Source: Psammoneis japonica (lineage: Eukaryota). Taken from it: DNA of 64,000 bases. Positions 1-64,000 of the stretch are shown one piece after another. The stretch is taken from NCBI GenBank assembly GCA_008632985.1, contig QPGO01000007.1, positions 124,001 to 188,000 on the forward strand, in the 5' to 3' direction. The position numbers and the translations under genes were made by a program. Each line of letters starts with the position of its first letter. Positions within the stretch are counted from its first letter, which is position 1. Under the pieces are notes generated by a model, which was not told the origin of the DNA, searched no databases, and worked only from the letters and a program-made list of their open reading frames with translations.

Positions 1-480
1 GCAACTCCTCTTCACCACTTGTCTTCTTGTTTGTTGTTGTTGCTCCCTTTTTTGTGTGGGGGCAGAATGAAGCCCACTTCTTGACAGCGGTGTTCTGAGA
101 AAGAAAAATTCCTCAGCAGCTGGCAAGCAAGATGACATGTGTGCAGAACAGCTGTTGTGAGCAAGGCTCAAATCAGTGACTGCAAAAAAAGCAATTTGTG
201 GATGTGAGGCAGCTGCATTTGTTGTTGATGCTCTCACATCATGGCTGCAGTTTGTGAGCACTTGTTGCAAAGTTGTTGATGCTCAGCTGTGCCTCAACAA
301 CACATTTGGCAGGTGGTTTGTGTGCTCATGAAGACAGACAGTGCACTCAGCAAAGGGCCTCAGTTGTTGGTGAGACACACATCATCTCATCAGCCAACCT
401 CTTGAAAGAGTGCATGGAGCTTCAATCTGGTCATTTGCATTTAATGTCATGTGCTCGGAGTGGGGCCAAAGCCAAACTTG
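1..480 (+). repeat. Decayed duplicate of 6600-7140 (part of a segmental duplication of the RME-8 upstream region)
   Basis: Collinear matches such as ggcagaatgaagcccacttcttg (61) vs ggcagaatgatgaagcccacttcttg (~6653), and gttgttgatgctctcac/tgtcatg...ctgcagtttgtgagcact in both copies. Confidence 0.85.
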
Positions 481-1399
481 GCAAAGCATTGAGTGTCTCA
501 CTCCACTCTGCACACTTGCTTCATTTGACACTCTCTCAAGCATGTGATCTTGGATTGACCCAGAGGCTCAGTGGGCTGGGCTGCATCTTTGTGCATGCAG
601 GACCCAAGAATGAGAAAGACAAAGCACCCATCTTTTTGTTGTTGGGCCCCCAATGTTGCCATGGGTGCTTTCTTCTTTTGGTTGCAGAGCTTCTGTGCAA
701 TCTTTTCTTCCACCACCTCTGCTTTTGTGGAAATGTTTGGGGCAGCAGCGGCACACCAGTGCAGGTCATGACCATGCAGTGGCTCAAGGGTGGCACTCAG
801 TGAGGTGTGGCTTTTTGAAGGAAAAGCTTGGTGGTGAAAAAAGAGCCCAAAAGAAAGAGTGCCAGAGTCTCAGTGCTCAGTTTGCAGGTGAGCCCAGAAA
901 ACAGAAATGCCACCACTGGTGCCAACAAGTCATTGGGTCAGTGCCTCAACTGGGGGTTGCTCTCCAACAATGTGCTGTCCCAGTGGCCCACTTCTGCTTG
1001 CACCAAGCAAGCTGCTTTTCCCACCTGACAGCTGCTGCTTGCTCTCCAAAAGCACCAGCCCTTCTTGGGTTGGAGACAGATGAGGGGTTGAAGGGAAAAA
1101 TGCTGTGGTGTGCATCCATGTGGCACCGTCCACTTGTCACCACTCACAGAGTTGTTGGGCCAAAGCAAATCCAGTGGCTGCCATTTTTGGATTTGCTGCC
1201 AGTGTTCCAACACCAGCTGTCCACAAGCATTGTCAGTGCTTGAGAAGTCAAATGCTCAAATCATGTGCAACTCTGGGAAGTGGGACAGACTGAGAGACCC
1301 AGTGGCGGGCAATGGCACAATGCCCTCAACATTCTGTGCCTGTTTCAAAGCACTTTTCCATGTCCAATTGACCAAACAAGGCAAAGTGCATTTGTTGCA

Positions 1400-2400
1400 A
1401 GACTTCTCACCTGTGCTCCACAGCAGCTTCACAGGTCATCCAGCAGAGCCACCAGCTCCATCATTGAGCACCTGAAAGAGCCAAATGACAAGTGCTTGCA
1501 TTGCTTGTTGCTTGTGCATCATGTGCCTTTGAGTCAAGGGTGTTCTGTCCCACACCTGGCACAGTTTGCTCTGCCTGGAAGAGACCAGCCATGACAGAGA
1601 CACACTGCACATGACCTGCACTGAGCAGAAATTTCTCTGCACAATGTCAGTCAGTGCATTTGACAAAAAGGAGAAACAGGTCACAGTGGGTGTGTCAGCA
1701 AAGATGAGATCACAAAGGAGCTGGGTAATCACCAGAGGCATCTGCAAAAGTCTGTGAGTGGCAGCAATGCCAACTCAGCATGTGGGTGAAACTCAAAGGC
1801 CTGGTTCAAAGCCATGATGTGGCCCTGCATGACCTCTCCAAACTCAGTCAAAGAAAAAGAAGAAGACAGCCTGCTGGCATTTGTTCAGTGTTTCCTTGGG
1901 TGTGGATCTCATGGACACTTCCATTGGGAAAAGGGAGAAACAAATCAACCATGAAAAGACAGAACTCACCAACATGCTTTTGGTTTGATTCAGTGCACAA
2001 TGGCTTTGTTGCTGCTTTCCACCACCATGTGCAGAAGTTGCTCTCTGTTGGAGGAGCCTGCTGGCACAGCTGGGTGCCACATCATTTCCCTCAGCCAGAC
2101 AGTCACCAGGGGGTCACCTTGTGGCACCACATTGTGCATTTCTTCTGTCCTGTTGCAGTGCAGTGGCCTGCCTTCATCCAGAACAAGGTGATCTTTTCTT
2201 GGGAGCCTTCTTGCTCAAAGAGTTGATTGCTGAATGACGGCATGGTCATGCACAATCCAGCATGCTTGCATGCAAAATTTTTCATTCCCACAAGGCTGCC
2301 AAATCCATCACTCAGATCCAAACCAGCAAACTTTCCCAAGGTCAAAAAGCAACAGCCCTCCATCAAAAGGTGCAGTGCTGTCACCATGGCATCAACCCAC
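1400..2400 (-). mobile_element. Possible heavily decayed Ngaro/DIRS-like RT-RNase H remnant
   Basis: Minus-strand LDLSDGF..LV..NFAC resembles DLSDGFWR..NFAY of these RTs. FADASG and WDRTP downstream loosely resemble RNase H motifs. Very degenerate. Confidence 0.3.
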
Positions 2401-3659
2401 CAGACATGCTGGTCTGATCTTTGACAGGAAGATTTGCCAGCAGTGCACATCACCAGGGGCCCAGTCTGGAAATGACATTCCAGGATGACACCCAGTCAAA
2501 GAGCTTTTTTGGCACAGAGCTTGTTGTTTGTTGTTGGCCATGCCACAATGTGCATGACACTCCAGCTTGTCACCTGGAGTGCAAAGACTCTTGTGCTTGG
2601 TGGAGGCCACAATGCTTGGCTCAAAGACCCAAGTGTCACTCAGAAGCTCAGCACCAATGCAACCTTTGTGCTCTTCATCCCTGGCCATGACTTTGGTGCA
2701 TTCCTGCTCATTGACAGTTTTGCTCTTGAGACCTTGAAGAAAGATGGCATCCCAGACAAAGACAGGCACATTGCTGGGGTTGACAAAGAGTGCTTCTTTC
2801 TCTTTGCTGCAGCAGCTTTCATGTGATGAAGGCCCGCTTTGGCATGATGGGAGTGTGGGCCACCAGCGGGGCAAGTGTGAGGGTGGGTGGGAGTGCAAGG
2901 CCCCTGTGCCACAGGGCTGTCTGACAAGAAGTGACTGTGCTGCATTTGGAGAACAACAAGTCCATTGCCAGCAATGGCCATCTCCTTGGCCATCACCACA
3001 TTCCTCCATGGCCTTTTGATGCAGCCGCCGGGCACATGGCAGGCTTCAAAGACATGGCACTTGTGGCACTGCTTTCAGACTTTCTTGTCTGTGCTGGAAG
3101 AGGGCACAACAGTGGAGTTGTAAGAGCATTGTGGTGTGCTTGCTCTCTTGTGTCTCACAGCCCTCCTCTTGTTCCCAGCCTGGGCCAGGGCCCTGGCCAT
3201 GCAATTGTTGGTCTCAATTTTGTGCAGGGGAAAATGCCAAATGCTGTGATGGGTGGTGGAGCAGTGGGCAACATGTTGAAACATCCAGAACAAGCAGGCT
3301 GTTGAAGAGAAGACTCACTTTGACTCCTGACATTTTGGATCTGGTGACACCTTGCATGCAAATGCACACTCTCATCAGAGATCTCACCAACCTTCTTTTT
3401 ATCTCACTCTTGAGAGTGAATCATCTGGTTTGTGCAAATTGTGTTTTGCTTTCAGTGGGTGCCTGTTGTGCTGCAAGAACAAAGTTCGTTGAGGACTTGT
3501 TCCAGGCAAACCACAGGAGCCACCACAGCAACCACGACAAGCATGACAAGTGGTGCAGGAAACCATGCAGGATTTCCTTTTGGCAACATTGACTTGTCAG
3601 TTCAACACAATGCAAAAAACATGTGCACATTGCACATGCATGTGTGGACAACAAGAAGT

Positions 3660-4040
3660 GTGTGCCACCAGCTTGCCAAACTCATTTTGGTCACACCATT
3701 GAGCCACCCCGGAGCAAGAGCCCATGAGAAAATGGCATCCCTGATCAGTGAAATGAACCAAAATGTTTGGATGGGCCATTGCATGCATGAAAACATTTGC
3801 AAACAAACACAGCATGCTGTGAAAACTTCTGCACCACATGACAGGCAGACAACAAGGCACAACATCAACTCTGCACACACACCTGAGACACTGACAAGCC
3901 CCCCCCCATGCTTGCTGCAGGGGTGAGGTGTTGACAAGACAAAAAGAAATGAAGTTGAGTGCACACCATTGGAGTGCCTCAGTCAAAAATGAAGTTTTGT
4001 GTTCATCATCTCTTGTTCTGATGATCAAATGATGTTTAGA
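3660..4040 (+). repeat. Decayed duplicate of ~7210-7590 (RME-8 upstream region)
   Basis: caccattgagccacccc.gagcaag.gcccatgag.aa.tg.cat.cctgatcagtgaaa is present at ~3695 and ~7246, and gtcaaaaatg.agtttt at ~3982 and ~7535. Confidence 0.85.
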
Positions 4041-4099
4041 AGCTGAGTGCTCAATCTTGTTGCTCCAGAATGCCAGACAAACTGGCCCAGTGGACAACA

Positions 4100-4640
4100 C
4101 CTCAACGTTCCACACTTGCTTCAAAAAGCATTTTTTCATGTCCAATCAACCTCGCATTTATGGCAACACTGTCCCCACCTGCCATGCTCCACAGCAGATG
4201 CACAGGTCCACCATCTCCATGTCAAGCACTGATGGTCATTTGCTTTTCCTGGGTTCAGCCCCAGAATCCTTGTTCACTTTTGAGCTCCAGAAAGCTGATC
4301 CTGTGTGTCCCTTGACCACAGAGCTCTGGCACATTTCAACAGAAGCTCCAGCAAGTTGTGTGCATTGCACCCCTTTTGTGAGCCCAATGAAAAGAACAAA
4401 CACAGCAGGCTGCCATGGCTGCTTGCACAGTTGTTTGGGACCCTTCATTCATTGGCCACCCTGCAAAGTTCAAATTGTGTGATTGAATGCTTCGCTGCCT
4501 CTGCAACAAAGGTGGGTTTTAAAAACCCAGTTGAGTGTCTCCATGGCAGGGTGCATTGGCCAATTGCAAAAGGAAGGGCTTCCTGCAGGTCCAGATTGTG
4601 ACATTGTTCCACTGAAGGTGATCTGATGTTCCAAAACACT
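4100..4640 (-). mobile_element. Possible decayed Gypsy-type integrase fragment
   Basis: HPAMETLNWVFKTHLCC and GPKQL...PWQPAVFVLFIG resemble the HPG zinc finger and PW..VAVDLIGP of Gypsy integrases. Frameshifted. Confidence 0.3.
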
Positions 4641-4883
4641 GCAAGTGGTTGGAAGACCCATCACCTGAATCATCCACTTGTTTGTCCCAAGCTCAAAACA
4701 CCATGCTGGTGCCTTTTGTGGTGGGGCTGCTGCTTTTGTTGGTGGTGAGATGGGAGACTCTCATTGACCAGGACAAAGACCCCACTTGTTGTTTTGTGCA
4801 CTTTGCCCCAGTTGTCCTGCAAGAGGGACAACCCATCTGCACAGAATGAGGAGTGCTGGCAAGGTTTTTCAGAGACCTGCTGT

Positions 4884-5585
4884 GACAGTGCTGAGTGATG
4901 ATGCAATGCGTGTTGCTTGTCTTTTTTTCTTCTTTGTGCTGGCTGCCAATGCTCTGTCCCATTGTCTCTGATCTTGTGTCTCTGTGTGTTGGAGAGTGCA
5001 AGGAAGGGAACTTGGTGGTGGATGTGAAGAGTTTTGTTTTTGTGGCCAGCACACAAAAGTCAAAAGACCCAGCAACTCCAGCAAGAAGCAAGAAGATGAG
5101 ACAAAGATCCACCAGCACTCCTGTCATTGTCCCAAGAATGCCCACTGTCACAGCACAGGATTGGGCAATGGCAAATGCACTGACACTGAGTTGCCAGAAT
5201 TTTCATGAGCAGTTTCTTGTGTGGAAATCACATCAGACAATGCTGAGTGATGATGCAACGCATGTTGCTTGTCTTTTTTCTTCTTTGTGCTGGCTGCCAA
5301 TGCTCTGTCCCATTGTCTCTGATCTTGTGTCTGTGTGTGTTGGTGACTGCAAGGGAATTTGGTGGTGGATGTGAAGAGTTTTGTTTTTGTGGCCAGCACA
5401 CAAAAGTCAAAAGACCTGGCAACTCCAGCAAGAAGCAAGAAGATGAGATGAAGATCCACCAGCACTCCTGTCATTGTCCCAAGAATGTCCACTGTCACAG
5501 CACAGGATTGAGCAATGGCAAATGCACTGACACTGAGTTGCCAGAATTTTCATGAGCAGTTTCTTGTGTGGAAATCACATCAGAC
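4884..5585 (+). repeat. Tandem duplication, two units of ~352 bp, each carrying a decayed copy of the RME-8 5' leader
   Basis: Units start gaca(g/a)tgctgagtgatgatgcaa at 4884 and 5236. Both end ...gtggaaatcacatcagac. Confidence 0.9.
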
Positions 5586-6122
5586 TACAACCAGCAGCAG
5601 CAGCTGCTGTCACCAACTTTGCTTGCAAGCCAATCTGCCACCACAGCCAACCAGAAACAGCCACCTCTTCACCAGCAATGTGAGCAGTGCACACTCAACA
5701 GCAGCCAATGTCATGTCAGCAACAGCATGGCAGACAATGTGTCAGCAGCAGCTGCTCACACACTGTGGCAGCAGCAGCAGCCAAAAATGCACCACCAGCA
5801 ACTGTGGCCAGTGCAAGACTCAGAGTTGTCTTTGGAAGAGTCAGAAAGCAGTGGTGCTGCAGAATCCTCAGAGAGTGAGCATGCACATGACAGACCACTT
5901 TCACAGCTTAGAAACTTGGGTTGAGACTCAAATCTGTGCTGGCATCTGCACTGGTGGAAAGAATCTTGGACTCACTTCTGCTCCAGCAATGACCAAGTTG
6001 CACCAGCAAGAGCAACCACACATGCTCTTGAGGACAAAGCATCTGTTCCATCAGCCCCAAGTGACAAACTGTGTTTCTTGTGTGGTGAACAGGGTGTGCT
6101 CTGCTCTTGTGTTGGCACAAGG
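5390..6122 (+). pseudogene. Truncated, hypermutated copy of the RME-8 leader and first ~200 codons (source ~7620-8402)
   Basis: Translation EESESSGAAESSESEHAHDRPLSQLRNLG vs intact EESEGSSTTESSESEHAGDGPLSQLGKLG. DNA stays collinear to ctcttgtgt...acaagg. Frameshifted. Confidence 0.9.
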
Positions 6123-7804
6123 GTGTGGCACAAGGGTGACTTCTGCCTCCCCAGCATCTCAATGGAAAGCATGGTTTGATGTCATGGCAATGCAATGCAA
6201 ATGTCATGAAATGTTTGTGTGTGTGTTGTTTCACTTTTAATTTGGCAACGCATGTGATGGTGTCTCATCACACATCATCACAACCACATCACATGGTGGC
6301 ACCACATGCAAACACCAGGTGGAAAAAAGTGTGTGATTGAATGAAAAACAGGGCACACCATACCTGGCAGACTGCTGCAGAAAACAAACCTGCTGGACAT
6401 TGCCCTTGTCAGCTTTGGCTGGTGCAGCATTCCTTTTTTGCTCCTTTGTCTGAGAAGTTGAAAATGACTCTTGAACTCCAGCACATGGGAACTCACACAG
6501 GTTGAAGCTGTGCTGGCTGCTTGAACTCAAGATTCTGTGCCACAGTCACAACCAACATTTCTCAGCAATGTTGGGTGTCATGCAAAGCTGAAAATCAGCC
6601 ACTCCTCTCCACCCCTCTTCTTGTTTGTTGTCACTTCTCATTTTTGCATGTGGGCAGAATGATGAAGCCCACTTCTTGTGAGCAGCATCCTAAAAAAAGT
6701 CAACAGCTGGCAGGCAGGATGATGTGCCCAGCTTTTGTGTGCAGAGCAGCTGTTGTGTGCAGCTTTTGTGAAGCAGAACAGCTGTTGCACACAAGGATCA
6801 AATGGGTGGCTGCAAAAAAGGGTGATTTCTTGTGAGCTTGAAACAGCTGCACTTGTTGTTGATGCTCTCATGTCATGACTGCAGTTTGTGAGCACTGGCT
6901 GCAAGTTTTTTGATGCTCAGGAGCTGTGCCTGAACAACACACATTGGCAGGTGGTTTGTGTGCCAATGAAGACATGCATCGCACACTCTGCAAAAGTGCT
7001 CCTTCACTTGTTGGCAACCAGGCATCATCTCGCCAGCCAACCTCTTGTTGGCAGAGTGCGCAGAGCTTCAATCTGGTGTCAGCTGCATTTGATGTCTTGT
7101 GCTTGGAGTGGAGAGCCAGCCAAAACCAAACATGGCAAATGCCATGATGGGTGGTGGAGTGATGGGCGGTGCGAAAGATGTGCACAACGTGTTGTGCACG
7201 TGTGTGTGAACAAATGCAAAGTCGCCAACCCAAACTCACTCCGATCACCATTGAGCCACCCCTGAGCAAGTGCCCATGAGGAAATTGCATTCCTGATCAG
7301 TGAAACTGAAAATAAACCAGAATGTTTGGACAGACCATAGATTGTGAGATTGCCGCCAAGTTAATTGCATGACTGTCAAAACTTCTGTACTATGACAGGC
7401 AGACAACAAGGACAGCATCAACCCAACAACACACACACCCGAGACACTGACAAGACAACCCCCCTTGCTTCGGGGTGCGAGGTCTTCACAATAGATAAGA
7501 AAAAATAGTACACAATTGAATGGGTAATGCCTTAGTCAAAAATGTAGTTTTATATTCATTATGTTTTTTCGAATAATCAAATGATTATTTTTCCGTAAGA
7601 CGTCGATCTTGATCGTGTCGGCGGCACAAAAGACCGGGCGACACTGAACACGGACGAGCAACAGCAAGAAGACGTGACAAAGATCCACAAGCACTCCTTT
7701 CGTTGCCCCAAGAGCGCCCGCTGTTACAGTACAGGATTGGGCAACGGTGAAAGCGCCAACGTTGAGTTGCTAAAGTCTCTTAAGCGGTTTGTTGGGTGGA
7801 AATC

Positions 7805-7814
7805 ATGTCAAGCA

Positions 7815-7862
<48 letters not shown>

Positions 7863-10800
7863 CGCCGCCTCTACAACCTTCATTCGTGAATCAACCTACC
7901 ACCGCGGCCAACATGCAGCAACAACCGCCTCCTCAACAGCAAGATCAGCAATACATGCAGCAGCAGCAGCAGCAGCAGCAGCAAATGATGTACCAGCAGC
8001 AACAACTTATGCATGATCAGCAACAGCAGCAGCCGATAATGCACCCTGAACAGCACCCGAAGGTGAACCCTCAATTCCAACAACAGACGCACCCTATACA
8101 AAATTCAGAATCGTCGTCGGAAGAATCGGAAGGCAGTAGCACTACGGAATCCTCAGAGAGTGAGCACGCTGGTGACGGGCCTCTCTCACAGCTCGGGAAA
8201 CTCGGTTTGAGATTCAAATCTACACCGGTATCTGACGGACAGAATCTTGGATTCACTCCTACTCCAGCCATGATCAAGTCTCACCAGCAAGAGCAATCGC
8301 ATACTCTCGAGGGTGAATCGGAACGCCCGCTCTATCAATTTCAAGTGACAAAATTACGTTCTTGGCGAACGGGATACGTTCGGCTCTTGTGTCTGTACAA
8401 GGATCGTTTCTGTACCTTCGATCCAGACTCGCATCAAGTGACAAACACATGGCCATACTCCGGTTTGACGGAATGGTTGGTACTGCCCAAGGAAAAGGAC
8501 ACCATCCTGATACAGGCCAATGCCGACAAGCTCAAGTTCAAGTGTGAAAACGTTCGAGCGTCCCTCGTCCTGACGGCGTTGCTCGAATGCAAAATCAACA
8601 GCGAGGGAGGCAAAAGCACAGAGCCGTTTCCACTCTTTACGTCTTGTGTCCGCCAAACACGGCACGCAACACGCATTCCCGTGGCACTCGAGGTGGCGCC
8701 CCACGGCCTGGTGGAGCGTCATGTTGCCACTCGCCAAGTGATTCAGACCTATCTCTACAGAGACGTCGCGTCGGTCGCACTCACGTCGGACGACACGAGT
8801 GGACTCGAAATTCGAATGATGTCACCACGATTGATTCCGAAATCTCGACTCTACTTTTGTCAAACAAGTACTGGTCGTCAAGGACGAAGTGAGATTGTCA
8901 CGCTTATGCGTGAGAATTTCGAAGTGCTAGGTTTGGAGCTGCAGATGAGTGAAAGCCGAACGGCACAAGCTTGGATGGATCAACGTCATGCTCTCGGAAA
9001 AGAAGCTGGTCCAATCGTGGCATCGTGGAATGTCACCAAATCCACAAGGCGTCATGATGCTTCCATCGTTGGACCGGATCAGGGATGGACTGGTGGAACC
9101 GTGTCGAGGCGGTTGGCCATTACCGGTCGTGCGTGTTTGATGGAGATGGATTCCGGTGGTGTCGTTTCTTGTCGTCGTCTCGCCGACTTGCATGCGTTGG
9201 TGCGACACCGGAGCGATGAAATCACATTGGAATATGTCAGTGGGAGTCATCGAACCTACACGTCGTCGAACCGTGACGCCTTGTTGGTTTCAATCTTGGA
9301 TGCAGCCACAACTCGTGGAATGAATCCCACAGTGCATGTGACAGACGTGACGAGTGGAGGGTACTGCCTGACAACCTTTCATTCCATGGAGTTTAACTCT
9401 TCCATTGCACCACCAAAGGCGACCTCGGGTATATTCCATGCGATATCCATCCCGATTCACTGTCTCAAGCAACTCCACGCCGTCTCGACAGCCACGTACG
9501 CTTTCTTGGCGCACGGTTCAGAGTCGTCGTTGCACGCGGGAGGGCCTCTCAAGGTTGTAGGAGAATGCAGCAGGGTGCTGGAGGCCTGTCGTGAGTTTAA
9601 TGCCAGCGTTCCTCCCACTGGAGAGGGACTACCAGCTTCGCTGACAGACAAGCTAATTCTGGGAAGCGCCGGTGCGTTGTGGGGTATCATTTCGAAACTT
9701 CTGCACCGCAGTCCTTCGCAAGACGGTCGCACGGAAAACAGCCGCGACTGGCATCAAGCGGAACTGATTGCCTGTCCCATCTTTCAGGCTCTCTTTCGGT
9801 TGACACAGACACCAGCCGGTTACAAGGGATCGGTGGAGCTGACGACTATGCAGGCATGCATTCCACTTCTGCTGGGCCTCGACGATGATTTTTGCCAGTT
9901 CTGGGCGTTGCGTGTGCTTGGTGTCATTATTTCCGGACCCGTGGCCGCTGACGAGCGTGATAGAGAGATTGAATATGTAAACAAAAGCGTAATATTGAGG
10001 TCTGGTGGGGAGAGTATGGTCGAGGGCCTGGTGTCCACTCTGCTAGATCCCGGTTCGAAGCAACCTGGTGGACAGGAACAAGTTTCCGACTTGATTCTAA
10101 TGGTAACAAGCGATATACTTCAGAGCGTCTTGTGCTCTCACCATGACACGACTACCCCAGAACATTTTCAGCGCTTTATCGATGCGTTGGCAAAGCGGTA
10201 AGTCTCTTTGTTCCCTTGTGCTACTATGTTAATGCTTGTTGCAACTCACTCGAGCACACCATCTTTATCTTTCAGTCACCGCGCACTTCTTACGGCATTG
10301 ATGGCTACAACCCCATTCATCATTGAGAATACAGCGTTACTCCTTCATCTACTGACGACGCATGCACCTCACACTTCGACCGCCATTAGGGATGCAGCTC
10401 TGAGTTCCGGGATTTTGTTGCAGCATTTCTATGCGGCCAATTTCAGTCCATTAGAAGGTCAGCGATTCTTGAGTCGTTATCTTTGTAGTGTTTGGTTATC
10501 AGGACCAATGGAGTGTGACGAGAAGAGGTTGCTAAAGAGGATGGTTCCAACGGGTTTCCTTGGCTATCTGAAGATGCCTCCGCTGAGCCGAATGGAAGAA
10601 GAACAGCTAGATGCGCTGGAGCGAGATGCAACTGAGGAAGGGGTTGCAGAGAATGACCAGCATACGACAGACGATACAAAACCCGACTCTTCGGCGTCTG
10701 GAACTAACACGGCGCGTCTCAGATCTAGAATAGCTGTTGCTACCGCGAATGCACCGGGAGACGCTACCCCGGAGAACTTTCGTATCTTCTTCCATGTTCT

Positions 10801-13800
10801 GACAAAAGATCATGCTCTTGCAGATTTGATTTGGAATCAACAGACTCGTCGGGAACTTCGTATTGCTCTGGAAAGTGAAATACAGTCAGTTAGACGGGCT
10901 ACCGAAGCTCGTGGAGGCATCGAGAGGATTGCTTGGAATCACCAGCAGTTTACAGTGCAGTATCCTTCGTTGAGGGACGAGGTCCAAGTTGGCAGTGTCT
11001 ACATGCGTTTATGGCTACAAGCAGGTGACGCGTTTATCAAGACTTGGGAAGAACCTGTTAGATTGTTTGAGCTTTTGTTTCGGCGGTTCCTGTGCGAAAT
11101 CGACCGCAACGCTACGGTACGTGCATGCTAAGAGTTGGCGTCTTTCAGAAGCACAGTTTTCTTATGTATTTGATCCTCTTCGTGGATTGCAGGTGACCAT
11201 CATGTGCATAAGGTGCCTCGAGAGGCTCTACGCGATTCATTCCTCGAGTATTGGGACCTTTTCTGATATTATGATCTTGGTTCATTCCATGGCGACCACA
11301 AAGAGTACAGAAACACAACACCGGCTCCTCGGTCTTCTTTCTACACTTCTTGGCGTTTCTGCGGATGAAGAGAAATACGGCATTATCAATATACCTGGGA
11401 ATGCAGAGCAGCTTTTAAATGCTGAAAGCATGAGTCAACTCTGCCAGTTCGTTGCGTGGGGACACACCAATGGATTACAAGTAGGAAATCTACTGGCGAA
11501 AGTGCTGGGTGACTCAACAATAGGGAATCCAAGCATGTTGATAACTGATGGTTCTAGTTCGGGCCCCGCAGGAAACGCTTCGGAGCAGAGCAGATCTGTA
11601 GAATCTAAGAAGCAAAAGGCGGCAGACGCGCAATGCCCGCCTGTCTGGTTCGTAGCATCAACCGGAAGAATCCCGCCGCCTCCAGAAACGGTTCGCGGTC
11701 CTTTCCGAGTGTCTGAGTTAATGGGAATGATGCAAGAAGGGGATATTTTCCCGCATTCTCTCGTATCCGCATCTCATGTCGAAGTGTACGACGATGAGGA
11801 GGAGCCAGAGACTACAGGGTCGTCTAGTGTCCGTGAAGCACAGATTGACACCGGCAAATGGCGCATGATCGAACAAGTTTGGCAGCTACGTTGGCAGCTT
11901 TGCACGGATGGTGGCAGCAAAGGTGTTTACGACCCATCAGAAGTCGCTCTAATGGCCCTGCGATCACTTTCCAGGCTTGTCGATTTGCACAAAAGTGTGG
12001 ACACACGTGGAGTACCTTACTATCCGATTCCGATTGCAAAGCGGTTGCTTTGCGGACAAAGTCGTGAATTGTCAACGTTTGGTAATTCTGATGCAGAGAG
12101 GGGCATGTTTGACGCAGGTGTGGTTATTGATCAGCGAGACTCCCTCGCTATTCTATGTCAGAGTCTACTTTGCAATGACCATCGAGCAGTGGATGCTGCA
12201 GCTGATTTGCTCTGCAAATTGATGGAATACAACAACGAAGCCTGCTCTAAGCTATACCTTACGGGAGTTTTTCTGTTTGCATGCTGCTACACCGGTAGCA
12301 ACTTCCATCGTCTGGGAAAGCTACTCCATGCTACTCACTTAAAGCAGCATTTTCGCTCCGGTTTTGCAGCAGCTGCGAGGGAGGAGGATCTGCCTATGAA
12401 AGAGAGGAGTATCCTTGGAAACATGCTTCCTGAAGGGTTGCTCTTCATGCTCGTGAACTATGGTTACGAAAGATTTACGGAAGTCTTTGTTGGTTCTTTT
12501 GACACCCCAGAAGTAATATGGAACTTTGAAATGCGAAAGCACCTTGTAGAAATGATCCGCCAGCACCTTGGTGACTTTCCAAAACGATTGTGGCAGAATA
12601 CTACGACGAAATACGAGTATTGTCCATTCCCCGGTGTTGCCTACAAAAAGCTGGAAAGGGAGATTTTCTGCCATAACTATTACCTTGCGAACCTTTGCGA
12701 TGAAGCGCGATTTCCGGACTGGCCTGTGGCCGAACCAGTGGAAGTATTCCGGGCTTGTCTGGAGGAGTGGAAGCAGCAGATGAATCGCGACGAAGCAAAA
12801 GAAGAAGACGCCCTGGAAGAGGCGCGAAAGGTACTTAGTCTCAACACTGGTGACGGGGGTCGAGAGCTTCGTCGGGCGTATCGAAATCTAGCAAGGTAAG
12901 ATGTCTCGTACATATCGTTTTCCCTTTTGGGTGTGTGCGTTACTTACATTATGGCGCGATCTTTTCGTTAGGAAATTTCATCCTGACAAGGTACGATGTC
13001 TAGTACACAATGTTACCCCTTTGGTTGTGTTCGTGTCTCAAATACCTCCCCTTTTCATTTGACAGAACCCCGCAGGTCGGGAAATGTTTGAGGCGGTTCA
13101 ATCTGCGTACGAGCTGTTGCTACCAATTGTCGAAGGCGGAGCAACAATTACGGCTACAACATCGGGAAGCGAATCCAATGAAGATGAGGCTGACAACAGT
13201 ACAGATTGGCTTGGAGGGGGCCGAGCTCAAATGCAGTCTATGCATCTTCTGATTAAGACGCAGGTGCTGCTCTGTAGGCGATATGCCAAGGAAATAAGCA
13301 AGTACAAGTACCCAGCGTATGGAATGCTTCTTTCTTGCCTCGACATACCCTCCTCATGCCATACGGCCGACACTACCGGTAACGGTGACCACGGGACAGT
13401 ATTTTCGTCTTGCTTGTTGAAACCCAGTAGAGCCAGTTTCGTCCAGACAGCCGTGGAGCTGCTGTACCAAACTTGTTTGGTGTCTCCTTTAAATGCCGAG
13501 GAGCTTATTCTCGAAGGGGGGATCCGTGTTCTCGATTCCCTCCTCGACTTTTATACTGGCGTTGCGTGCCTTCTATCTGATGGAAAACAAAGAAAGGAAC
13601 TGTCTCGTGATTCGAAGCATGCCATCGCATCGAGTAAGGCTGTCCTTGATATTATTTCTCATGCTGTTCACACGATCGCAGGGATAGCATTCTATGAAAA
13701 CGGTAGGAAGGCAATTCTTTCACTCGACGACCCAGCTCGACTATGCGTCAACTGGAGAAAGTGTGTTGACGGAAGCTTAGTGGTGCAAACGAGTGGAAAC

Positions 13801-16800
13801 GATACGTCGTCGATTAAGAAGTTTGCCTTGGAAGGGATTGCCCATATGGCAAGAAACAGTGAAATCCAGAACCTTCTAATCGGAAGCGGAATTGTATGGC
13901 CACTCACAAGAAATCTTCTTGGGTATGACCCGACGCTTGATGTCGTATCGACCAAGTACGATGGACAAGAGAATGTAGTCACGTCGCAGGCTGCCAGTAA
14001 TTCCCACGCGAGGCTTTCAGCACGGGCTTTGGGACTTTTGTGCGGTGTCATGAGGGATGCATCCCTACAGTCACCGACAAACACGACGTTGTTCAATGCT
14101 ATGCATCACTTGCTCACACATCCAATTGCGCGACTTCTTCGGAATAAACGTACAGAGGATCTCCTGAGTACTTTGAACGCAAATGTAGAGACTCCTGTTC
14201 GAGTCTGGAACGTTCGCATGCGAGAGGAACTATCAGAGTTCCTTGACGCAGCGGAAAGCGATCGTGCTGGTGCCGGCTTCCGTCCTATCAATGAAGAACT
14301 GTCACCTGCAATGTCATTTGAATATAATGGCTTGAAGAATGAAATCGTGGTAGGCGGTATATATCTTCGAGTGTTCAATAGCATGGGTAGCGGCAGAGAA
14401 AGCCTACGAGAAATCTCGGATGCAGCAAAGTTTGGGAAGGAAGTTCTTCGTTTCATAGCTCGCAGCCTGAATGAGCATCCTGGCTTTCGTAGTAGGGCCC
14501 CTCCAGTTCCTCTCCCGGATAACGCGGATTCAGAGACACAGGGTCTTTCTGAGGAGGAAGCCCAGTTTGCTTCAGTCGACGATCAAGGCTTTTTGATGGC
14601 GATAAGCGCTCTCCGTCTTCTTGTTCGCGTTGACGGGCTAATCGACGACGTGCTTTGCGACGACAGTGCACATGGGTCATTGGTACTTTTGAGCTTGTTA
14701 GAGCTACCATTGAACAGCGAGGTGAGCATAGACGTAAAATCGCTTTTGTCCTACTGTGAGTGCGTATCATTGACTCTTGTTCTTTCCACAGGTGTTTGGC
14801 ATAGGGTCCGATGTATTGGCATTAATGACTCCGAAGCAAGAGTTTGCCGACGCTGTTTCGAGGCAGGGGGGATTGCAAAGGCTGCTGATGGTTTTAGAGC
14901 GACCCGAGAGCGAAAATAGCGATTCAAATCTTGAAGAAAGCGCTCAACCGGCCCGTGACGGCGCTAGACGACAAGAACAGGGCTGGTCAATTTTGGAGTC
15001 GCTTTCTTCGTCCCCATCTGTCGCATCGAAGCTAGTTCATTCGAGCGGGTGGCTAGAGTTGCTTGGTATCCTCGTCGGTTACTCTAAGTTTACGAAACAA
15101 TTTGTCGCGCGTCTCGGTGCGGGCAGAGTATTGTCTCGATTGTTGTGGGATCCCAAAACTGGTTCTATTGCAGGTACGTAAGAGAATGAGCACGGCGAGA
15201 ACCCACAATCTCGCGTTTTTCTTATCTCAAAGTAGCTGACACGTAGTTTTGTAATTTGCACACAGCACCATTGATACAGAGGTTTCTCCCCGCAACCCTG
15301 GCCGTAATTTTGAAGGAAGAGGGTCCAGATGTCATGCTAAAGGTTTTCGATGGGGAGAGTGAAACCCCCGAACTGATTTGGGATGCTTCGATGAGAGGAG
15401 AAGTCAGGAAGGTGATCGCAGAGCAGCTAAATATGCTCGTTCCTGCTAATGAGGAACGTCTGGTGCATTGTGATAGCTTCAGCCTGCCCACCGATGTTCA
15501 CGTTCGTTATAGGAAACTAGAGGACGAATTGTATATTGGGGGCGTTTACGTGCGGTTGTTCTTAAAAGAACCAACCTTCCGACTCCGCGATCCGACTTCC
15601 TTTTTAGAAATGCTGCTCTTGAGGTGGACGCAAGAGTTGGAGTTGCTTACGTCGTCAGCAAAAGGCTCTGCATCGGCGACACCTTTGCAGGACAGTAGTG
15701 CTGTTGTAGAGGCAAAGCAAGATGCGCTTCAACTTGTCACCAGTGCAAGCGTGTACTTATGCAAGGTTCAGGAATCGCTCTGCGACAAACTGGCTCAGTG
15801 GGGCTACATGTCTCGGTGTTTGTCGCTGATGGAATCAGTTCTGTCGGTGGATCTCATTGGTACCCCTCTTGTCAGCATAATCCGATTGCTACATGTGGCT
15901 TCAAATCGACGCGTCAATGTTGAACGAATTGCTGTAGCATGTGGCAGCGACGGCAGGAATGGAATCGTTGATCTAGCAATTCAGTCTTTCGGGGCAGATC
16001 CTCTTCATCAGGATTGTGCCTTCATGGTGGAGCTCTTGAACAAGATTTTCAAAGAGGCTCTTGGCGACGTACACAACGCACCAAAGGCGTCGATTTCACA
16101 GCGTTTCGATTCTTCGGTGCCAGCACCGATCGATCCGACACCCCGGGCACAGCAGCATCGGCAGTCGAGTCAACCAAGTCACGATGCATGGCTAGATCAA
16201 GAGGCGGCATTCAACGCAATGGCTCCTTCTCCTGCACCAGGACCGGGGCCAGTATCAAAGTCGCAATTCGGAAAGGTTAAGGTGGATGCATTCGACGATC
16301 CATTGGCAATGTTTCGTCAAGAGCCAGCACAATCACAGGCAAATACACCTCTTCCGCCAGGGAGAGGCTCGTTGGGAACCGCCGGGCAGGCCCAACAGGA
16401 GGGGATTAGTGCTCGCCAAGGGATTAGTGCTCGCCAAGGGCTATCCCAGCAAGGTTTGTTCCAGAATGACTCCTCGATGCGGTCATATCAACCGGGAGCC
16501 CCAATACCAAATTCGCATGCTGTCTCGCACGTTATGCACAACACGACGGGCAATCTGCCCTCGCAGACCCAACAAAATAGTCAGGCGTCGCAATCCCATC
16601 CACCCTACGCCCTCAGCTCGATCACCCAGTCACAAGGCTGGAAGGTGCATGGCCAGTCGTCGACACAGTATGCTCCGCAGCAGCAGCAGGCTGTGTCCAC
16701 AGGTGTCTCTAGGGGGGGTCCAGTGTCGCAATATCAATCACCACCAAGTGTTCAGCATAGTGCAAACATGCCGCAGACTGGACCTAACGTAGGGCAAACG

Positions 16801-18042
16801 ACAACGCTACATACCCAGTACAACCAGCCGCAGCATTTTTCTCGACAGCAACCCCATCTTGCGCCGCTATCATCGAATTCGAATCAGCATATATCAGGGA
16901 GTCAGCAGATTCCGTATCAGCCTCAAGCCATGCCCGGGCAACAGATGCCGCCCCCGCAGGTATCGAGCCAGCAATACGAAACAGGAATGACGGCGGCACA
17001 GCAACAAGTACCCGTTCATCAGGCGATGCATCAACAAAACGCACCTTCTCACAACGCGGCTCAGCCCACAAATGAACCACAAATGAAGAGTCAGTTTCAA
17101 TCGCTGTCACCGGGAGGCCAAGCGCAGCAGCCGGCGCAACCGTCCCATTTGCCGCAATTGAGCAGTCAACCTGCACAGCAACAAACACGAACCGAACAGC
17201 ATCCTATGGCAGCAAATCAGATGCCGACTCAATCTTATTCTGCTCAACAAACGCATCAACCGTTGCCACAGGGAGGCCAAGGACTTCATATCCAAACAGG
17301 AACAAGACAGCAGCCTATGCCGACCAATTCGACACCGATGCGGAACCAATCTTACTCTGGTCAACAGGCGCATCAACCTTTACCACCTGGAGGCCAAGGA
17401 CACCATCCTATGTGGACGAGTCCGATGCCGAACCAATCTCACTCTGCTCAACAAACGGATCAGGTCCCTCAGTATCAGCATCAAGGTTTGAACCAGCCAC
17501 TGGAGCCAACCGTGTTAGCTCCTACCGGAGCTCATGCTCAACAAGGTACCGAACCAGCGCGACGCGTAGGTCCTCCACCCGCAGAACCGTCTCCTGTGCA
17601 GCGACCCTATCTCCCCAGTGCCGTTGAAGGGAGTGGTGTCGATGCACGCACGCCGATTGATCCTGCTGTAGTAGCAAATCAATCCATGCTGTCAATTCCC
17701 GGCGCACCGGGAAGCGCGCAAGGTCGGGTTTCACTGCTTCAGTCTGCACTTGCTTGCGAGCTGCCCCGTGTTTTGTTGCAAGACGTGTTGGAGAATTCAA
17801 CCCTGCAGTCCATCAAGGACCCCGCCTCCGCCAAGGTGCATGCAGTGGAGCTTCTGAAACTTTTAACCGTGGACCCCGGGTACGGACTCAAGTTCCAGTT
17901 GATTTTGGATGAGTTACCTGCCTGGAAAAAGTACAAGTCGCAGGATCATTCTCTTTTTATCACCGGCTCGGAGCAAAAGGCTGACTACTTCTTGACCGAT
18001 GGAGGAATGGGAGAAGCAAAGAAGATGTTGACGAACCAGTAA
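7805..18042 (+). CDS. RME8: RME-8/DNAJC13 (GRV2-like) endosomal J-domain protein, 3256 aa. Exons 7805-10197, 10276-11116, 11193-12895, 12972-12990, 13066-14721, 14792-15173, 15266-18042.
   Basis: IWN-type repeats (DLIWNQQTRREL, EVIWNFEMRKHL, ELIWDASMR), J domain RRAYRNLARKFHPDKNPAGREMFE, GYF-like segment, C-terminal WKKYKSQDHSLFI. All six introns are GT-AG, 70-92 bp, and splice in frame (9771 nt including stop). Confidence 0.93.
7814..8032 (+). repeat. CAG/CAA trinucleotide tracts encoding N-terminal polyglutamine of RME-8
   Basis: (cag)n runs at ~7817-7861 and ~7958-7984. Confidence 0.95.
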
Positions 18043-18088
18043 ACATTATAATATGCTGACACTGCGCACGAATCTCCACTTCTATCAT

Positions 18089-18246
18089 CATTGATTGTGT
18101 TCTGAGGTATACGGCACTTTTTCCATGCTTGTTGCGACCCGCTTCCGTGAGTCGAAAAATGACTCTGATTGATAGTGTTCTGAGGTAAACGGCACGTTCT
18201 CCATGCTTGTTGCGACCCGCTTCCGTGAGTCGAAAAATGACTCTGA
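18089..18246. repeat. 78-bp tandem duplication between the convergent RME-8 and monooxygenase 3' ends
   Basis: tctgaggta starts at 18101 and 18179. ccatgcttgttgcgacccgcttccgtgagtcgaaaaatgactctga occurs twice. Confidence 0.95.
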
Positions 18247-18406
18247 AAAAATGCACTTCGGTTCGCTGAACGGCAGTATCAATGTCTCTCTAGAGCAATC
18301 GATTCGTTGCGGTTCATGTTAGGAACATTGAAAAGTATTGGGAGCCTTATCTACTGCGATAGACAGCCTCAGAAGGGAAACGCTAAAAAATTATCACAAT
18401 ATGTAT

Positions 18407-19849
18407 CTAAGCAAGCCCAACGGACCTGTCAAAATGTTTCCGCTGGATCTTTAGGTTGCTCTTGCGACTCTTCTTGATACGTCCGGTCTGACTTGCGAAC
18501 CTGTAGACGTCACTGAGTTCGTATCCAAGCATGCACTGCGTAGTCGCCGAAGGCTTGACGGACAAGGGAAACTTACGCCAGAAAAAGTCACGAATTCCGT
18601 CCCTAACGAAGAGTTTTAGTTGGAGACTTGAACTCAACGCGTACAAGTGAAAGGACAATTCCGTCAGGGCGTGACCTTCTTTGACGCGTTCCTCACTAAA
18701 TGTAGGGAGAGCCTTGTCCCAATCATCGTGGTGAGTATCCAGCAACCGAATGAGAGTAGTGGCATCGCAAAGAGCTGTGTTCATTCCCAACGACAATGCC
18801 GGTGATGTTGCATGAGCGGCGTCACCCATTATGATCGAAGAGATTTTCTCCGAGTGGTAGGCACTACAGTGCAATTGACTTGTTGTACTCCAATCTTGTT
18901 GAACCCACTGCGTAGCAAGGTCTCCATAGTCTGACAACGTAAATCCTTGAAGATTTTCTCTCAGGTACTCTTCCACAACTTTTTTGTCTTTTGACTCGAG
19001 TTCTTCTGCAATAGGATTGCTCTTGAAGTGGCCAATCATGAGATTCATCATTCCGCCTGGCTGAGGACAACCTATGGTGACAAAATTGTTTAAGCTCTCA
19101 ATCGCAATGAAGAGACTATTTGGTGAAATTTCTTTTGGTCGTTCCACGTTGACCGACTTAAAAAGGGAAAATGTATCGGAAATGTCAAACAAGAGGTCAC
19201 GATGCTCTTTAAGCATGGCGTTTCTAACGGTGGAGCGAACACCATCGCAGCCAATGATGTAATCATAAGCAATGTATGCTTCCCCCAGCGTGTTGAGTTC
19301 TCGGTTCGAGCCTTGGGAGGACCCACGTACCAGCACTCGCTTGTGCTCACCGTCCACGTACAGAACTTTGGTCTGCCAGTGGACTGCCAAGTTCAACTTG
19401 TTGCCATGGGTTTCGAGAAGGAACTTGGAGCATGCTGACACAATCGCGTTTCGATCCACGACATAGTTTCGTGGAAGTTTCACGCCCAACGCCTTGAGTT
19501 TCTTGGGGATGGCTTGTTCAGGGACATGAAATACCTTTTCCCGGAAGAAAAAGGACTGGCTTTTGATGGGTGTTCCGATCTCTTTCACGTAGTTTTCATA
19601 GAGTCCAGGAACAGTTTTGAGAGCCTCTTGTCCTTTGTCGGAGAGACCAATCGTCCAGGAACGCTTGGTGGATAGGTCTGTCACTCCACCGAGGTCTTCA
19701 CCATCATCGACAAGCGTTACGTGGTACAGGTGTCCTCCTTGTTCTTGTTTCTGCTCGTTCCGGTGGAGCAAAAGAGCCGCCATCAGCAATCCACATGGAC
19801 CCGCCCCAACTATGACGATGCGCTTCATATGGCTTTGTCGGTTCGTCAT
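18407..19849 (-). CDS. FAD-dependent monooxygenase (kynurenine 3-monooxygenase-like), 480 aa, intronless
   Basis: Rossmann motif IVIVGAGPCG, DG motif IIGCDGVRS, GD motif MGDAAHATSPALSLGMNTALCD. Normal Tyr content. Confidence 0.88.
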   Translation of the reverse strand: MTNRQSHMKRIVIVGAGPCGLLMAALLLHRNEQKQEQGGHLYHVTLVDDGEDLGGVTDLSTKRSWTIGLSDKGQEALKTVPGLYENYVKEIGTPIKSQSFFFREKVFHVPEQAIPKKLKALGVKLPRNYVVDRNAIVSACSKFLLETHGNKLNLAVHWQTKVLYVDGEHKRVLVRGSSQGSNRELNTLGEAYIAYDYIIGCDGVRSTVRNAMLKEHRDLLFDISDTFSLFKSVNVERPKEISPNSLFIAIESLNNFVTIGCPQPGGMMNLMIGHFKSNPIAEELESKDKKVVEEYLRENLQGFTLSDYGDLATQWVQQDWSTTSQLHCSAYHSEKISSIIMGDAAHATSPALSLGMNTALCDATTLIRLLDTHHDDWDKALPTFSEERVKEGHALTELSFHLYALSSSLQLKLFVRDGIRDFFWRKFPLSVKPSATTQCMLGYELSDVYRFASQTGRIKKSRKSNLKIQRKHFDRSVGLA

Positions 19850-20791
19850 TGTAGTGTGAAGGGTCGGCGGCGGTGCTTTGAACTTCGTTTGCGACCTTCT
19901 TGTTCTCGTTGCAAGTCAAAAAATGAAGTAATTCGAATTCTGTGTGAAAGAGGCCTACTTACGGAGCTCCGAGCTCCAGACCACTCACCAAGGGACTACA
20001 GCAGCCAAAATGTGTTGGCTAGAACCCAGGCGGGTGGGTCGGGAGGGTCCTTTGGCTATCTACTTGTGTTAAAACAACACACAAACAACTTCACCTTTCA
20101 CCAAGCTTTCACAACATTTCGTCGTGTTTGTTGAAGATCCAATCCAGCAGGCAGAATGGAGTCGTGCACTCGTGACGTGGCGCGATACAATTTATTCGTA
20201 CCGGCATGTCTTCAGTCGTGGGAAGCTAAAGCCGAGCATCCGGTAATGTATGTGCTAAAGTATTTGAAAATTTTCGAAGGAACACGCACAACAGTTGAAA
20301 ATTACAGTAGGGCAATAGGCTGGGCATGTTTCGAAAATGACCCGTGACGTAGAATAACAAGCCCTTCGGGAGGGCATTGATGACCACGGCAAATCGTTTA
20401 CTCTAGTAGAGTCAGTCTTGGCGCCAAATGCCACGGCGCCGCACCCGGGATTTTTTAAATAAGGAAATTGTGCATTCGACCTAGAAATTATTTTTTTCAT
20501 GCGGAACACATGGCCGTTGACCAATGACACAAGCGTCCGTTGAATCCACAACGATGTCAACACAATTGATTGCAATCATTTCGGTCCTTATTTAAGAGCT
20601 TTTACTCCGATGACACGGGCTCATTGGTTTCCTTTGTGATGGAACAACATGAGCGTGGACACTTTTTTTGTTCCAAAAGGGTGTGCAAAATTTTCAACCC
20701 TCTTTTGGCCACAAAAAAATTGTGGAGCCAGTTGACAAATGAAGCTGAGTTGCACAACTCTAGCTCACAAACTGCCTCACAGCCAAGAAAA

Positions 20792-21188
20792 GATGAGTTC
20801 CAGCTCTGGGTGGGACCTCATGCTGCGCACTGCTGAACTGCAACATCGACAGTTTTTTGGATCGCGCCACATGTCGCGCACGCAGACAGCTGCGTGACTT
20901 TGGTGGATTTTTGTGTCATTTTGCAGTGCAATTGTTGAGCTGTCCATTCAACAACTTTTAACATGTTTTTCTTCTGTGCCATTCTTAAATGTCTTAAGAA
21001 TGGCACATGGCAGGTGGTTTTTCAAAATCTTCGAGTGTGGGCAGGTGCACATGCACTGCAAACTTGGTCGTTTGTTTGATGTTGAAGACAAACATGTCCA
21101 TCAATTTAATTCTCGTGCTTTGGAGCTCACACACAGAGTTCTGTGGGCCCAATGTCACACAGAGTCCCACCTGGGGCTGGAACCCATC
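20792..21188 (+). mobile_element. MITE copy 1 (~400 bp, ~25-bp TIR GAYGGGTTCCAGCCCCAGGTGGGAC)
   Basis: gatgagttccagctctgggtgggac ... gtcccacctggggctggaacccatc, flanked by aaaa/aaaa. The interior matches the reverse complement of 33953-34344. Confidence 0.8.
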
Positions 21189-22303
21189 AAAAACAATCTG
21201 CACCCTCAGAACCGTCATGATGCACTGGTCTGCCGAATCAAGCCCCGCATCATCACCACTTGGAGGCAGGTTGAACTCTTGTCAAAAATGCATGATGACA
21301 GAACTGAGCTGTTGAGAGCTTTTCCAGTTTTAGACACCACAGCTCCAAGCAAGCACATTTGTCATGAACTCATGCTGATGCTGTGCCTGTCACTTTGCCT
21401 TGTTGTTGGATTGCCATGGCCATCACATTGCAGAAACAACATTCTCAATGAGAAAAAGTGTCTCTGGGAGACCTCACAATGATGGAGTCCCCACAGAACA
21501 AAAGAACAAAAAGAAAGAGGAAACACATGCAAGTCAAAACAATGTAAATGCACAAAGGCTCAACAAAACACACAGCATGAATGGCAATGCACAAGGTCAG
21601 TCACATTCAACATGAAGCTTCAATGTGAATTTTTGCTGTCAGCCACCCATGTGAAGCTGTGCATTCTCAAGCTTGTCATGCACCTCATGCCATGACATGT
21701 GACATTCTGTTGAGAACACACAACAAAGCACCTCTCAGAGATGACTGCATTTTTGAAACCAGCAAAATGCCATTGGACCATTTTTGAAATCGGCAAGACA
21801 CAATTGGCCCATGTTGTTTTGCATGTCATTTTGAGCCACGGTTGGAACGAGGTCTTTTTCAACCATTGAGATGCAAAAGGTCAATGCCTTGCAAGTTGTC
21901 ATGCACAACAGAGAGTCATTTGACATTTCACAGGGGCAATTGCAGGAGGTCCCAACCCTGTCACAACTCATGCCGGTGCCGCACATTGCAGATGCTCAGA
22001 AATGAGGATGGCAAACAAACAGTGGTTGATGTGTGTGCCAACGCCATTGCCATGTGGCACGTGGGCATGAAGGACTGCATGACATGGCAGAAAACAGTGC
22101 AAAGTGCACAGCAAAGTCATTGCACAAGGTCCTGCCCCCCTCACAACTCTCACATGAATCGATGCCAAAATCACCGTACATTGCAACTTGTGAACTCTGG
22201 TCAGAACCCAGATGGTCTGCAACAAACTGTTGCATTCCTGTGACCAATGTCAGTCAGCACTGTGTCACACACTCAGCAAGCAAGTCAGTCAGTCACTGGC
22301 TCA

Positions 22304-22494
22304 TCACTCACTCACTCACTCACTCACTCACTCACTCACTCACTCACTCACTCACTCATTCACTCATTCACTCAAAATTTTGATGTCACTTGCCCAGGGT
22401 GGTCAGCAAAACCCCTGCATTGGTGCTTGAGGACGCAAGTGGAGTCCACACATTTTTGTGCTAAAACAAGCCCTTGGGGGGGGGGGGGGGGGGG
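22304..22494. repeat. (CACT)n microsatellite (~22304-22374) and a G19 run (22476-22494)
   Basis: Directly visible. Confidence 0.95.
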
Positions 22495-22659
22495 CACTGA
22501 CCACGGCAGGTGTGGGGTGGCTGGGTGGGCTCTCTCCAGCTGGCTAGAGCAGAGCTGCTCTGCTCTGGCTGGATGGCATTTTTTTGCTTGGTGTGGTGCT
22601 TGAGTCATCAGCTCACAAAAGTGACCCAGATGTTAAAGTGGGGAGAACTGACAACCTCA

Positions 22660-24100
22660 CAAGCACCCATCACCAAAGGCAGCTGTGCTCAAGGACTGGG
22701 GACAACATGCGAAGTGAAGTGCAACATGCAGACAAGGAGCTCTTGTGGAAACAGTCCAGCCATGGCACCAGTGGCTGCAAGAGGCAGAGCAAGGAAGCAG
22801 CAAGACAAAACAAAGAGAGTGCCTCTGGCATGTGTTGTGGAGCAGCAAGAAGCAGCCGGAGCAACAACAAAAAGAAAAGAGGAAAGTTGTGTTGGCAAAA
22901 AGCTTGGGAAGATGCAGCTTCTGAGGTGGCCGGAGACAATGATCTCTGAAGGATTGTCTTTTTTGTGATGATGACATGAGTGAAATCAAGAAGCCATGCA
23001 AAAAAGAGAAGCAAGTTAACTCAGCACAGCCTTGGCCAGGGTGGTGGCTCAAGAATGCACACAGTCACCTGCAAGGCACCAAGCAGCACAGAAAGAGCAA
23101 CATGGATTTTGAAGTGGGGGGTGAGCTGATGATTTTTTGCAAGCACCATCACCAAAGGCAGCTGCACTCAAGGGCAAGGAACAATTTGTGAAGCAAAGTG
23201 TGACATGCAGACAAGGAGTTTGGGCAGAAGCAGTGTGTCCAGCTGCAGCACTGATGGCTGCAAGAGGCAGAGCAAAAGAAGCCAGGGCAGCACCACACAC
23301 CAGCTCTCACAGAGAGCCCTTTGTGCTGCACATTGAAGAAACAAGTGGAGGGGATGAACACCAAGGTGCTAAAAGGGAAAATTGTGAGACTGTTTTGGGT
23401 GCCAAAAGCAAGCAGTTTTGAGATGCTCTGCAGCGCAACCCAGCAAGAGCTCGTTGCCACCCCAGCAGGCCAGCCAAGATTCCATGCATGTGGTCCATGA
23501 CCAAGCATCACCCTGCAAAGTGTTTTAGCACCCATTTGGGGTGTGGCCCAGTTGTTGTTGAGAGCTGCCTCACAAAGAACTGCTTCAATGCCTGTTGCTG
23601 AATCTCCAAACATGCAAAAGGGCTGGAGTTTGCTGGGGATGTCTCTCTGCTGCCATGTGCTGCTTCTGACAAATGAGAGCACAAAAGCACGTGCTCCATG
23701 ACCTCTTTGTAGAGCTGGAAAATCATCTTTGCAGCTTTGGTGCAGAGCTCCTCCCAGCACAATGCTTTGCAGAAGCACACCAAGATCATGAGCAAGAGCA
23801 GCAGCAGCAGCAGCAAAAAGCAGCTCTGTGTGTTGGAGCAGAAAGCAGCCAGAGCAACAACAAAAAGAAAAGATGAAAAGAGCAGATGTTCACAGGCACG
23901 CAGCATCTGAGGTGGCCAGAAATGATCTCCACCAGCATGTGCCAGCATGCAAGATGGGCCACAGCAGAAACACCAGGGCAAGAAAACAAAAGCTTGCTTT
24001 TGTGAGAGGATGGCATGAGCAAAGTCAAGAAGCCACACAGAGAGAAGCAAACCAACTTTGTGCAGCATTGGTGTCAGGTGGCAGCTCAAGAGTGCACACC
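22660..24100 (+). repeat. Diverged local duplications: 22660-22798 ~ 23140-23283, and 22830-23060 ~ 23830-24100
   Basis: Shared catcaccaaaggcagctg...acatgcagacaaggag and gagcaacaacaaaaagaaaaga...ctgaggtggcc.ga.atgatctc. Confidence 0.75.
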
Positions 24101-24689
24101 ATCATGCACAGTGGCTGCTTGCAAGGTGCCAGCCAAGGGCAGCTACCAGCTGTGCTGGCCAGCTCCCACCAGTTGCAAGAGCTTGGCCTCTTGCATTGCC
24201 AACTCAGAGCACTTTGTGGCAGAGTTGAAAAGCAAAACACTTTGATCAATGTGTGCGCAGCATGGTGGCAGGAAGGAAGTGGGTGAGACAAGCTTGCTGT
24301 GAGAGAGGAGAGGGACATGCTCTGCAAAAGAAGAAATGACAACAGAGAGACAGGAAACAAGCAACAGTTGACAATGACAATTCTTTCTGCTCAGAATGTC
24401 TTCACATTTTCTATGTCACCTGTCCTTGTTGCTTGCATTGGACTGGTCACATTGGTGCCACAAGATCTGTCATCTCCTTGCGCTGCATGACAAAAGCACA
24501 CCCGCCGGAGTGTGTTTGCTGCACAACACTGCACTCTTCCCTTTTGTTTTTGTTCCCCTCTCCTGAGCCCTTTCAGGTGTTCCTTCCACAAAATTGCCCT
24601 CATTTCCTGGGCATTCCCAAAAAGGGCAAGGTGACCCCCCTTGCCCTGGCCATTGAATGATGTGAACATTGCTGCGATCGACTTGGAAA

Positions 24690-25563
24690 ACATTGCAGTC
24701 ATGGAGAGTGACTTGGTGCTGGAATCAATTGCATGCTCAAGCATCATTTTGAGGGACAGTGCATGCATTGCTTTTGTGTTGGCAGCCTTGAAATGTGTGG
24801 AGGTTGCTGCAATCAACTTGGAAAATGCTTGCTTGAGTGCACCGTGTGCCAAGAAGATTTGGCTTGAAGGTGGAACCAAGTGTGGTGAGTTCAATGGGTG
24901 TGCATTGGCTGTTGTGAGAGCACTTTGTGGATTGAAGAGTGCACGGTTTTTGTTGTGATTGGCACTTGTTTCTGCTTTGCACGACATGGGTTTCAAGTCA
25001 ATGCAAGCGGACCCTGATGCAGCATCAAGCTTGAGAGCAGCAGCAGCCCATGAAGATGGACATGAGTGCTGCAAGATGCCAATGGTCTGTGTCAACAATG
25101 CATTGACAGTGTTGCACTGAGGCAAGTCAGTTGTTGAGTCCATTGCTGGGCATTGCAAGATCAAGCCTGGGAGCAAAGGTGAGCTGAGGACACATTTGGG
25201 AGCAATGACAGAGAAGATTCAGATGCAGGATGGTCAGATGATTTGGAGCAGCTCACCAAGGGACTGCATCAAGAATGCAATCAAGACAATTGAGGACTTG
25301 CTGAGTGAGGATGGGGGTGGTGCAGCTCTGAAGAACAATGCAAAATTTCCATTTCCGTCAAAGTGCAAGGCTGAGTTGGACGTGACAGATGAACTGGGTC
25401 ACGAGTCAATGTCCCCACACTTGCAGCTCATTGGCACCACAAGGTGGGCAATCAAGTTGGGTTGCATTGATGTGTTGTTTGAAGTGTCTTTGCTTTCTCA
25501 TCATCAGGTGAATCCAAGGAAAGGTCATTTGGCAGCCTTGTGTCACATGTGTTCAGTGCTGTA
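24690..25563 (+). mobile_element. Decayed Ty1/Copia (CoDi-type) reverse transcriptase fragment
   Basis: CSSIILRDSACIAFVLAAL..ENACLSAPC..VRALCGLKSA; QLIGTTRWAIKLGCIDVLFEVSLLS..NPRKGHL. Conserved Tyr positions read Cys or His. Confidence 0.85.
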
Positions 25564-25983
25564 AAAATGACATCTTGATTAGAATCAAATAAAAAAGAAC
25601 AAGACTGCTTGGGGGGCATCTTTGGAAGTGAGATCGTTGAAGGCGGTCTGATCGCCAGTGTGTTTGGGGGCTTTCCCAGTGCAATTTGTGTGCACAAGAA
25701 AACACGCAGGATCTGTCCAGCATTCCCAAATGCCCCAATCGCACTGATTGACAGACCATTTTGGTGCAAATTCTGCGCAACTTTCTTCAACAGTCTCACT
25801 TCCAAAGACATCACCCACATTCTGCTCAAGAGATTGCATCCTTGCTCCTCACTCAACCTCCAATGGCAATCAATCAAATTGCGATTTGTGAGCAAAAATG
25901 ACGGAGTTCCGTTCTTGGTCATTTTCACTGGTTTGTTGGTTGTGCTGCAGTCCCCACTGCAATCTTAATGTCAAGAGCATTGA

Positions 25984-28515
25984 ATGATGTCATCTGTTTC
26001 CCAGCAACAACAAGAAGAAGAGAGCATGAGTTTCAGTTCTGCAGGTTGTGGTGCAGCGGGAATGTTGTTGACTTGCACGAGCACGCGGTGCTCACCCCAT
26101 TTGCACAATGACAACCAGGAGGACAGGGAGCACAATGAGGATGCGGAGCTGATGGATTCGAGGAGGGACAAGCTTCCCAAAACTTGCCTGCATGGCATTC
26201 CCACCAGTGCCTCCACGGAAGCCTTTGCACTGGTGGCACATGACGATGCAGTGGAGCTCTTCCAGGGTGAGTTCGATCATGCCATTGAAACTTTGAAGAA
26301 AATGCCCTGCATGAAAGATTGCTTGAAACATCAGCTGCAGGAGGCTGATCACCTGTCTGCAATGCCCGCTGCTCTGGATGCATCGTCACTTGCTCAGGAC
26401 CAACAGGATTTTTGTTCATGTCTCCCGGATGATTTAAAAGATGCACACTTGAAACAACAAACCGAATGTTTGAAACAACAAACCAAAATGAAGATTTTCC
26501 ACACTCTCCACATGGTGCAAGTAAAAGCGGTGGACGTGAGGACGCAGCTCCTCAGTCTTGCTGGCCTGAGCCAGGCTGAGGGCAGCATTGCAACCACTGG
26601 TCAACATTCCACAAAGACTCAGAAAACTGAAACCAAACAAGATGCACCCAAGAGATTAGATGTTCCACTTGCCAAAACGCAGATTCTTTGCACCAGCACC
26701 CTTGACAACCTCAAAGATGTTGATTGTGTTGTGCCCAGTCTGCTAAATCAACATGCGAGTTCTGATGACACAAATGCAAAAGGAGCAGAGGAAGAACTCA
26801 AGAAAGCAGCAGGAGCTTTTCACAATCATCTGTCCAAAGCAAACTGCCTGGGGACCAACAAGAAGTTGAAGAGTGAAGAGACGAACGAAACGCAGTTGAA
26901 GAAAATGGAGATGGAGCAAGCAGAGAAAGGGCTCCAAACTTTGCGTCGTGTCATCAATGGGGAATTTGATCCTCGAAAAGAAGAGTTTGCACCAAAAGTG
27001 CCCACACAGAAGGGGGTGGAGGTGGGGTGCATGCAACCATTTCTTCAGATGCTGTTGCAAGCAATTGGTGGATGCTGGGGTGAATCCGTTCAGACTGAAG
27101 AGGAGCGGAGCCCTGCCAAAGGTCACGTCCGCAGGGAGGCACAAATTTCTGTAACTCAATGTCGACCCAAGCACAAAGTTGAATTTCTGCTGCAGAAGGA
27201 AGGAAGATGACAACCTGTCACACACGATGACATTCTGCCACTTGCGTTGGAAGCAAAGGTTGTGCTTAAACAGCTGAACGTGGCCAGAGACCAAATCATT
27301 TCCCAGCTGGCGAAATGTCTCTTCATGGCTTCAACTTTGCTGGACATGGTGTGCCATGTCACTTGACTGGCATTGTTGCTAACATGGCAGTTGTGAAGGC
27401 ATTGCATCTCCACCATGTAAATGTTGGGACACCTGATGCAAAGCTGGAGCTCTACGAATCCAAGAATTTGCCACTGATGACCCAGGAGAACTTCCTCAAA
27501 TGGGCCCAAAAAGGTGAGGATGTAGATTCATTCATGAAGGAGCTGCATGAGAAGGACAACTCACATGGAGTGGACAAAGACGGAGACAAGCACTTGATCC
27601 CCGATGGCATGCGGGTGCTTTTCAATCTGACAAAGAAGCCAAGTCTGCAGCTTCATGGCATGAGCGTTGACACCACAAGTGCTGTTTTGGGTTGTCACCT
27701 GGGCACAGGTGCAGCGGGTTTGGTTTTTAAGCACAGCAACAATGAGGAGTGCGCTGTGAAGGTGTCTTGGCATGGATTCACAAAGGACATGGAAAATGAG
27801 TTGAAGATTCTGAAATCGCTGCGCAACAAGCATCCAAACATTCCTCATGTTGTTGACGACAGCAACATCAAGGACCCCAAATTGGCCATTACATTGGGTT
27901 GTGTTGGTGCTTCTCTGCCTGCAACAGCAACAAGTCCAGCTGGCACACCGGCATCTGCCTGCTTCGCGCCGGATGCGACATTCTTTGACCACGATCTGAA
28001 GCTGGTCTACGATGGGCTGAGTGCTGCATTGCAGCATCTGGATGCCGTGGGGGTTGTTCAAGGTGATCTGGCTCCCAACAATGTTGTGTTTGCTCCTTCG
28101 GGTGGCGACAAGCCTGGAGCTGTTCTGATTGACCATTTCCATTGCCTGCAAGAAGGGTGAAACAATCAAGGGCTTTCGTGGGACACACAATTGCGCTCAC
28201 CAAAGCATGTGTCGGTCCGCTGTTGGTGGTTTTATTGTGAAGGCTGGACCAAAACATGACAAGGCAGGATTGGGATTCACTTTGGCCTTCTTTGCCAACC
28301 ACTGTGTACGAACATGGACCGATGCAGACTTTTCTTTGGTGTCAGAGAAGAAAAGAGAGGGAAGAGAGGAGAAGCTTGAGGAATTGGAGACGGCAATGGA
28401 CAAACGCCTGGAAGATGCCAAGGCTGCTGTGAACAATTGCTTGCTCAGAAAGGAAATTAGAGATCTTCTGGATTTTGATGGGATGAAAGAAGGTGAGGGC
28501 AGGGGCAGTGACTGA
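25984..28515 (+). pseudogene. Decayed gene with a C-terminal protein kinase domain (Crinkler/FunK1-like architecture possible)
   Basis: LGTGAAGLVFK, AVKVS, HPNIPHV, GVVQGDLAPNNV, AVLIDH, GFRGT. Broken across three frames and nearly Tyr-free. Confidence 0.7.
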
Positions 28516-29899
28516 CGACGCGCAAGAACAGACCAAGAAAAACTTGTTGTGGCACCGATTCGGACATTTTTCTAGAAAATTGTTGCTGCGCAGAATCTGT
28601 CCCATGGTGTCATGTTTGATCCAAGGAACTGAGTCTGAGAAAGACGGGAGAGGGGGTGGTTGCATCTGAAATGTTGGATTGTGTGAGGCCCGTGCACTGG
28701 GCAATTTTTTCACATTTGTGGCCATCTAAGAAGGAAAACGGAAAAAGGAGGGGATTGGACCATTCAACACACAGTCCACAACTCTTGTGTGACTGACATG
28801 CATTGTTGAACATGCAGATTTCACAGTTGCATGCAACAAACTGCAGTGCACAGCACAATGATGAGTGCAGCCGGTGTCGCTGCAAGCATTTGGACATCTC
28901 ATTGATTTTCCCGTGTCTTGTTTCCTTCTCAATGATGATTGCACAAAGCACCCCACAAGCTTGGCCCCATTGTGTGTCAATGAGAATTGTGGATTTGTGG
29001 TTTTGTCCAAAGAGTGCCAAAAAATCAATTGTGCGATGCTGGTCAGGCTGGCACTGTTTCGGCGCTTTCACCAATCTTCTCACTTGTTTCACCATTTAAC
29101 ATTCCAGCACTTTTCACAAGCATTTTCCTTGCAGAGTGCTTGCTTTGTTGTGGTCTTGTTGAGTGCCAAATGGGTGAGTGGATGCAACACCCCACCACAC
29201 AAATGCACTCACTCACCTCTCGTTTGCCCCAATCTTTGTCCATTGTGCTGCAGAAAATTCTGGGGCATGGAGCATTTTTTGTGGCAATCTGCAATCCACC
29301 ACTTTGGGGAAGAGTGGTGCTTTTGACAGCATTGTCAGCACCAAGAACAAGTGAGACCGCATTGCCATGAGTGTCAACCCACCACTTTTGGGAAGAGCAG
29401 CATTGCTGGCAAGCACCAGTGGTGAGTGCGACCAAATCACCCCAAGCAGGTGGAACAGGAGCACGCGGCAATTGAGGGGGTGGCATGATTCTTTTTTGGC
29501 ACATGTCAAAAGACTTGTAAATTTCAAATTCTCAGCACCATTCATCGCCATTTCCAGCACTGATCTTTTCAATTGCTGCATCTTTTCTTGGGGTTGCACC
29601 ATTTTGCACAGGTTGACCTGGAGTGTGCTTGCTCTAGAGTTGACAGATGGGGAAAGTGAGCTCTGCTTTGTCATCATTCAGCCATGCACACCCCACTGGC
29701 AACGGGGGTCAGCATTGGAGAAAGAGGCTCACGAGTCATCAGCATTGTGGAGCAGCCAGTTGGTGCAGGAGCAGGTGGCATTGCAGCAGCTGTGTGGCAC
29801 TGGAGCAGGCGGTGCAGGACACAACATGCTGCAAGCATGAGCAGGTGGCATTGCAGCATCTGGGCGGCATTGGAGCAGGTGGTGCAGTGCACAACAAGC

Positions 29900-32800
29900 T
29901 GCAAGCAGAGTCTAAGATGGTGCTGAATGCACCACATGCAATGTGACAGCAAGTTGTTTGTTTGTCATCTAACCATGCACACCCACTGGTGATGGGAAAG
30001 CCATCAAGGCATTTGTCTGCTGGGGTCATGCAGGTGTCATTTGCCTGAATGAACTTTTGCAGCTCCTTGTTGAATCTGGTCCCTTGGTGACATTCAGCAC
30101 ACACATCAAAAGATTTGTCCACACCACATTTTTGACATCTCCTTCTCACCTTTTGCTTGTTGTTCTTTCTGCTTGCTCCAGGAGGTGCTGTGTTTTGCAC
30201 TGGTTGATGTGGAACACAGTCTGAAGCATGCTTGCCGCTGGGAAGTTTGCCCATGAAACCATGAAAGGAAGCCCCACAACAGGCTCTTGCAATGGTGTCT
30301 CTGCATCCATGTGTGATCCACATTGTGATCATGCTCAGCTGTTGGAAGCAAGTCATCAGTGTCATCCGTGTTGTGGACATCATTGCCAGTTGGAAACCTT
30401 TGGTCATCTTCAAAAGCAGAGCGCAGCTTCGGATCATCCTCCGATGTCCTCTCTGATGCTGGCTCATCTCAATGAGCTGGTTCCACTGTTTCTGCCACCA
30501 ACAAAAGCAACCTCTGTTGTTCAAGATGGTCCTCTCAACTCCAGTCTCAAGTTCTTGTTCACCTCCTTCACTGGCAGAACAGTTGCCACAACATTCCCTT
30601 TCCTTCTGAACTCTTGCCAGTGCACCATGAGGTGAAATGCATTTTTGTAAGTCACATCAGTCACCAGTCTCTTTCCATCATCTTCATCCTTGACTGCTTG
30701 ATTCCAACAATTTGTCATCTCATCCCATTGAACGAATGAACAATTGTCAGCTTCAGTTTGTTGGCCAAGGCTTTGATGACTTGTGCAGCTGCGATGGAAA
30801 AATTGACTTCTGCAGGCAACTCCACTGGTTTGATGCCTCTTTTCCAACCCAGCTTCTTTGCAATCCAGGAGGCTGATGCAGGCAATTCTTGGCACTTGGA
30901 AAGAGATTGATCATCATTGGCATTGTCATCATCCAGGCTGCCATCTCCAAATGCATCAACAAGCTTTGTGATTTTGTCTTCAAGATTGCTCTCTTGGAGT
31001 GCACCCCAAATGCCAAACTCCTCCCCAGCATTTTTAAAGTCATCAGTCATCTCCCACTTTGAGTGTGGCTGCTTGAGCAGCTCTTCCCATGATGCCATTG
31101 CCTTGATTTCTTGCTCTGCCTCCCAGCCATCACAGCATTTGGCATGTTTGCTGGGTGGGCCAAGAATGCGCACACTGACATTGTGGTTCCAACAGTGAAA
31201 AAATTCATGCAGCAATGCAACAACAAGCCTGAGAGAGCAGTTGGGTGCTCGCAGCAGTTGTTGGACTTTTTGATGATGTCCTTCAAGTGCACTTGTTCCT
31301 TGAAGACATTTCAAATGCAGGATGCCATGTGAGTTGGTGCCAATCTGAACACAGCGCAACATCCTTTCAATGTTGCTGAGGCAACCCTTCCACATGTGAT
31401 GAAGCACAGACTTGCAGAGATTCCAGGTTTTCTTTTAAAAGAGTGGCTTCTTGGTCTGTGTGTCCAGCACATTAGCAAGAAGATTCATGAGCTTTGTGAA
31501 TTCTCTCTCCAACTCTTTTGGGCCTGGCACTGCATGACAGACCCATTTTCAGAAAAACTTCCAGGGCAAGGCGTTCATGTCATCTTCACTGAGTCCACTC
31601 TTTTGCAATGCTTCCTCAACAAACTTGATGTCAGTCTGATGAGGAACAAAAAAGACATCTGACAGTCAAGCCATGAACACCAAAAAGGTGCAGCAGCTTT
31701 TTGAGATGACCCTCCCAAGCCAAATGAAAATGTGTTTGATGTCTTGCTTCACATGAAACCGATGGGGTGTTCCCGCTTGTTGTTGGTCTTCACATTCATC
31801 ATCACACTCTCCCATGTCATCAATTTCTTCATTTTCTTCATTCTCCATTCCAGGTGGTGGCATGGCAGCAGGCAGGACAGAAGAATCGTTGTTGGTTTCT
31901 TCACTGCTGTCCGACATTTGCTCTTGTTTTTTTCTTGTGTGTGTTTTGAATGCAACTGCATTGCACTGACTCATGAAGACAACCTGCAAGTTCCTCAATT
32001 CCCACACAATTTCATTTGTGCCATCTGCAGCAATCTCCTCAATGCACTTCTTGTCCATTTTTGGAACAGCTGCAGAAGGCCGCTTGGCGGTGTTGAGTCA
32101 AACTTTAACAGCCGTGGGATCAACTGCAACACCAAAGGGAGTCACTGATTCTGCTGGGCCCACATGGTTTGCTTCTGCAGCTGCCACAGATTTGTTGGAT
32201 GTGTGCAGCAATGTCTTGTCATTTTCCTCAAGATCCTTTGCATCTGGGGGGGATCAACACATGGCATGGCCGCTGTTTTCAAGCATGCCATCATTTGCAC
32301 ACAAGAATCAACAGCAGCACAATGACAATGCTTGTCATCAATGTGGGATCCTTTCCAATCAAACAAACTCAGTCTGTTGTCTTTTTTGACTCCACTGCCA
32401 AAAGGATCCTTTGCAATGTCATCAAGACCAACCGTTGCCCTTTTCCACAATGCCTTGTTCCTTTGCCATGTTCTGCAGGTTTGCTGCATTGGCCAATGAT
32501 GTCCCAATCTGTGCAAGCTTCCTTTTGTCTGCATCAATCTTGGAGGCAACTTTCTTCACATCTGTCAACTCCAAGAGAAGCTTGAGCCTGTCAGGAAATG
32601 GCAAAATGGCAACACAAAAATGCAATTCTCCAAATCAGGCAAGGCAGCTTGAACAGTGTGTGGGCCACCTTTGGCCCCAACTGTCCACTCTGTGTCAACA
32701 GACAATGCTTTTTGTGGCAAATGCATGCCAGCAGCCCCTGCATGTGTTTCTAGCACACACCTTCTTGCAGCGATGTTGCTTTTCTCAAACAGAGCACTCA

Positions 32801-35130
32801 GCTGGGTCTCCCAAGACCATTCTGCCCATTTCAACCAATGGCACACCCTTGTTTCAGCATGTCAAACAGTGTTTCTGAGTGGCTGGAAAATGACTGGCAT
32901 CAACTCCTTGTGGTTTGCATGCTCATCAATCTTCTTCATAATTTTCTGCAGATTCAAGAAATTTTCCACATGGACTGCAGTGCAAATTCTACGTGCATCA
33001 GCATCGACCACCAATGAATGCTGTGTCAATGCTTCAAACTGCTTGCACCCATGCCCATCGGTCCACAACTGCCTTCTTTGTCTCCATTGGCAAATCAAGT
33101 GCTTCACTTTATTTGGTGAAAGCACCTCCTTTGTTTTGGTGCTGATGAGCACAAAAGTGAGTCATCCTTTGGCACCAAGCAACGATCATCCTTTTGTTGC
33201 ATGCATTGGCATTTCCATGCAAGATCCAGCATGGTTTCTACACAAGACAAATGTTTTTTCTGATGACCAACATGGTCCATTTTCATGGCTTTCCTGTTTC
33301 ATGCCTGCAAGTCCTGTGCTTCCTTGCTTCTGTCTGCTGGCCAATCAAGCTCACTGCTTTGAGTGGTGATCTTGCTGTTCTTGCTGTGGTTCTTCAAGGT
33401 GTGCAAATGAGATGCCTCATGATGCCAGCTGGCATCTGTTGCTGAAACAAAATCCAGGGTCCCCTTTGGCTTCCTTTGTGGCTCTTGTTGATTGTTTTTT
33501 TCAAGTGCAACTGTCCTCTGTGGTTGTGGTGCAATGAACGTGTGCATCACCAGCAATGCTGCAGCAAACACCAAGTGTCATTTGCTCTGTTTCAACTGTT
33601 TCCGACACAGGCATCCTCTGCCAAGGGTGCCAATTTTAGCCAATCACATGAGCTTCTGCCCTCCTCAAAGAGTGCGCTGGAAGTGTGGGTCAGCTGGTGC
33701 TGGTGTTGCTGGGCAAAGGTGCAGCGGCACTTTGAACTGGGTTTGGGTTTTTTGTGTCAACAGACAATGCATTCCAATTGTTTTCAGCACATTTGGCTGT
33801 GGCATTGGCAACTTGTTTGGTGGAGAATGTGATTGGTGGTTTGGCAATGTCAAGACACTCAACAAATTTGAATCCCTTTTGAGGCTGGTTTGCACTGCTT
33901 TCACCTTGTGGCTCCACAGATGGCAGATGCTGCATCACCAGAGATGGCACAAGACGGGTTCCAGTCCCAGGTGGGACCGTGTGACATTGGGCCCGTAGAA
34001 TTCTACGTGCGAGCTCCGCAGTGCGAGAATTTAATCAATGGACATGTTTGTCTTCAACATCAAATAAACGGCCAAGTTTGTGGTGCAAATGTGCCTCTTG
34101 CCACTTGACGTTTTTGCAAATGCACCTGCCCTGCGCGATTCTTAAAAGACATTGTAGAATCGCGCTGCAACAAAAAATGTCAAAAGTTGTTGGACGGATC
34201 GCCAAGTGTGCCGTAAAATGACACAAAATGTCGAAAAAATCACGCAGAAATCTGCGTGCGCGACATGCGACGTGATTCAAAAAACCATCGATGTCACAGT
34301 TCAGCAGTGCGAGGTCCCACCTGCCAGTGGACCTGGAGCGCATCACAATCCATTTCTTCTTCTGTCTCTAGAACAAAGGAATGGAACATGGGTTCCTTGC
34401 CATTTTGTTTCTGTCTCCTTTGCAGAACAAGTGCTTGCATCAGCAACTGTCCATCGTGAAAACAACCAAGCCTTTAAAACCATGCATTCTGTGCCATCTG
34501 TTGAGACCATGCAGGCCATCCTCAACCTCCAATGAGGTTGCGCCAGTGACCAGTCGGAGCAACAGTGCACGGCCAAACTTGCTCACAACCATGTGCAACC
34601 CAATTGAGCCTCTTTTGTTCTCAATCAGAGCGACCTTTCCAATTTTGACAAAATGGTCCCCAGAAAGGAAAAGGCCACCATTCATTGTCATTTTGTGGCG
34701 ACAGTGATTTCTGACACCGTTGCTTCCAATGGGTGCACTGGGGAGGGCCCTTGCATTTCCAACCTCTTGTTGTCAAAGTTGAGGTGCAAACTTTGCTGCT
34801 CAACTTGACTGTCCCTTTTGACCAAGTTGTGAGCAAAAGCAATGCATCCTTGCGACATTTTTGCCTTCGTGGCATGAGTCTGCTTGCCATTGAAAAATTT
34901 GGAGGGAACAATTGTTGAAAATTGTGGCAACAGGCATCTTTCAAAAATGACCCGTGATGCAAAACCCCTGTGTTGCTCAAGGATGCAAGCAGAACATGCA
35001 CTTTTTTTGCCAAAACTGCACGCGCTGCAAGGCTCTGCTTTTGCCTTGCTTGTTTTTGTGACAACATGACACAAGAACAATTGCTTGCATCACAAATGAC
35101 ATGTTGCGTTCTGCAGATGAGCTGCCACAT
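29900..35130 (-). mobile_element. Decayed large DDE-type transposase with an embedded 3'-5' exonuclease-like segment, interrupted by MITE copy 2
   Basis: LSGDHFVKIGK (~34660), VKQDIKH (~31745), KCLQGTSALEGHHQK (~31290) fit a D/DxxH/E pattern. RLSLFDW...CAAVDSC (~32330) resembles the RLSxW...YAAxDAY DEDDy motif. Confidence 0.5.
33953..34344 (-). mobile_element. MITE copy 2 (least mutated)
   Basis: gacgggttccagtcccaggtgggac ... gtcccacctg(ccagt)ggacctggagcgcatc, flanked by acaa/acaa. Retains several TpA and CpG. Confidence 0.8.
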
Positions 35131-35212
35131 CATGTTTCACCTCATCTTTTTGATGCACATCAAATTCAAAATTGATGCCATGGACTGCACCAAGCGTTGT
35201 GATGATGGGTTG

Positions 35213-35672
35213 TGCAGCATGCATGCAGACAAAAGGTTGTTTTTGTCACGCCCTTTGTGACATTTAAAGGCTGTAACACGTCGCCGTGATACATTAACTC
35301 TTGTTAGTAGCTGCACATTGCACTCCTCCCCATGTGTCACGCGTCCATGCGGCTCTTTACTAACGTGTGCTGACACTGCACGGTTTTGGCTGAACAGTGT
35401 GGGTACGCACGAAGGAACATGCAGAACTGCACTGAGTTTTTTTTTTTTTTTACGCGTTCGACAGTGATCAACGTTGCTGCAGACAACTCCCACTCAGGGT
35501 TTCGAACCCCTGGCCTCCTGCCTGATGGTTGCGAGATGAACCACTCCGCTGTGAATTCACAATGCAGCATGCATGCAGACAAAAGGTTGTTTTTGTCACG
35601 CCCTTTGTGACATTTAAAGGCTGCAACACGTCGCCGTGGTGCATTGACTCTTGTCAGTGGCTGCATGTTGCA
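35213..35672 (+). repeat. 110-bp direct repeat (35213-35322 and 35563-35672)
   Basis: Identical first ~60 bp (tgcagcatgcatgcagacaaaaggttg...); 8 substitutions in total. Confidence 0.95.
35437..35557 (-). mobile_element. Probable tRNA-derived SINE or tRNA retrocopy
   Basis: Minus strand has box A-like CAGCGGAGTGG, box B GGTTCGAAACC at tRNA-like spacing, a short body and then A15. Confidence 0.55.
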
Positions 35673-37239
35673 GTTGGCAAAAATCATCATGGAAGGGTTC
35701 AAAAGCACCATTGTGTGTGTTGCCTGATTGGATGATCTGGGAGATCAGAGGCAGCGCCAAGGCTGCAGCCTGGTTGTCTGTTTGTGTGTGGTTGAAAGAT
35801 TGGGTGCAAACTTGGATGTGTTTGGACAGGTCCATCATCCCAAAAGTCAAGTGCTTGGTTTCAGTGCACTTTCATTTTGAAGAATCGCTGTTTGGGGTGG
35901 ATCTGACTGTTGCCAGCATCTGATCAGGCACACCAACAGTGCAGTGATTTCAGCCAGCATCCACTGAAAATGGCACAAAACACTGCAACCAAAGAATCTG
36001 GCATCTCTGCCTTTTGACAGTTTTTCTTTGCCCAATCTGCTCAGAATCTCTCAGATGAAAAAAGAAAATGTGTGGGTTTCTGCACATTTCTGGCACAAAA
36101 AAGAATCAATTTTTGCAACATGCTGCTGCTGGCTAAAAAAAAAAGAATCAATTGTTGCAATGTGCTGCTGACCACTGATGAGACCAAAGCAACTTCAAAC
36201 TTGCCCCCAAAAGGCACACCCAATCCATTTTGAGCAGCTCTGATGCTGGAAGAGAACCTGGCTGCACCGGTGCTGCACAGGGGTGCAACAAAACAAGCCG
36301 CAATCAGCAGCCAACCAGAGTCACAAGAAAATGTGGCTGTGCACACCCACTGTGCCAAACAAGCTCATGACAGAGCATCAACATGCAGAAGGTGTCTTTT
36401 TTGTGGTTGCGGTCTTTTGTGAACATGAGTTTCGAAGTTGCTTGTTGCCAACTCACAGTTGGTTCTTGGCTCACCATTGTTTCTTTTGCAGCAAATGTGT
36501 GGAAATGACAAGATGAGAGTTTGGAAATGCCAAGTCAGCCAGCACACTGCTTGGCACAAATTGTGCTCCTGAACATGCATGGAGACAGCAGTTGGGGCAG
36601 CAAAGCCAAGTGCCGCCAGATGAAATGGAGGAAGACTTGGAAATGGCGACCACTCAGTTTTGGACATTCGAATGATTTGAAATGACTTGAATGAATCATC
36701 AAGTCATTAAGATTTTGTGTGTGTGTCTGCAGTTGGTCAATTTCTAATTTTTTGTCGTGTCAATGCGATCTTGTTAAGATGAAAATTTTCACACTCTGGC
36801 TGCCACACACCTTTTTTTCAATGTGTTTGGGCTTCAATCTCCACAATCTGCTTCATGCCCTCACAACCACATTTTTGTTTTGGTGTGTTGCAACAGTGCT
36901 GTCAAACAATGCAAGAACAACCCTTGTGGAGGTGGTGATGGCCATCCTTGTGCTGCCAACTGCTCTGATGCTGGTGTTGCTCTTGGCCACCATCACGGAG
37001 ATTGGCACACATGCACCATTGACACATCTCAAGCTCCGCCTCAGACACAAAAGTGCAGCAGGGGCTGCAGCACCAGTTGACAACCCAGCAACCACTGCCA
37101 CTGCTGCTGCCTCCATCAACAACACAGCTGCCACCAAGGCTGCCAATGACCCTGGCCATCCACAGCCACTTGACAAAAAAAAAAGATCTCAAATTTCTTG
37201 TGCACTGCCACGTCATTGCAGTGGTTGTTGCTGGCTCCT

Positions 37240-38135
37240 CTGGGAACCAATGGAGTCACCAGAAGCCATCACAGCCAAGACAACTGAGCACTTGCACTGT
37301 GTCACAGATGGCTCACTTGTCTTGGCAGGTGTGGTGGCAGGGCCAAACCAAGCAAAGCAAGCCAGTCACATCGGAAAGAGAAGGGCCTGCATTGTCCAAA
37401 GACAAGGCTTTTCCTTCCCAACCATTGTTGTTGTTGTTGCCTCCACTGTCCCCCCATGGAGTCACCAAAATCCATCCAAAGACAAGTGAACACTTTTTGT
37501 GCTGCTTCCCAGACAGTCCCCTGCTCTTTGCAGCTTGGTTGGCCACTGGTGGACCAAACCCAGTCATGACAGAGCAACAAGGTGCTGCACTGACACAAGA
37601 CAAGGCCTTTGCTTCTCAGCTGTTGTTGTTGCTCTAGATCCTCTGGGGGACCCAGTGGAGTCACCAAAAGCCATCCCAAGACAACTGGGCACTTGTCTCA
37701 GCCGGTGGGGTGGCTGGGCCAAACCAAGTCAAGCAAGAGAGACAACAAGGGGCTACAGCAACACAAGACAAGGCCTTTGCTCCCTGACTTTTGTTGTTGA
37801 TTTGTCCCCTGGGACTCACTGGAGTTGTCCAAGGCCATTCCAAGACAAGTGAGCACTTGCATTGTCGTGCAGAGGGCGGGTTCCCTTGTCTCTGCAGATT
37901 GGCTGGTTGCTCGGGCTCAACCCTGTCATGTCAGAAAGAAAAGGGGCTGTGTTTGCACAAGAAGGCAAGGCCTTTGCTCCCTGGCCTGACTCTTGTTGTG
38001 GTTGTTGTTGTGTTTCCTGAGACCCAATGGAGTCATCCAAGGCCATTGCAAGACAAGTGAGCACTTGTGTTGTCATGCAGAGGGTTCCCTTGTCTCCGCA
38101 GATTGGCTGGCTGGGCCAAACCCTGTCATGTCACA
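37240..38135 (+). repeat. Diverged tandem array, 5 units of ~165-210 bp
   Basis: tggagtca(c/t)c..a.gccat...aagacaa.tg.gcactt recurs at ~37250, 37457, 37656, 37820, 38027. Confidence 0.8.
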
Positions 38136-39636
38136 AAGACCGCTGCTCTGCCAAATTGCATGTGCACTTTGCTGCTCCCCACCCCAAACAACCCCCTTCT
38201 TTTCCCACCTGCATGACTCAGTTTTGTCATCCCATTGCAGCATCTGTCATCCAGCGCACTGTGCCTCCAGCAGGGGACATGTGCACACTCTCTCTTTGCT
38301 GGAGCAGTGGCGGCACCATGTGTTGCACACAACCATTTGCCAGTTCTGCCTTCTTTTGCATTGCTGCCTGTTTGTTGCTGCATGCTCTGGCCTGAGTTCA
38401 ACATGTCCCAAGTGACATTTTGTCATGGCAGAGCAATGTTGTTTGTCAAGGTGAGCAACAAATGGCGCAGCTGCTGCTTGTTTGTCTCAGCAACAATTTT
38501 CATTTGTGATCATGACAATTTTGCCTGTTGGTGCATTTGCTGCACTCCTTGGTCTTTTCTGCATGATTGTTTCTGTGTGCAGATTAGATGCCATCTTCAT
38601 GTCACTGTTGTTCCATGGAACTTCAATGTGGTTGTTCATTGTGAAACAATTGAACTTTCTGGTCAGCCCACACTTGCGCAGTTCCCCCATGCATGTTTGC
38701 ACCTGATCATCAAATCTGTGATCTGGCATGTTTTTGCGTGCTTTTCTGGCATGTCTCATTTCCTTTCACAACCCCTTGCCTCTGCTTGTGCAAACAAATG
38801 TGCTGCTGCAGAAGCAGAGTCCACTCTGGGAGGACTGAGTGGAAGAGATCAACTCTTCCTCAGCAGCACACAAGAAGCCTTGGAGACTTTGTGCTTCTCT
38901 CAGATTTGCTTCTTCTGTGTCGCCATCTGCTGAGGAGAATTGTGGGGTTTGGTGAAAGAAGCTTTGGCATTTTTTGGTCATGAAGGGTGACTGTGAGTCC
39001 ATGGCAATGCTCCTTGCTCATCCACCAGCTGGCTTCAAGTGCCTCACTGTTTTGCCAGCCTCCCTGCAGGATTTTGTTGTTTGTCATTGCAAGCCATTCA
39101 ATCAGCCATTGAAGTCATCCTTCACAGACTCTGTGGCTTCTGACCCTGTTGTTGACATCAATGGTGACACCCCAACATTTGTGCCTCTTTGGCAATCCTT
39201 GGTTGCAAGCTTGGAACAAATGGCAAGCACAGAGAATGACACAAAGATCTTGTCAGGTCATGGTGTGAGAGGACAAACACACTGCCAGGGGGCATGAGGC
39301 CAACAAATCAAAGTCCTCTCTCTCTTTCCTTCTGACTTTTGAGGCATGCATGGGTTTGAGATTTGCAAAACCTCAGTTGGCTGCATTCATGATTTTGCCA
39401 CATTTGCTCAGGTCTTGGCAGTCATTCACATTGCAGCCAGATTTGATGGCTGCCAAGACATTCATGTGGAAGACATTGAATTGTTGTTTGAAAACTGGAG
39501 GATGACAGCTTCCTTTTTTGTTGTCAACCTTGTCTTTGGATTTAAAGAAAAGATGCCAGTGGTGATTGGTTTTCTGCATGATCAAGCCAGGATGAGACAC
39601 CCCAACTTTGTCTGCTGAGAGGCACTTGTTGGTTTG

Positions 39637-40230
39637 TGACAGAACAACAGAAGAGCCCCAGTCAAACCCAATCTTCCTGCACCTTCCTTGCCATCCAAAC
39701 AACCCGCCATCCAGTGAACTGCAGAAATTGTGGAAAGGTGCAATGGCCAACCCTCCCTGCTCACAACCTCTCTCAAACCTTCGAAATCATGCCTGACAAT
39801 GCATCAGCCTCAACCGCATGATTGTTTGTTGCAGTCGCTCCTGCAATCTTGGAAATCTCCTTTCCCACTGTGTGCTCCGAGTCTCCCATGGCCCCCCAGT
39901 TTTGGCCTGTCGGGTTGCAAACATGGAGGCCACTGAGAGAGAGAGAGAGAGACGACAACTTGACTTGAATTGAATCAATTTAATCAACCCGTCTGTCCTT
40001 CTTTGGATCTTTTTAATGCAACAACGCCCACCGCACGTTAACAACAACAGCCGGCCGCTGATGAAGCCACCGCGAAAGTCTTGTTCTCCTGACTTCGGCC
40101 AACATTGTTGTGCCTGCTGTCACTGAAATGGTTGGACAAACATCCAATTGAGTGGCTCTGCCTCAGCCACTTGCATTGCTGTTGTTTGTCACATTTGATG
40201 GAAAATTGGCTTCGCCAATTTTGATCGTTC

Positions 40231-40287
<57 letters not shown>

Positions 40288-40302
40288 ATCATTCGTTCGT
40301 TT

Positions 40303-40335
<33 letters not shown>

Positions 40336-41108
40336 CAGAGCAGAGCAGCTTGGACATCAGAAGGGGCACAAACCCAGCAAACTACAACCGCTCTTCCGAA
40401 AAGCACATGACCTCATCTTTGGCAATGCTGACAGAACAACAGAAGAGCCCCAGTCAAACCCAATCTTCCTGCACCTTCCTTGCCACCCAAACAACCCGCC
40501 ATCCAGTGAACTGCAGAAATTGTGGAAAGGTGCAATGGCCAACCCTCCTCACTCACAACCTCTCTCAAACCTTCGAAATCACGCCCGACAACACATCGGC
40601 CTCAACCACAAGATTGTTTGTTGCAGTCGCTCCTGCAATCTTGGAAATCTCCTTTCCTGCCGCATGCTCTGAGTCTCCCATGACCCCCCAGTTTCGTCCC
40701 ATTGGATTGCAAACATGGAGGCCACTGAGAGAGAGAGAGAGAGGGAGAGAGAGAGAGAGAGAGAGAGAGACGACAACTTGACTTGAAATGAATCGATTTA
40801 ATCAACCCATCTGTCCTTCTTTGGATCTTTTTAATGCAACAACGCCCACCGCGCATCAACAACAACAGCCGGCCGCTGATGAAGCCACCGCAAAAGTCTT
40901 GTTCTCCTGACTTCAGCCAACATTGTTGTGCCTGCTGTCACTGAAATGGTTGGACAAACATCCAATTGAGTGGCTCTGCCTCAGCCACTTGCGTTGCTGT
41001 TGTTTGTCACATTTGACGGAAAATTGGCTTTGCCACTTTGATCATTCGTTCGAGAGAGAGAGAGAGAGAGAGCAGAGCAGAGCAGCTTGGACATCAGAAG
41101 GGGCACAA
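39637..41108 (+). repeat. Tandem duplication with 792-bp offset (39637-40371 and 40429-41108), containing (GA)n tracts
   Basis: Both copies begin tgacagaacaacagaagagccccagtc and end gagcagcttggacatcagaaggggcacaa. Confidence 0.95.
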
Positions 41109-41412
41109 GCAAGGATGGAGGTGGCAATGTGATGCTGATGGGCATGGCAGAGGCAGCGTGTGCCAAGCCCTGAGTTGTTGCTGACTTTTTGCCAGAGGAG
41201 CAGCCAGCAAAGGAGAAGCAGGGTGGAGAATCAGAGGCAAGAGCAGACACAAAGCAACAGAAGAGGGTGTGCAAGCAAACACAAGAGCAAGATTTGTTCC
41301 AGAAAGAAAATGAATGCCAAGAACAGTGTGAGAGATCAGTGGAGAGTGGAGTCACCAGATGGCCACCGAATTCAGTGCACGCAGCAAAAAGGAAGGAGCG
41401 GAGCAAAGCTGC

Positions 41413-41470
41413 AAGGAAGGAAGGAAGGAAGGAAGGAAGGAAGGGAAGGAAGAAGGAAGGAAGGAAGGGA
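41413..41470. repeat. (GAAG)n microsatellite
   Basis: Directly visible. Confidence 0.9.
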
Positions 41471-41712
41471 TGGCAGCAGCAGCAGGGTTTTTGAGGCCAA
41501 AGCTGCCAGGAGGAATGCAATGGCAAGGGAGCAGGGAGGTGGGTGGGGTCAGCATGAGCGGCAGCATGGCAAAGGAAGCAGCGGAGAGAATTTGACCCAT
41601 GGACAGACAGTGCCACCCTGTTGCAACAAGCCATTGGCATGCGCCATCAAAAACTCCCACAGTCTGGCCAATGCTCATCCATGATGACCAACGGCATTCT
41701 TTTCATCCTTGG

Positions 41713-42700
41713 TCATTTCTGCGTGCATCTTCTTGTTGCCTTTTGCATCAGCTGTGCTCTCACTGGGCTCAAAGATGGGATCCCATCCAAAGTCGAGTGA
41801 ACCATGTGGTCGGACAATGGATCCTTTGATGCATGCTTGGACATGGAGGCAACAAGGGTTGCCTCCAGACCACCACGTGCACTCACACATTCTGTTCCAG
41901 ATTTTTGGATGTGTGAGCACTTTGACCAACTGATGTCAATGGCATGAAAGACCGCCTTGCAGGCCTTGCCAACCATTGTGGCAGAATTCCAGTCAGAGAG
42001 CAACTCGAAGTCCCACCACGGTGCCCGCTGTGCCAAACTCGGTTGGTGGAAATGGAAATCTCTGTTCAAATGCAGCCTTGCCAGGAGTGCAGCTGCTGTC
42101 ATGCCAACAGAGCAAAGAAGCCAATTCATGTGATGCCATGCACCAACCTCACACTCACCTGCATTGTTTTCTTTGTGCAAACCTCTTCTGTAGATTGCTC
42201 CCAGCATTGCACTGTCATGTGGTGGGTCCCTTGGGTTTGGGCTGTGAGCAGTGCAGCCATGAACACTGCAAAAAACCATCTTTTGCAATGAGTCATTGCA
42301 TGGCATCATCTGCTCACACCAAGTGAAGCTGATGCATGGATTCTGCCAATTCTGACAGTTGGTCAAGACATGAGCAGTGAACTTGATCCGGCCCTTGTCT
42401 GTCAGCATGTTTGTTTTGAGGTTGTGATGGGGGTCTCGCAGCTGATTGTTTGCAGCCATCTTTTCCTTGTTGTGCATTTTGTTCAGCTCCAGAGACCATG
42501 TGCAACCAACGCGCTTTCCAAATCAATTTGCTTGCCAATCCACTCCACACACTTTGAGATTTGCTCCAATGCATTGAGCATGTGCCTGGCTGAGTTGGGA
42601 GAGACAGCCAATGTTGCTGCATGCATCGTGAAACAAAGATCAACATTCTCTTGAGCAATGCACTTGTTGCCCGGTGGAAGAAGACCCCTTGCTCACATGT
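41713..42700 (-). mobile_element. Decayed Crypton-like tyrosine recombinase (NDC10-II-like domain)
   Basis: [41 protein letters not shown] matches the KxNxxG..GAxRH..CxVG..SKxTHxxRxSG pattern. Confidence 0.6.
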
Positions 42701-44199
42701 CATCAATCCATGCAAAGCACTTGTTTTGCTTGTTTGTGTGTCTTGAATCTTGACCTGGGGGCAACGTGTCATGAATGGCTGAATGCCTTGCTGCATTTGC
42801 AACACTCTCCCTTGTTGGTTCTGCCTCTTCAAAGAAATTTGTGATGAACTCTGGGCCATGGCTGCCACGCCCCCCACGTCCTCCACACCTTCGCCCATGG
42901 CCGCCACCACCAGGATCTCTCCCAGGAGCACGACCTTGACCTTGACCACCTGTTCCTTGGCAGCCACCAGCCCTGGGCCCCATTGCAGGCATCATGACAA
43001 AATCAGAATTGATGGAAAGACCACAACAATGGCAAGCAATGAAAGAGAAAATGGAGTGACAATGGCAAACAGATGCACCAAAATCAAACATCGGTGTGAA
43101 GTTCAAGTTTGAAAGCATGTCATCCTTGAGAGTCATCATCTGTCCAGTGGCTGACGCTTCAACCTTGAGAGTGGACTTTTCAGTGGCCTTGAGAATGTCC
43201 ATGTTTCTGGCTCTTAAGCAGGAGCTTGAGTCAATTTATTTGGCCATGCCTTGATGATCCCATTCACTTGCTCCTCCAGCTGGACAAACATCCCATGAGC
43301 AATCCTCCAGTGCCAGTTGTCTGCACAGTCAGCACAGGATCACACAATGTCTGCAGAGAGGAATTTTGTGCATGAGGCATGCTTTGCATTTGCACACATG
43401 GCAAGTGTGTCTATGTGGTTGGTGTGTAAAATGTCTGCACATGACTTTTCGTGTGGAATTTGTCCCAGCCCATGCATTTAAGGCACCAGGCACAGACTCA
43501 ACTTTGCTGTGCAAAGTCCATGCAGAGCTGCACAAAAATTGTGCCAGATCATGTGTGGAAAAGATGCAAAATCACAGTGCTGATCCGTGATCAAAGATTC
43601 CGTCTCTGACCGTGTGAATCCCACAGAAATTCTGGATCAAAATCCCATGCGGGACTCAACATGACATGGCTTGGAGGAGCTGGATGACAATGATGTCTCT
43701 TTGCAAAACCCAACAAACCATGCATGTGTGGAAAGATCATCAAGAGCAGACATCAATTGCAACAGTCAAACTGCATCTCACACCATCGTGTCCACAGATG
43801 TCATGGTTTGCAATCCAATGCCCTCCAATTTGTGATTTGGAGGAAATCCAATGACATCTTTGGACACGTTGGTGTGAGGCGCAGCTTGACCCCTCCCAAA
43901 CCTTCTTCCCCCACGTGTGCTTGAGACACGTTGACACCTCTTTCTTTGTGACATTCAACAGGTTGACAAAACAATCGCCGCTGAAAGTCTTTGCTCCACT
44001 CAGCAGACTCATCACAGCTTTAGTGCTGCGGTCTTCTGACATTGCAAGCTCCGGTGAATTCAAATGTTGGAGACACCAAAATCAACGGAAACGCTGGCCA
44101 TGTCTTTCAATGAAACATTGGAACTTGCACATTGTGTGTGAAGCAATCGGAGTTGAAAAAGTGTTGTCAAAATTTGAGTGACAATTTGCACTGCCATGG

Positions 44200-44779
44200 G
44201 GCCCACTCCACATCATCAGCCGTCGCCTCCTGAAACCCAATGAAAGAATCGTCGGGCTGCAATTCACAAATTTTCTCCAAAACGCAGGGAGTCACGGGAA
44301 TGCGGACGTTCTGTCCGAGATGTCCATGCTTGGCGCGGGTAAACTCTCGGTAAAGTGCAAAGCAAACGCGTCCATTGCCAGCTTCGGGGTTGGTCAAAAC
44401 AAAAGTTTCAGCATGCGACGTAACCTGCAAACCGCAGGCGGTCCAATTGCATGGACTCTCGCCACAAGTGGGGCATGTCTCTTCATCTTTGGCATCTTCC
44501 AAAGGCTCAAGAACCAGACGATCTTCTTCTTCTTCTTCTCCTTGGGGGGTGTCTTCTACAACAGATGGCTTCATGACATTGCAGCAGGTCAAACTGCAAA
44601 CGGGCAGCACGGTGGACCCGTCAGAGTGCAAAAGAACCTCTCTGCCAACCTGCTCAAGCATCCACAAAGAGCATTCTGCATGGACAAACAAAGAACAAGC
44701 TGGGTTGGCACACTGAGAGGTGGTTTCGCCTGGGTCAAGAGCCTTGCAGGCGTTGCAGTTGATGAATCGGCAGAGCATG
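44200..44779 (-). pseudogene. Small Cys-rich protein with a P2RX7 C-terminal-like domain (typical transposon accessory ORF), partly decayed
   Basis: CPTCGESPCNW...LYREFT..HGHLG..RIPVTPCV..I....FIGF. Confidence 0.55.
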
Positions 44780-47103
44780 CTGATTGAAGAAAAAGAAAAA
44801 TTGTGGAGAAGTGCCGTGAAACGGCGACTGCTTTGGTGAGAGCCGCGCCATAAAAACAACGGCATCAACTGATGCTGATCACCCACGTGCCATCACACAG
44901 CCAAGCAGCTTCAACGTTGAGCAGCACTGCCACAACACGGCAACAACAGCAAAAGAACATTGACTGCGCAGTGATGTTGGTGTTGGTGATGACAGCAATG
45001 TGTTGGTGGCAGGTGGCAAGCAGCAGCGTCGGTTGATTTCTCGAGAAAATCACTTGAGTGATTGTCATAGAAAATGTCAAACAAACATTTTGTGCAGACA
45101 TTTTACACTCAACAGGGAGCAAATCTCCACCGGTGGAGATTTGCTCAGGCCTGGTGGTTGAAGGGTTAAATCTTTTAATTGTGTTTTTAAGTCTCAACTT
45201 TGGAGCGCCAATTGCGTGGGTTGCATCTGCAAAGATGCCCCAATTGTTTGCCAATGACCATTGTCGTTTTTAAAAACTCAAGCACAAAAGTTGCTGTGCC
45301 GATGTTCGGGACGTTTTTGGCAGTTCACATTGTCCAGTCGCAGCTCCACACAGAGTTATGACTGCAGTGGCTTGAGCAGGCCACTTGAGGGATCTGGTCA
45401 TTTCTCAAGTGTCCCACAAAGAAAGGGGGTCCTGTGATGCTTGGAAGATTGTCTCTGATGCGACATTCCACTTGTGTCCACTCACAGAAAGGCACATTTT
45501 GGCGATGACAAGTGTGTCTCATTTTAACAAGTGTGTCTCATGTTGCACCCCAATGTCTCATCGTGTCACATTGTGTCTCAGCACATCACATTGTGTCTCA
45601 TTTTGTCTCACTGCATTGCATGCAACCAAATGAGACACAATGCAGACACAATGCAAATGCAAGGGAGTGTGACATCAAAACAACCGGCGACCGGCTTGAG
45701 TGTTGTTGATCAGGACAGATGAACACTGCAGCATCCTTTCAATTGGCAGCAGCAGAGAAGGCAATGATGACCACATGCCCAATCCGTTCATCCAATGGCC
45801 ATTTGCAGGTCTGTCTGTCCATCTGTCTGTCTTGCAATGCAGAATCAAGTGGCACCCTTCACCCGCACCTTGTTTGGCAATCTCGGTCGGTGGTGGTGGC
45901 ACCATCTGGATGAAGAAGTTGCTGCTCCATGGATGGTGTTGACACTTTGGCAACCTTTCAACCACAGATGGTTGGGTGGACATGCGACAGTCCAGTGCCA
46001 TGGCCACATCACACTCAGCTGCCATGGATGGTGGCACCATGGTGGAGGAATTGCCAACCAATTTGTCTCACTCTCCAGCCATCGTGACACTGCTTGATGT
46101 CTCAATGAGAATCGCATTTTGTCTCATCATGTCGCATTCTGTCTCATTTTGTTGCATCATGTCTCATCATGTTGCATGAGATACAAAAGTTTGCTCTTGC
46201 TTTTAAGGCATGCGCAGAAGTCACACACAGGATTGCAATGGCGGGCAGACGACGGCCGTGCAGTTGACTGCGATTTGCACGAAAAAAATGACAATTGCCG
46301 TTTGACGCTGACAATGACGATGACATTTTTCAGATGCTCTTAGAGGATGACTTTGCAACAGGCACTTAACACGTTAATCAATGACACCATTGTGAACACG
46401 AGTGCGCAAAGAAAGTCCCCCGGATGAAGTCTCAATCGTTCAACAGGAACACATCAAAGTGCAAAGTGACTTGTCGAATGACAGAGCTCGGCATTGGTGT
46501 GACGTTTTGCTTTCGAACGAAGGTTGCTCGCGGGGACTTTCATGACTGAATGCGTTCTTACACTTAACAAACTAAATGTCCATGAGGACAAAAGACTCTG
46601 GGACAAGTGTGTCATCGCTGTCATTACGACAACGCACCACCGTCATGTCGCCGCTTTTTAGCGATGATGCGCGTTGCGCGCTACGCGTTTCTCGTACACA
46701 GTAGAAACTCCTGAAAAATCAAATGGTCGTGCCTTCACCCCTTTGTTCTGCGATTACCTTAAAATGTGACATTCTGTTCAATGCTTTCAGGTAGTCTATC
46801 TACACTGGCGATAACAGTGCGATGGGTGTCTCGCCAATAGACATCTTCGGAGTACTACTTGAAAATTGGGTTTAGACTGATAAGCTTGTCTCTCTGGGCT
46901 AGCATCATAGTCGTCTTGTCCGCCGTAGTCATCACGGTAGTAATAGTCACCACCCCGTACCCACGGTCACCGTAGTAGTATGGATCATCATTGTACGACG
47001 ATATGGGAATGGGTTTTCGTATACGTGAAGAAAACAAATTCGCCAGGATATTCAAAGCCTACTATCGTTACTGTGCCATACCATGGCACGGCAGCAGTCT
47101 TCA

Positions 47104-48327
47104 CTATGGCTCCCCACTCTCAACCCTGTGTGCACGAGCCCAAGTTGGCACGGAGCACTCCTCCCCAAGCTCATTGCGTAGAGCCGTAGCAAAAGCAGTC
47201 AAGAACTGCTCTCGCTTGAATGCCTCAAGCTCGGACGTCCCGATTTCTTCTTCGAAGCCAGTGAGGTCCTGCTCATATCGCACAGTAACTGCCTTTGCTC
47301 CTGCAATGTTTCCCCCCGTGGCGCTAATTCCTTCCACGCCGGACGGTCCAAAAGTCTCGTTCGGGCTCTCACCTTGCTTCGGCTTCGGGCCGCTCGGTTT
47401 CCCATCATTCGGTTTATCGCTTCCGCTTCCACCACCAGCTCCTCCACCTTCCTTTATCGTCGAAAGTTGGAGTAAGTAACGTCTTTCCTCTACAGTCTCC
47501 ATCATCTCCTTGAAATCTTTAAGCGCCTCCGTGCTGTCTCGATACCACACTCCCCTGATAGAGTGTTTACTCTCAAAACTCCAAATACCCCATCGAAGAA
47601 GGCAGTCAGTAGCCAAAAGTGCCACTCCTTCCCCATAAACGGACATCATAGAAACAGACACGAGCTCCAGGTGCAATTGCGATTCGGAGAAGGGGTTTGT
47701 TTCGACCTTCAATTCGACAAGGCCTCTGGCCTCTGAAAATACATTGCTGGTCGGCGGTGTCCATCCCTGGACAGCCAACCTCAAGTCCGTTTTCCCGACT
47801 GCCTTTCTCTTTCCTTTCTTGACTTCTCGAAGCTTGAAGCCGGTCACAGGGACAATCTCGAGCGGCTTTTGCATGTCTTGTGGCTTCAATAGGGCGGTGA
47901 GCCTTTCCCCCGCAGCAGGCGTCCTCGCCTCTTCGCTGGGTTCCCAATCAAATTCGTGCTGTTGCACAGTCCCTTTTTCGCTTCTGGGTTTCATGGAAAT
48001 TGCATAGCCCAGCTCAGTTAGCAGGTTATCCGTAAAATCTTGTTTCGCTTTCGACATTATGGCTGTTTCAGTTTTCTCGACTTCAAAGGCTTCTTTGACA
48101 GCCTCCTTCACAACAGACCATAAGGAGGCTGCACTTTTCTTCTCTTTTTGTGTGTTGATGAATGAAATGAAGCGAGCCCTCTTGCGTAAGTTTTCCTCAC
48201 CGTCGACTCGAAACTCTTTGAACCAAGCATTCCTATCCTCGCCTGTCAGGTCAACTCCATCGAATGGTACGTTCAACGTCTTGGCAATTCTGGACCATTC
48301 CTCCTCCTCTTCTTCGTCGACTTCCAT
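47104..48327 (-). CDS. Crinkler-like protein with a restriction-endonuclease-fold (PD-(D/E)xK) domain; start uncertain
   Basis: Uninterrupted ORF with normal TpA/CpG. GKTDL..GLVELK..SQLHLELV..ALLATD..W motif series as in CRN REase domains. First in-frame ATG at 48327. Confidence 0.65.
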   Translation of the reverse strand: MEVDEEEEEEWSRIAKTLNVPFDGVDLTGEDRNAWFKEFRVDGEENLRKRARFISFINTQKEKKSAASLWSVVKEAVKEAFEVEKTETAIMSKAKQDFTDNLLTELGYAISMKPRSEKGTVQQHEFDWEPSEEARTPAAGERLTALLKPQDMQKPLEIVPVTGFKLREVKKGKRKAVGKTDLRLAVQGWTPPTSNVFSEARGLVELKVETNPFSESQLHLELVSVSMMSVYGEGVALLATDCLLRWGIWSFESKHSIRGVWYRDSTEALKDFKEMMETVEERRYLLQLSTIKEGGGAGGGSGSDKPNDGKPSGPKPKQGESPNETFGPSGVEGISATGGNIAGAKAVTVRYEQDLTGFEEEIGTSELEAFKREQFLTAFATALRNELGEECSVPTWARAHRVESGEP

Positions 48328-49239
48328 CGCGACTTCCTCCGTCAGCACAGAGCAATGAGTTACTGCAAGGAAGCCTTTTGATTGCCTCGTACCTCGCGTT
48401 GCGGCACCTGTTATTAGTCATTAGTCTCTATGGTGCGATTGATATGTCGACGTTGCGTGGTGGTTGGTGGTTCTTGTGCCTGCTGTTGTTGGAAGCAGAT
48501 TTTGCTGCGGTCAAGAGCGTACGAAGTACAGACGCTGGCACACAAGGGAAAATGGGTGTAACCCGGAAAACAACTGCTGTACGTTGCTTGCTCTGTTTTT
48601 TAACACAAGCAGTCGCGGAACAAGGGAGTGCCACAGTCAAATTGCAAACACGAGATTTTGTTGATCAAACTGCAATTGCACAAAGATTGTGAGACTGTGC
48701 CACGTTGGATCAGATTGATCTGGTTTCATCACGAAACTGACAAAAAATTCGGAGGTCGGTCTGTCCGCACTTCAACTTTTTGTCATTCACGCTCTCCTCC
48801 ACCCACAGACAACAGCAATGCAGGACAAAGCAACCATGAGGATCCAGTGGCCGTTGCTCACCATGACAACCCTTGCTGTCAAAGCCACCCATTGGGTCCT
48901 TCTGAGCCTTGCCTGCATCCGAGACTTTTTGCTCATGCCCAAGATCTGTGGTTGCTTGCACCCGAGACTTTTCACTCACACCCATCACAACAAGAATGTG
49001 CACAGAGAGTTGAATGATCTCATTGCTCTCCTTCCATGCACCCAAATGTCAGTGCACACTTGTCCTCAATGCTGTGAGAAGTGCAGTGCCATGTTGTGTG
49101 GTTTGCTTGTTTCCAACACTTTGCCAAACAATGAGTCGGTGTCGGAACCAGCATTGTTGGCAGTCTCATGGGCCATTTGACTCAAGCCACATGGAATCTC
49201 ACAATGCCGGTTTTGCTCCAATTCATGAGCACAAGGCTC

Positions 49240-49910
49240 ATGAAATGGACGGACCAATGCATCGTCATCATCCAAAGCACTGCTGGAGTGCAACCGCCAC
49301 AAGATGGACATGACATTTTCAAGCAAAACTCGCATCACCTTGTGGGTTTTTTGGCCCAATGAAACATCAATTCAGCCATTCTTTGGACTGAATGGTGCCT
49401 GAACAAGCCAAGAATGAGAGCAAACGGTTGAGCATTCAATGAGCAGCACCATTTTCAATGTTGGTCCACAGCGACACCACAAGACGGAAGCGACATCTTC
49501 AAGCACTCTTGCAAGCCCCTCACAGGCCCCACGGCCCAATGAAACACACCTTGCTGCATCATTGTTTGGTTCAATGCAAAGCTCCTGAAAGAAAGAATGA
49601 GTGAAAACAGTTGAGCATTGGTTGCACAGTGCCATTTTCAAAGTTGGTCCAGAGCGACGGCCTCCTCCTGGACACCACAACTTCAAGCGAAGCGCGAGTC
49701 ACCTTGTCAGTGTTTCTGCCAAATGAAACTTACCTCGCTGCAGTCTTTGGACCAGGGCAAGGCTTGTGGAAGAAAGAATGAGAGCAAACAGTTGAGCATT
49801 GGATGAGCAGCACCATTTTCAATGTCAACAAGGCAGTGCAACGGCCACAAGAAGGACAAGACATCTTCCAGTGCTCTTGCAAGCCCCTCGCCAGCATTTC
49901 GGCCCCCATT
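49240..49910 (+). repeat. Diverged tandem array, 3-4 units of ~180 bp
   Basis: aagaatgag...aac.gttgagcatt...ccattttcaa recurs at ~49410, 49594, 49774. Confidence 0.75.
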
Positions 49911-50025
49911 GCCTTTGTCTATCCAACATGTGTCTTTCCTGTGAAAGAATGAAGCAAATTGGTCCAGTGGTTGATGAGACATGGCTGCATGAAGCATGAT
50001 GAAAAGCTGTCCTTGGGTGCATCCC

Positions 50026-51130
50026 TCAAAGACGTGAAATGTTGTTCCCATTGATGCACAGAGCCATGACGGTTTGAGCATGTGCTGTTTTATCCTCAAA
50101 GCTCACAAGCATGTTGTTGAGTCTGTCATGACCACATTTGTTGAGAAACCATTTTGTGTAGATTCCAGGCATTCCATTCAAGGCATGAAAACAGAACGAC
50201 GTGTCTTCAATCAGCACGGCACTGCCAACCATTTGAAATGCCAATTGGCATTTAGCCTTGGCAACCTCTGCAGGATTGTGTCCTTGCAGTTCAGATGAAT
50301 CAATCTTTTGCTTGACAAGGTGAAATGGCAATTCATTGCTGCCATGTGACAGCAGCTTTTGAGCTTCTTGCAGCTTCTTGACATTGCCAGCAACAAAGGC
50401 AATGGCGAGACTTGGTCTCCACAACATTGTGGCAACAGTGTTGGAAGAGGAGACTGCTGCTTTGAGCATGTTGGGCGGCTCTTGTGCAGCACAGGACAGG
50501 AGGATTGTGCTCCACATTTCCACACCAACATGGATGCAATGCCACAGGCCTTTGATGCCACATCTGGCAGTGACAGTCCAACAGACAAAAAGGTCACCAA
50601 GGATCCGCAAAAGGAACAAGAATGTCAGCAAGCGGATGCAAATTGCACTCTAATGTTTGGAGTGGCTTGACGTCTTGTGGCGCCGGTGCTGGATTCAAAA
50701 TTGCAATGGCATTTTGTTGCTTGCCAACTCTGAGTGATTCCAGTGCTGTCTCACATGGGATTTTCAATTGAAGAAGCACACCACATGTGGGGTTTCAACA
50801 GTGGCAGCTTTGATTGCACATGTCAAGGAGAAAGAGCATGATTGGCACCAGGAATCACAACAATCATGTTGTCTCCACTTGTTTTGTCCACAACAATTGG
50901 CACCACTCTGGTTGCACAAAGCTCTCTGGGCAATGATGTGGTGCCATTGTTGTCTTGTGGTGGTGACATGATTGCATCTTGTCCGTCATGGTGCGCTCGA
51001 GCCTTGCCAATGTTGTCGAGAATCTCTCGTCCAAAGGCATCATCGCTGACTCTGCAAATCATGCTTGTGGGAGAGATGTTCAAATTGGCAGCTGCAATTG
51101 CAAATGTGCCGTGTGGCACAAGAAGCAATG
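50026..51130 (-). pseudogene. Decayed ribokinase (PfkB) followed directly by ITPase (HAM1), an apparent fusion gene
   Basis: Ribokinase: RVSDDAFG, IVVIPGANHALSP, LLQLKIP..ILNPAPAP, KCGAQSSCP. ITPase: FVAGNVKKLQE, ELQG, IEDTSFCFHALNGMPGIYTKWF, FEDKTAHAQ. Confidence 0.8.
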
Positions 51131-51644
51131 GCTCTTTTGAGAACAAGAAGAGGGTGCCCTTCATGCAGACATCCAACCATGGCTCATTTTGCCTTTTGTC
51201 TCGTGTGCCAAGATTGCCAACCACACTGCTCTCCTGTTGCTTTCTCTCTTTGAAGCTGCAGAAAGTGCCCTTGCACACTTGTCCCACCCTCTCAAGGAGC
51301 TTTCTTGTTTGCTGTGTTTTTCTGTCAACCTCGCTCTTTGCAGCCTTTTGTCATTGACCAACCTTTGGCTGCTTTTTGACACATCAACCTTTTCATGAAG
51401 AAAGTTGGAGGTGCCACCCCACCACCATTTTCAATGAACTGCATGTTCTTTTTTTGTGACATGTGGGAATCCTTGCACAGCCCGTGGAGGAGAAGCCCAC
51501 GTGCAGTGAGCATGGAACGCACCCACCTCGTGACGTTTGACGAGGCAAAATGACCCATTTCTGACTGTCAGGGTCATTTCTCTCAGACATTTAAAAATTT
51601 TGAACGCGCTTGCGCAAGACGAAAGCAATGGCCATCACTCTCCA

Positions 51645-51991
51645 GATGCATTCCAGCTCCAGGTGGGACCTTGTGCTTGCTGTGCTGTGACATCAAGAGT
51701 TCATTGTTTCATGCTCCCCATTTTGTGAAGCCAAAGGCTTCCCATTTTCAACATTTGTGAGAACGAAAATGCACTGGGTGTGTTCTTTGATGTCTGCAGA
51801 ACACACCCGGGCATGCTGTTGATGACATGCTTCAAGTGTGAAGGAGGAGATGCACTCACAAAATTGTCTCTTTTTCTGTTGGCAATTGTCCACATTTTCA
51901 TTGCGCTTGACAAATTTGCTGCGGAGCTTGCGCGTGGAATTCTGTGGGCCCAATGTCTCACAAAAAGTCCCACCTGGGGCTGGAACCCATC
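51645..51991 (+). mobile_element. MITE copy 3 (same TIRs and ends, partly different interior)
   Basis: gatgcattccagctccaggtgggac ... ttctgtgggcccaatgtc...gtcccacctggggctggaacccatc. Confidence 0.75.
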
Positions 51992-53879
51992 TCCTCCACC
52001 TCATTGCTCTTCCTCATTCTTTCAAAGAGTGACCAAGAGCAACAGCCACAACTGAGATAGTTTCAATGCTGTCAGAATGGTGCAGAACACCTTCCACCAC
52101 TGTGTTTGTTCGCAGAAAGAAAATCTTTTGATTGTTTGGACACAACCATCAAACACGGGAGAATCGTGACACATTGAGCATTTGAGTGCCATCATCATTG
52201 CGATCGACGCGCACACCCAAGGTGGAAGTTTGTTCGGGGATGTTCGACACCCGACATCTTGATTTGGGAGGTTTAACTTGCATCAGACTTTACGTCGTAC
52301 GATCATTCGGACGAAGGACAGACGGTGCGCACTTTCACACATACACGCAAGGGCCCAAACGGACAACAGACGGACTGACGACAGACAGACGGTAAACCCA
52401 GTTCGCGACCGACTCGTGGGCACCTGCCCATCTTTGAGTGGCTGATTCATTGTTGCCATTCCGTGTGAGAGCCGCTTCTCACACTTGCTCTGAGGTTGTC
52501 CCAAGAGCTGCTGGCTTGGGCATCGGGCTGGCATGTGGCCACTTCTGTGGTTCTGCCACGATCATTCTGAATTTTGTGATCAGCTTGTGCTGGCTGAAAA
52601 TGACTGCAGAGAGCAGAAGAGGATGAACAATCCATGAGGAGGAGCTGCACCAGTGGAACAAGGAGTGCAAAATGCCCAAAATGCCACTGCACAGCCAGTT
52701 CAGGCACCCCACCCATTTTTTTTTTGCCAAATGACACAGCCACATTTTACATGTGACAACAAATGCAAGTGCACTGTGGGTTCATTGACTTGCAACAATT
52801 AAAAAAAAGTGTGTGCTCTGCACACAACAAAATGCAGCACATGGAGAACTTGTGAGGAATCATGTGCCTCCAGACACGAATGTTTGAGATTTCAAATTTG
52901 TCGCGCGACTTGTCGAAACCCAATGACAATGGCGACCGCGAACGCAGTGTGCTCCATCAACAACCACAAACTCACCATGACACTGACATGTGTCAACAGC
53001 TTGTAAATTGTGTCACATGTGTGTGCCTCACTGTGCTTTGAAATTGATTGATCGCATCAAAATCCACTGAAATGTTCAATTTTTTGCCCATCACTTTTCG
53101 ACCGCATGAGTCGACAATGAGCCCGTTGCACTCTCATGTGTCAATTGCACTGCACACAAGTTCACAAGATGCGACACACTGTTGATTGTTGTGGCTCTTG
53201 AAGGTGTTAATGTCAAGAAAATGGTGACTGTAGAGTCCCCATGGTGAGGTTGTTTATGCGGTTTCCGGCTGTGGCATGCCAACGGCGAATTCGCACTGAA
53301 TCTGAGTCATGCTTGTCGAGTTAGCATGGCTGCCGCTTTGCGATTCATGTGCCCACCATTCTCAGTGGTGGGGCCGGCAGCAAAAAAAGAAGGTGATTTG
53401 GCAGAAAAAAAATGGCTCAGTTCAGGCACCGGTTCAGGCCACTGCTGCCACAAGTGCCGGCACCACCAGCTGCGCCCGGAGTGCAGTTCACAGGAGCAGG
53501 TCAGCTCCTGCCACCTCCACCAGCAGGTGCGCCGGTGGTGGCACCCCCAGTTCTTAGAAACCACCAAGACCACCATGCTTTGGCTTCAAAAGATCCCCAC
53601 AATGGCGACCATGCTAAAGCCATGCTTGATTTTGCTGTGCCCATGCAGCAGGGAGCCTTCTGCCACAACCCAGGCACTCTCCATTCTGGGGTTGCTTTGG
53701 CCTCCAGTCATGACCTTCCCATGGCGATTGTCACTCACTGTTGATTGCAAGGGGCGGCCAATGAGGGGCAAACACAGGTCATGCATCGGGTGTCAAAAAA
53801 ACTTGCTCCATTGCTGGCAATTTGACTTGTGGACAGTTTGCACTTGTCAAGTTTGGCAACGATGCATTTGCTCTGGCAA

Positions 53880-56800
53880 ACCAGGGCACATGGGTTCCAC
53901 CTCATGACGCCCTGTGCACGCACATTGCAGCTGCCCCCAACGGGCTCCACCCTCATGTGCAAGCCAGTGCTCAAGAGGCAGAAGAAGTTTGCACTCGAAA
54001 TGCCATGTGCACGCCTTTTGAGTTTGTTGGTCTACTTCTGCCAGTGCCGCTCAGCCCCAAGGATGCCTGCACTTGGGTCCATGGAGCAGCCACAGCCGCA
54101 AACAAGGCTGCTGACATTGCACCCCTGCTGGACTGCCCAAGGGCAGCATGATGTGCAACTCAAAATGCACAGCTTCAGTCTGCTGTGGCACAGCCTTGGC
54201 CTGCAATGACCCACCCACCAAATTCTGCCTTGATTTGAATTTTTGACTGCAAGGTGGAGCGAGACCTCCCGGGTCACAGCAGCAAAGCGCAACCCCAAGC
54301 ACAGCATTTTCAGCCTGTTGTGGCAGCTGTTGGAGGTCTCACCACAGAGCAGTGACAGCAGTGACTGGATGACGATGCCAGGTGAGCCACCACCTCATGT
54401 GGCAAAACTCCTGGAGAATTCTGGAGTGCCTTTGGCATCACCAAAATTCTCCGCTGGTGCCAGTCCTACAACAAAGCAGCCCTGCCACCATTGTGGGCTG
54501 CACTTGCTTCAGCTCCCAAGACAGGCCACCTGGCTGTCATTCAGAATGCCATTCATGAGCAACGCCACGCACTCCAGGTGTGTTTTGACCTGCCAGTCAC
54601 CGTGAGTCTCTTTGCCAAGCTGGCTCAGCTGGATTTTGCTGGCCACAATCAAGAAGAGCCCACACAAGGGATTGACCCTTTCTTGTTCAGCCTCACCACC
54701 CCACAAGCTGTGGAACAAATTGCCTGCCAAAATGCCGTGCATTTGCAGATCCATGGAGGCACCAGATTTCCTCACCCCAGGACACCCAGCTCCTTGAGGC
54801 ACCAGACAAAGCACTGGTGGCTGCCACAATGCAGGCAGCCATGCAGTCACATGACAGGTGCCATCTCATTTTTTCAGCAACAAGGGTGATGACCATCCCG
54901 TGGTGCAGTGGCTCACTTTGAAACATGCCGACATGGACTGGCACGCCAATGTGGACCTCCAGCAACATGCACAAGTGGAGATCCACTGCTGGTTTGTGTC
55001 CCAAGCAGCCACACACCAAGCAGTCCCCTTCGTGGGGTGCAACATTGTTCATGAGGCAGCAAAGGGGGCCATGTCCTGGCAATTCTGCTTGCCCCTGTCT
55101 GTGTTCCCTGTGACAGCGGCAGCCCCCCACCACCAGACCAGACCAACCCAGCACCACTGCACCAACCCCGTCTGACACTGCACGGGTGGGCACCAACAGC
55201 ATTGTGCGCAACCTTTCCTGTGACTCCCGGTTTGCAATGCTGCATGACCGTCCAAATGTGCACTCTCACGATGTCAAACTGTGATGTGCCAGGGACAAAA
55301 TTGAGCCACCCAAAGATGACCAAGGACACATTTGCTAAAACCCTCATCACATCAAAGGACAATGCAATTCCAACTGTGGCTCCAGCTGTGATCACCACAA
55401 TGATCACACTGATGCTGAGCAGCAGCGCTTCCTTGCCTGGGGTGAGGAACACTGGAAGACCAAATGGGTCTTTGGCAATGGCACAAGTTCAGGGACTTGT
55501 CACCAAGAGCCTTTGTTGGTGTCGGCCAAACGGCTGGCACATCCACAACCCCAACTGTAGAGAGTTTGAAATGGCAGCGCACCCACCCCACTGCATGTGG
55601 ACAGGACATGGCTGCCACAGTTTACAATGATGAATTGGGTGAGCACATTTTGACAGACACTGCTTTGTTGCATTGTGAAGGACTCAGCTGCTTGTTGCAT
55701 CATCGCAGCAGCAGAGGCAATTGGCCCACCCGCTGGACCAAAGCCGACAACACTCAGCCCACAGGTTGCTGTCCATCTGCAAGCACCAAGGTGCCCCAAT
55801 CACTGTCACTGATCCACCATGGACACATGCTGAGCTAGATGCCAGTGTCACCAGAGGGTCGCATGAGTCTGCCTGTGAGCATGTCGATTTTTTGTGTGAT
55901 GACATGGCTGATGTGGTTGAAAAAGGGTTCTGGACCATTGTTCCACACTCCGAAGCATGCGACACCCCAGGCTTGCACCTCAGTCCCATTGGTGCAGTTG
56001 TGCAGCATGGCCACCAACCACGTCCAATCATTGACTGCACCTTTTGTGGTCTCAATCCAGCCACTCAACCCAACACTGCCATTGAATCCATGAAGTTTGG
56101 GCGTGCATTCGACCGCATTCTCTGATGCATCCTCCTTGCCAATCACAAACACAGCAAGGTCTGCCTGATGAAGATTGACCTTGCCGACGGCTGCCACAGG
56201 ATGCAGCTTGTGCCCAACCGCACACCCATGTTGGGTGTCACATTTCCCAACCCACCTGGAGAACCACCCCTTGTTGCCTTCCCAACTCACCTCCCTGTGG
56301 GATGGGCCAGCTTGCTGCCACTGTTTTGCACTGCAACTGAAACAGCTGCTGACATTGCCAATTTTGACATCATGCGCAACATGCAACCACCCCCGCACCA
56401 TTTGGAGTCATTCCTTCAGAGCCGGCCTGAGAAGCATCAACTGCCGCCAACACCTGATCCATCCCATGCCGTGCCTGTCCCCACAGCTCCCGATCCACAC
56501 CTGCAACACCATCACCACAGATGCCTCCAGCAAATCGAAACTCATGTTGACGATTTTGCAGGAGCTGCACAAGGGTCACACCGGGCACGTCACAACCTCC
56601 ATCAGGTCATCCTCCATGCATTGGATGATGTCTTTTGACCACTTGACTCACTGGACCCTGCCACCCACAAGGAGCCTGTCTCTGTCAAGAAGCTCTGCCA
56701 GGGTGATGCAACTTGGCACCACTTTGCACCAGGACTTCCCTCACACACGTAAATGTGCAACCGCCACAGACTTCCACAAGCTCTTGGGTGAACTTTGCTC

Positions 56801-57258
56801 ACTTGGCATTGCACTGCCAGGCTCATGGGGTTTGTGCTGTGAGCTTCAAAAGAACCTCCAGCACACCACTCAGGACTCCCGGGTCTGAATCACTCCCAAC
56901 TCACACTCCACTTAAGATGATTTTTGGTCACTTGAACCCACCCTTGAGTCACAACCTGTTTGCACTCAGGAGCTTGTTCCATTGCAACCCATGCTCACTG
57001 GCTGCCATGATGCAGCCGGCCATGGTGCATGGTGCAGGCGGCGTGCTCATTCTGACAGACACCACTGTCCCACGAGCCGCCAAACTCTGCTTTGCCAATG
57101 GCCGTCACTGCATCCAATGTGATGCAGGACCCATTGTGTGGTGCACGCCTTTCCCCAAATGCATTGCCTCCCAGCTTGCCACCTGCAAAAACCCATGTGG
57201 CCCCATCACCAACAATGATTTGGAGCTGGCGGGCAGTGTCATCCAATCCCATGCCACT
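53880..57258 (+). mobile_element. Decayed Ngaro/DIRS-like retrotransposon (gag-like ORF, RT, RNase H), cut by the Copia LTR
   Basis: LSPIGAV..PRPIIDCTF, ESMKFGRAFDRIL, KIDLADGCHR, LPVGW..FCTATET, HVDDF, GAGGV, ITNNDLELAG. Confidence 0.8.
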
Positions 57259-57534
57259 TGACAGAAATTGAAGGCAAATGGCAAGAATTCAAACAACAAC
57301 TCCTTGCTGCTGTCTAAACAGCAGATGAGTCTCCACTCAGAGACCGTCACAGGAGCCGAAAGACGTGCAAGTCAGCACAATCGGGCTGCTGTTGTCATTC
57401 TTGTGAGCCTTGTGGCTCGAAAGCAAACTGCATCACGCGCAAACGCGCGGAACTAAAGCACACAAAACTGTGCACGGTGAACTAAACAGCGCGCGACATT
57501 TCGCGCGCACCCAAATCCTGTTCAAATCCTGTCA
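57259..57534 (-). repeat. 3' LTR of the Copia element (276 bp)
   Basis: Ends TGACAG...CTGTCA. Preceded on the minus strand by purine tract GGGGAG just after the RNase H region. Confidence 0.75.
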
Positions 57535-60500
57535 CTCCCCAGTTTGCTTGAGGAGCCACAGAAACAGACTCGACTTCAGATGGAATGAAGTTCCAGAACA
57601 TGAGGGGGCGCAGAAGGTCCCAGATTTGGGAGCAACCCCAATGCTTGCTGAGAATGTCAGCAGGGTTGCGGGAGCCTTCGATGAAGTGGAGCTCAAGGCA
57701 ACCAGAGGCAATCGCCTCACGCACACGGTGGAACAACAGTGTGGTGTGTCGCTTGTGTAACTTGGAGTGTGGGATGGTGGCACTGTCTACAACCGACTTG
57801 TTGTCACCGAACATGCAACTGACATTGCGGATCGGGACGCCAAGGTGGCGCAGGGTGATGCGCAGGTCGACAATCTGTTCGACACAAGTCCTTGCGGCAA
57901 CAAATTCAGACCCGCAGGTCGCAGTCTCCATGGTGGCTTGCTTCTTAGAGAACCAATCAGCCGGGAATTTGTTGAGGAAGTGGAGCATTCCCATGACAGA
58001 GCGTCCGGTGAGCATGCAATGGTGCAAGCTTGCATCGACGTAGTGGGCGGCAGTGACGAACTTGCCAAGGGGCGGTGGAGCGTCCTTCAGGATCATCTCT
58101 TCTGCTTCGCCGTGCACGGAATGCATCCATTCACAGGCCGGAGCAGGGAGATCCGAACAGTCGGGCTCTTCCGTGCGAACGCGGAGAGCGCCGTGTTGCA
58201 TCTTGGAGAGGCACCCACAGACGCGTTTGGCACGATCCAAGTGGCCTTGACGGGGTGCAGCTCGGAAGCTAGAGAGTGACTTGACGGCCGTGGCAATGTC
58301 AATTCGACCAAGGGACACTGCCCATTGGAGTGAACCAACAAGAGACTGGAACTTGTGAATGCCATCGGGCTCCAGCAGTTCGGAAGTGTCCAGTTCGGGG
58401 TGGTCACCCTTCTCCAGAGGTGACAGGGCATTGGTGGCAGGTTTCTCCCCAAACAGTCAGGTGCAGCTGTCGACCATGCGCTCGATGTACTTGCGCGGAG
58501 ACAGGCACAAGGTGCCGTCGGGATCCCGGGAAAAGTCGCAACCCAGATGGAACTCAATGGGTCCCGCACCCTTGAGCTTGAACTTGCACTTTTCCGTGAG
58601 AGTGTCGACAAAAGATTGAGGGTCCTTCACAGCAATGGCAAGGTCATCCACACAAACGGCAATGTGTTCACAGTGGTCGCCGTTCCTGCGCATCCAAATG
58701 TCGGGTTCGGCGCGGCAGGGGAAGAAGCCTTCAGCTCGCAGGCAGTCGGCGAAGCGCTCATGCCAGCGGAGACCGGAGCTGCGCAGTCCACACAGGGCCT
58801 TGTGGATGACAAGGATGTGTCCTTCGAGTTTGCCAAATTCGGGTCTGGCTGCAATGTAGAGCTTCTCCTTGGTGGTGGCTTCAAGGCAGGCATTGCCAAT
58901 GTCGGTGGCCCATGTCTCCAACTCGTTGAGTTCGGCCAGGAAAATCATCAGCCGAAGGCCACGGAGGGAGACTGCTCCGGAGTGGACACTGTCGATGGGT
59001 ACGTCCGTGAGGTGCCCATCGGCTGCGAGTTGTGCTTTGTGGCGACCGTCGTGTTTCACGTCGCACACCAGGTGCACTCAGATCTTCTTGTGTCCAGCAG
59101 GAGGAGTGGAAGACTCGAAGGGCCCGCAGTCATGGAAGACTTCGTATTCCCCGAGTTGGTCCATCTCGAGATTAGTTGCGTCTCCCCATTTGCGGTTGCC
59201 GTTGCGTTCGTCTGGTGACATGGCATGTTTGCAGTTCTGGGGAACTTCGCATCCGTGCTTGCAGCGAGGTGCAGTGCGGAAGGAGCGAAGCTTGGCTTGG
59301 TTGGCCATGCGAAATGGCTTCTTCTGGTGCCTCGCGATGGTGCGGAACCGCTTCCAGCCATCAGTGTCGAGAAGTCCGTTCTCTCGTGCACAGATGGCGC
59401 AGGTGACGGGGTCATCCTTGGTGATGATGGCAAGAGGCTCGGACGTGATCTCCCCACTTTCCCATTCAAGCATGATGTTGTAGCTTGAGCCTTTCCAGGT
59501 TGGGTCATGAGGCTTCAGAGGTCCTTCGTGTGACACGATGTGTCGAAATTTCCAAACAGCAGTGTCTTCGTCTTCTCGCTCAATGTGATTCATGATGTCG
59601 TTGCAGGCAAGGACTTCCTCGCATTCATCATTGTTGACAGAGCAGACGAACTTAGTGAGCTTGGGATTGCCGTTCACTTTCCATTCGTGGTCTTCGACGG
59701 CCTTGACGATGCGAGCTCTGTGGCGTTGTCCGTCCTCTTGTGGCTGCATGAGGAAGGTGCGTCCGATGATGTCTTGCGGATCGAAAACTGGCATCTTGGG
59801 TGTCCTGATCTCCCCATCAGGAGAATCGACGGGGTTGTCGTCATGGCGAGATTTGATGATGGGTTCAGGTGGCTCCCCATCAGGAGGATCAAGATGCAGG
59901 TTTCGAACGGGCAGGATCGGTGGCAGCGGATCGTACGTTGGACCGGCAGAGGATCTTCTGAGTCTCGTCAGAGAGAATCTTGAAGGTCATCTGGTGGCCG
60001 ACGTGCTCAGCAATGCCAACAAAGCATCCACGCAACTCACGGGATTCGGATGGCCAATCGGAGTCATCGAGGTGGAAGTGCACGGGTTCCCACCAGTGAA
60101 AGCGAAGCAATGGGCTGATGTCCGGGGTGGAGCCAGTGAGAGTCTCGAGGGGCGTGCGCCAGTGGAGACGTGGGGACGCTGCATGGTTGAGCATGAAGCA
60201 CACGCACATGAGCGCCAGCAGCCATGTGTGGGCAGGTGAACCGAAACGATCCATGACAGTGTTTGCCATGCGCTTCACGGTCTGGTGTCAACGCTCGGCA
60301 AAGTTTTGGTGTTGCTGGTGAGGCTCACTTTGCCAGCTGGAGATGAAGAGGGCTCGTAGAATCCCGAGCACCTTGTTGCTGATCTCAACTTGAGCACGGT
60401 CGCCAATGAGTTTGGATGGGGCACCACGCTCACGGATCTGATCCTCGAGTGTGTTGACAAACTCCTTGTCCGTCTTGGTGCCACAGACGTCAGTGACGGT

Positions 60501-63500
60501 GGACTCGGTGCCAACAAACAGTTGGGCGCTGGTGCAGCCAGAGTCGACGGCCGGGGTGTCGGCACAAATGGTGTCAGTGGCGATGGGCTCGTTGCGGCGG
60601 TGCACATTGAGGGCGGGGTTGGGTGATTTGTGGGCCTTCCTAAGGTGTGCACTGGCGGGCATGCGGACGCACTGCGTGGTGCAGTCAAAAGTGCGACGGA
60701 CCGTGTCGGCAGGTGGGAAGCCAAAGTGAGGCCGAAGAGACTCGAAGGGGGGGTCCTTGGGCTGCACAGTGCGCTCTGGGGGCGGAACGTCGTCGTCCTT
60801 GGGGTCAATCGCGTGTAGATGACACTCGTAGAACACGTCATCGTTCGGAATGAGGTGATCATCAAGGGCGGATGCGTGATCGGCAGACAAGGAAGCGGAC
60901 ATGATGGCCTCGTTGACAACGACACGATGACGGCAGTTGCTGCATTCGTCAAATGGGTTGGCAGTGGGATCATCCTGCAGGTCAGAGATCGCGTCGTGCC
61001 ACTGGTCATCGTCAGTGACAGAGTGATCGAGGACGGAAGGATCCCATGTGTCATCACCGGTGAGGATGACATGGGGCAGGGTGTCCCATTCGGCGTCAGT
61101 GCAAGGTCGCATGGCAACACAAGGCAGGCTGCCCTTGATGTCAATGGGGATGACATGGCCATCAGGAGTGGCAACACGTTGCAAGCCGTTGGGCACCTTG
61201 ACAGAGCGATCGTTGACATCCTGTTTGCACCACTCGAGCTGGCCGCAGGAATGGATGGTCTTGCCCTTGCCCGTGCATGTGCACTGATGGAGGATGGTGA
61301 TGACGGGACCACGCTGGGTCTCAATGACGGCACCCGCGGTGACAACAGGGATGTCCACCAATTGATGGTCATCAATGCCCTGAACGTCGACTTGGCGAGA
61401 GGTGCGTGCAATGACGCAAACGTCGTCGCCAGCAATGCCGCCATTGGCCCCACGATCGACCAGAGCACCAGTGCGTGTGGAGCGATGAGCAGAGGCAGAG
61501 CAAATGACATTGTGGTTGTCAACGCGACGGCAAGTGCGGCCGTTGAGTTCTGTGTCATCGGCAGAAGCTGGCGGGGTAGAGGGAGTGGAGGATGGCCCCG
61601 GTCGACTGGCGTTGGGGGCTTGGTTAGGAGACAACAGACGTTGCAGATCACCGGGTGGCAGTGGCTTGCGCTTGGTGAGGTGCGCCAGGATGGGATCATC
61701 CGAAGTGGCATCCACACTTGGAGCGGAGTCACCAGAGTCAGCAGGAGTCGTGTTGGACAAGTTGACATCACCGTCACTCCCAAGGCGTTGGTCGTGAAGG
61801 TTGGCCGCAATGGACTCATGGCAGTTGCTGGCTCGCGGGTTGCGGGGAGGCGGACGAGAATGCTCAAGGATGATCGCCTTGGAGGAATGGGGCAACGAAT
61901 CCCAAATCCGTTGGTGGTCGGGAGGGAGACGTTTCCATTGGTCGCCGGTGAGGCTGGGACCACGGGTGCAGGCAGCATTGGCCTGAAGGACGTCAATGTC
62001 GCTGTCAATGTCGTAGAACACATCGTCGGACGGTTCCTCGGAGTGGACATCGTGTGCGCACATGGCACGTCAGGGAGCTCGAGGTGTCGTCTTGGGTTGA
62101 AACGCACTGTTGCATTGAGCCGCTGCGGAGAGGAGCAAGCCACAGCATTGATCGCACGTGAGGCTCTTGCCACTCTGCGCATGATGCTGATCAGCTTGGT
62201 TCTTGACAGCACGGAGTTCCTCGACAGGGTGTGCGGCATTCTCGAGCATGATGCGCTTCTGTCCTTCAGAGAAGTGGTCACTGGCCGGGATGAGTGCCTC
62301 GTGCTTGCGCAACTGATCTTGCCAATGAAGGATGAACCCGTGGGTCAGACCTTTCCAAGCAACCATCACCAAGACGTGCGGTGGTGAGGTGCGCGAGCAA
62401 GGTGGAGGACTCGACAGATGCGCGGGTGGAGGCAAGCGCACACTCAGACAAGGCGCGGCAGACGGTCTGGGCGTCAGAAGACCCCACATTTTCGCGAATG
62501 AGAGCCTTGCCCTTGTCGGTGAGAAGAATGCGTTCGAAGACAGCGAACATGCACTTTTGCTGTTCAGCAAAGAGCAGTTTGTCTTCGGGGCTGGTCGGTT
62601 TGTACGACGAGTCTAGAATGCACTCGACATCTTGGGCACGGGCTTGTGCCACAAGTGAGGTGTGCCAAGTGTGCCACTGCTTGTCGGATTTGAGAGCCGT
62701 GAAAGCGGTGGGGTCACGCTTGATGCCTCGCTTGAAGTCTCGCACCGGGTCGCGTGCCTTGGTCGGGTTGGTGACATGCAGAGGTGCGATGGGTGAGCTG
62801 CCGACGGACACAGAAGACATGCAGTCGGGGCTGAGGCGGCAGGCAAGGAACTCGTCATGCGTGAACAACGAGGAGTCATTGGCAATGTCAAGACCTTCGT
62901 GTGCTTTGACAATGTACAGACTAGTTGGAGCTGCTAACATGTTCTTATAACCACGGGGCAAAGGGATCACATCAGTGCCGTTGTCGCACTCAAGCGAGTC
63001 GATTTGGGACGGTATGAACGTGAACAGTTCTTGATGCGAGTCCGTGCCGTCTTGGGTCAAAGCCAAACGAAGAGGGCTCCCAGCACCTTGGGCAAGCACA
63101 GTTCCAACAATGTGCTCGAAACCATCGGTTTGTTGCTGACGAGTGAGAACCATGGCAGACAAAAGTGGTGTCAGGACAAGCAATTCTTGTTGGGAAGCGA
63201 AGGTAGACTTGAAACTTGGGTGAGAACAGACTTGACTTGAAGTGGACTTGACTTGAAATCTTGAACTGCCTTAAAATCAGAAGTCGCCGGGCTGTGCCAT
63301 CCCGTTCGTTGTCAAGTGCTAAACTTCCTGTCTGGTCCGTAGAGTTGTGCCGGCACGTCCAAACCCACAGCCAGTGGCGCTTTGGGTTGCTTGCAAGCGG
63401 AGCAGCGGGTTGTAAACCCCTGCAGGTGAGCTGACTAGAGGTGGACAAGACCCCCGAACCGTTCTCATTTTACATCGGTTGGATTTCCCGATCAGGCTGG

Positions 63501-64000
63501 CCAGTTGACGCAGGCGTCAGGCGCTGTGGACGAACGAACAAACGCGGGAAAGCACCCTTGCCCCAACGCAGGCTGCAATCACGGCTGCTTGCTCTCACAG
63601 TCGTCCTCGTGGACCTGGCAGAACTGCAGAGCACCAGCAGTCCGGGGCAGATCAGGTGCAATGGACTCGGTGTGCTTGCAGAGTGGCAGCAAAACCGCAG
63701 TCCGAAGAGTGGGTGCAAGTTCTTGGCCGTGAAGACATGCACACACACATGTCTTCAGCGACGAAGATCCTTGAACATGTGGGGTTCTTGACCGTTGACC
63801 GATGAATGGGTGTGTCAAGGGATGAGGATCAAGGATGGACTTGGATGTGACCGTTGAATGTGTGTCTTCAGCGATCAAAGGCAGTGTGATCAATCCAGAC
63901 ATCCAGCGGCAAGGAGACTTGACGGTGACGTTAACTTCCTGCCGATGCCCTGGTGTTGAATGCGCGCAGACTTGCCGATGTACGTAGAATGCACACGGAG
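57259..64000 (-). mobile_element. Ty1/Copia (CoDi-type) LTR retrotransposon: gag, PR, INT, RT, RNase H; 5' LTR not seen within the window
   Basis: gag RDFKRGIKRD; PR ALVDRGANGG; INT SEPHQQHQNFAER; RT DIGNACLEA, KALCGLRSSG, CVDDL; RH ETATCGSEF, FGDNKSVV, NPADILSK. CGA>TGA stops at 59078 and 58457, plus frameshifts. Confidence 0.93.

Follow-up and report, generated by a model that had tools for sequence, protein, structure and literature searches.

TpA dinucleotides are almost absent from about three quarters (~76%) of the window, as we call the whole 64,000-nucleotide stretch of DNA analyzed here, and TpG and CpA are in excess. The explanation that we judge best, and moderately probable, is a DNA-level process that is targeted to domains and converts TpA to TpG or CpA, possibly by deamination of adenine. 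The components of this explanation are held with different degrees of confidence. That the process is real and TpA-specific is almost certain, and it is very likely the same kind of process as the TpA-specific A>G/T>C hypermutation described in a 2026 preprint on Bigelowiella natans (Mettrop et al., bioRxiv 10.64898/2026.01.13.699255), by which the statement in the original prediction that no such system had been described is now outdated. Targeting by domain or chromatin, not by homology, is likely, and DNA adenine deamination as the chemistry, carried out by an enzyme that we purely infer, is a tentative proposal.

Over the whole 64-kb window, the observed-to-expected ratios (O/E) were 0.19 for TA, 0.51 for CG, 1.58 for TG, and 1.64 for CA. 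Calculation of TpA and CpG along the window revealed two normal islands (TA O/E 0.56–0.58, CG O/E 0.96), while TpA O/E was 0.25 or less in 47 of the 64 1-kb windows. The borders between normal and depleted DNA were sharp when viewed in 200-bp bins (~7200–7400, 20600, 46200–46600, and 48600), with edges close to those originally predicted. For quantification, depleted DNA was defined as positions 1–7300, 20601–46399, and 48611–64000 (48,489 bp in total), normal DNA as positions 7301–20600 and 46400–48610, and expected counts in the former were taken at the O/E of the latter. Depleted DNA, whose GC content was 49–57%, contained 198 TA (O/E 0.07) versus ~1,708 expected and 1,100 CG (O/E 0.36) versus 2,893 expected, together with 5,270 TG (3,406 expected) and 5,341 CA (3,698 expected). 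The mass balance was close to even, with 3,303 TA and CG lost versus 3,507 TG and CA gained. The features of the window were as follows.

1–7300: depleted domain A (TA O/E 0.03, CG O/E 0.06, GC 49%)
1–485, plus strand: direct repeat of 6598–7139 (71–77% identity), both copies depleted with mostly the same TG/CA outcomes
3676–6122, plus strand: mutated RME-8 paralogue comprising promoter and 5' coding sequence (self-blastn, 66–80% identity)
7301–20600: normal island with RME-8/DNAJC13-like and kynurenine-3-monooxygenase-like (KMO-like) genes (TA O/E 0.56, CG O/E 0.96)
ORFs 7784–18042, plus strand: RME-8/DNAJC13-like gene (Pfam) with short GT..AG introns
18407–19915, minus strand: KMO-like FAD monooxygenase (Pfam)
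20601–46399: depleted domain B (TA O/E 0.07, CG O/E 0.28)
24707–25567, plus strand: degenerate copia-type reverse transcriptase (RT) relic (tblastn, 24–28% identity to 7 homologues)
27270–28157, plus strand: protein-kinase-like ORF in depleted DNA (Pfam Pkinase match with E 2.1e-05 that falls short of the gathering score)
35213–35672 (35213–35322 / 35563–35672), plus strand: young local duplicate (92.7% identity)
39637–41082, plus strand: tandem duplicate (89.6% identity)
41678–41935, minus strand: C-terminal fragment of a Ham1/ITPase-like gene (Pfam PF01725, profile positions 123–176, E 6.8e-10)
46400–48610: normal island 2 with an ORF at 47104–48417, minus strand (TA O/E 0.58, CG O/E 0.96)
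48611–57565: depleted domain C (TA O/E 0.06, CG O/E 0.38)
50029–50649, minus strand: N-terminal fragment of a Ham1/ITPase-like gene (Pfam PF01725, profile positions 1–124, E 2.1e-22)
57566–63153, minus strand: copia-type LTR retrotransposon, its polyprotein nearly full-length and spread over three frames (TA O/E 0.11, CG O/E 0.85, GC 57%)

Depleted DNA is gene-poor and adjoins gene islands in which TpA is normal. In the large gene island, a spliced X2 contig showed introns at 10196–10275, 11115–11192, 14719–14790, and 15170–15263. The non-coding parts of this island, introns as well as intergenic DNA, had a TA O/E of 0.65 and a CG O/E of 1.03. The genes thus do not share the spectrum of the depleted domains, and protection is regional and not a matter of codon selection. 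Outside the large gene island, a Pfam search of 381 ORFs of at least 70 amino acids returned one transposable element (TE) domain, no viral genes were recognized in the window, and most of the depleted DNA had no origin recognizable in Pfam and ORF searches. The protein-kinase-like ORF, which gave no match in a PDB sequence search, is probably a pseudogene fragment. The N-terminal Ham1/ITPase-like fragment aligned with human ITPA (E 1e-25), and at three human ITPA Tyr positions it had one His, one Leu, and one Tyr. The ORF of normal island 2 had no Pfam match, and all Atlas leads for it were sub-threshold. Judging solely by its lack of recognizable intact genes, the depleted DNA may be silent chromatin. 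The closest named relatives of the proteins encoded in the window are from diatoms (37–48% identity), which is the sole basis for the diatom-like placement of the host.

The consequences of TpA loss for coding sequence could be followed in the copia element. Its polyprotein aligned by tblastn with P0213 over residues 1–1880, with two frame changes, and also matched Pfam RVT_2. Compared to 26 homologues, Tyr was scarce (0.5% vs. 3.9%), and Cys (3.6 vs. 1.2) and His (5.0 vs. 3.2) were abundant. At 16 conserved Tyr columns, two Tyr were kept, while nine were replaced by Cys, four by His, and one by Phe; 282 of the 310 conserved residues other than Tyr were kept. A wider set of 50 sites with Tyr in at least 3 of 7 homologues read 25 Cys, 12 His, and 4 Tyr. 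In the RT relic, the Tyr positions of homologues contained Cys at 5–7 sites, His at 1–2, and Tyr at none. The expectation that conserved Tyr codons would read Cys or His in every recognizable TE protein was borne out in the copia element and in the RT relic, but since these two are the only recognizable TE proteins, "every" rests on n = 2.

At the nucleotide level, six of the seven TA conserved in 27 relatives were changed in the RT segment of the copia element, versus 8 of 261 other conserved positions, and 12 of 14 conserved CG were kept. With a TpA O/E of 0.11 and a CpG O/E of 0.85 in the same element, loss of TpA can be separated from that of CpG and is, as had been proposed, distinct from decay of 5-methylcytosine (5mC). 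Among the metagenome loci related to the copia element that were examined, 78 of 80 had a TA O/E of 0.48–1.00. Two metagenome contigs carried the same TpA-loss signature, and the replacement of Tyr by Cys and His was seen in loci L056 and L072 and proteins P0221, P0224, P0232, and P0234 from other public assemblies.

The direction of change was evident from the RME-8 paralogue, segments of which (3676–4033, 5087–5230, and 5434–6122) match 7230–7585 and 7663–8402, and which contains an internal tandem duplication (4884–5238 / 5236–5585). The expressed copy (7230–8402) retains TA and CG, while the upstream paralogue is saturated, with none left at aligned sites. In unique pairs, 35 TA of the intact copy corresponded to 16 TG, 10 CA, and 9 other dinucleotides, and of 39 CG none was kept, 16 having become TG and 16 CA. 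In this comparison, which concerns one locus at 66–74% identity with much other divergence, A>G changes occurred at 16 of 31 TpA sites (52%), versus 5–15% after other 5' neighbors (ApA 14/93, CpA 6/111, GpA 5/62), and T>C changes at 10 of 34 TpA sites, versus 8–19% in other contexts. A domain-restricted A:T>G:C change at TpA on either strand, the core of the original prediction, is supported. A>G at ApA (15%) and T>C at TpT (19%, 9/47) were also slightly in excess, a secondary effect that is not predicted for a strictly TpA-specific enzyme. The series of TG and CA outcomes was evenly divided between the strands and unclustered (runs z −0.1, chi2/df 1.4).

Loss of TpA depended on the 3' neighbor, in the order TAT>TAC>TAG>TAA. 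Relative to normal islands, a baseline that is mostly coding DNA, survival per kb was 3% for TAT, 6% for TAC, 11% for TAG, and 27% for TAA, with some of the surviving TA possibly being new mutations. TTAA accounted for 48 of the 198 surviving TA and ATAT for none. The Cys:His ratio of ~2:1 at TAY codons fits the 3'-flank preference; the expected influence of the preceding base on whether Tyr became His or Cys was a trend only (odds ratio 3.0, p = 0.16, n = 37).

In the repeat pair 143–485 and 6773–7139, 69 positions were concordant (TG/TG or CA/CA) versus 4 discordant, and the depletion is therefore older than the duplication. In the 35213–35672 duplicate, where differences were almost all at TpA, all eight mismatches were transitions, five of them TA versus TG or CA, and one further site was CA versus TG. 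The differences within the 39637–41082 duplicate were mainly due to CpG decay: 35 of 39 mismatches were transitions, 18 mismatches were CG versus TG or CA, and 5 sites were CA versus TG. Two differences between the contigs of run X1 and the window were backed by a single contig at single-copy depth: TpA>CpA at 6361, within depleted DNA, and CpG>TpG at 7354, at the edge of such DNA.

In the mechanism that we propose, A to G changes at 5'-TA-3' on either strand would convert TpA to TpG or CpA. The process would run to near saturation in gene-poor DNA and stop within ~200 bp of expressed genes. Whatever sits in the domains appears to be mutated, whether LTR retrotransposons, the host-gene duplicate with its promoter, gene fragments, or unrecognizable DNA, and this breadth suggests targeting by domain or chromatin state and not by sequence homology. 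TpA would change at tens of times the background substitution rate and also faster than CpG decays. CpG decay, presumably 5mC deamination of the ordinary kind known from diatom transposons, would act on the same domains, but more slowly. Because both processes end in TG/CA, the GC content stays at ~50% in DNA that has completed both and reaches 57% where TpA alone has been lost. At the chemical level, adenine would be enzymatically deaminated in DNA to hypoxanthine, a base that pairs with C. The best candidate for the enzyme would be a deaminase of the ADAT2/TadA type, whose natural tRNA substrate is likewise an A preceded by U (U33-A34).

Of the alternatives, the one that survives best, though it is unlikely, is a homology-triggered, RIP-like mechanism in which duplicates are recognized and mutated by a chemistry unlike that of fungal RIP. 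The duplicated RME-8 5' copy is among the mutated sequences, TE relics lie within the depleted domains, and an analogy to RIP is drawn in the B. natans preprint, in which, however, the hypermutated giant-virus (NCLDV) insert is single-copy (10.64898/2026.01.13.699255). The partner copy at 7230–8402 is untouched, and domain borders track gene islands, not repeat ends. Moreover, positions 1–7456, the part of the depleted DNA compared with X1, are mostly single-copy: 31-mer depth was ~64–88 in 8 of 10 bins, 47 in another, and 394 at a short repeat, compared to ~55–59 over genes. The "repeat domains" of the original prediction are thus correct only in part, since internal repeats detectable in the window are few. 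Repeat induction is not supported, given the unmutated expressed copy and the mostly single-copy state of the depleted DNA compared with X1.

It is doubtful that a modified base at TpA, e.g., symmetric N6-methyladenine (6mA), is deaminated or misread in silent DNA in parallel with 5mC at CpG. Such a base would account for the two palindromic YpR steps giving the same products (TG/CA) in the same domains and for an outcome that is symmetric across the two strands. Sequence by itself cannot reveal a modification, but the uncoupling of TpA and CpG loss in the copia element argues against this parallel, as does the fact that known eukaryotic 6mA occurs at ApT in active genes.

Polymerase eta, which was offered in the original prediction and which would write A>G at WA motifs during non-canonical mismatch repair of 5mC-derived T:G mismatches, is an improbable source of the pattern. 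TA is its preferred WA motif, the small ApA and TpT excess in the RME-8 paralogue is in its favor, and diatom LTR elements are known to carry CpG methylation (PMC2806351), but in B. natans the A>G and T>C changes, 230 in all, were confined to TpA (10.64898/2026.01.13.699255). Polymerase eta fits the window poorly because ApA is undepleted (AA O/E 1.18 in depleted vs. 1.12 in normal DNA, or 74 vs. 70 per kb), while 96% of TpA is gone. It also has no known link to the 3' preference described above.

That sequencing or base calling went wrong at a modified dinucleotide is very improbable. Modified bases do cause systematic miscalls on some platforms. Contigs of run X1, however, reproduced the window with 0–1 differences per contig, including no differences over a contig of 3,605 bp in depleted domain A; X1 is probably the assembly's own sample, so that this agreement rules out a polishing artefact and not a platform-wide miscall. 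The same signature was found in unrelated public assemblies, and in B. natans the process was seen in Illumina-sequenced mutation-accumulation lines (10.64898/2026.01.13.699255). A strand-mixed miscall should yield CG and leave TA, both of which are near zero in 1–7300. ADARs prefer G as the 3' neighbor. ADAR-like editing of retroelement double-stranded RNA, fixed in the genome via reverse transcription, is the least credible alternative and already poorly compatible with the data: one target is a retrotransposon and a 5' U is preferred by ADAR according to the preprint's discussion (10.64898/2026.01.13.699255), but ADAR-type editing would be strand-specific and confined to retro-copied sequence, whereas here the two strands are equal with unclustered outcomes, the collinear promoter and 5' coding duplicate and kilobases of unrecognizable DNA are mutated equally, the domains are continuous and sharp-edged, and the 3' neighbors rank T>C>G>A, without a preference for G.

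The favored process, domain-targeted conversion of TpA in DNA, can be compared with several known systems. It resembles RIP of ascomycete fungi in that dense, dinucleotide-specific transitions accumulate in non-genic or duplicated DNA and transposons are killed. Fungal RIP, however, makes C>T changes mainly at CpA, creates TpA and AT-rich DNA, and mutates both duplicate copies, while here TpA is destroyed, GC is raised (49–57%), and only the non-expressed copy is mutated. Conversion of A to inosine, read as G, is shared with ADAT2/TadA deaminases and engineered adenine base editors; natural targeting of double-stranded DNA or heterochromatin is, to our knowledge, not an established property of these deaminases. 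The CpG>TpG/CpA part of the pattern (18 of 39 differences in the 39.6–41.1 kb duplicate) is like the 5mC-deamination decay reported for diatom LTR elements (PMC2806351), a process that cannot remove TpA; the copia element has lost TpA while keeping its CpG.

The closest counterpart is found in B. natans (10.64898/2026.01.13.699255). In the mutation-accumulation lines of the preprint, A>G or T>C made up 230 of the 231 de novo changes seen in two viral regions, every one of these 230 at TpA, and the rate was ~6e-7 per site per generation, or ~1000-fold over background. An ADAT2 homologue is proposed as the candidate, and ADAT2 DNA editing in amphioxus and C-deamination of DNA by Trypanosoma ADAT2 are cited. 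The long-term signature is defined there as rho TpA ≤ 0.43 with rho CpA+TpG ≥ 1.52 in at least three consecutive 1-kb windows, and 124 clusters are reported in the ~95-Mb genome, with RT and DDE-endonuclease domains enriched among TpA-poor coding sequences. Both thresholds were passed by 43 of the 64 1-kb windows here, in long runs. The two cases share this long-term depletion of TpA and enrichment of CpA+TpG, the conversion of TpA to TpG/CpA on either strand (here at 26 of 35 RME-8 TA and 13 of 16 conserved copia Tyr columns), regional restriction beside a normal genome (here with sharp edges and normal gene islands), and RT-type targets (here the copia element and the RT relic). They differ in that B. 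natans is a rhizarian and the host here is a diatom-like alga. Rho TpA was 0.45 in the B. natans NCLDV insert, while depletion here is saturated, with a TA O/E of 0.03–0.11 over ~76% of the window. The B. natans process was measured in integrated viral DNA, while the targets here include, besides the copia element and RT relic, a duplicate of part of a host gene, along with other gene fragments. CpG decay co-occurs and a 3'-neighbor preference is seen here, while the main text of the preprint does not contain the words "CpG", "flank", or "trinucleotide". The window would thus represent a second, far more extreme case of the TpA hypermutation defence that was reported from an unrelated alga for the first time in 2026. 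It would extend the B. natans-type process to a diatom-like alga, to targets that include retrotransposons and duplicated fragments of host genes, and to a saturated state.

TpA was nearly absent outside two normal islands, as the original prediction had claimed: 198 TA dinucleotides were retained in 48,489 bp of depleted DNA, against ~1,708 expected at the observed-to-expected (O/E) ratio of the islands. CG counts were reduced as well (1,100, with 2,893 expected). The domains and the genes or gene-like features that they contain are as follows.

Domains and features of the window
1-7300, 20601-46399 and 48611-64000: depleted DNA; TA O/E 0.07, CG O/E 0.36
7301-20600 and 46400-48610: normal islands; TA O/E 0.56-0.58, CG O/E 0.96
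7784-18042, + strand: ORFs of an RME-8/DNAJC13-like gene, large island
18407-19915, - strand: kynurenine-3-monooxygenase-like (KMO-like) FAD monooxygenase, large island
24707-25567: degenerate reverse transcriptase (RT); Tyr residues of its homologues read as Cys (5-7), His (1-2) or Tyr (0)
27270-28157, + strand: protein-kinase-like ORF in depleted DNA; Pfam score below the gathering threshold
50029-50649 and 41678-41935, - strand: two collinear pieces of a Ham1/ITPase-like gene, ~8 kb apart in depleted DNA
47104-48417, - strand: ORF of 437 aa in the 2.2-kb normal island 46400-48610, within depleted DNA
57566-63153, - strand: copia-type polyprotein in three frames, aligning with residues 1-1880 of protein homologue P0213

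Over the whole window, O/E ratios were 0.19 for TpA, 0.51 for CpG, 1.58 for TpG, and 1.64 for CpA. The depleted DNA contained 5,270 TG (3,406 expected) and 5,341 CA (3,698 expected), a surplus of 3,507 that therefore balances the 3,303 lost TA and CG. Domain transitions, located in 200-bp bins, lay at ~7200-7400, 20600, 46200-46600, and 48600. TpA O/E was at or below 0.25 in 47 of the 64 1-kb windows, and 43 passed the thresholds used to define affected windows in Bigelowiella natans (rho TpA <= 0.43, rho CpA+TpG >= 1.52; bioRxiv 10.64898/2026.01.13.699255). Non-coding DNA of the large island (introns, intergenic DNA, and upstream sequence; 2,015 bp in all) had a TA O/E of 0.65 and a CG O/E of 1.03; the normality of this island is therefore regional, and is not due to codon selection. 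The depleted DNA had been described as "repeat domains", which was correct only in part. One short repeat is present near 3336-4002 (31-mer depth of 394, compared to ~67 around it), but in contig set X1, assembled from a sequencing run, positions 1-7456 are mostly single-copy (31-mer depth ~64-88 in eight of ten bins and 47 in one, with genes at ~55-59), and there are few repeats internal to the window. Contigs carrying other copies of the 3336-4002 element extend into sequence that still has TA and CG, so this family is also present in undepleted DNA elsewhere.

The RME-8-like gene has four GT..AG introns of 70-92 nt, defined by spliced contigs of a second set, X2. The latter resembles RNA and covers 7993-20000 only, with no contigs in 1-7337, though absent cover does not equal silence. 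A third set, X3, gave no contigs on the window. The X2 contig has 16 other letters in place of 167 nt at 12896-13064, and also omits 78 nt at 18121-18200; the window contains a 79-nt tandem repeat at the latter site (18090-18168/18168-18246, 95% identity). These differences may reflect allelic variation, copy number, or splicing. Among named proteins, those closest to the RME-8-like and KMO-like products are from diatoms (37-48% identity), from which we infer that the host is probably a diatom-like ochrophyte alga. Outside the large island, 381 stop-to-stop ORFs of at least 70 aa (140 + 150 + 91) were scanned with Pfam at E <= 0.001, and four were matched: one to RVT_2, the two Ham1 pieces, and one to Pkinase below threshold. 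A rescan of four longer ORFs from the copia region at E <= 0.1 found no Pfam match, and neither the RT ORF nor the kinase-like ORF was matched in a PDB sequence search. The kinase-like ORF may derive from a host pseudogene, TE cargo, or a virus. The two pieces of the Ham1/ITPase-like gene, with the second normal island between them, suggest a pseudogene that insertions have split. Deaminated purine nucleotides are ITPase substrates, a link to the TpA process that may be coincidental. The ORF at 47104-48417 belongs to no Pfam family, and its Atlas leads, clusters of oomycete hypothetical proteins, are sub-threshold (0.87-0.89, below 0.9). Either this island holds an expressed gene or it was inserted very recently. 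There are 92 stop-to-stop ORFs of at least 150 aa over the whole window; with TAA and TAG almost gone, long spurious ORFs are abundant in all six frames of the depleted DNA.

The direction of change could be read from a host-gene duplication. A sensitive comparison of the window with itself identified three depleted segments, 3676-4033, 5434-6122, and a tandem copy at 5087-5230, as paralogues of the RME-8-like gene's promoter and 5' coding region. The intact partner segments, 7230-7585 and 7663-8402, are 66-80% identical to them. All 35 TA of the gene copy were lost from the paralogue in the two unique pairs (16 became TG, 10 CA, and 9 other), as were all 39 CG (16 TG, 16 CA). A>G changes in the RME-8 pairs affected 16 of 31 sites in the TpA context, 14/93 in ApA, 6/111 in CpA, and 5/62 in GpA; T>C changes affected 10 of 34 TpA sites and 8-19% of sites in other contexts, while C>T changes affected 41% of CpG sites and 5-19% of others. 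The RME-8 fragment thus lost TpA after its duplication. Foreign DNA of intrinsically TpA-free composition was ruled out as an explanation, since a host-gene paralogue carries the changes.

The same substitutions were evident in protein-coding relics, and the original prediction that conserved Tyr codons now read Cys or His was borne out in both the copia polyprotein and the RT relic. Tyr, Cys, and His make up 0.5%, 3.6%, and 5.0% of the copia polyprotein, compared to 3.9%, 1.2%, and 3.2% of twenty-six homologues longer than 1,000 aa. Tyr occupies 16 columns in 70% or more of these homologues; there, the polyprotein has Cys at nine, His at four, Phe at one, and Tyr at only two; at other conserved columns, 282 of 310 residues were retained. 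Among the best 80 of 466 confirmed metagenome-contig matches to the element, 78 had a TA O/E of 0.48-1.00; the copia family is thus without intrinsic TpA avoidance. We compared a 612-nt RT segment with 27 gap-free relatives. Six of the seven TA conserved in at least 85% of relatives were changed (4 A>G, 2 T>C), versus 8 of 261 other conserved positions, a rate ratio in the tens. In the same segment, 14 CG occur in half or more of the relatives, and 12 of these were kept. The use of TG versus CA by 3' base in the element and its metagenome relatives is not interpretable, because base composition differs. Selection against TpA was also ruled out: conserved Tyr residues have gone from dead elements, and depletion is just as strong in non-coding DNA.

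TpA loss could be told apart from CpG loss. In the copia element, TA O/E is 0.11, CG O/E is 0.85, and GC content is 57%; the corresponding values for 1-7300 are 0.03, 0.06, and 49%. None of the 1-kb windows had lost CpG but kept TpA. Since TpA is lost alone in the copia element and CpG is never lost alone, TpA loss is the faster of two processes that act in the same domains. Young repeat pairs record both: all eight differences between 35213-35322 and 35563-35672 (92.7% identity) are transitions, five of them TA versus TG/CA, and 35 of 39 differences between 39637-40263 and 40429-41082 (89.6% identity) are transitions, 18 of them at CpG. In the repeat 1-485/6598-7139, TG/CA outcomes are mostly common to both copies (69 concordant and 4 discordant in the longer pair), which implies duplication after depletion. 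Along the depleted DNA, TG and CA are equally frequent and their order is random (runs z -0.1; chi2/df 1.4 in 250-1000-bp bins), and no strand-coordinated clustering of these outcomes was found. Sites were therefore mutated independently, on either strand.

Flanking bases influenced the outcome. Relative to normal islands, TA survival per kb was 3% for TAT, 6% for TAC, 11% for TAG, and 27% for TAA. TTAA accounted for 48 of the 198 surviving TA, a 5.3-fold enrichment over normal DNA, and NTAT/ATAN contexts survived at only 0.2 times their normal share; ATAT was absent from the 198 survivors, though its frequency in normal DNA (32/549) predicts some. At 50 TAY-codon sites, 25 outcomes were Cys and 12 His; this roughly two-fold excess is explained by a preference for a pyrimidine 3' of the target A. 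Whether a TAY codon became His was predicted to depend on the base before it, but the data showed a trend only (p = 0.16).

These results show a process at the DNA level that is specific to TpA, converts A:T to G:C on both strands, and is bounded by domains. It outpaces CpG decay and leaves the expressed member of a duplicated pair unmutated. Fungal RIP mutates both copies of a duplication, whereas the expressed copy in the window is unmutated; because RIP of the fungal type would have mutated both, silent chromatin, not homology, probably sets the target. The natural substrates of the ADAT2/TadA family have U before the target A. An enzyme resembling members of this family could deaminate adenine in DNA to yield hypoxanthine, which pairs with C, and we give this chemistry slightly less than an even chance. 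Ordinary decay of 5mC would account for the CpG component; diatom LTR elements are reported to carry CpG methylation (PMC2806351). A modified base at TpA is a rival source of the changes. Polymerase-eta repair synthesis is a poor fit, given that ApA shows no depletion, as is RNA editing followed by retro-copying, given that both strands of a promoter-containing DNA duplicate carry mutations.

A sequencing or assembly artefact is a further, very unlikely rival: a strand-mixed miscall would yield CG and leave TA, neither of which is seen in 1-7300, and the depleted sequence is reproduced by X1 and its signature by unrelated public data. The X1 contigs, built independently, cover 1-20000 and agree with the window, and one contig of 3,605 bp in depleted DNA has no differences. 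X1 is probably the assembly's own sample; the agreement rules out an artefact of polishing, though not a miscall across the whole platform. Two differences between X1 and the window, each backed by one contig at single-copy depth, are T>C in ccaTAcc (6361) and C>T in gcCGcc (7354). The former is a TpA>CpA change in depleted DNA and the latter a CpG>TpG change at its edge, matching the two inferred processes. Two sites can do no more than hint at ongoing change or at allelic variation, and both may be heterozygous. Among the metagenome relatives of the copia element, two loci had a low TA O/E (0.13 in L056:6-614 and 0.26 in L072:438-1031), and these loci differ in their Cys/His outcomes at shared Tyr sites. 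P0221, P0224, P0232, and P0234, which are RT fragments from ENA and JGI assemblies, show the same replacement of Tyr by Cys or His. As metagenome copia RTs share the signature, the process occurs in environmental populations.

The depletion has practical consequences. A TpA O/E below 0.1 with TG/CA near 1.8 provides a compositional marker for genome screening. Annotators should expect gene callers to over-predict in depleted domains, where the lack of TAA/TAG creates spurious long ORFs, and proteins from these domains to carry Cys/His in place of Tyr. The properties of the window set concrete constraints for an enzyme search, and a natural A-to-G editor acting in chromatin would also concern the base-editing field. 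On a broad and speculative view, which we consider unlikely as a whole, chromatin-guided DNA adenine deamination would be a GC-enriching counterpart of fungal RIP and an ancient defence common to stramenopile and rhizarian algae; it would act on any silent DNA, not repeats, and would have rewritten most of the non-genic genome in some lineages, and the TAY preference would lead to a specific, discoverable enzyme, a natural adenine editor of double-stranded DNA.

The original prediction of a TpA-specific, both-strand, domain-bounded A:T>G:C process stands, but its statement that no such system had been described is outdated. Hypermutation of this kind has been reported in the rhizarian alga B. 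natans, in a 2026 preprint; our literature searches found no other report, for diatoms or any other lineage. Term look-ups likewise turned up no such report in two diatom TE papers (PMC2806351 and a 2025 preprint) or in a P. tricornutum mutation-accumulation paper, whose available text describes a GC>AT bias with CG, CC, and TG as mutagenic contexts, and does not mention TpA. In B. natans mutation-accumulation lines, 231 of 302 nuclear single-nucleotide mutations fell in integrated giant-virus (NCLDV) and virophage regions; 230 of these 231 were A>G or T>C, all 230 at TpA, at a rate of ~6e-7 per site per generation, roughly 1000-fold over background (bioRxiv 10.64898/2026.01.13.699255). The same preprint reports that windows poor in TpA and rich in CpA+TpG form 124 clusters in the genome, with an enrichment of RT and DDE domains, and proposes an ADAT2-like DNA adenine deaminase as the agent. 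The window is a further case of this kind, and extends the process to a different lineage, that of a diatom-like alga. The targets here are retrotransposons and duplicated host sequence, in addition to the viral DNA known from B. natans. The depletion in the window is saturated, which shows that the process can reach completion across tens of kilobases. To the B. natans case the window adds edges at which expressed genes are spared, independence from CpG decay, and a measurable flank preference for TAY.

Follow-up and report, generated by a model that had tools for sequence, protein, structure and literature searches.

In vertebrates, plants and fungi, methylated CpG decays in silenced transposons, and retroelements are hypermutated by deaminases, which leave G>A changes in the case of APOBEC3 and A>G changes in the case of ADAR. 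Modified thymines are known as well, with base J on both strands of trypanosome telomere repeats and 5-hydroxymethyluracil in dinoflagellates. Diatoms are major eukaryotic primary producers, and the control of their transposons is poorly known. CpG methylation of one diatom retrotransposon, Blackbeard, has been reported in P. tricornutum (PMC2806351). We also compare the present locus with repeat-induced point mutation (RIP), which is found in Neurospora and other ascomycetes and is described in the RIPCAL paper (PMC2621366).

The analysis covers one 64-kb window (64,000 nucleotides) of the pennate diatom Psammoneis japonica, which is divided into two compartments. A purged "sea" takes up about 76% of the window; in it, TA has an O/E of 0.03-0.13, TG and CA reach 1.7-1.9, and the GC content stays at ~48%. 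CG is also low across the sea (O/E 0.05-0.36), with the exception of 57.5-64 kb (0.84), and four sea tracts combine a TA O/E of 0.03-0.06 with a CG O/E of 0.05-0.36. TA is retained only in segments that sum up to 15,559 of the 64,000 bases. These gene islands keep both TA and CG, even in the RME-8 promoter (TA O/E 0.68) and in the spacer separating two convergent genes (TA O/E 0.68, CG O/E 1.22). The purge runs unbroken through spacers and stops at sharp edges, which are unrelated to where homology ends. The earlier note had read this signal from a single pair of sequences, the RME-8 gene and its pseudocopy; the signal is real, but it extends far beyond that pair. Counted from 180 aa upwards, the window holds 57 frames without a stop, many of which overlap one another in the sea; such long open frames are false, because TA-free DNA excludes the stops TAA and TAG as well as Tyr codons. 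The recognisable pieces of the sea are all duplicates or mobile elements, namely the RME-8 copy, the promoter copy and relics of Copia, RT, Ham1 and kinase sequences.

Table 1. Positions of the genes, duplicated segments and relics within the 64-kb window
Feature	Position	Strand	Remarks
Purged sea around the pseudocopy	1-7165	.	12 TA (O/E 0.03), 22 CG (O/E 0.05), 866 TG, 858 CA
Upstream third of duplicated unit, copy side	2-485	+	TA/CG purged; pairs with 6596-7139
Purged copy of RME-8 promoter	3607-4033	+	394 columns, 314 identical
Pseudocopy A, leader only	5030-5240	+	From 347-bp tandem duplication within the copy
Pseudocopy B, leader and 5' CDS	5408-6124	+	TA/CG purged; frameshifted; start ATG to ACA
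Upstream third of duplicated unit, gene side	6596-7139	+	TA/CG purged; pairs with 2-485
RME-8 promoter/upstream region, intact partner	7166-7585	+	CG resumes at 7167, TA at 7313
Gene island keeping TA and CG	7292-20586	.	RME-8 and convergent FAD-monooxygenase gene
Intact partner, leader (7605-7804) and first 600 nt of RME-8 CDS (ATG at 7805)	7605-8404	+	Alignment
Expressed RME-8/DNAJC13 gene	7805-18042	+	GT..AG joints of RNA contigs, ORFs, orthologues
RME-8 introns	10197-10274, 11116-11191, 12897-12972, 12989-13063, 14720-14789, 15171-15262	+	GT..AG joints
FAD-monooxygenase gene	18410-19915	-	Convergent with RME-8
RT relic	24707-25567		In the sea
110-bp direct repeat, left copy	35213-35322	+	6 TA kept
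110-bp direct repeat, right copy	35563-35672	+	5/6 TA to TG or CA; 4/4 CG kept
Near full-length Ty1/Copia relic	57572-63153	-	TA O/E 0.13, CG O/E 0.84

Expression of the RME-8 gene is documented by spliced RNA contigs from position 7993 onward, and a micro-exon of 16 nt sits between its third and fourth listed introns. The diatom orthologues comprise 3000-3290 aa and share 42-56% identity with it. Residues 178-797 of exon 1 match RME-8_N (Pfam PF19432, E=5.5e-43), and the last exon gives a second match. The three downstream exon ORFs that were scanned gave no DnaJ match at E<=0.001, the exon at 10275-11115 lying outside the scan; PF00226 is present in many of the homologues.

The pseudocopy of this gene is a DNA-level duplication, in which the promoter and upstream DNA are present and stand in the order seen at the gene. 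A blastn comparison of 5434-6122 with 7663-8402 gave E=1.7e-48, and a transition-tolerant local alignment of the gene (7627-8404) against pseudocopy B yielded 690 columns with 509 identities, 149 transitions and 32 transversions. A tandem duplication of 347 bp at 4884-5585 makes the leader of the copy occur twice; the two versions, A and B, agree at 337 of 350 positions, and A aligns to the gene (7605-7815) over 208 columns, 150 of them identical. The copies of the promoter and of the upstream DNA were detected by blastn and afterwards aligned with a transition-tolerant score. The two upstream segments share 384 of 473 columns, with only 1 TA and 2 CG left. Thus, the duplication noted earlier does exist, but it is larger than had been thought, as it also takes in the promoter and the upstream third.

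Within this unit, the changes have a narrow spectrum and a single direction. In the leader/CDS and promoter alignments taken together, not one of the 81 gene-side TA and CG steps survives in the copies, and 72 have turned into TG or CA. The reverse change, from a gene-side TG/CA step to TA or CG, occurs at 0 of 188 steps. By class, TA is altered in 33/33 cases, and CG became TG or CA in 43/48 (22 TG and 21 CA). In the leader/CDS pair, copy B has lost 21/21 TA (12 to TG, 7 to CA and 2 other) and 38/38 CG (18 to TG, 17 to CA and 3 to CT), against 0/111 changes in the opposite direction; in the promoter pair, 12/12 TA and 10/10 CG are altered, of which 10 and 8, respectively, gave TG or CA. All five Tyr codons in the duplicated part of the CDS read TGY or CAY in the copy. 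The state of the gene agrees with the orthologues at RPLYQFQVTKLRSWRTGYVRLLCLY: Tyr is retained at TGY and CLY in 12 of 13 aligned orthologues, and at PLY in 7 of 13, the others having Phe. A close sister sequence was looked for and none was found.

Such a spectrum bears on the idea that selection acts against TA and CG words in non-genic DNA, which might serve as cryptic promoters, nuclease sites or targets of sensors. Viruses and phages are known to avoid short words, but here selection would have to act on every site to achieve ~97% removal from decaying pseudogenes and transposon relics that stretch over tens of kilobases. Selection would also take any escape, in contrast to the 72 of 81 changes that are single transitions to TG or CA. 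We consider this explanation very improbable.

An artefact of sequencing, modified-base calling or assembly polishing is even harder to credit. Some platforms do miscall heavily modified DNA. However, DNA contigs from a separate assembly of a public DNA run have no other letter than the sea over stretches of 3605, 724 and 355 nt, and their depth equals that of the gene, although this confirmation of the sequence is non-independent in that the run probably comes from the sample behind the genome assembly. Moreover, besides transitions there are indels, transversions and insertions between the copies and the gene, and a strand-specific miscall would not yield a clean TG at one site and CA at another. 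Compared with these contigs over 20 kb, the window shows three single-letter differences, two of which are TA>CA (6361) and CG>TG (7354). Double flips of TG to CA are also well over chance, at 13/111, 8/77 and 8/114 steps, with 2/82 in a 96%-identical pair. Together with the differences at 6361 and 7354, they indicate that the purging process is ongoing.

The position of the sea edge reveals how the process is targeted. The edge (~7167-7313) cuts through the duplicated unit, and targeting hence follows position, not homology. The earlier note had claimed that only the copy is mutated: this holds from ~7167 rightwards and fails in the upstream third, where both partners have lost TA and CG. The 8 flips in 114 steps of that third compare with ~28 expected if the two sides had been purged independently and later, so that its purge seems to predate the duplication. 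Rightwards of the edge, the promoter and leader of the gene retain 22 TA and 22 CG, and the leader by itself 4 TA and 15 CG, in line with the statement that the gene copy keeps TpA even in its 5' leader. Neutral-like sites of the gene partner show no equal loss of TpA, with a TA O/E of 0.82 and a CG O/E of 0.98 in five RME-8 introns, as judged by composition rather than against an outgroup.

A second pair behaves likewise. The two copies of a 110-bp direct repeat, 350 bp apart, differ at 8 of 110 columns, and the TA loss is confined to the right copy. Altogether, the continuous purge, the edge within the unit, the intact sites of the gene partner and this one-sided repeat bear out the view that targeting does not work by homology pairing. 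The single-copy depth of the sea in the DNA contigs (67 vs 59) likewise speaks against homology. Chromatin state or lack of transcription, to which the earlier note attributed the targeting, may be the cause; the spliced RNA contigs establish no more than that the gene is expressed. All five quoted pairs of strings were found where the earlier note had placed them.

These observations weigh against a RIP-like process, in which duplication or transposon copy number would trigger a hypermutation that spreads to neighbouring DNA, while the expressed partner is shielded or its mutant alleles are selected out. It would agree with the duplicate or mobile nature of every recognisable sea piece, and transitions in one dinucleotide context ruin coding capacity just as in RIP; moreover, all of the sea may be repeat-derived, which would allow a repeat trigger followed by spreading. 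However, in each of two separate pairs one partner has kept such steps outside coding sequence (22 TA and 22 CG in one, 6 TA in the other), the purge is continuous over spacers and its sharp edges bear no relation to where homology ends, same-strand tracts are absent, and the doubly purged part seems to have been purged DNA before it was duplicated. We regard such a process as unlikely, though it deserves to be kept in mind.

The Copia relic provides a further comparison. It gives an RVT_2 match (E=7.6e-21), and a tblastn search with a homologue of 1859 aa aligns residues 1-1850 to it, spread over three frames; the window yielded no LTR pair for it. From 44 homologues, we took the 673 columns in which 20 or more sequences are represented and 80% or more of these agree, and the relic matches the consensus at 587 of them. 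The 33 conserved Tyr columns now read 16 Cys (TGY), 10 His (CAY), 4 Tyr, 2 Phe and 1 Trp, so that 26 of 33 have become Cys or His codons by changes on both strands, with CG nearly intact. Codon classing of the 86 mismatches assigned 36 to TA and 19 to CG, which are upper bounds since the most favourable ancestral codon was chosen each time; the Tyr count is exempt from this choice. Judged by these homologues, the relic provides an independent, outgroup-based polarity for TA to TG/CA. The polarity claimed previously (TA>CA/TG and CG>TG/CA) is thereby upheld from three sides, by the Tyr residues of the orthologues, by the asymmetry of 72 vs 0 and by the Copia outgroup.

The outcomes are symmetric between strands. 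TG and CA are even, both in the sea at 1-7165 (866 vs 858) and at the Copia Tyr codons (16 vs 10). Runs tests found them unclustered, with 16 runs vs 13.6 expected and 45 vs 36.8 expected, and revealed no same-strand tracts among them. This symmetry matters for the possibility that the purged pieces are retrocopies of RNAs edited from A to I by an ADAR-like enzyme. ADAR enzymes favour a 5' U or A, and the Copia relic is a retroelement. However, the coding strand shows T>C in 10 of the 26 Copia Tyr changes, an outcome that could not arise if the genomic RNA had been edited; the RME-8 copy carries promoter and upstream DNA in gene order and is a DNA-level duplication; the sea is continuous, and CG is lost as well. 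Edited retrocopies are thus a highly implausible source.

Loss of TA is separable from loss of CG, a point missed in the earlier note, and is the quicker of the two, because the Copia relic lost most of its Tyr codons while its CG stayed nearly intact. The TA purge also comes 150-350 bp closer to genes than the CG purge. The CG arm looks like ordinary 5mC decay: a 93%-identical pair shows 18 CG-vs-TG/CA differences on ~29 CG sites, compared to 9 transitions at 357 non-YpR bases. Such decay cannot account for the whole signature, because TA is lost independently, with a TA O/E of 0.13 beside a CG O/E of 0.84 in Copia, and 5/6 TA but 0/4 CG altered in the 110-bp pair.

We propose, at a probability of about 0.68, that TpA and CpG are hypermutable in a silent compartment of this genome and decay there to TpG and CpA independently of any homologous partner, while expressed islands escape. 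The pseudocopy would be part of a tandem segmental duplication of at least 1.8 kb that included upstream DNA, promoter, leader and 5' CDS. Unable to make a protein, it would have joined the silent non-genic compartment, where TpA and CpG, the self-complementary pyrimidine-purine steps, would be many times more mutable than other sites. The mutations land on single sites and on a random strand, with no need for a homologous partner. Expressed islands are spared, introns included, as are some hundreds of bases of promoter and the DNA that separates convergent genes. The CpG arm would be deamination of 5-methylcytosine. For the TpA arm, the chemistry can only be guessed at: it would be driven by an enzyme, either through deamination of adenine at TpA, with A turned to I and read as G, or through a mutagenic mark set on the T or A of this step in both strands, similar to CpG methylation.

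More speculatively, TpA might be a second "CpG-like" dinucleotide of the silent chromatin of diatoms, either marked on both strands or adenine-deaminated in double-stranded DNA. This would be a compartment-targeted A:T-to-G:C defence, the mirror of RIP, running ~10x faster than 5mC decay (a rough ratio, with equilibrium partly assumed) and wiping Tyr codons, TATA-like words and two of the three stops from silent DNA. We hold this larger picture as possible and somewhat doubtful. Our literature search found no described counterpart of TA-directed mutation (TA to TG/CA), and we know of no natural enzyme system that removes TpA from chromosomal DNA by A:T-to-G:C transitions. Compartment-wide removal of TpA would be a new mutational signature, and could be a new genome-defence chemistry; an adenine deaminase or TpA-directed modifier, if real, would be relevant to epigenetics and to base-editing tools. 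Purging also conceals pseudogenes from ordinary similarity searches, and the before/after pairs found here are ready substrates to measure the process.

Compared to the decay of methylated CpG, the diatom pattern shares the change of CG to TG/CA, the strand symmetry, the restriction to the silent compartment and the excess of TpG/CpA, but deamination of 5mC spares TpA, which is lost here more strongly and earlier. As with APOBEC and ADAR, enzymatic deamination against mobile elements may be at work, and TA>TG can be read as A>G. However, those enzymes edit single-stranded cDNA or RNA, asymmetrically between strands, in clusters and only in retro-copied sequence, whereas the diatom changes are strand-even, unclustered and found in DNA that was never RNA, promoter and upstream segments included. 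By analogy, base J and 5-hydroxymethyluracil may be precedents, in that an enzyme there marks the thymine of TpA in silent DNA, on both strands alike. To our knowledge, thymine hypermodification is known neither in diatoms nor as an eraser of genomic TpA, and a literature search on it returned dinoflagellate papers only, with none for diatoms. Like RIP, the process inactivates duplicated genes and transposons by transitions in a dinucleotide context, and its skew marks a genome compartment. RIP depends on a cytosine methyltransferase of the RID/Dim-2 type and takes place at a premeiotic stage. It aligns repeats and mutates both copies, whereas the diatom process spares one partner, has an edge that ignores homology and leaves no same-strand tracts. 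Moreover, RIP changes C:G to T:A, mostly CpA to TpA, and enriches AT, whereas the diatom sea loses TpA by changes from A:T to G:C.

Scoring the base steps as O/E in 500-nt windows splits the sequence into two classes: the islands, segments with ordinary TA (O/E 0.57) and CG (O/E 0.95) that combine to 15,559 of the 64,000 bases, and the surrounding sea, which is purged of TA. The sea region 1-7165 retains 12 TA (O/E 0.03) and 22 CG (0.05), along with 866 TG and 858 CA, and three further sea tracts have a TA O/E of 0.06 and a CG O/E of 0.22-0.36. The purge is a property of the compartment, not of the pair formed by the RME-8 gene and the decayed duplicate upstream of its 5' end. Low-complexity DNA was rejected as an account of the sea, of which tandem repeats make up a small fraction. 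The sea holds relics of genes and mobile elements, including a Ham1/ITPase fragment, a kinase-like fragment and two RT relics. The Ham1/ITPase ORF is not a working gene, as its frame breaks off past profile position 124 of 186, the domain continuing in another frame; the kinase-like ORF, in a tract with TA O/E ~0.1 and CG ~0.4, is probably another gene relic. An inverted pair (20792-21188 and 33953-34321, 79% identical) with nine shared CG and few TA marks both ends of a 13-kb sea tract, and may delimit a large mobile element. The sea also has patches of 370-450 nt with CG preserved and TA purged (33918-34368, 44125-44543, 52109-52510 and 53167-53533), which could be either younger insertions or CpG patches free of methylation. 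Searches for tRNAs (ARAGORN) and Rfam families gave no matches, either in the window as a whole or in the mini-island at 35.3-35.6 kb. DNA without TA has no room for TAA or TAG stops, and on both strands the sea is crowded with long stop-free frames that overlap, for example three of 522-689 aa at 60.3-62.4 kb; such frames are a trap for gene callers.

Coordinates of islands, genes, relics and repeats in the window
Feature	Position	Strand	Remarks
Island	7292-20586		RME-8 and convergent FAD-monooxygenase gene
Island	46560-48620		One gene
203-nt island patch	35206-35408		
RME-8/DNAJC13 gene	7805-18042	+	First exon matches Pfam RME-8_N, E=5.5e-43
16-nt RME-8 micro-exon	12973-12988	+	Letters inside the 12896/13064 joint of a contig of public run X2
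Kinase-like ORF	27270-28157	+	Pkinase E=2.1e-5, weak, under Pfam cut-off
Direct repeat pair, 93% identical	39637-40263 / 40429-41082		CG decay in progress
Ham1/ITPase relic	50029-50649 and 49707-50102	-	Pfam Ham1p_like E=2.1e-22, in sea

The best relatives of RME-8 have 3000-3290 aa, belong to pennate diatoms such as Fragilaria, Seminavis, Cylindrotheca and Nitzschia, and are 42-56% identical; in the search for a sister sequence as outgroup, the best matches reach only 42-57%. Contigs of X2, a public run, splice out four GT..AG introns of the gene in addition to the intron pair flanking the micro-exon, indicating that RME-8 is expressed and spliced. X2 is labelled "DNA?", yet its contigs skip GT..AG introns and it therefore behaves as a transcriptome; none of them lies on 1-7337, which is not counted as evidence that the copy is silent. 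The convergent genes are separated by DNA with a 78-bp tandem repeat (18090-18246, two copies, 94% matches); an X2 contig has one copy fewer, with a joint at 18121/18200 that mimics an intron. Falling inside the repeat, this joint was rejected as an intron, and the intron figures are given without it. Contigs of a public DNA run, X1, have a similar depth on the gene and its flanks (59 and 67) and no differing letters against the window in pieces of 3605, 724, 355 and 10,159 nt. The X1 sample is probably the source of the assembly, so that this DNA support is not independent; all results concern a single 64-kb window. The 12 metagenome loci consist of gene or transcript fragments whose TA and CG are normal, include almost no intergenic DNA, and are uninformative on the spread of the purge.

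The sequence strings quoted in the earlier note for the gene and its pseudocopy were all found in place, and blastn aligned 5434-6122 with 7663-8402 (E=1.7e-48). Pairs were further compared by transition-tolerant local alignment. The long pair (gene 7627-8404 against 5408-6124) comprises 690 columns, with 509 identities, 149 transitions and 32 transversions. A second alignment, of 208 columns, joins gene 7605-7815 to 5030-5240, the leader being present twice in the copy because of a 347-bp tandem duplication inside it (4884-5585, 337/350 identical). Further upstream, the RME-8 promoter region 7166-7585 pairs with 3607-4033 by blastn and by the same aligner (314 of 394 columns identical), and 6596-7139 pairs with 2-485 (384 of 473). 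The copy is collinear with the gene, a tandem duplicate made at the DNA level and 1.8 kb or more in length. It took in upstream DNA, the promoter, the leader and 5' coding sequence, and insertions at 486-3606 and 4034-5029 have since split it. The duplicate thus includes the gene 5' end described earlier and is larger, as upstream DNA and promoter were duplicated as well; this collinearity led us to reject a retrocopy. A short high-copy repeat at ~3380-3610 adjoins the start of the promoter copy, with an X1 word depth of up to 394 in the bin and ~3300 at 3412, and with many loose ends at 3380 and 3568-3609.

Each of the 21 TA steps on the gene side of the long pair is altered in the copy (12 to TG, 7 to CA and 2 other), as are all 38 CG steps (18 to TG, 17 to CA and 3 to CT). 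The start codon ATG reads ACA in the copy, and the five Tyr codons that were duplicated are all lost, TAY having become TGY three times and CAY twice. The promoter pair behaves alike, with 12 of 12 TA (10 to TG/CA) and 10 of 10 CG (8 to TG/CA) altered. Taken together, these two pairs, which do not overlap on the gene side, have 81 of 81 TA/CG steps altered, 72 of them to TG/CA; in the reverse direction, the copy has TA or CG at none of the 188 gene-side TG/CA steps. Within the duplicate, one protein stretch alone is conserved, and it reads RPLYQFQVTKLRSWRTGYVRLLCLY in the gene. The Tyr residues of TGY and of CLY are kept in 12 of the 13 diatom orthologues aligned at this stretch and that of PLY in 7 of the 13, with Phe in the remainder, which indicates that the TA in these Tyr codons is ancestral. 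For the non-coding parts, the polarity comes from the 72-to-0 asymmetry and the composition of the surroundings. The proposed direction, from TA/CG to TG/CA in the copy, is borne out by both the orthologue Tyr residues and this asymmetry.

On the gene side, the five RME-8 introns (483 nt) have a TA O/E of 0.82 and a CG O/E of 0.98, the promoter (7313-7604) contains 18 TA, the leader 4 TA and 15 CG, and the spacer of the convergent genes has O/E values of 0.68 for TA and 1.22 for CG. As introns, promoter, leader and spacer all keep these steps, the sparing of the gene partner is not explained by selection, and it does extend, as the earlier note held, even to TpA in the leader. The edge of the sea falls within the duplicated unit, where CG resumes at 7167 and TA at 7313, so that the upstream third is purged in both partners and the promoter and gene part in one only. 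The claim that only the copy was mutated therefore stands for the promoter and gene part but fails for the upstream third. Within the part purged in both partners, TG and CA differ at 8 of 114 steps. Had purging been independent after duplication, ~41 ancestral TA/CG steps resolved randomly would give ~28 disagreements (hand arithmetic from the densities of the long pair). The 8 disagreements, compared to ~28 expected, argue that the upstream third was purged before duplication. After duplication, the purge appears to have struck the promoter and gene fragment alone, which had just fallen silent.

A second pair of direct repeats, of 110 bp (35213-35322 and 35563-35672), differs at 8 of 110 columns. 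Five of the six TA of the left copy are TG or CA in the right copy, and all four CG are the same in both. This pair is younger and shows the one-sided purge on a smaller scale. The 240 nt separating the two repeats (35323-35562) retain TA and CG and include a run of 14 T. The view that targeting is independent of homology, rather than guided by homology pairing, gains support from both the edge that cuts the duplicated unit and the 110-bp pair purged on one side.

The region 57.5-64 kb, with a TA O/E of 0.13, a CG O/E of 0.84 and 57% GC, is, by protein homology, a Ty1/Copia relic. It has an RVT_2 match (E=7.6e-21), and residues 1-1850 of a 1859-aa homologue align to it, interrupted by two frame changes only. 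No LTR pair for dating the relic was found in the window (best local score 36, compared to shuffles of up to 39). We compared it with homologues of at least 1800 aa, 44 of the 120 listed, and counted a column as conserved if at least 20 sequences covered it and at least 80% of them agreed. Of 673 such columns, the relic matches 587. The 33 conserved Tyr columns read Cys (TGY) in 16, His (CAY) in 10, Tyr in 4, Phe in 2 and Trp in 1, whereas 583 of the 640 non-Tyr columns are intact; thus, ~88% of the TA is gone from a protein that is otherwise ~91% intact. CpG is barely touched. By a rough estimate from these sequences, TA would be ~100 times as mutable as ordinary transitions and ~10 times as mutable as CG. 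The equilibrium ratios of the sea, 27-72 for (TG+CA)/(2·TA) and 5-39 for (TG+CA)/(2·CG), point in the same direction. The TA purge comes 150-350 nt closer to the gene than the CG purge at each of the four island edges (7167-7313, 20600-20900, 46200-46560 and 48600-48850), and on the scale of 500 nt CG is nowhere purged where TA survives. Loss of TpA is the faster arm of the process and can be separated from CpG loss. The earlier reading of a joint TA and CG purge was incomplete in this respect, as the TpA arm is distinct and dominant (TA 0.13 against CG 0.84 in the relic). Among all 120 listed Copia homologues, the median Tyr retention is 0.95. Two of them, predicted proteins from the database, keep 11 of 23 (P0155; 7 Cys and 4 His) and 12 of 24 (P0050; 4 Cys and 5 His) conserved Tyr, with 85-91% of their other conserved columns intact. 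This half-finished Tyr pattern suggests that the signature is present on other public contigs.

The outcomes are strand-symmetric: TG and CA number 866 and 858 in the sea region 1-7165, 16 and 10 at the Copia Tyr codons, and, in the long RME-8 pair, 12 and 7 at TA and 18 and 17 at CG steps. Runs tests revealed no clustering along the DNA (16 runs compared to 13.6 expected, and 45 compared to 36.8). Strand symmetry and lack of clustering argue against both a burst of a processive single-strand deaminase and editing of an RNA intermediate; the pattern fits many independent events at sites that read alike on both strands. Since a double change from TG to CA must pass via TA or CG, its frequency (13/111, 8/77 and 8/114 steps) speaks for a continuing process. 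In the 96%-identical tandem pair, double changes amount to 2/82, compared to 4/181 for single transitions at other bases. Over 20 kb, the window and the X1 contigs differ by three single letters, including TA>CA (6361) and CG>TG (7354). From these differences, the purge seems to be still running. In the 93%-identical direct repeat pair, 10 CG are shared, 18 of the 45 differences are CG against TG/CA, and 5 TG/CA flips occur in 112 steps. The 173 surviving TA of the sea are non-random, with 41 in TTAA and none in ATAT, and 6% have a 5' A (equivalently a 3' T), compared to ~23% at TG/CA steps; no flank bias is seen among the 1026 CG that survive. Judged by the survivors, ATA/TAT seems to be the best substrate and TTAA the worst.

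Altogether, these comparisons show a compartment-wide, homology-independent, strand-symmetric and site-by-site conversion of TA and CG to TG/CA, from which expressed islands are protected, their non-coding parts included. Chromatin marks, a lack of transcription, as the earlier note proposed, or some other feature may define the compartment. The CG arm would be ordinary deamination of 5-methylcytosine, given the CpG methylation of a diatom retrotransposon reported in P. tricornutum (PMC2806351) and the 18 of 45 differences in the 93%-identical pair. The TA arm would need A>G or T>C at TpA. Either the adenine of TpA might be deaminated, or a mutagenic modification might be placed on the T or A of TpA on both strands, much as CpG methylation is laid on both strands. 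A full-text search of CC-licensed PMC and bioRxiv, which subscription papers and genome notes could escape, turned up no paper on the loss of TpA from silent nuclear DNA, in diatoms or elsewhere; with this incomplete coverage, the negative is not proof of novelty. Compared to known systems, the process resembles RIP in its consequences but lacks its defining features, namely the base change, the gain of TpA, the hitting of both partners and the coincidence with the repeat. The process likewise lacks the strand and clustering hallmarks of APOBEC/ADAR editing, and contains CpG decay as its minor arm.

Follow-up and report, generated by a model that had tools for sequence, protein, structure and literature searches.

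TpA-directed hypermutation has been described in the chlorarachniophyte Bigelowiella natans, in whose mutation-accumulation lines 230 of 231 mutations were A-to-G or T-to-C, all at TpA and located in two integrated viral regions, according to the available part of the report (Mettrop et al., bioRxiv 10.64898/2026.01.13.699255). The same part states that B. natans genes with low TpA are enriched in reverse-transcriptase and DDE domains; in it the relation to CpG decay is untreated and "CpG" is not mentioned. A full-text literature search returned no paper on TpA hypermutation besides this preprint.

Fungal RIP is likewise a transition hypermutation of chromosomal DNA that is aimed at repeats and leaves dead transposon frames and a dinucleotide signature. 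However, RIP converts CpA to TpA, so that TpA is enriched and GC lowered, whereas at the locus described here TpA is destroyed, CpA and TpG are enriched and GC is raised; this opposite signature (TpA 0.02-0.19, CpA/TpG 1.4-2.0) does not fit RIP. Diatom transposons are CpG-methylated, and CpG-to-TpG or CpG-to-CpA changes, as left by 5-methylcytosine deamination, are seen in the element we describe and are near complete in its older neighbours. Of the two processes at this locus, CpG decay is the slower, and it occurs without Tyr loss in four relatives (L068, L063, L071, and L012). ADAR hyperediting and APOBEC3 also leave deaminase-type transitions fixed in retroelement copies, and ADAR favours a U before the edited A (quoted in 10.64898/2026.01.13.699255). 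These enzymes act before integration on one RNA or cDNA strand and produce one-strand clusters, whereas here outcomes on both strands are mixed and non-retroelement DNA is purged too. Like the CoDi-type Ty1/copia elements of diatoms, the element has an RVT_2 reverse transcriptase, in a copy that is non-functional. The available part of the description of CoDi elements by Maumus et al. (2009; PMC2806351) has no mention of hypermutation, RIP, dinucleotides or deamination.

We read the TpA hypermutation at this locus as probably being of the same kind as that in B. natans, until now represented by one chlorarachniophyte in one 2026 preprint. As in the available account of B. natans, TpA changes exclusively to TpG or CpA, only foreign or mobile DNA is affected, and low TpA with high CpA and TpG persists in the long term. 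Unlike the rhizarian B. natans, the host here belongs to the stramenopiles, in the diatom/bolidophyte lineage, and entire repeat tracts are purged almost to saturation (TpA O/E 0.02-0.1), compared with a Rho of 0.45 given for the NCLDV region of B. natans in the part of the preprint available. The B. natans mutations were counted in real time according to that part, whereas all mutation history here is deduced from end states, with one young element in the window (the whole 64,000-nucleotide stretch analysed). Overall, we consider it likely that a copia copy was hit in place by targeted TpA transitions of the B. natans type, with CpG decay as a separate and slower process.

The copia element and its parts

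Judged by its sequence, the element, on the minus strand, is a dead member of a Ty1/copia LTR retrotransposon family that is present in high copy number and is provisionally called CoDi-like. This degenerate copy spans 57259 to at least 63270. An earlier, sequence-only reading had bounded it at 57259..63183. The left end was placed correctly, because the summed contig depth jumps at 57253 (from 149 to 424740) and loose ends occur at 57259, those in runs X2-X4 being other copies with different flanks. The right end was placed too early: a gag-like frame continues to 63270 and repeat-level depth to 64000, and the element is therefore longer. Its 5' end was not placed within the window. The parts are as follows.

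57259..57481, minus strand: 3' untranslated end and probable 3' LTR (from summed contig depth and loose ends)
57482..59986, minus strand: RT-RNaseH reading frame P0001, 834 residues (from translation), with two in-frame TGA codons at 59078-59080 and 58457-58459
58457..59077, minus strand: Copia-type reverse transcriptase domain, Pfam RVT_2 (PF07727, E 7.6e-21, 75.2 bits, cut-off 31.6)
58643..58666, minus strand: RT active-site block HIAVCVDD, family consensus YIAVYVDD (codons 441 and 445)
59889..62612, minus strand: putative protease-integrase reading frame P0002 (from translation), with three in-frame TGA codons at 62070-62072, 60288-60290 and 59889-59891
59909, no strand given: frame change from the integrase to the RT frame (overlap 59889-59986; many other copies are one letter shorter at 59909)
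62278..63270, minus strand: open frame of 330 residues with 3 Tyr, termed gag-like solely for where it lies
62360..62362, no strand given: frame change from the gag to the protease frame (overlap 62278-62612; other copies are one letter shorter there)
63271..64000, minus strand: upstream high-copy sequence, either 5' UTR or LTR of the element or another repeat (from depth and dinucleotides)

The PF07727 match identifies the reverse transcriptase as Copia-type, as expected of a Ty1/copia element. P0001 has 1160 homologues, the best at 62-69% identity and one of them named, from the diatom Cylindrotheca. In P0002, residues 621-904 align with the region that precedes RT in 29 long homologues; 114 of 133 conserved columns are kept there, with Tyr at 0/5 and Arg at 10/11. 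With an E-value limit of 0.01, a Pfam search of the element gave neither rve nor a protease family, and no family at all for the gag-like frame. The three best-scoring proteins (P0003, P0004, and P0110) were considered as unmutated family members and rejected, since each is a gene call in which the domain occurs twice in tandem, at 43-55% identity, and is not close kin. A tblastn search of the window for a second copy of the family returned only a distant Copia at 24.7 kb.

Depth in 57253-57503 is 3-6 times that of the element interior, which fits a 3' LTR. No LTR partner was found between 57200-57800 and 62900-64000 by direct-repeat search or by exact matches in purine/pyrimidine space, and transition-tolerant local alignment scored 36 against a shuffle maximum of 34. 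The 5' LTR probably lies beyond 64000 or is displaced. The sequence at 63271..64000 keeps a depth of 52731-122611 up to 64000 (TpA O/E 0.12-0.28, CpG O/E 0.71-0.81) and showed no similarity to 57200-57600, transition-tolerant scoring included.

TpA and CpG changes in the element and its relatives

The 5925 bases at 57259-63183 contain 31 TpA, compared with 274 +/- 13 in 200 mononucleotide shuffles (O/E 0.11), while CpG numbers 400 (O/E 0.85). The corresponding values for CpA and TpG are 1.60 and 1.36, and GC is 0.569. The sequence-only reading had described an element still rich in CG, nearly free of Tyr and altered at the RT active site, and all three observations were reproduced: cgtcgtcg occurs at 60788 and 61421 and gcgcgcg at 57489; the 592 residues of 60288-62063 (minus strand) include 2 Tyr, within an overall Tyr content of 0.2-0.7%; and HIAVCVDD replaces the family's YIAVYVDD. 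In the latter block, codon 441 is CAC where 97% of homologues have Tyr and codon 445 is TGT where 99% do; at position 58653 in run X1 the letter that gives TAT makes up 76% of depth.

Because the relatives from which ancestral states were taken are only 57-73% identical, only conserved columns were counted (27 Tyr and 37 CGN Arg). Of 386 conserved columns in the RT-RNaseH frame, 338 are kept; for Tyr the figure is just 4 of 22, whereas no other residue type falls below 78%. With the pre-RT part included, 4 of 27 conserved Tyr columns are kept, 14 have become Cys (TGY), 6 His (CAY), 1 Trp and 2 Phe; thus 20 of the 27 codons read TGY or CAY, the AT-to-GC direction that conversion of TpA to TpG or CpA gives. 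The 48 mismatches at conserved RT-RNaseH sites divide into 23 of TpA type, 10 of CpG type and 15 others. These end states establish, at the level of conserved codons, both the direction and the specificity of the changes. Sense-strand outcomes were 15 A-to-G and 8 T-to-C, interspersed (11 runs, 11.4 expected, by hand count), with no clustering by strand runs seen; this count speaks against ADAR-type RNA hyperediting fixed by retrotransposition. In each of the three data sets ATAT was the context most prone to change. The ranks of the remaining contexts disagree, hence we claim no motif; CTAA, for example, survives in the element but not in four partly edited metagenomic loci (L040, L073, L065, and L051).

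The per-site loss of TpA (4/27 Tyr kept) is about 14-17 times that of CpG (33/37 conserved CGN Arg codons kept) and exceeds the upper bound for other changes (15 such mismatches among 386 conserved columns) by a factor of roughly 50. The earlier proposals that TpA conversion is faster than CpG decay and is an active process, as opposed to slow drift, are supported by these ratios. The earlier proposal that TpA loss precedes CpG loss is supported as well, with the time order resting on one young element and the four partly edited relatives.

The CpG of the element is old, because CGN has replaced 0 of the 55 codons at conserved His, Gln, Cys or Trp sites; nor has any of the 27 conserved Tyr codons become CGY. 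The course of GC, from 0.54 in the closest relative (L001) through 0.57 in the element to 0.45-0.50 in the older tracts, fits this. A few CpGs in the element may be newly made: at 57713 and 59577, two of the best-supported 40 of 553 variable sites, to which all site-level copy data refer, the window has CG where 96-100% of other depth reads TG. CpG decay has already begun. It accounts for the 10 RT-RNaseH mismatches noted above and for 3 of 5 in-frame stops, which fall at Arg columns; the four conserved Arg codons lost changed in the direction of 5-methylcytosine deamination, to His, Gln and two stops. Codons 381, 510 (now a stop), 597 and 751 carry losses private to this copy (93-100% of other depth is CG), and its CpG is therefore decaying.

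Hundreds of relatives occur in marine and freshwater metagenomes. Tyr averages 4.4% in 117 homologous proteins (minimum 2.3%), and 80 related DNA loci have a mean TpA O/E of 0.71 (minimum 0.27) and a CpG O/E of 0.72, the element scoring 0.11 and 0.80 in the same comparison. Compared with L001, the element has 3.4 points less A and 3.4 points more G, with C and T unchanged. In the four partly edited loci among the 80, TpA O/E is 0.27-0.40 and conserved Tyr has become Cys or His, with CpG O/E at 0.58-0.78; TpA is normal in the 2 kb downstream of the element in L051. The reverse state, CpG loss without any Tyr loss, is that of the four relatives named in the introductory comparison, and CpG O/E spans 0.08-1.26 across the relatives irrespective of TpA. 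At the level of these end states, the two decays are independent of each other.

Copies of the same genome were compared at five conserved Tyr codons (335, 399, 445, 625, and 714) in contigs from runs X1-X4, which are one sample and may be the source of the assembly itself. Other copies have T at position 1 in four of the five (50-74% of depth) and G at position 2 in three (44-63%). At two codons that read Cys here they have A at position 2 (74-76%), and at codon 399 they have C at position 1 (63%). The family thus contains TGY, CAY and TAY side by side, and editing, as read from these mixtures, is an event that arose separately in different copies.

Older tracts and host genes in the window

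Two further features provide the comparison within the window.

24707..25573, plus strand: older Copia of another family, with both TpA and CpG lost (tblastn, 26-33% identity)
7784..19915, both strands: host genes for DNAJC13/RME-8 (plus) and an FAD monooxygenase (minus), an internal control with normal dinucleotides

The sequence-only reading had described older neighbours as lacking both dinucleotides, and most low-TpA bins do have a CpG O/E below 0.5. In 500-base bins across 1-7000, 21000-46000 and 49000-57000, TpA counts are 0-10 (mostly 0-3) and CpG O/E is 0.00-0.93 (mostly <0.5). The older Copia, with TpA counts of 0-4 and CpG O/E of 0.14-0.36 in its bins, matches the family profile at 87 bits over 288 residues with no Tyr at all; C, H or W stands in its Tyr columns, and H, Q or C in its Arg columns. 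A Pfam search of 86 ORFs from the older TpA-poor tracts found 0 transposon domains. TpA-free stretches reach 1395 bases and the tracts span many decayed units, among them a Ham1/ITPase-like fragment and a kinase-like ORF, neither of which is a retroelement gene.

Bins over host genes have TpA counts of about 10-30 and CpG O/E of about 0.8-1.25; over 7784..19915 the O/E values are 0.29-0.81 for TpA and 0.77-1.25 for CpG. TpA density is 35.7 per kb in host genes (7.5-20.5 kb and 46.5-48.5 kb) versus 4.0 per kb in repeat tracts, whose borders are sharp and lie within about 100 bases of the host genes. Mobile DNA was thus hit and host genes spared, and on these densities editing in the window is restricted to repeat tracts. 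The homologues of DNAJC13 are named DnaJ family C protein 13, with the best named matches in Triparma (61%), Bacillariaceae (60%) and Corethron (56%), which places the host in the diatom/bolidophyte lineage. For the FAD monooxygenase the nearest protein-atlas clusters (feature similarity, 0.99) are FAD-dependent oxidoreductase/kynurenine 3-monooxygenase, PF01494 FAD_binding_3, and these clusters look bacterial and do not help to place the host.

Competing explanations and implications

Lack of methylation, through silencing escape or chromatin position, may be what preserved CpG in this copy, rather than youth, in which case targeting decoupled the two decays and no time order follows. The spread of CpG O/E among TpA-poor bins (0.00-0.93, with no obvious gradient) and among relatives (0.08-1.26, whatever their TpA) is compatible with this, but we think it unlikely. 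An independent age proxy says that the element is young (338/386 conserved columns, Pfam-recognised), whereas the older tracts have 0 transposon domains in 86 ORFs and the 24.7-kb Copia is barely alignable; moreover, the private CpG-type losses indicate that CpG in the element is decaying. Editing during retrotransposition (ADAR-like on genomic RNA and/or acting on cDNA) would mean that copies were born edited, which would agree with the sense-strand A-to-G bias (Tyr-to-Cys 14, Tyr-to-His 6), the shift from A to G relative to L001 and the different outcomes at one site between copies. We regard this as decidedly unlikely, given that outcomes of both strands are interspersed without runs, that the bias is reversed in L040 (5 His, 0 Cys) and that TpA-free tracts extend without a break for tens of kilobases, the Ham1/ITPase-like fragment and kinase-like ORF included; in B. 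natans, by the available account, the mutations arise in resident chromosomal DNA (10.64898/2026.01.13.699255).

The chemistry could instead be that of thymine: 5-hydroxymethyl- or 5-formyluracil, arising at TpA by oxidation or other modification of T, would mispair with G to give T-to-C. 5-Formyluracil mispairs, and 5-hydroxymethyluracil prefers TpA in dinoflagellates. TpA is its own reverse complement, and because of this T-to-C and opposite-strand A-to-G are inseparable by sequence; we rate this chemistry as quite unlikely, although no result here argues directly against it. The only published proposal for the signature, in the available part of the preprint, is adenine deamination by an ADAT2-like enzyme (10.64898/2026.01.13.699255). 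The two cases that had been named as refuting the decoupling, a family natively poor in TpA and Tyr or CpG newly made from CA or TG, do not hold and are together very improbable. Nearly all other copies do have TG at 57713 and 59577, but the relatives have 4.4% Tyr (minimum 2.3%, n=117) and a TpA O/E of 0.71 (n=80), copies of the same genome still have TAY at Tyr codons, and the codon counts (0/55 to CGN, 0/27 to CGY, 33/37 CGN Arg kept) speak against new CpG. We give equally little credence to an assembly or base-calling artefact in which G or C was called for modified bases at repeat TpA. For neither the window nor X1-X4 is a sequencing platform recorded, and the four runs, as one sample, may be the assembly's own data; yet the same Tyr-to-Cys/His signature appears in independent metagenome assemblies, and misreading would not yield both CA and TG at one site across copies, spare 2-30% of TpA, or co-vary with frameshifts, CpG loss and lost Pfam recognisability.

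The evidence therefore points to TpA editing of repeats that is fast, targeted and apart from ordinary methyl-CpG decay. In the mechanism that we favour, a targeted transition process would have struck the element after its divergence from an active ancestor, converting the palindromic step TpA to TpG or CpA, which amounts to A-to-G on either strand. This editing would occur in place on the chromosomal DNA of repeat or foreign tracts, stop sharply at host genes and remove >80% of TpA while other substitutions stay at a few percent. Change of CpG to TpG or CpA would proceed separately, most likely through 5-methylcytosine deamination and at a per-site rate about 14-17 times lower; CpG loss would have only begun in this copy, and the older neighbours would be the end state of both processes. 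We infer both the targeting signal and the CpG methylation of this copy. The natural tRNA target of ADAT2 has a U before the edited A. A putative DNA adenine deaminase of TadA/ADAT2 type, the preprint's proposal, would be the leading candidate enzyme.

These findings suggest that TpA editing is separable from methyl-CpG decay and much faster, and that it may be recognised in sequence by Tyr-to-Cys/His changes at conserved sites together with an excess of CA and TG. With TAA and TAG lost, edited transposons show long spurious ORFs in each of the six frames; they also become richer in GC, escape profile searches and mislead ages estimated from transition-rich divergence. We see about even chances that diatom-lineage algae possess a DNA-level defence resembling RIP but chemically opposite to it, favouring A/T-flanked TpA (ATAT), independent of CpG methylation and widespread, which would be an old and broadly distributed eukaryotic immunity shared with Bigelowiella. 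If so, the editor would find repeat or foreign chromatin and convert both strands evolutionarily soon after insertion, and coding capacity would die via Tyr loss and not via stops, because TAA and TAG disappear; the partly edited Copia copies in unrelated environmental metagenomes would reflect its spread. The near-saturated signature in diatom-lineage repeats, along with that in the environmental relatives, suggests a general defence of marine protists.

Structure and abundance of the Copia element

The element at 57259..63183 lies on the minus strand and belongs to the Ty1/copia retrotransposons. It has the following parts:

62278-63270, minus strand: gag-like frame (stop-to-stop frames)
59889-62612, minus strand: protease-integrase frame, P0002 (stop-to-stop frames, translation)
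57482-59986, minus strand: RT-RNaseH (RT-RH) frame, P0001 (stop-to-stop frames, translation)
58457-59077, minus strand: RVT_2 domain (Pfam, E 7.6e-21)

No Pfam family besides RVT_2 was matched in the element at E ≤0.01. The element is broken, with five in-frame stops, every one TGA, and two frame changes, at 59909 and 62360-62362, where many other copies are one letter shorter. The left end proposed in the sequence-only reading, 57259, held: in X1, one of four runs of one sample whose contigs match the element, summed contig depth climbs at 57253 from 149 to 424740, and 57259 is where contigs with a different left flank terminate. The proposed right end, 63183, did not, since the gag-like frame continues to 63270; repeat-level depth persists beyond 63183 as far as 64000. 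No LTR pair of the element was found within the window by repeat search, purine/pyrimidine matching or transition-tolerant alignment. The element belongs to a very abundant family, with 14068 X1 contig pieces on 57253-64000 and a summed X1 word depth of 55000-425000 versus about 55-68 in the single-copy flank, depth not being equal to copy number.

Between 57259 and 63183 TpA occurs 31 times, compared with 274±13 for shuffled sequence, and CpG 400 times (observed/expected ratios, O/E: TpA 0.11, CpG 0.85, CpA 1.60 and TpG 1.36; GC 0.569). The earlier description of an element rich in CG and nearly free of Tyr was accurate: the strings cgtcgtcg and gcgcgcg both occur, a 592-residue segment has two Tyr, and the RT block reads HIAVCVDD versus YIAVYVDD in the alignment consensus. 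Because TAA (12) and TAG (24) are scarce on both strands, with TGA at 239, all six frames look open, and there are 48 ORFs of at least 80 aa within 7.5 kb at the element. Long open frames in all six make edited repeats a trap for gene callers. Each of the best-scoring database proteins (P0003, P0004 and P0110) is a gene prediction spanning two tandem RT-RH units, on contigs of 0.18-1.9 Mb; they resemble nested or tandem insertions of Copia that were annotated as a single gene.

Loss of TpA and CpG at conserved positions

Judged from its homologs, the family is not natively poor in TpA and Tyr, a condition that would have refuted the earlier reading. Tyr makes up 4.4% of 117 homologous proteins (range 2.3-6.1%) and Cys 1.2%, compared with 0.7% and 0.2% Tyr and 3.5% Cys in the element. 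Across 80 related metagenomic loci, with 57-73% amino-acid identity to the element, RT-RH has TpA O/E 0.71 (0.27-1.06), CpG O/E 0.72 (0.08-1.26) and 4.4% Tyr; the element's values in the same comparison are 0.11, 0.80 and 0.6%.

At the 386 RT-RH columns conserved in ≥80% of homologs, the element retains 338 residues, with each non-Tyr residue type retained at ≥78% and only 4 of 22 Tyr (11 became Cys, 5 His, 1 Trp and 1 Phe). The integrase part (133 conserved columns, taken from 29 long homologs) retains none of five Tyr (3 Cys, 1 His, 1 Phe) and 10 of 11 Arg. Together, the two parts keep 4/27 conserved Tyr, with 14 TGY and 6 CAY codons at the lost positions. When codons were sorted by hand, the 48 RT-RH mismatches comprised 23 of TpA type, 10 of CpG type and 15 others; those of TpA type outside Tyr included GTA to GCA, CTA to CCA, ATA to ATG and, spanning two codons, T|A to T|G.

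New CpG arising from CA does not explain the retention of CpG: none of 55 conserved His, Gln, Cys or Trp became CGN and no conserved Tyr turned CGY. Retention was 19/19 for His, 12/13 for Gln, 5/7 for Cys, 15/16 for Trp and 35/39 for Arg (33 CGN, 2 AGR); of the four lost Arg, one is now His, one Gln and two TGA stops, and all four changes are of CpG type. Per-site loss is -ln(4/27) = 1.9 for TpA and -ln(33/37) = 0.11 for CpG, a ratio of about 17 (about 14 with RT-RH alone), and background change is at most a few percent, going by the 15 other mismatches in 386 columns. These values support the proposal that TpA conversion is faster than, and precedes, CpG decay, and that an active process rather than slow drift is at work; the difference in per-site loss is more than tenfold, and few elements underlie the order. 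In the closest relative, L001, GC is 0.54, with TpA 4.4% and CpG 8.3% of dinucleotides, versus 0.57, 0.5% and 6.5% in the element; older tracts of the window have GC 0.45-0.50 and CpG nearly gone. Judged from composition, this path also fits two successive steps.

Other copies were compared by placing X1 contigs on 57253-64000 at 80% likeness; the stretch is present in all four runs, which possibly come from the very sample that was assembled; the comparison hence does not confirm the sequence independently. Transitions account for nearly all of the differences (A>G 130, C>T 126, G>A 109, T>C 111; 71 transversions in total). Among the 40 of 553 variable sites that are listed and covered by codon mapping, alternative letters are common in other copies at conserved Tyr codons 335, 399, 625 and 714 (T first in 50-74% of depth, G second in 44-63%); codon 445 is TAT in 76% of depth; the element's private CpG losses, at codons 381 (Gly to Arg), 510 (CGA to TGA), 597 and 751 (TCG to TTG), have CG in 93-100% of other depth; and at 57713 and 59577 the window has CG versus TG in 96-100% of others, which may reflect a few gains or else early losses in a large subfamily. 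The family therefore has TGY, CAY and TAY at one site, so editing struck copies or lineages separately and left some of them with fewer changes.

Substantial loss of conserved Tyr was seen in only four of the 80 loci, those with the lowest TpA O/E; the other 76 retain at least 12/15. These partly TpA-edited Copia relatives are:

L040, 461-1975: TpA O/E 0.27, Tyr retained 8/15
L073, 1551-2759: TpA O/E 0.29, Tyr retained 7/13
L065, 58-1476: TpA O/E 0.35, Tyr retained 10/14
L051, 3-1382: TpA O/E 0.40, Tyr retained 11/14

In these loci 16 of 21 lost Tyr are Cys or His and CpG O/E is still 0.58-0.78; TpA is normal in the 2 kb downstream of the L051 element. Conversely, L068, L063, L071 and L012 have CpG O/E of 0.08, 0.15, 0.16 and 0.18 and retain 13-15 of 14-15 conserved Tyr, and thus the two decays are separable both ways. 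With L029 and L003 included, the CpG-poor loci span 0.08-0.26, with intact frames and the same Tyr retention (13-15 of 14-15); this is CpG depletion without TpA editing, presumably in other hosts.

Purged tracts and the mode of change

The window was scanned in 500-base bins, which fall into two classes:

7.5-20.5 kb and 46.5-48.5 kb: host-gene bins, about 10-30 TpA per bin, CpG O/E 0.77-1.26
Remainder of the window: all other bins, 0-10 TpA per bin, mostly 0-3, CpG O/E 0.00 to 1.02

No repeat bin in the window combines high TpA with low CpG, and the longest TpA-free run is 1395 bases. The classes switch within less than about 100 bases: a 622-base TpA gap ending at 7313 is followed by TpA every ~25 bases, and TpA is dense until 48601, after which there is a 1130-base gap. 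The tract/host-gene borders (6691-7313, 20603-21107, 45525-46559 and 48601-49731) are abrupt to within tens to about 100 bases and lie only 0.4-0.7 kb from coding-frame ends. The older Copia at 24.7 kb has indeed lost both dinucleotides, as had been suggested, with no Tyr in 288 aligned residues and His, Gln or Cys in its Arg columns. The left neighbor at 54000-57258, read earlier as Ngaro-like, is intermediate (GC 0.52-0.56, 0-3 TpA per 500 bases, CpG O/E 0.20-0.38); Pfam found no domain in its 10 ORFs.

The large host gene at 7784-18042 is DNAJC13/RME-8, whose best named relatives are from a Bacillariaceae MAG (60%), three Triparma species (61%), Corethron (56%) and Amphora (50%). Cylindrotheca is the named source of one Copia relative. 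The genome is therefore of the diatom/bolidophyte lineage of ochrophytes and not Bigelowiella.

The purged tracts are continuous and include two matches outside the retroelement frames:

50029-50649, minus strand: Ham1/ITPase-like fragment (Pfam PF01725, 2e-22; 1e-25 to human ITPA residues 12-124), in a CpG-poor tract with 1-3 TpA per 500 bases
27270-28157, plus strand: weak protein-kinase hit, at 24.5 bits against a Pfam cut-off of 31.7; the surrounding tract is poor in TpA and has CpG O/E 0.3-0.5

Since the Ham1/ITPase-like fragment is no transposon gene, editing is probably not confined to retroelements, and the kinase-like ORF may be another edited host-gene remnant. Curiously, the Ham1/ITPase family handles inosine nucleotides.

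Editing of RNA or cDNA would act on one strand. The element has a modest sense-strand bias (14 Cys versus 6 His) and, relative to L001, A is down and G up by 3.4 points each; in L040 the bias is opposite, all five lost Tyr being His and none Cys. Against one-strand editing, outcomes of both strands are interspersed in the element: a hand count gave 15 A-to-G and 8 T-to-C on the sense strand, in 11 runs versus 11.4 expected. The continuity of the purged tracts and their inclusion of the Ham1/ITPase-like fragment and the kinase-like ORF both fit action on resident DNA. Candidate chemistries are deamination of A to inosine, on one strand or the other, and modification of T.

Surviving TpA is non-random by context. 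Neither the element nor the repeat tracts of the window retain ATAT, which stands at 0.10 of native density in L040, L073, L065 and L051. TTAA and CTAA/CTAG/CTAC survive better, and the rank order of other contexts varies between data sets. In repeat tracts (1-7000, 21001-46000 and 49001-64000) versus host genes, TTAA is enriched 5.4-fold, CTAA 2.4 and CTAG 1.6, and ATAC (0.18), ATAG (0.21) and ATAT (0 of 32 on the expected scale) are depleted. The order in repeat tracts agrees with the base 5' of T acting additively, with sensitivity A > G > C > T.

Relation to TpA hypermutation in Bigelowiella natans

A full-text search for a TpA-purge signature matched only a preprint on integrated viral DNA in B. 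natans (10.64898/2026.01.13.699255). According to its available text, of the 231 mutations that mutation-accumulation lines had in two integrated viral regions, 230 were A-to-G or T-to-C, and all fell on TpA; genes low in TpA showed an excess of RT and DDE domains; and the authors put forward an ADAT2-like deaminase. The word CpG has no occurrence in that text. By term match, hypermut-, RIP, dinucleotide and deamination are absent from the searchable text of two diatom transposon papers, one of them PMC2806351. As judged from sequence, the P. japonica pattern is a second, phylogenetically distant case of TpA-targeted hypermutation, close to saturation, whose target is LTR retrotransposons of an ochrophyte host rather than integrated viral regions. 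What it adds to the prior work is that TpA loss runs ahead of CpG decay by more than tenfold.
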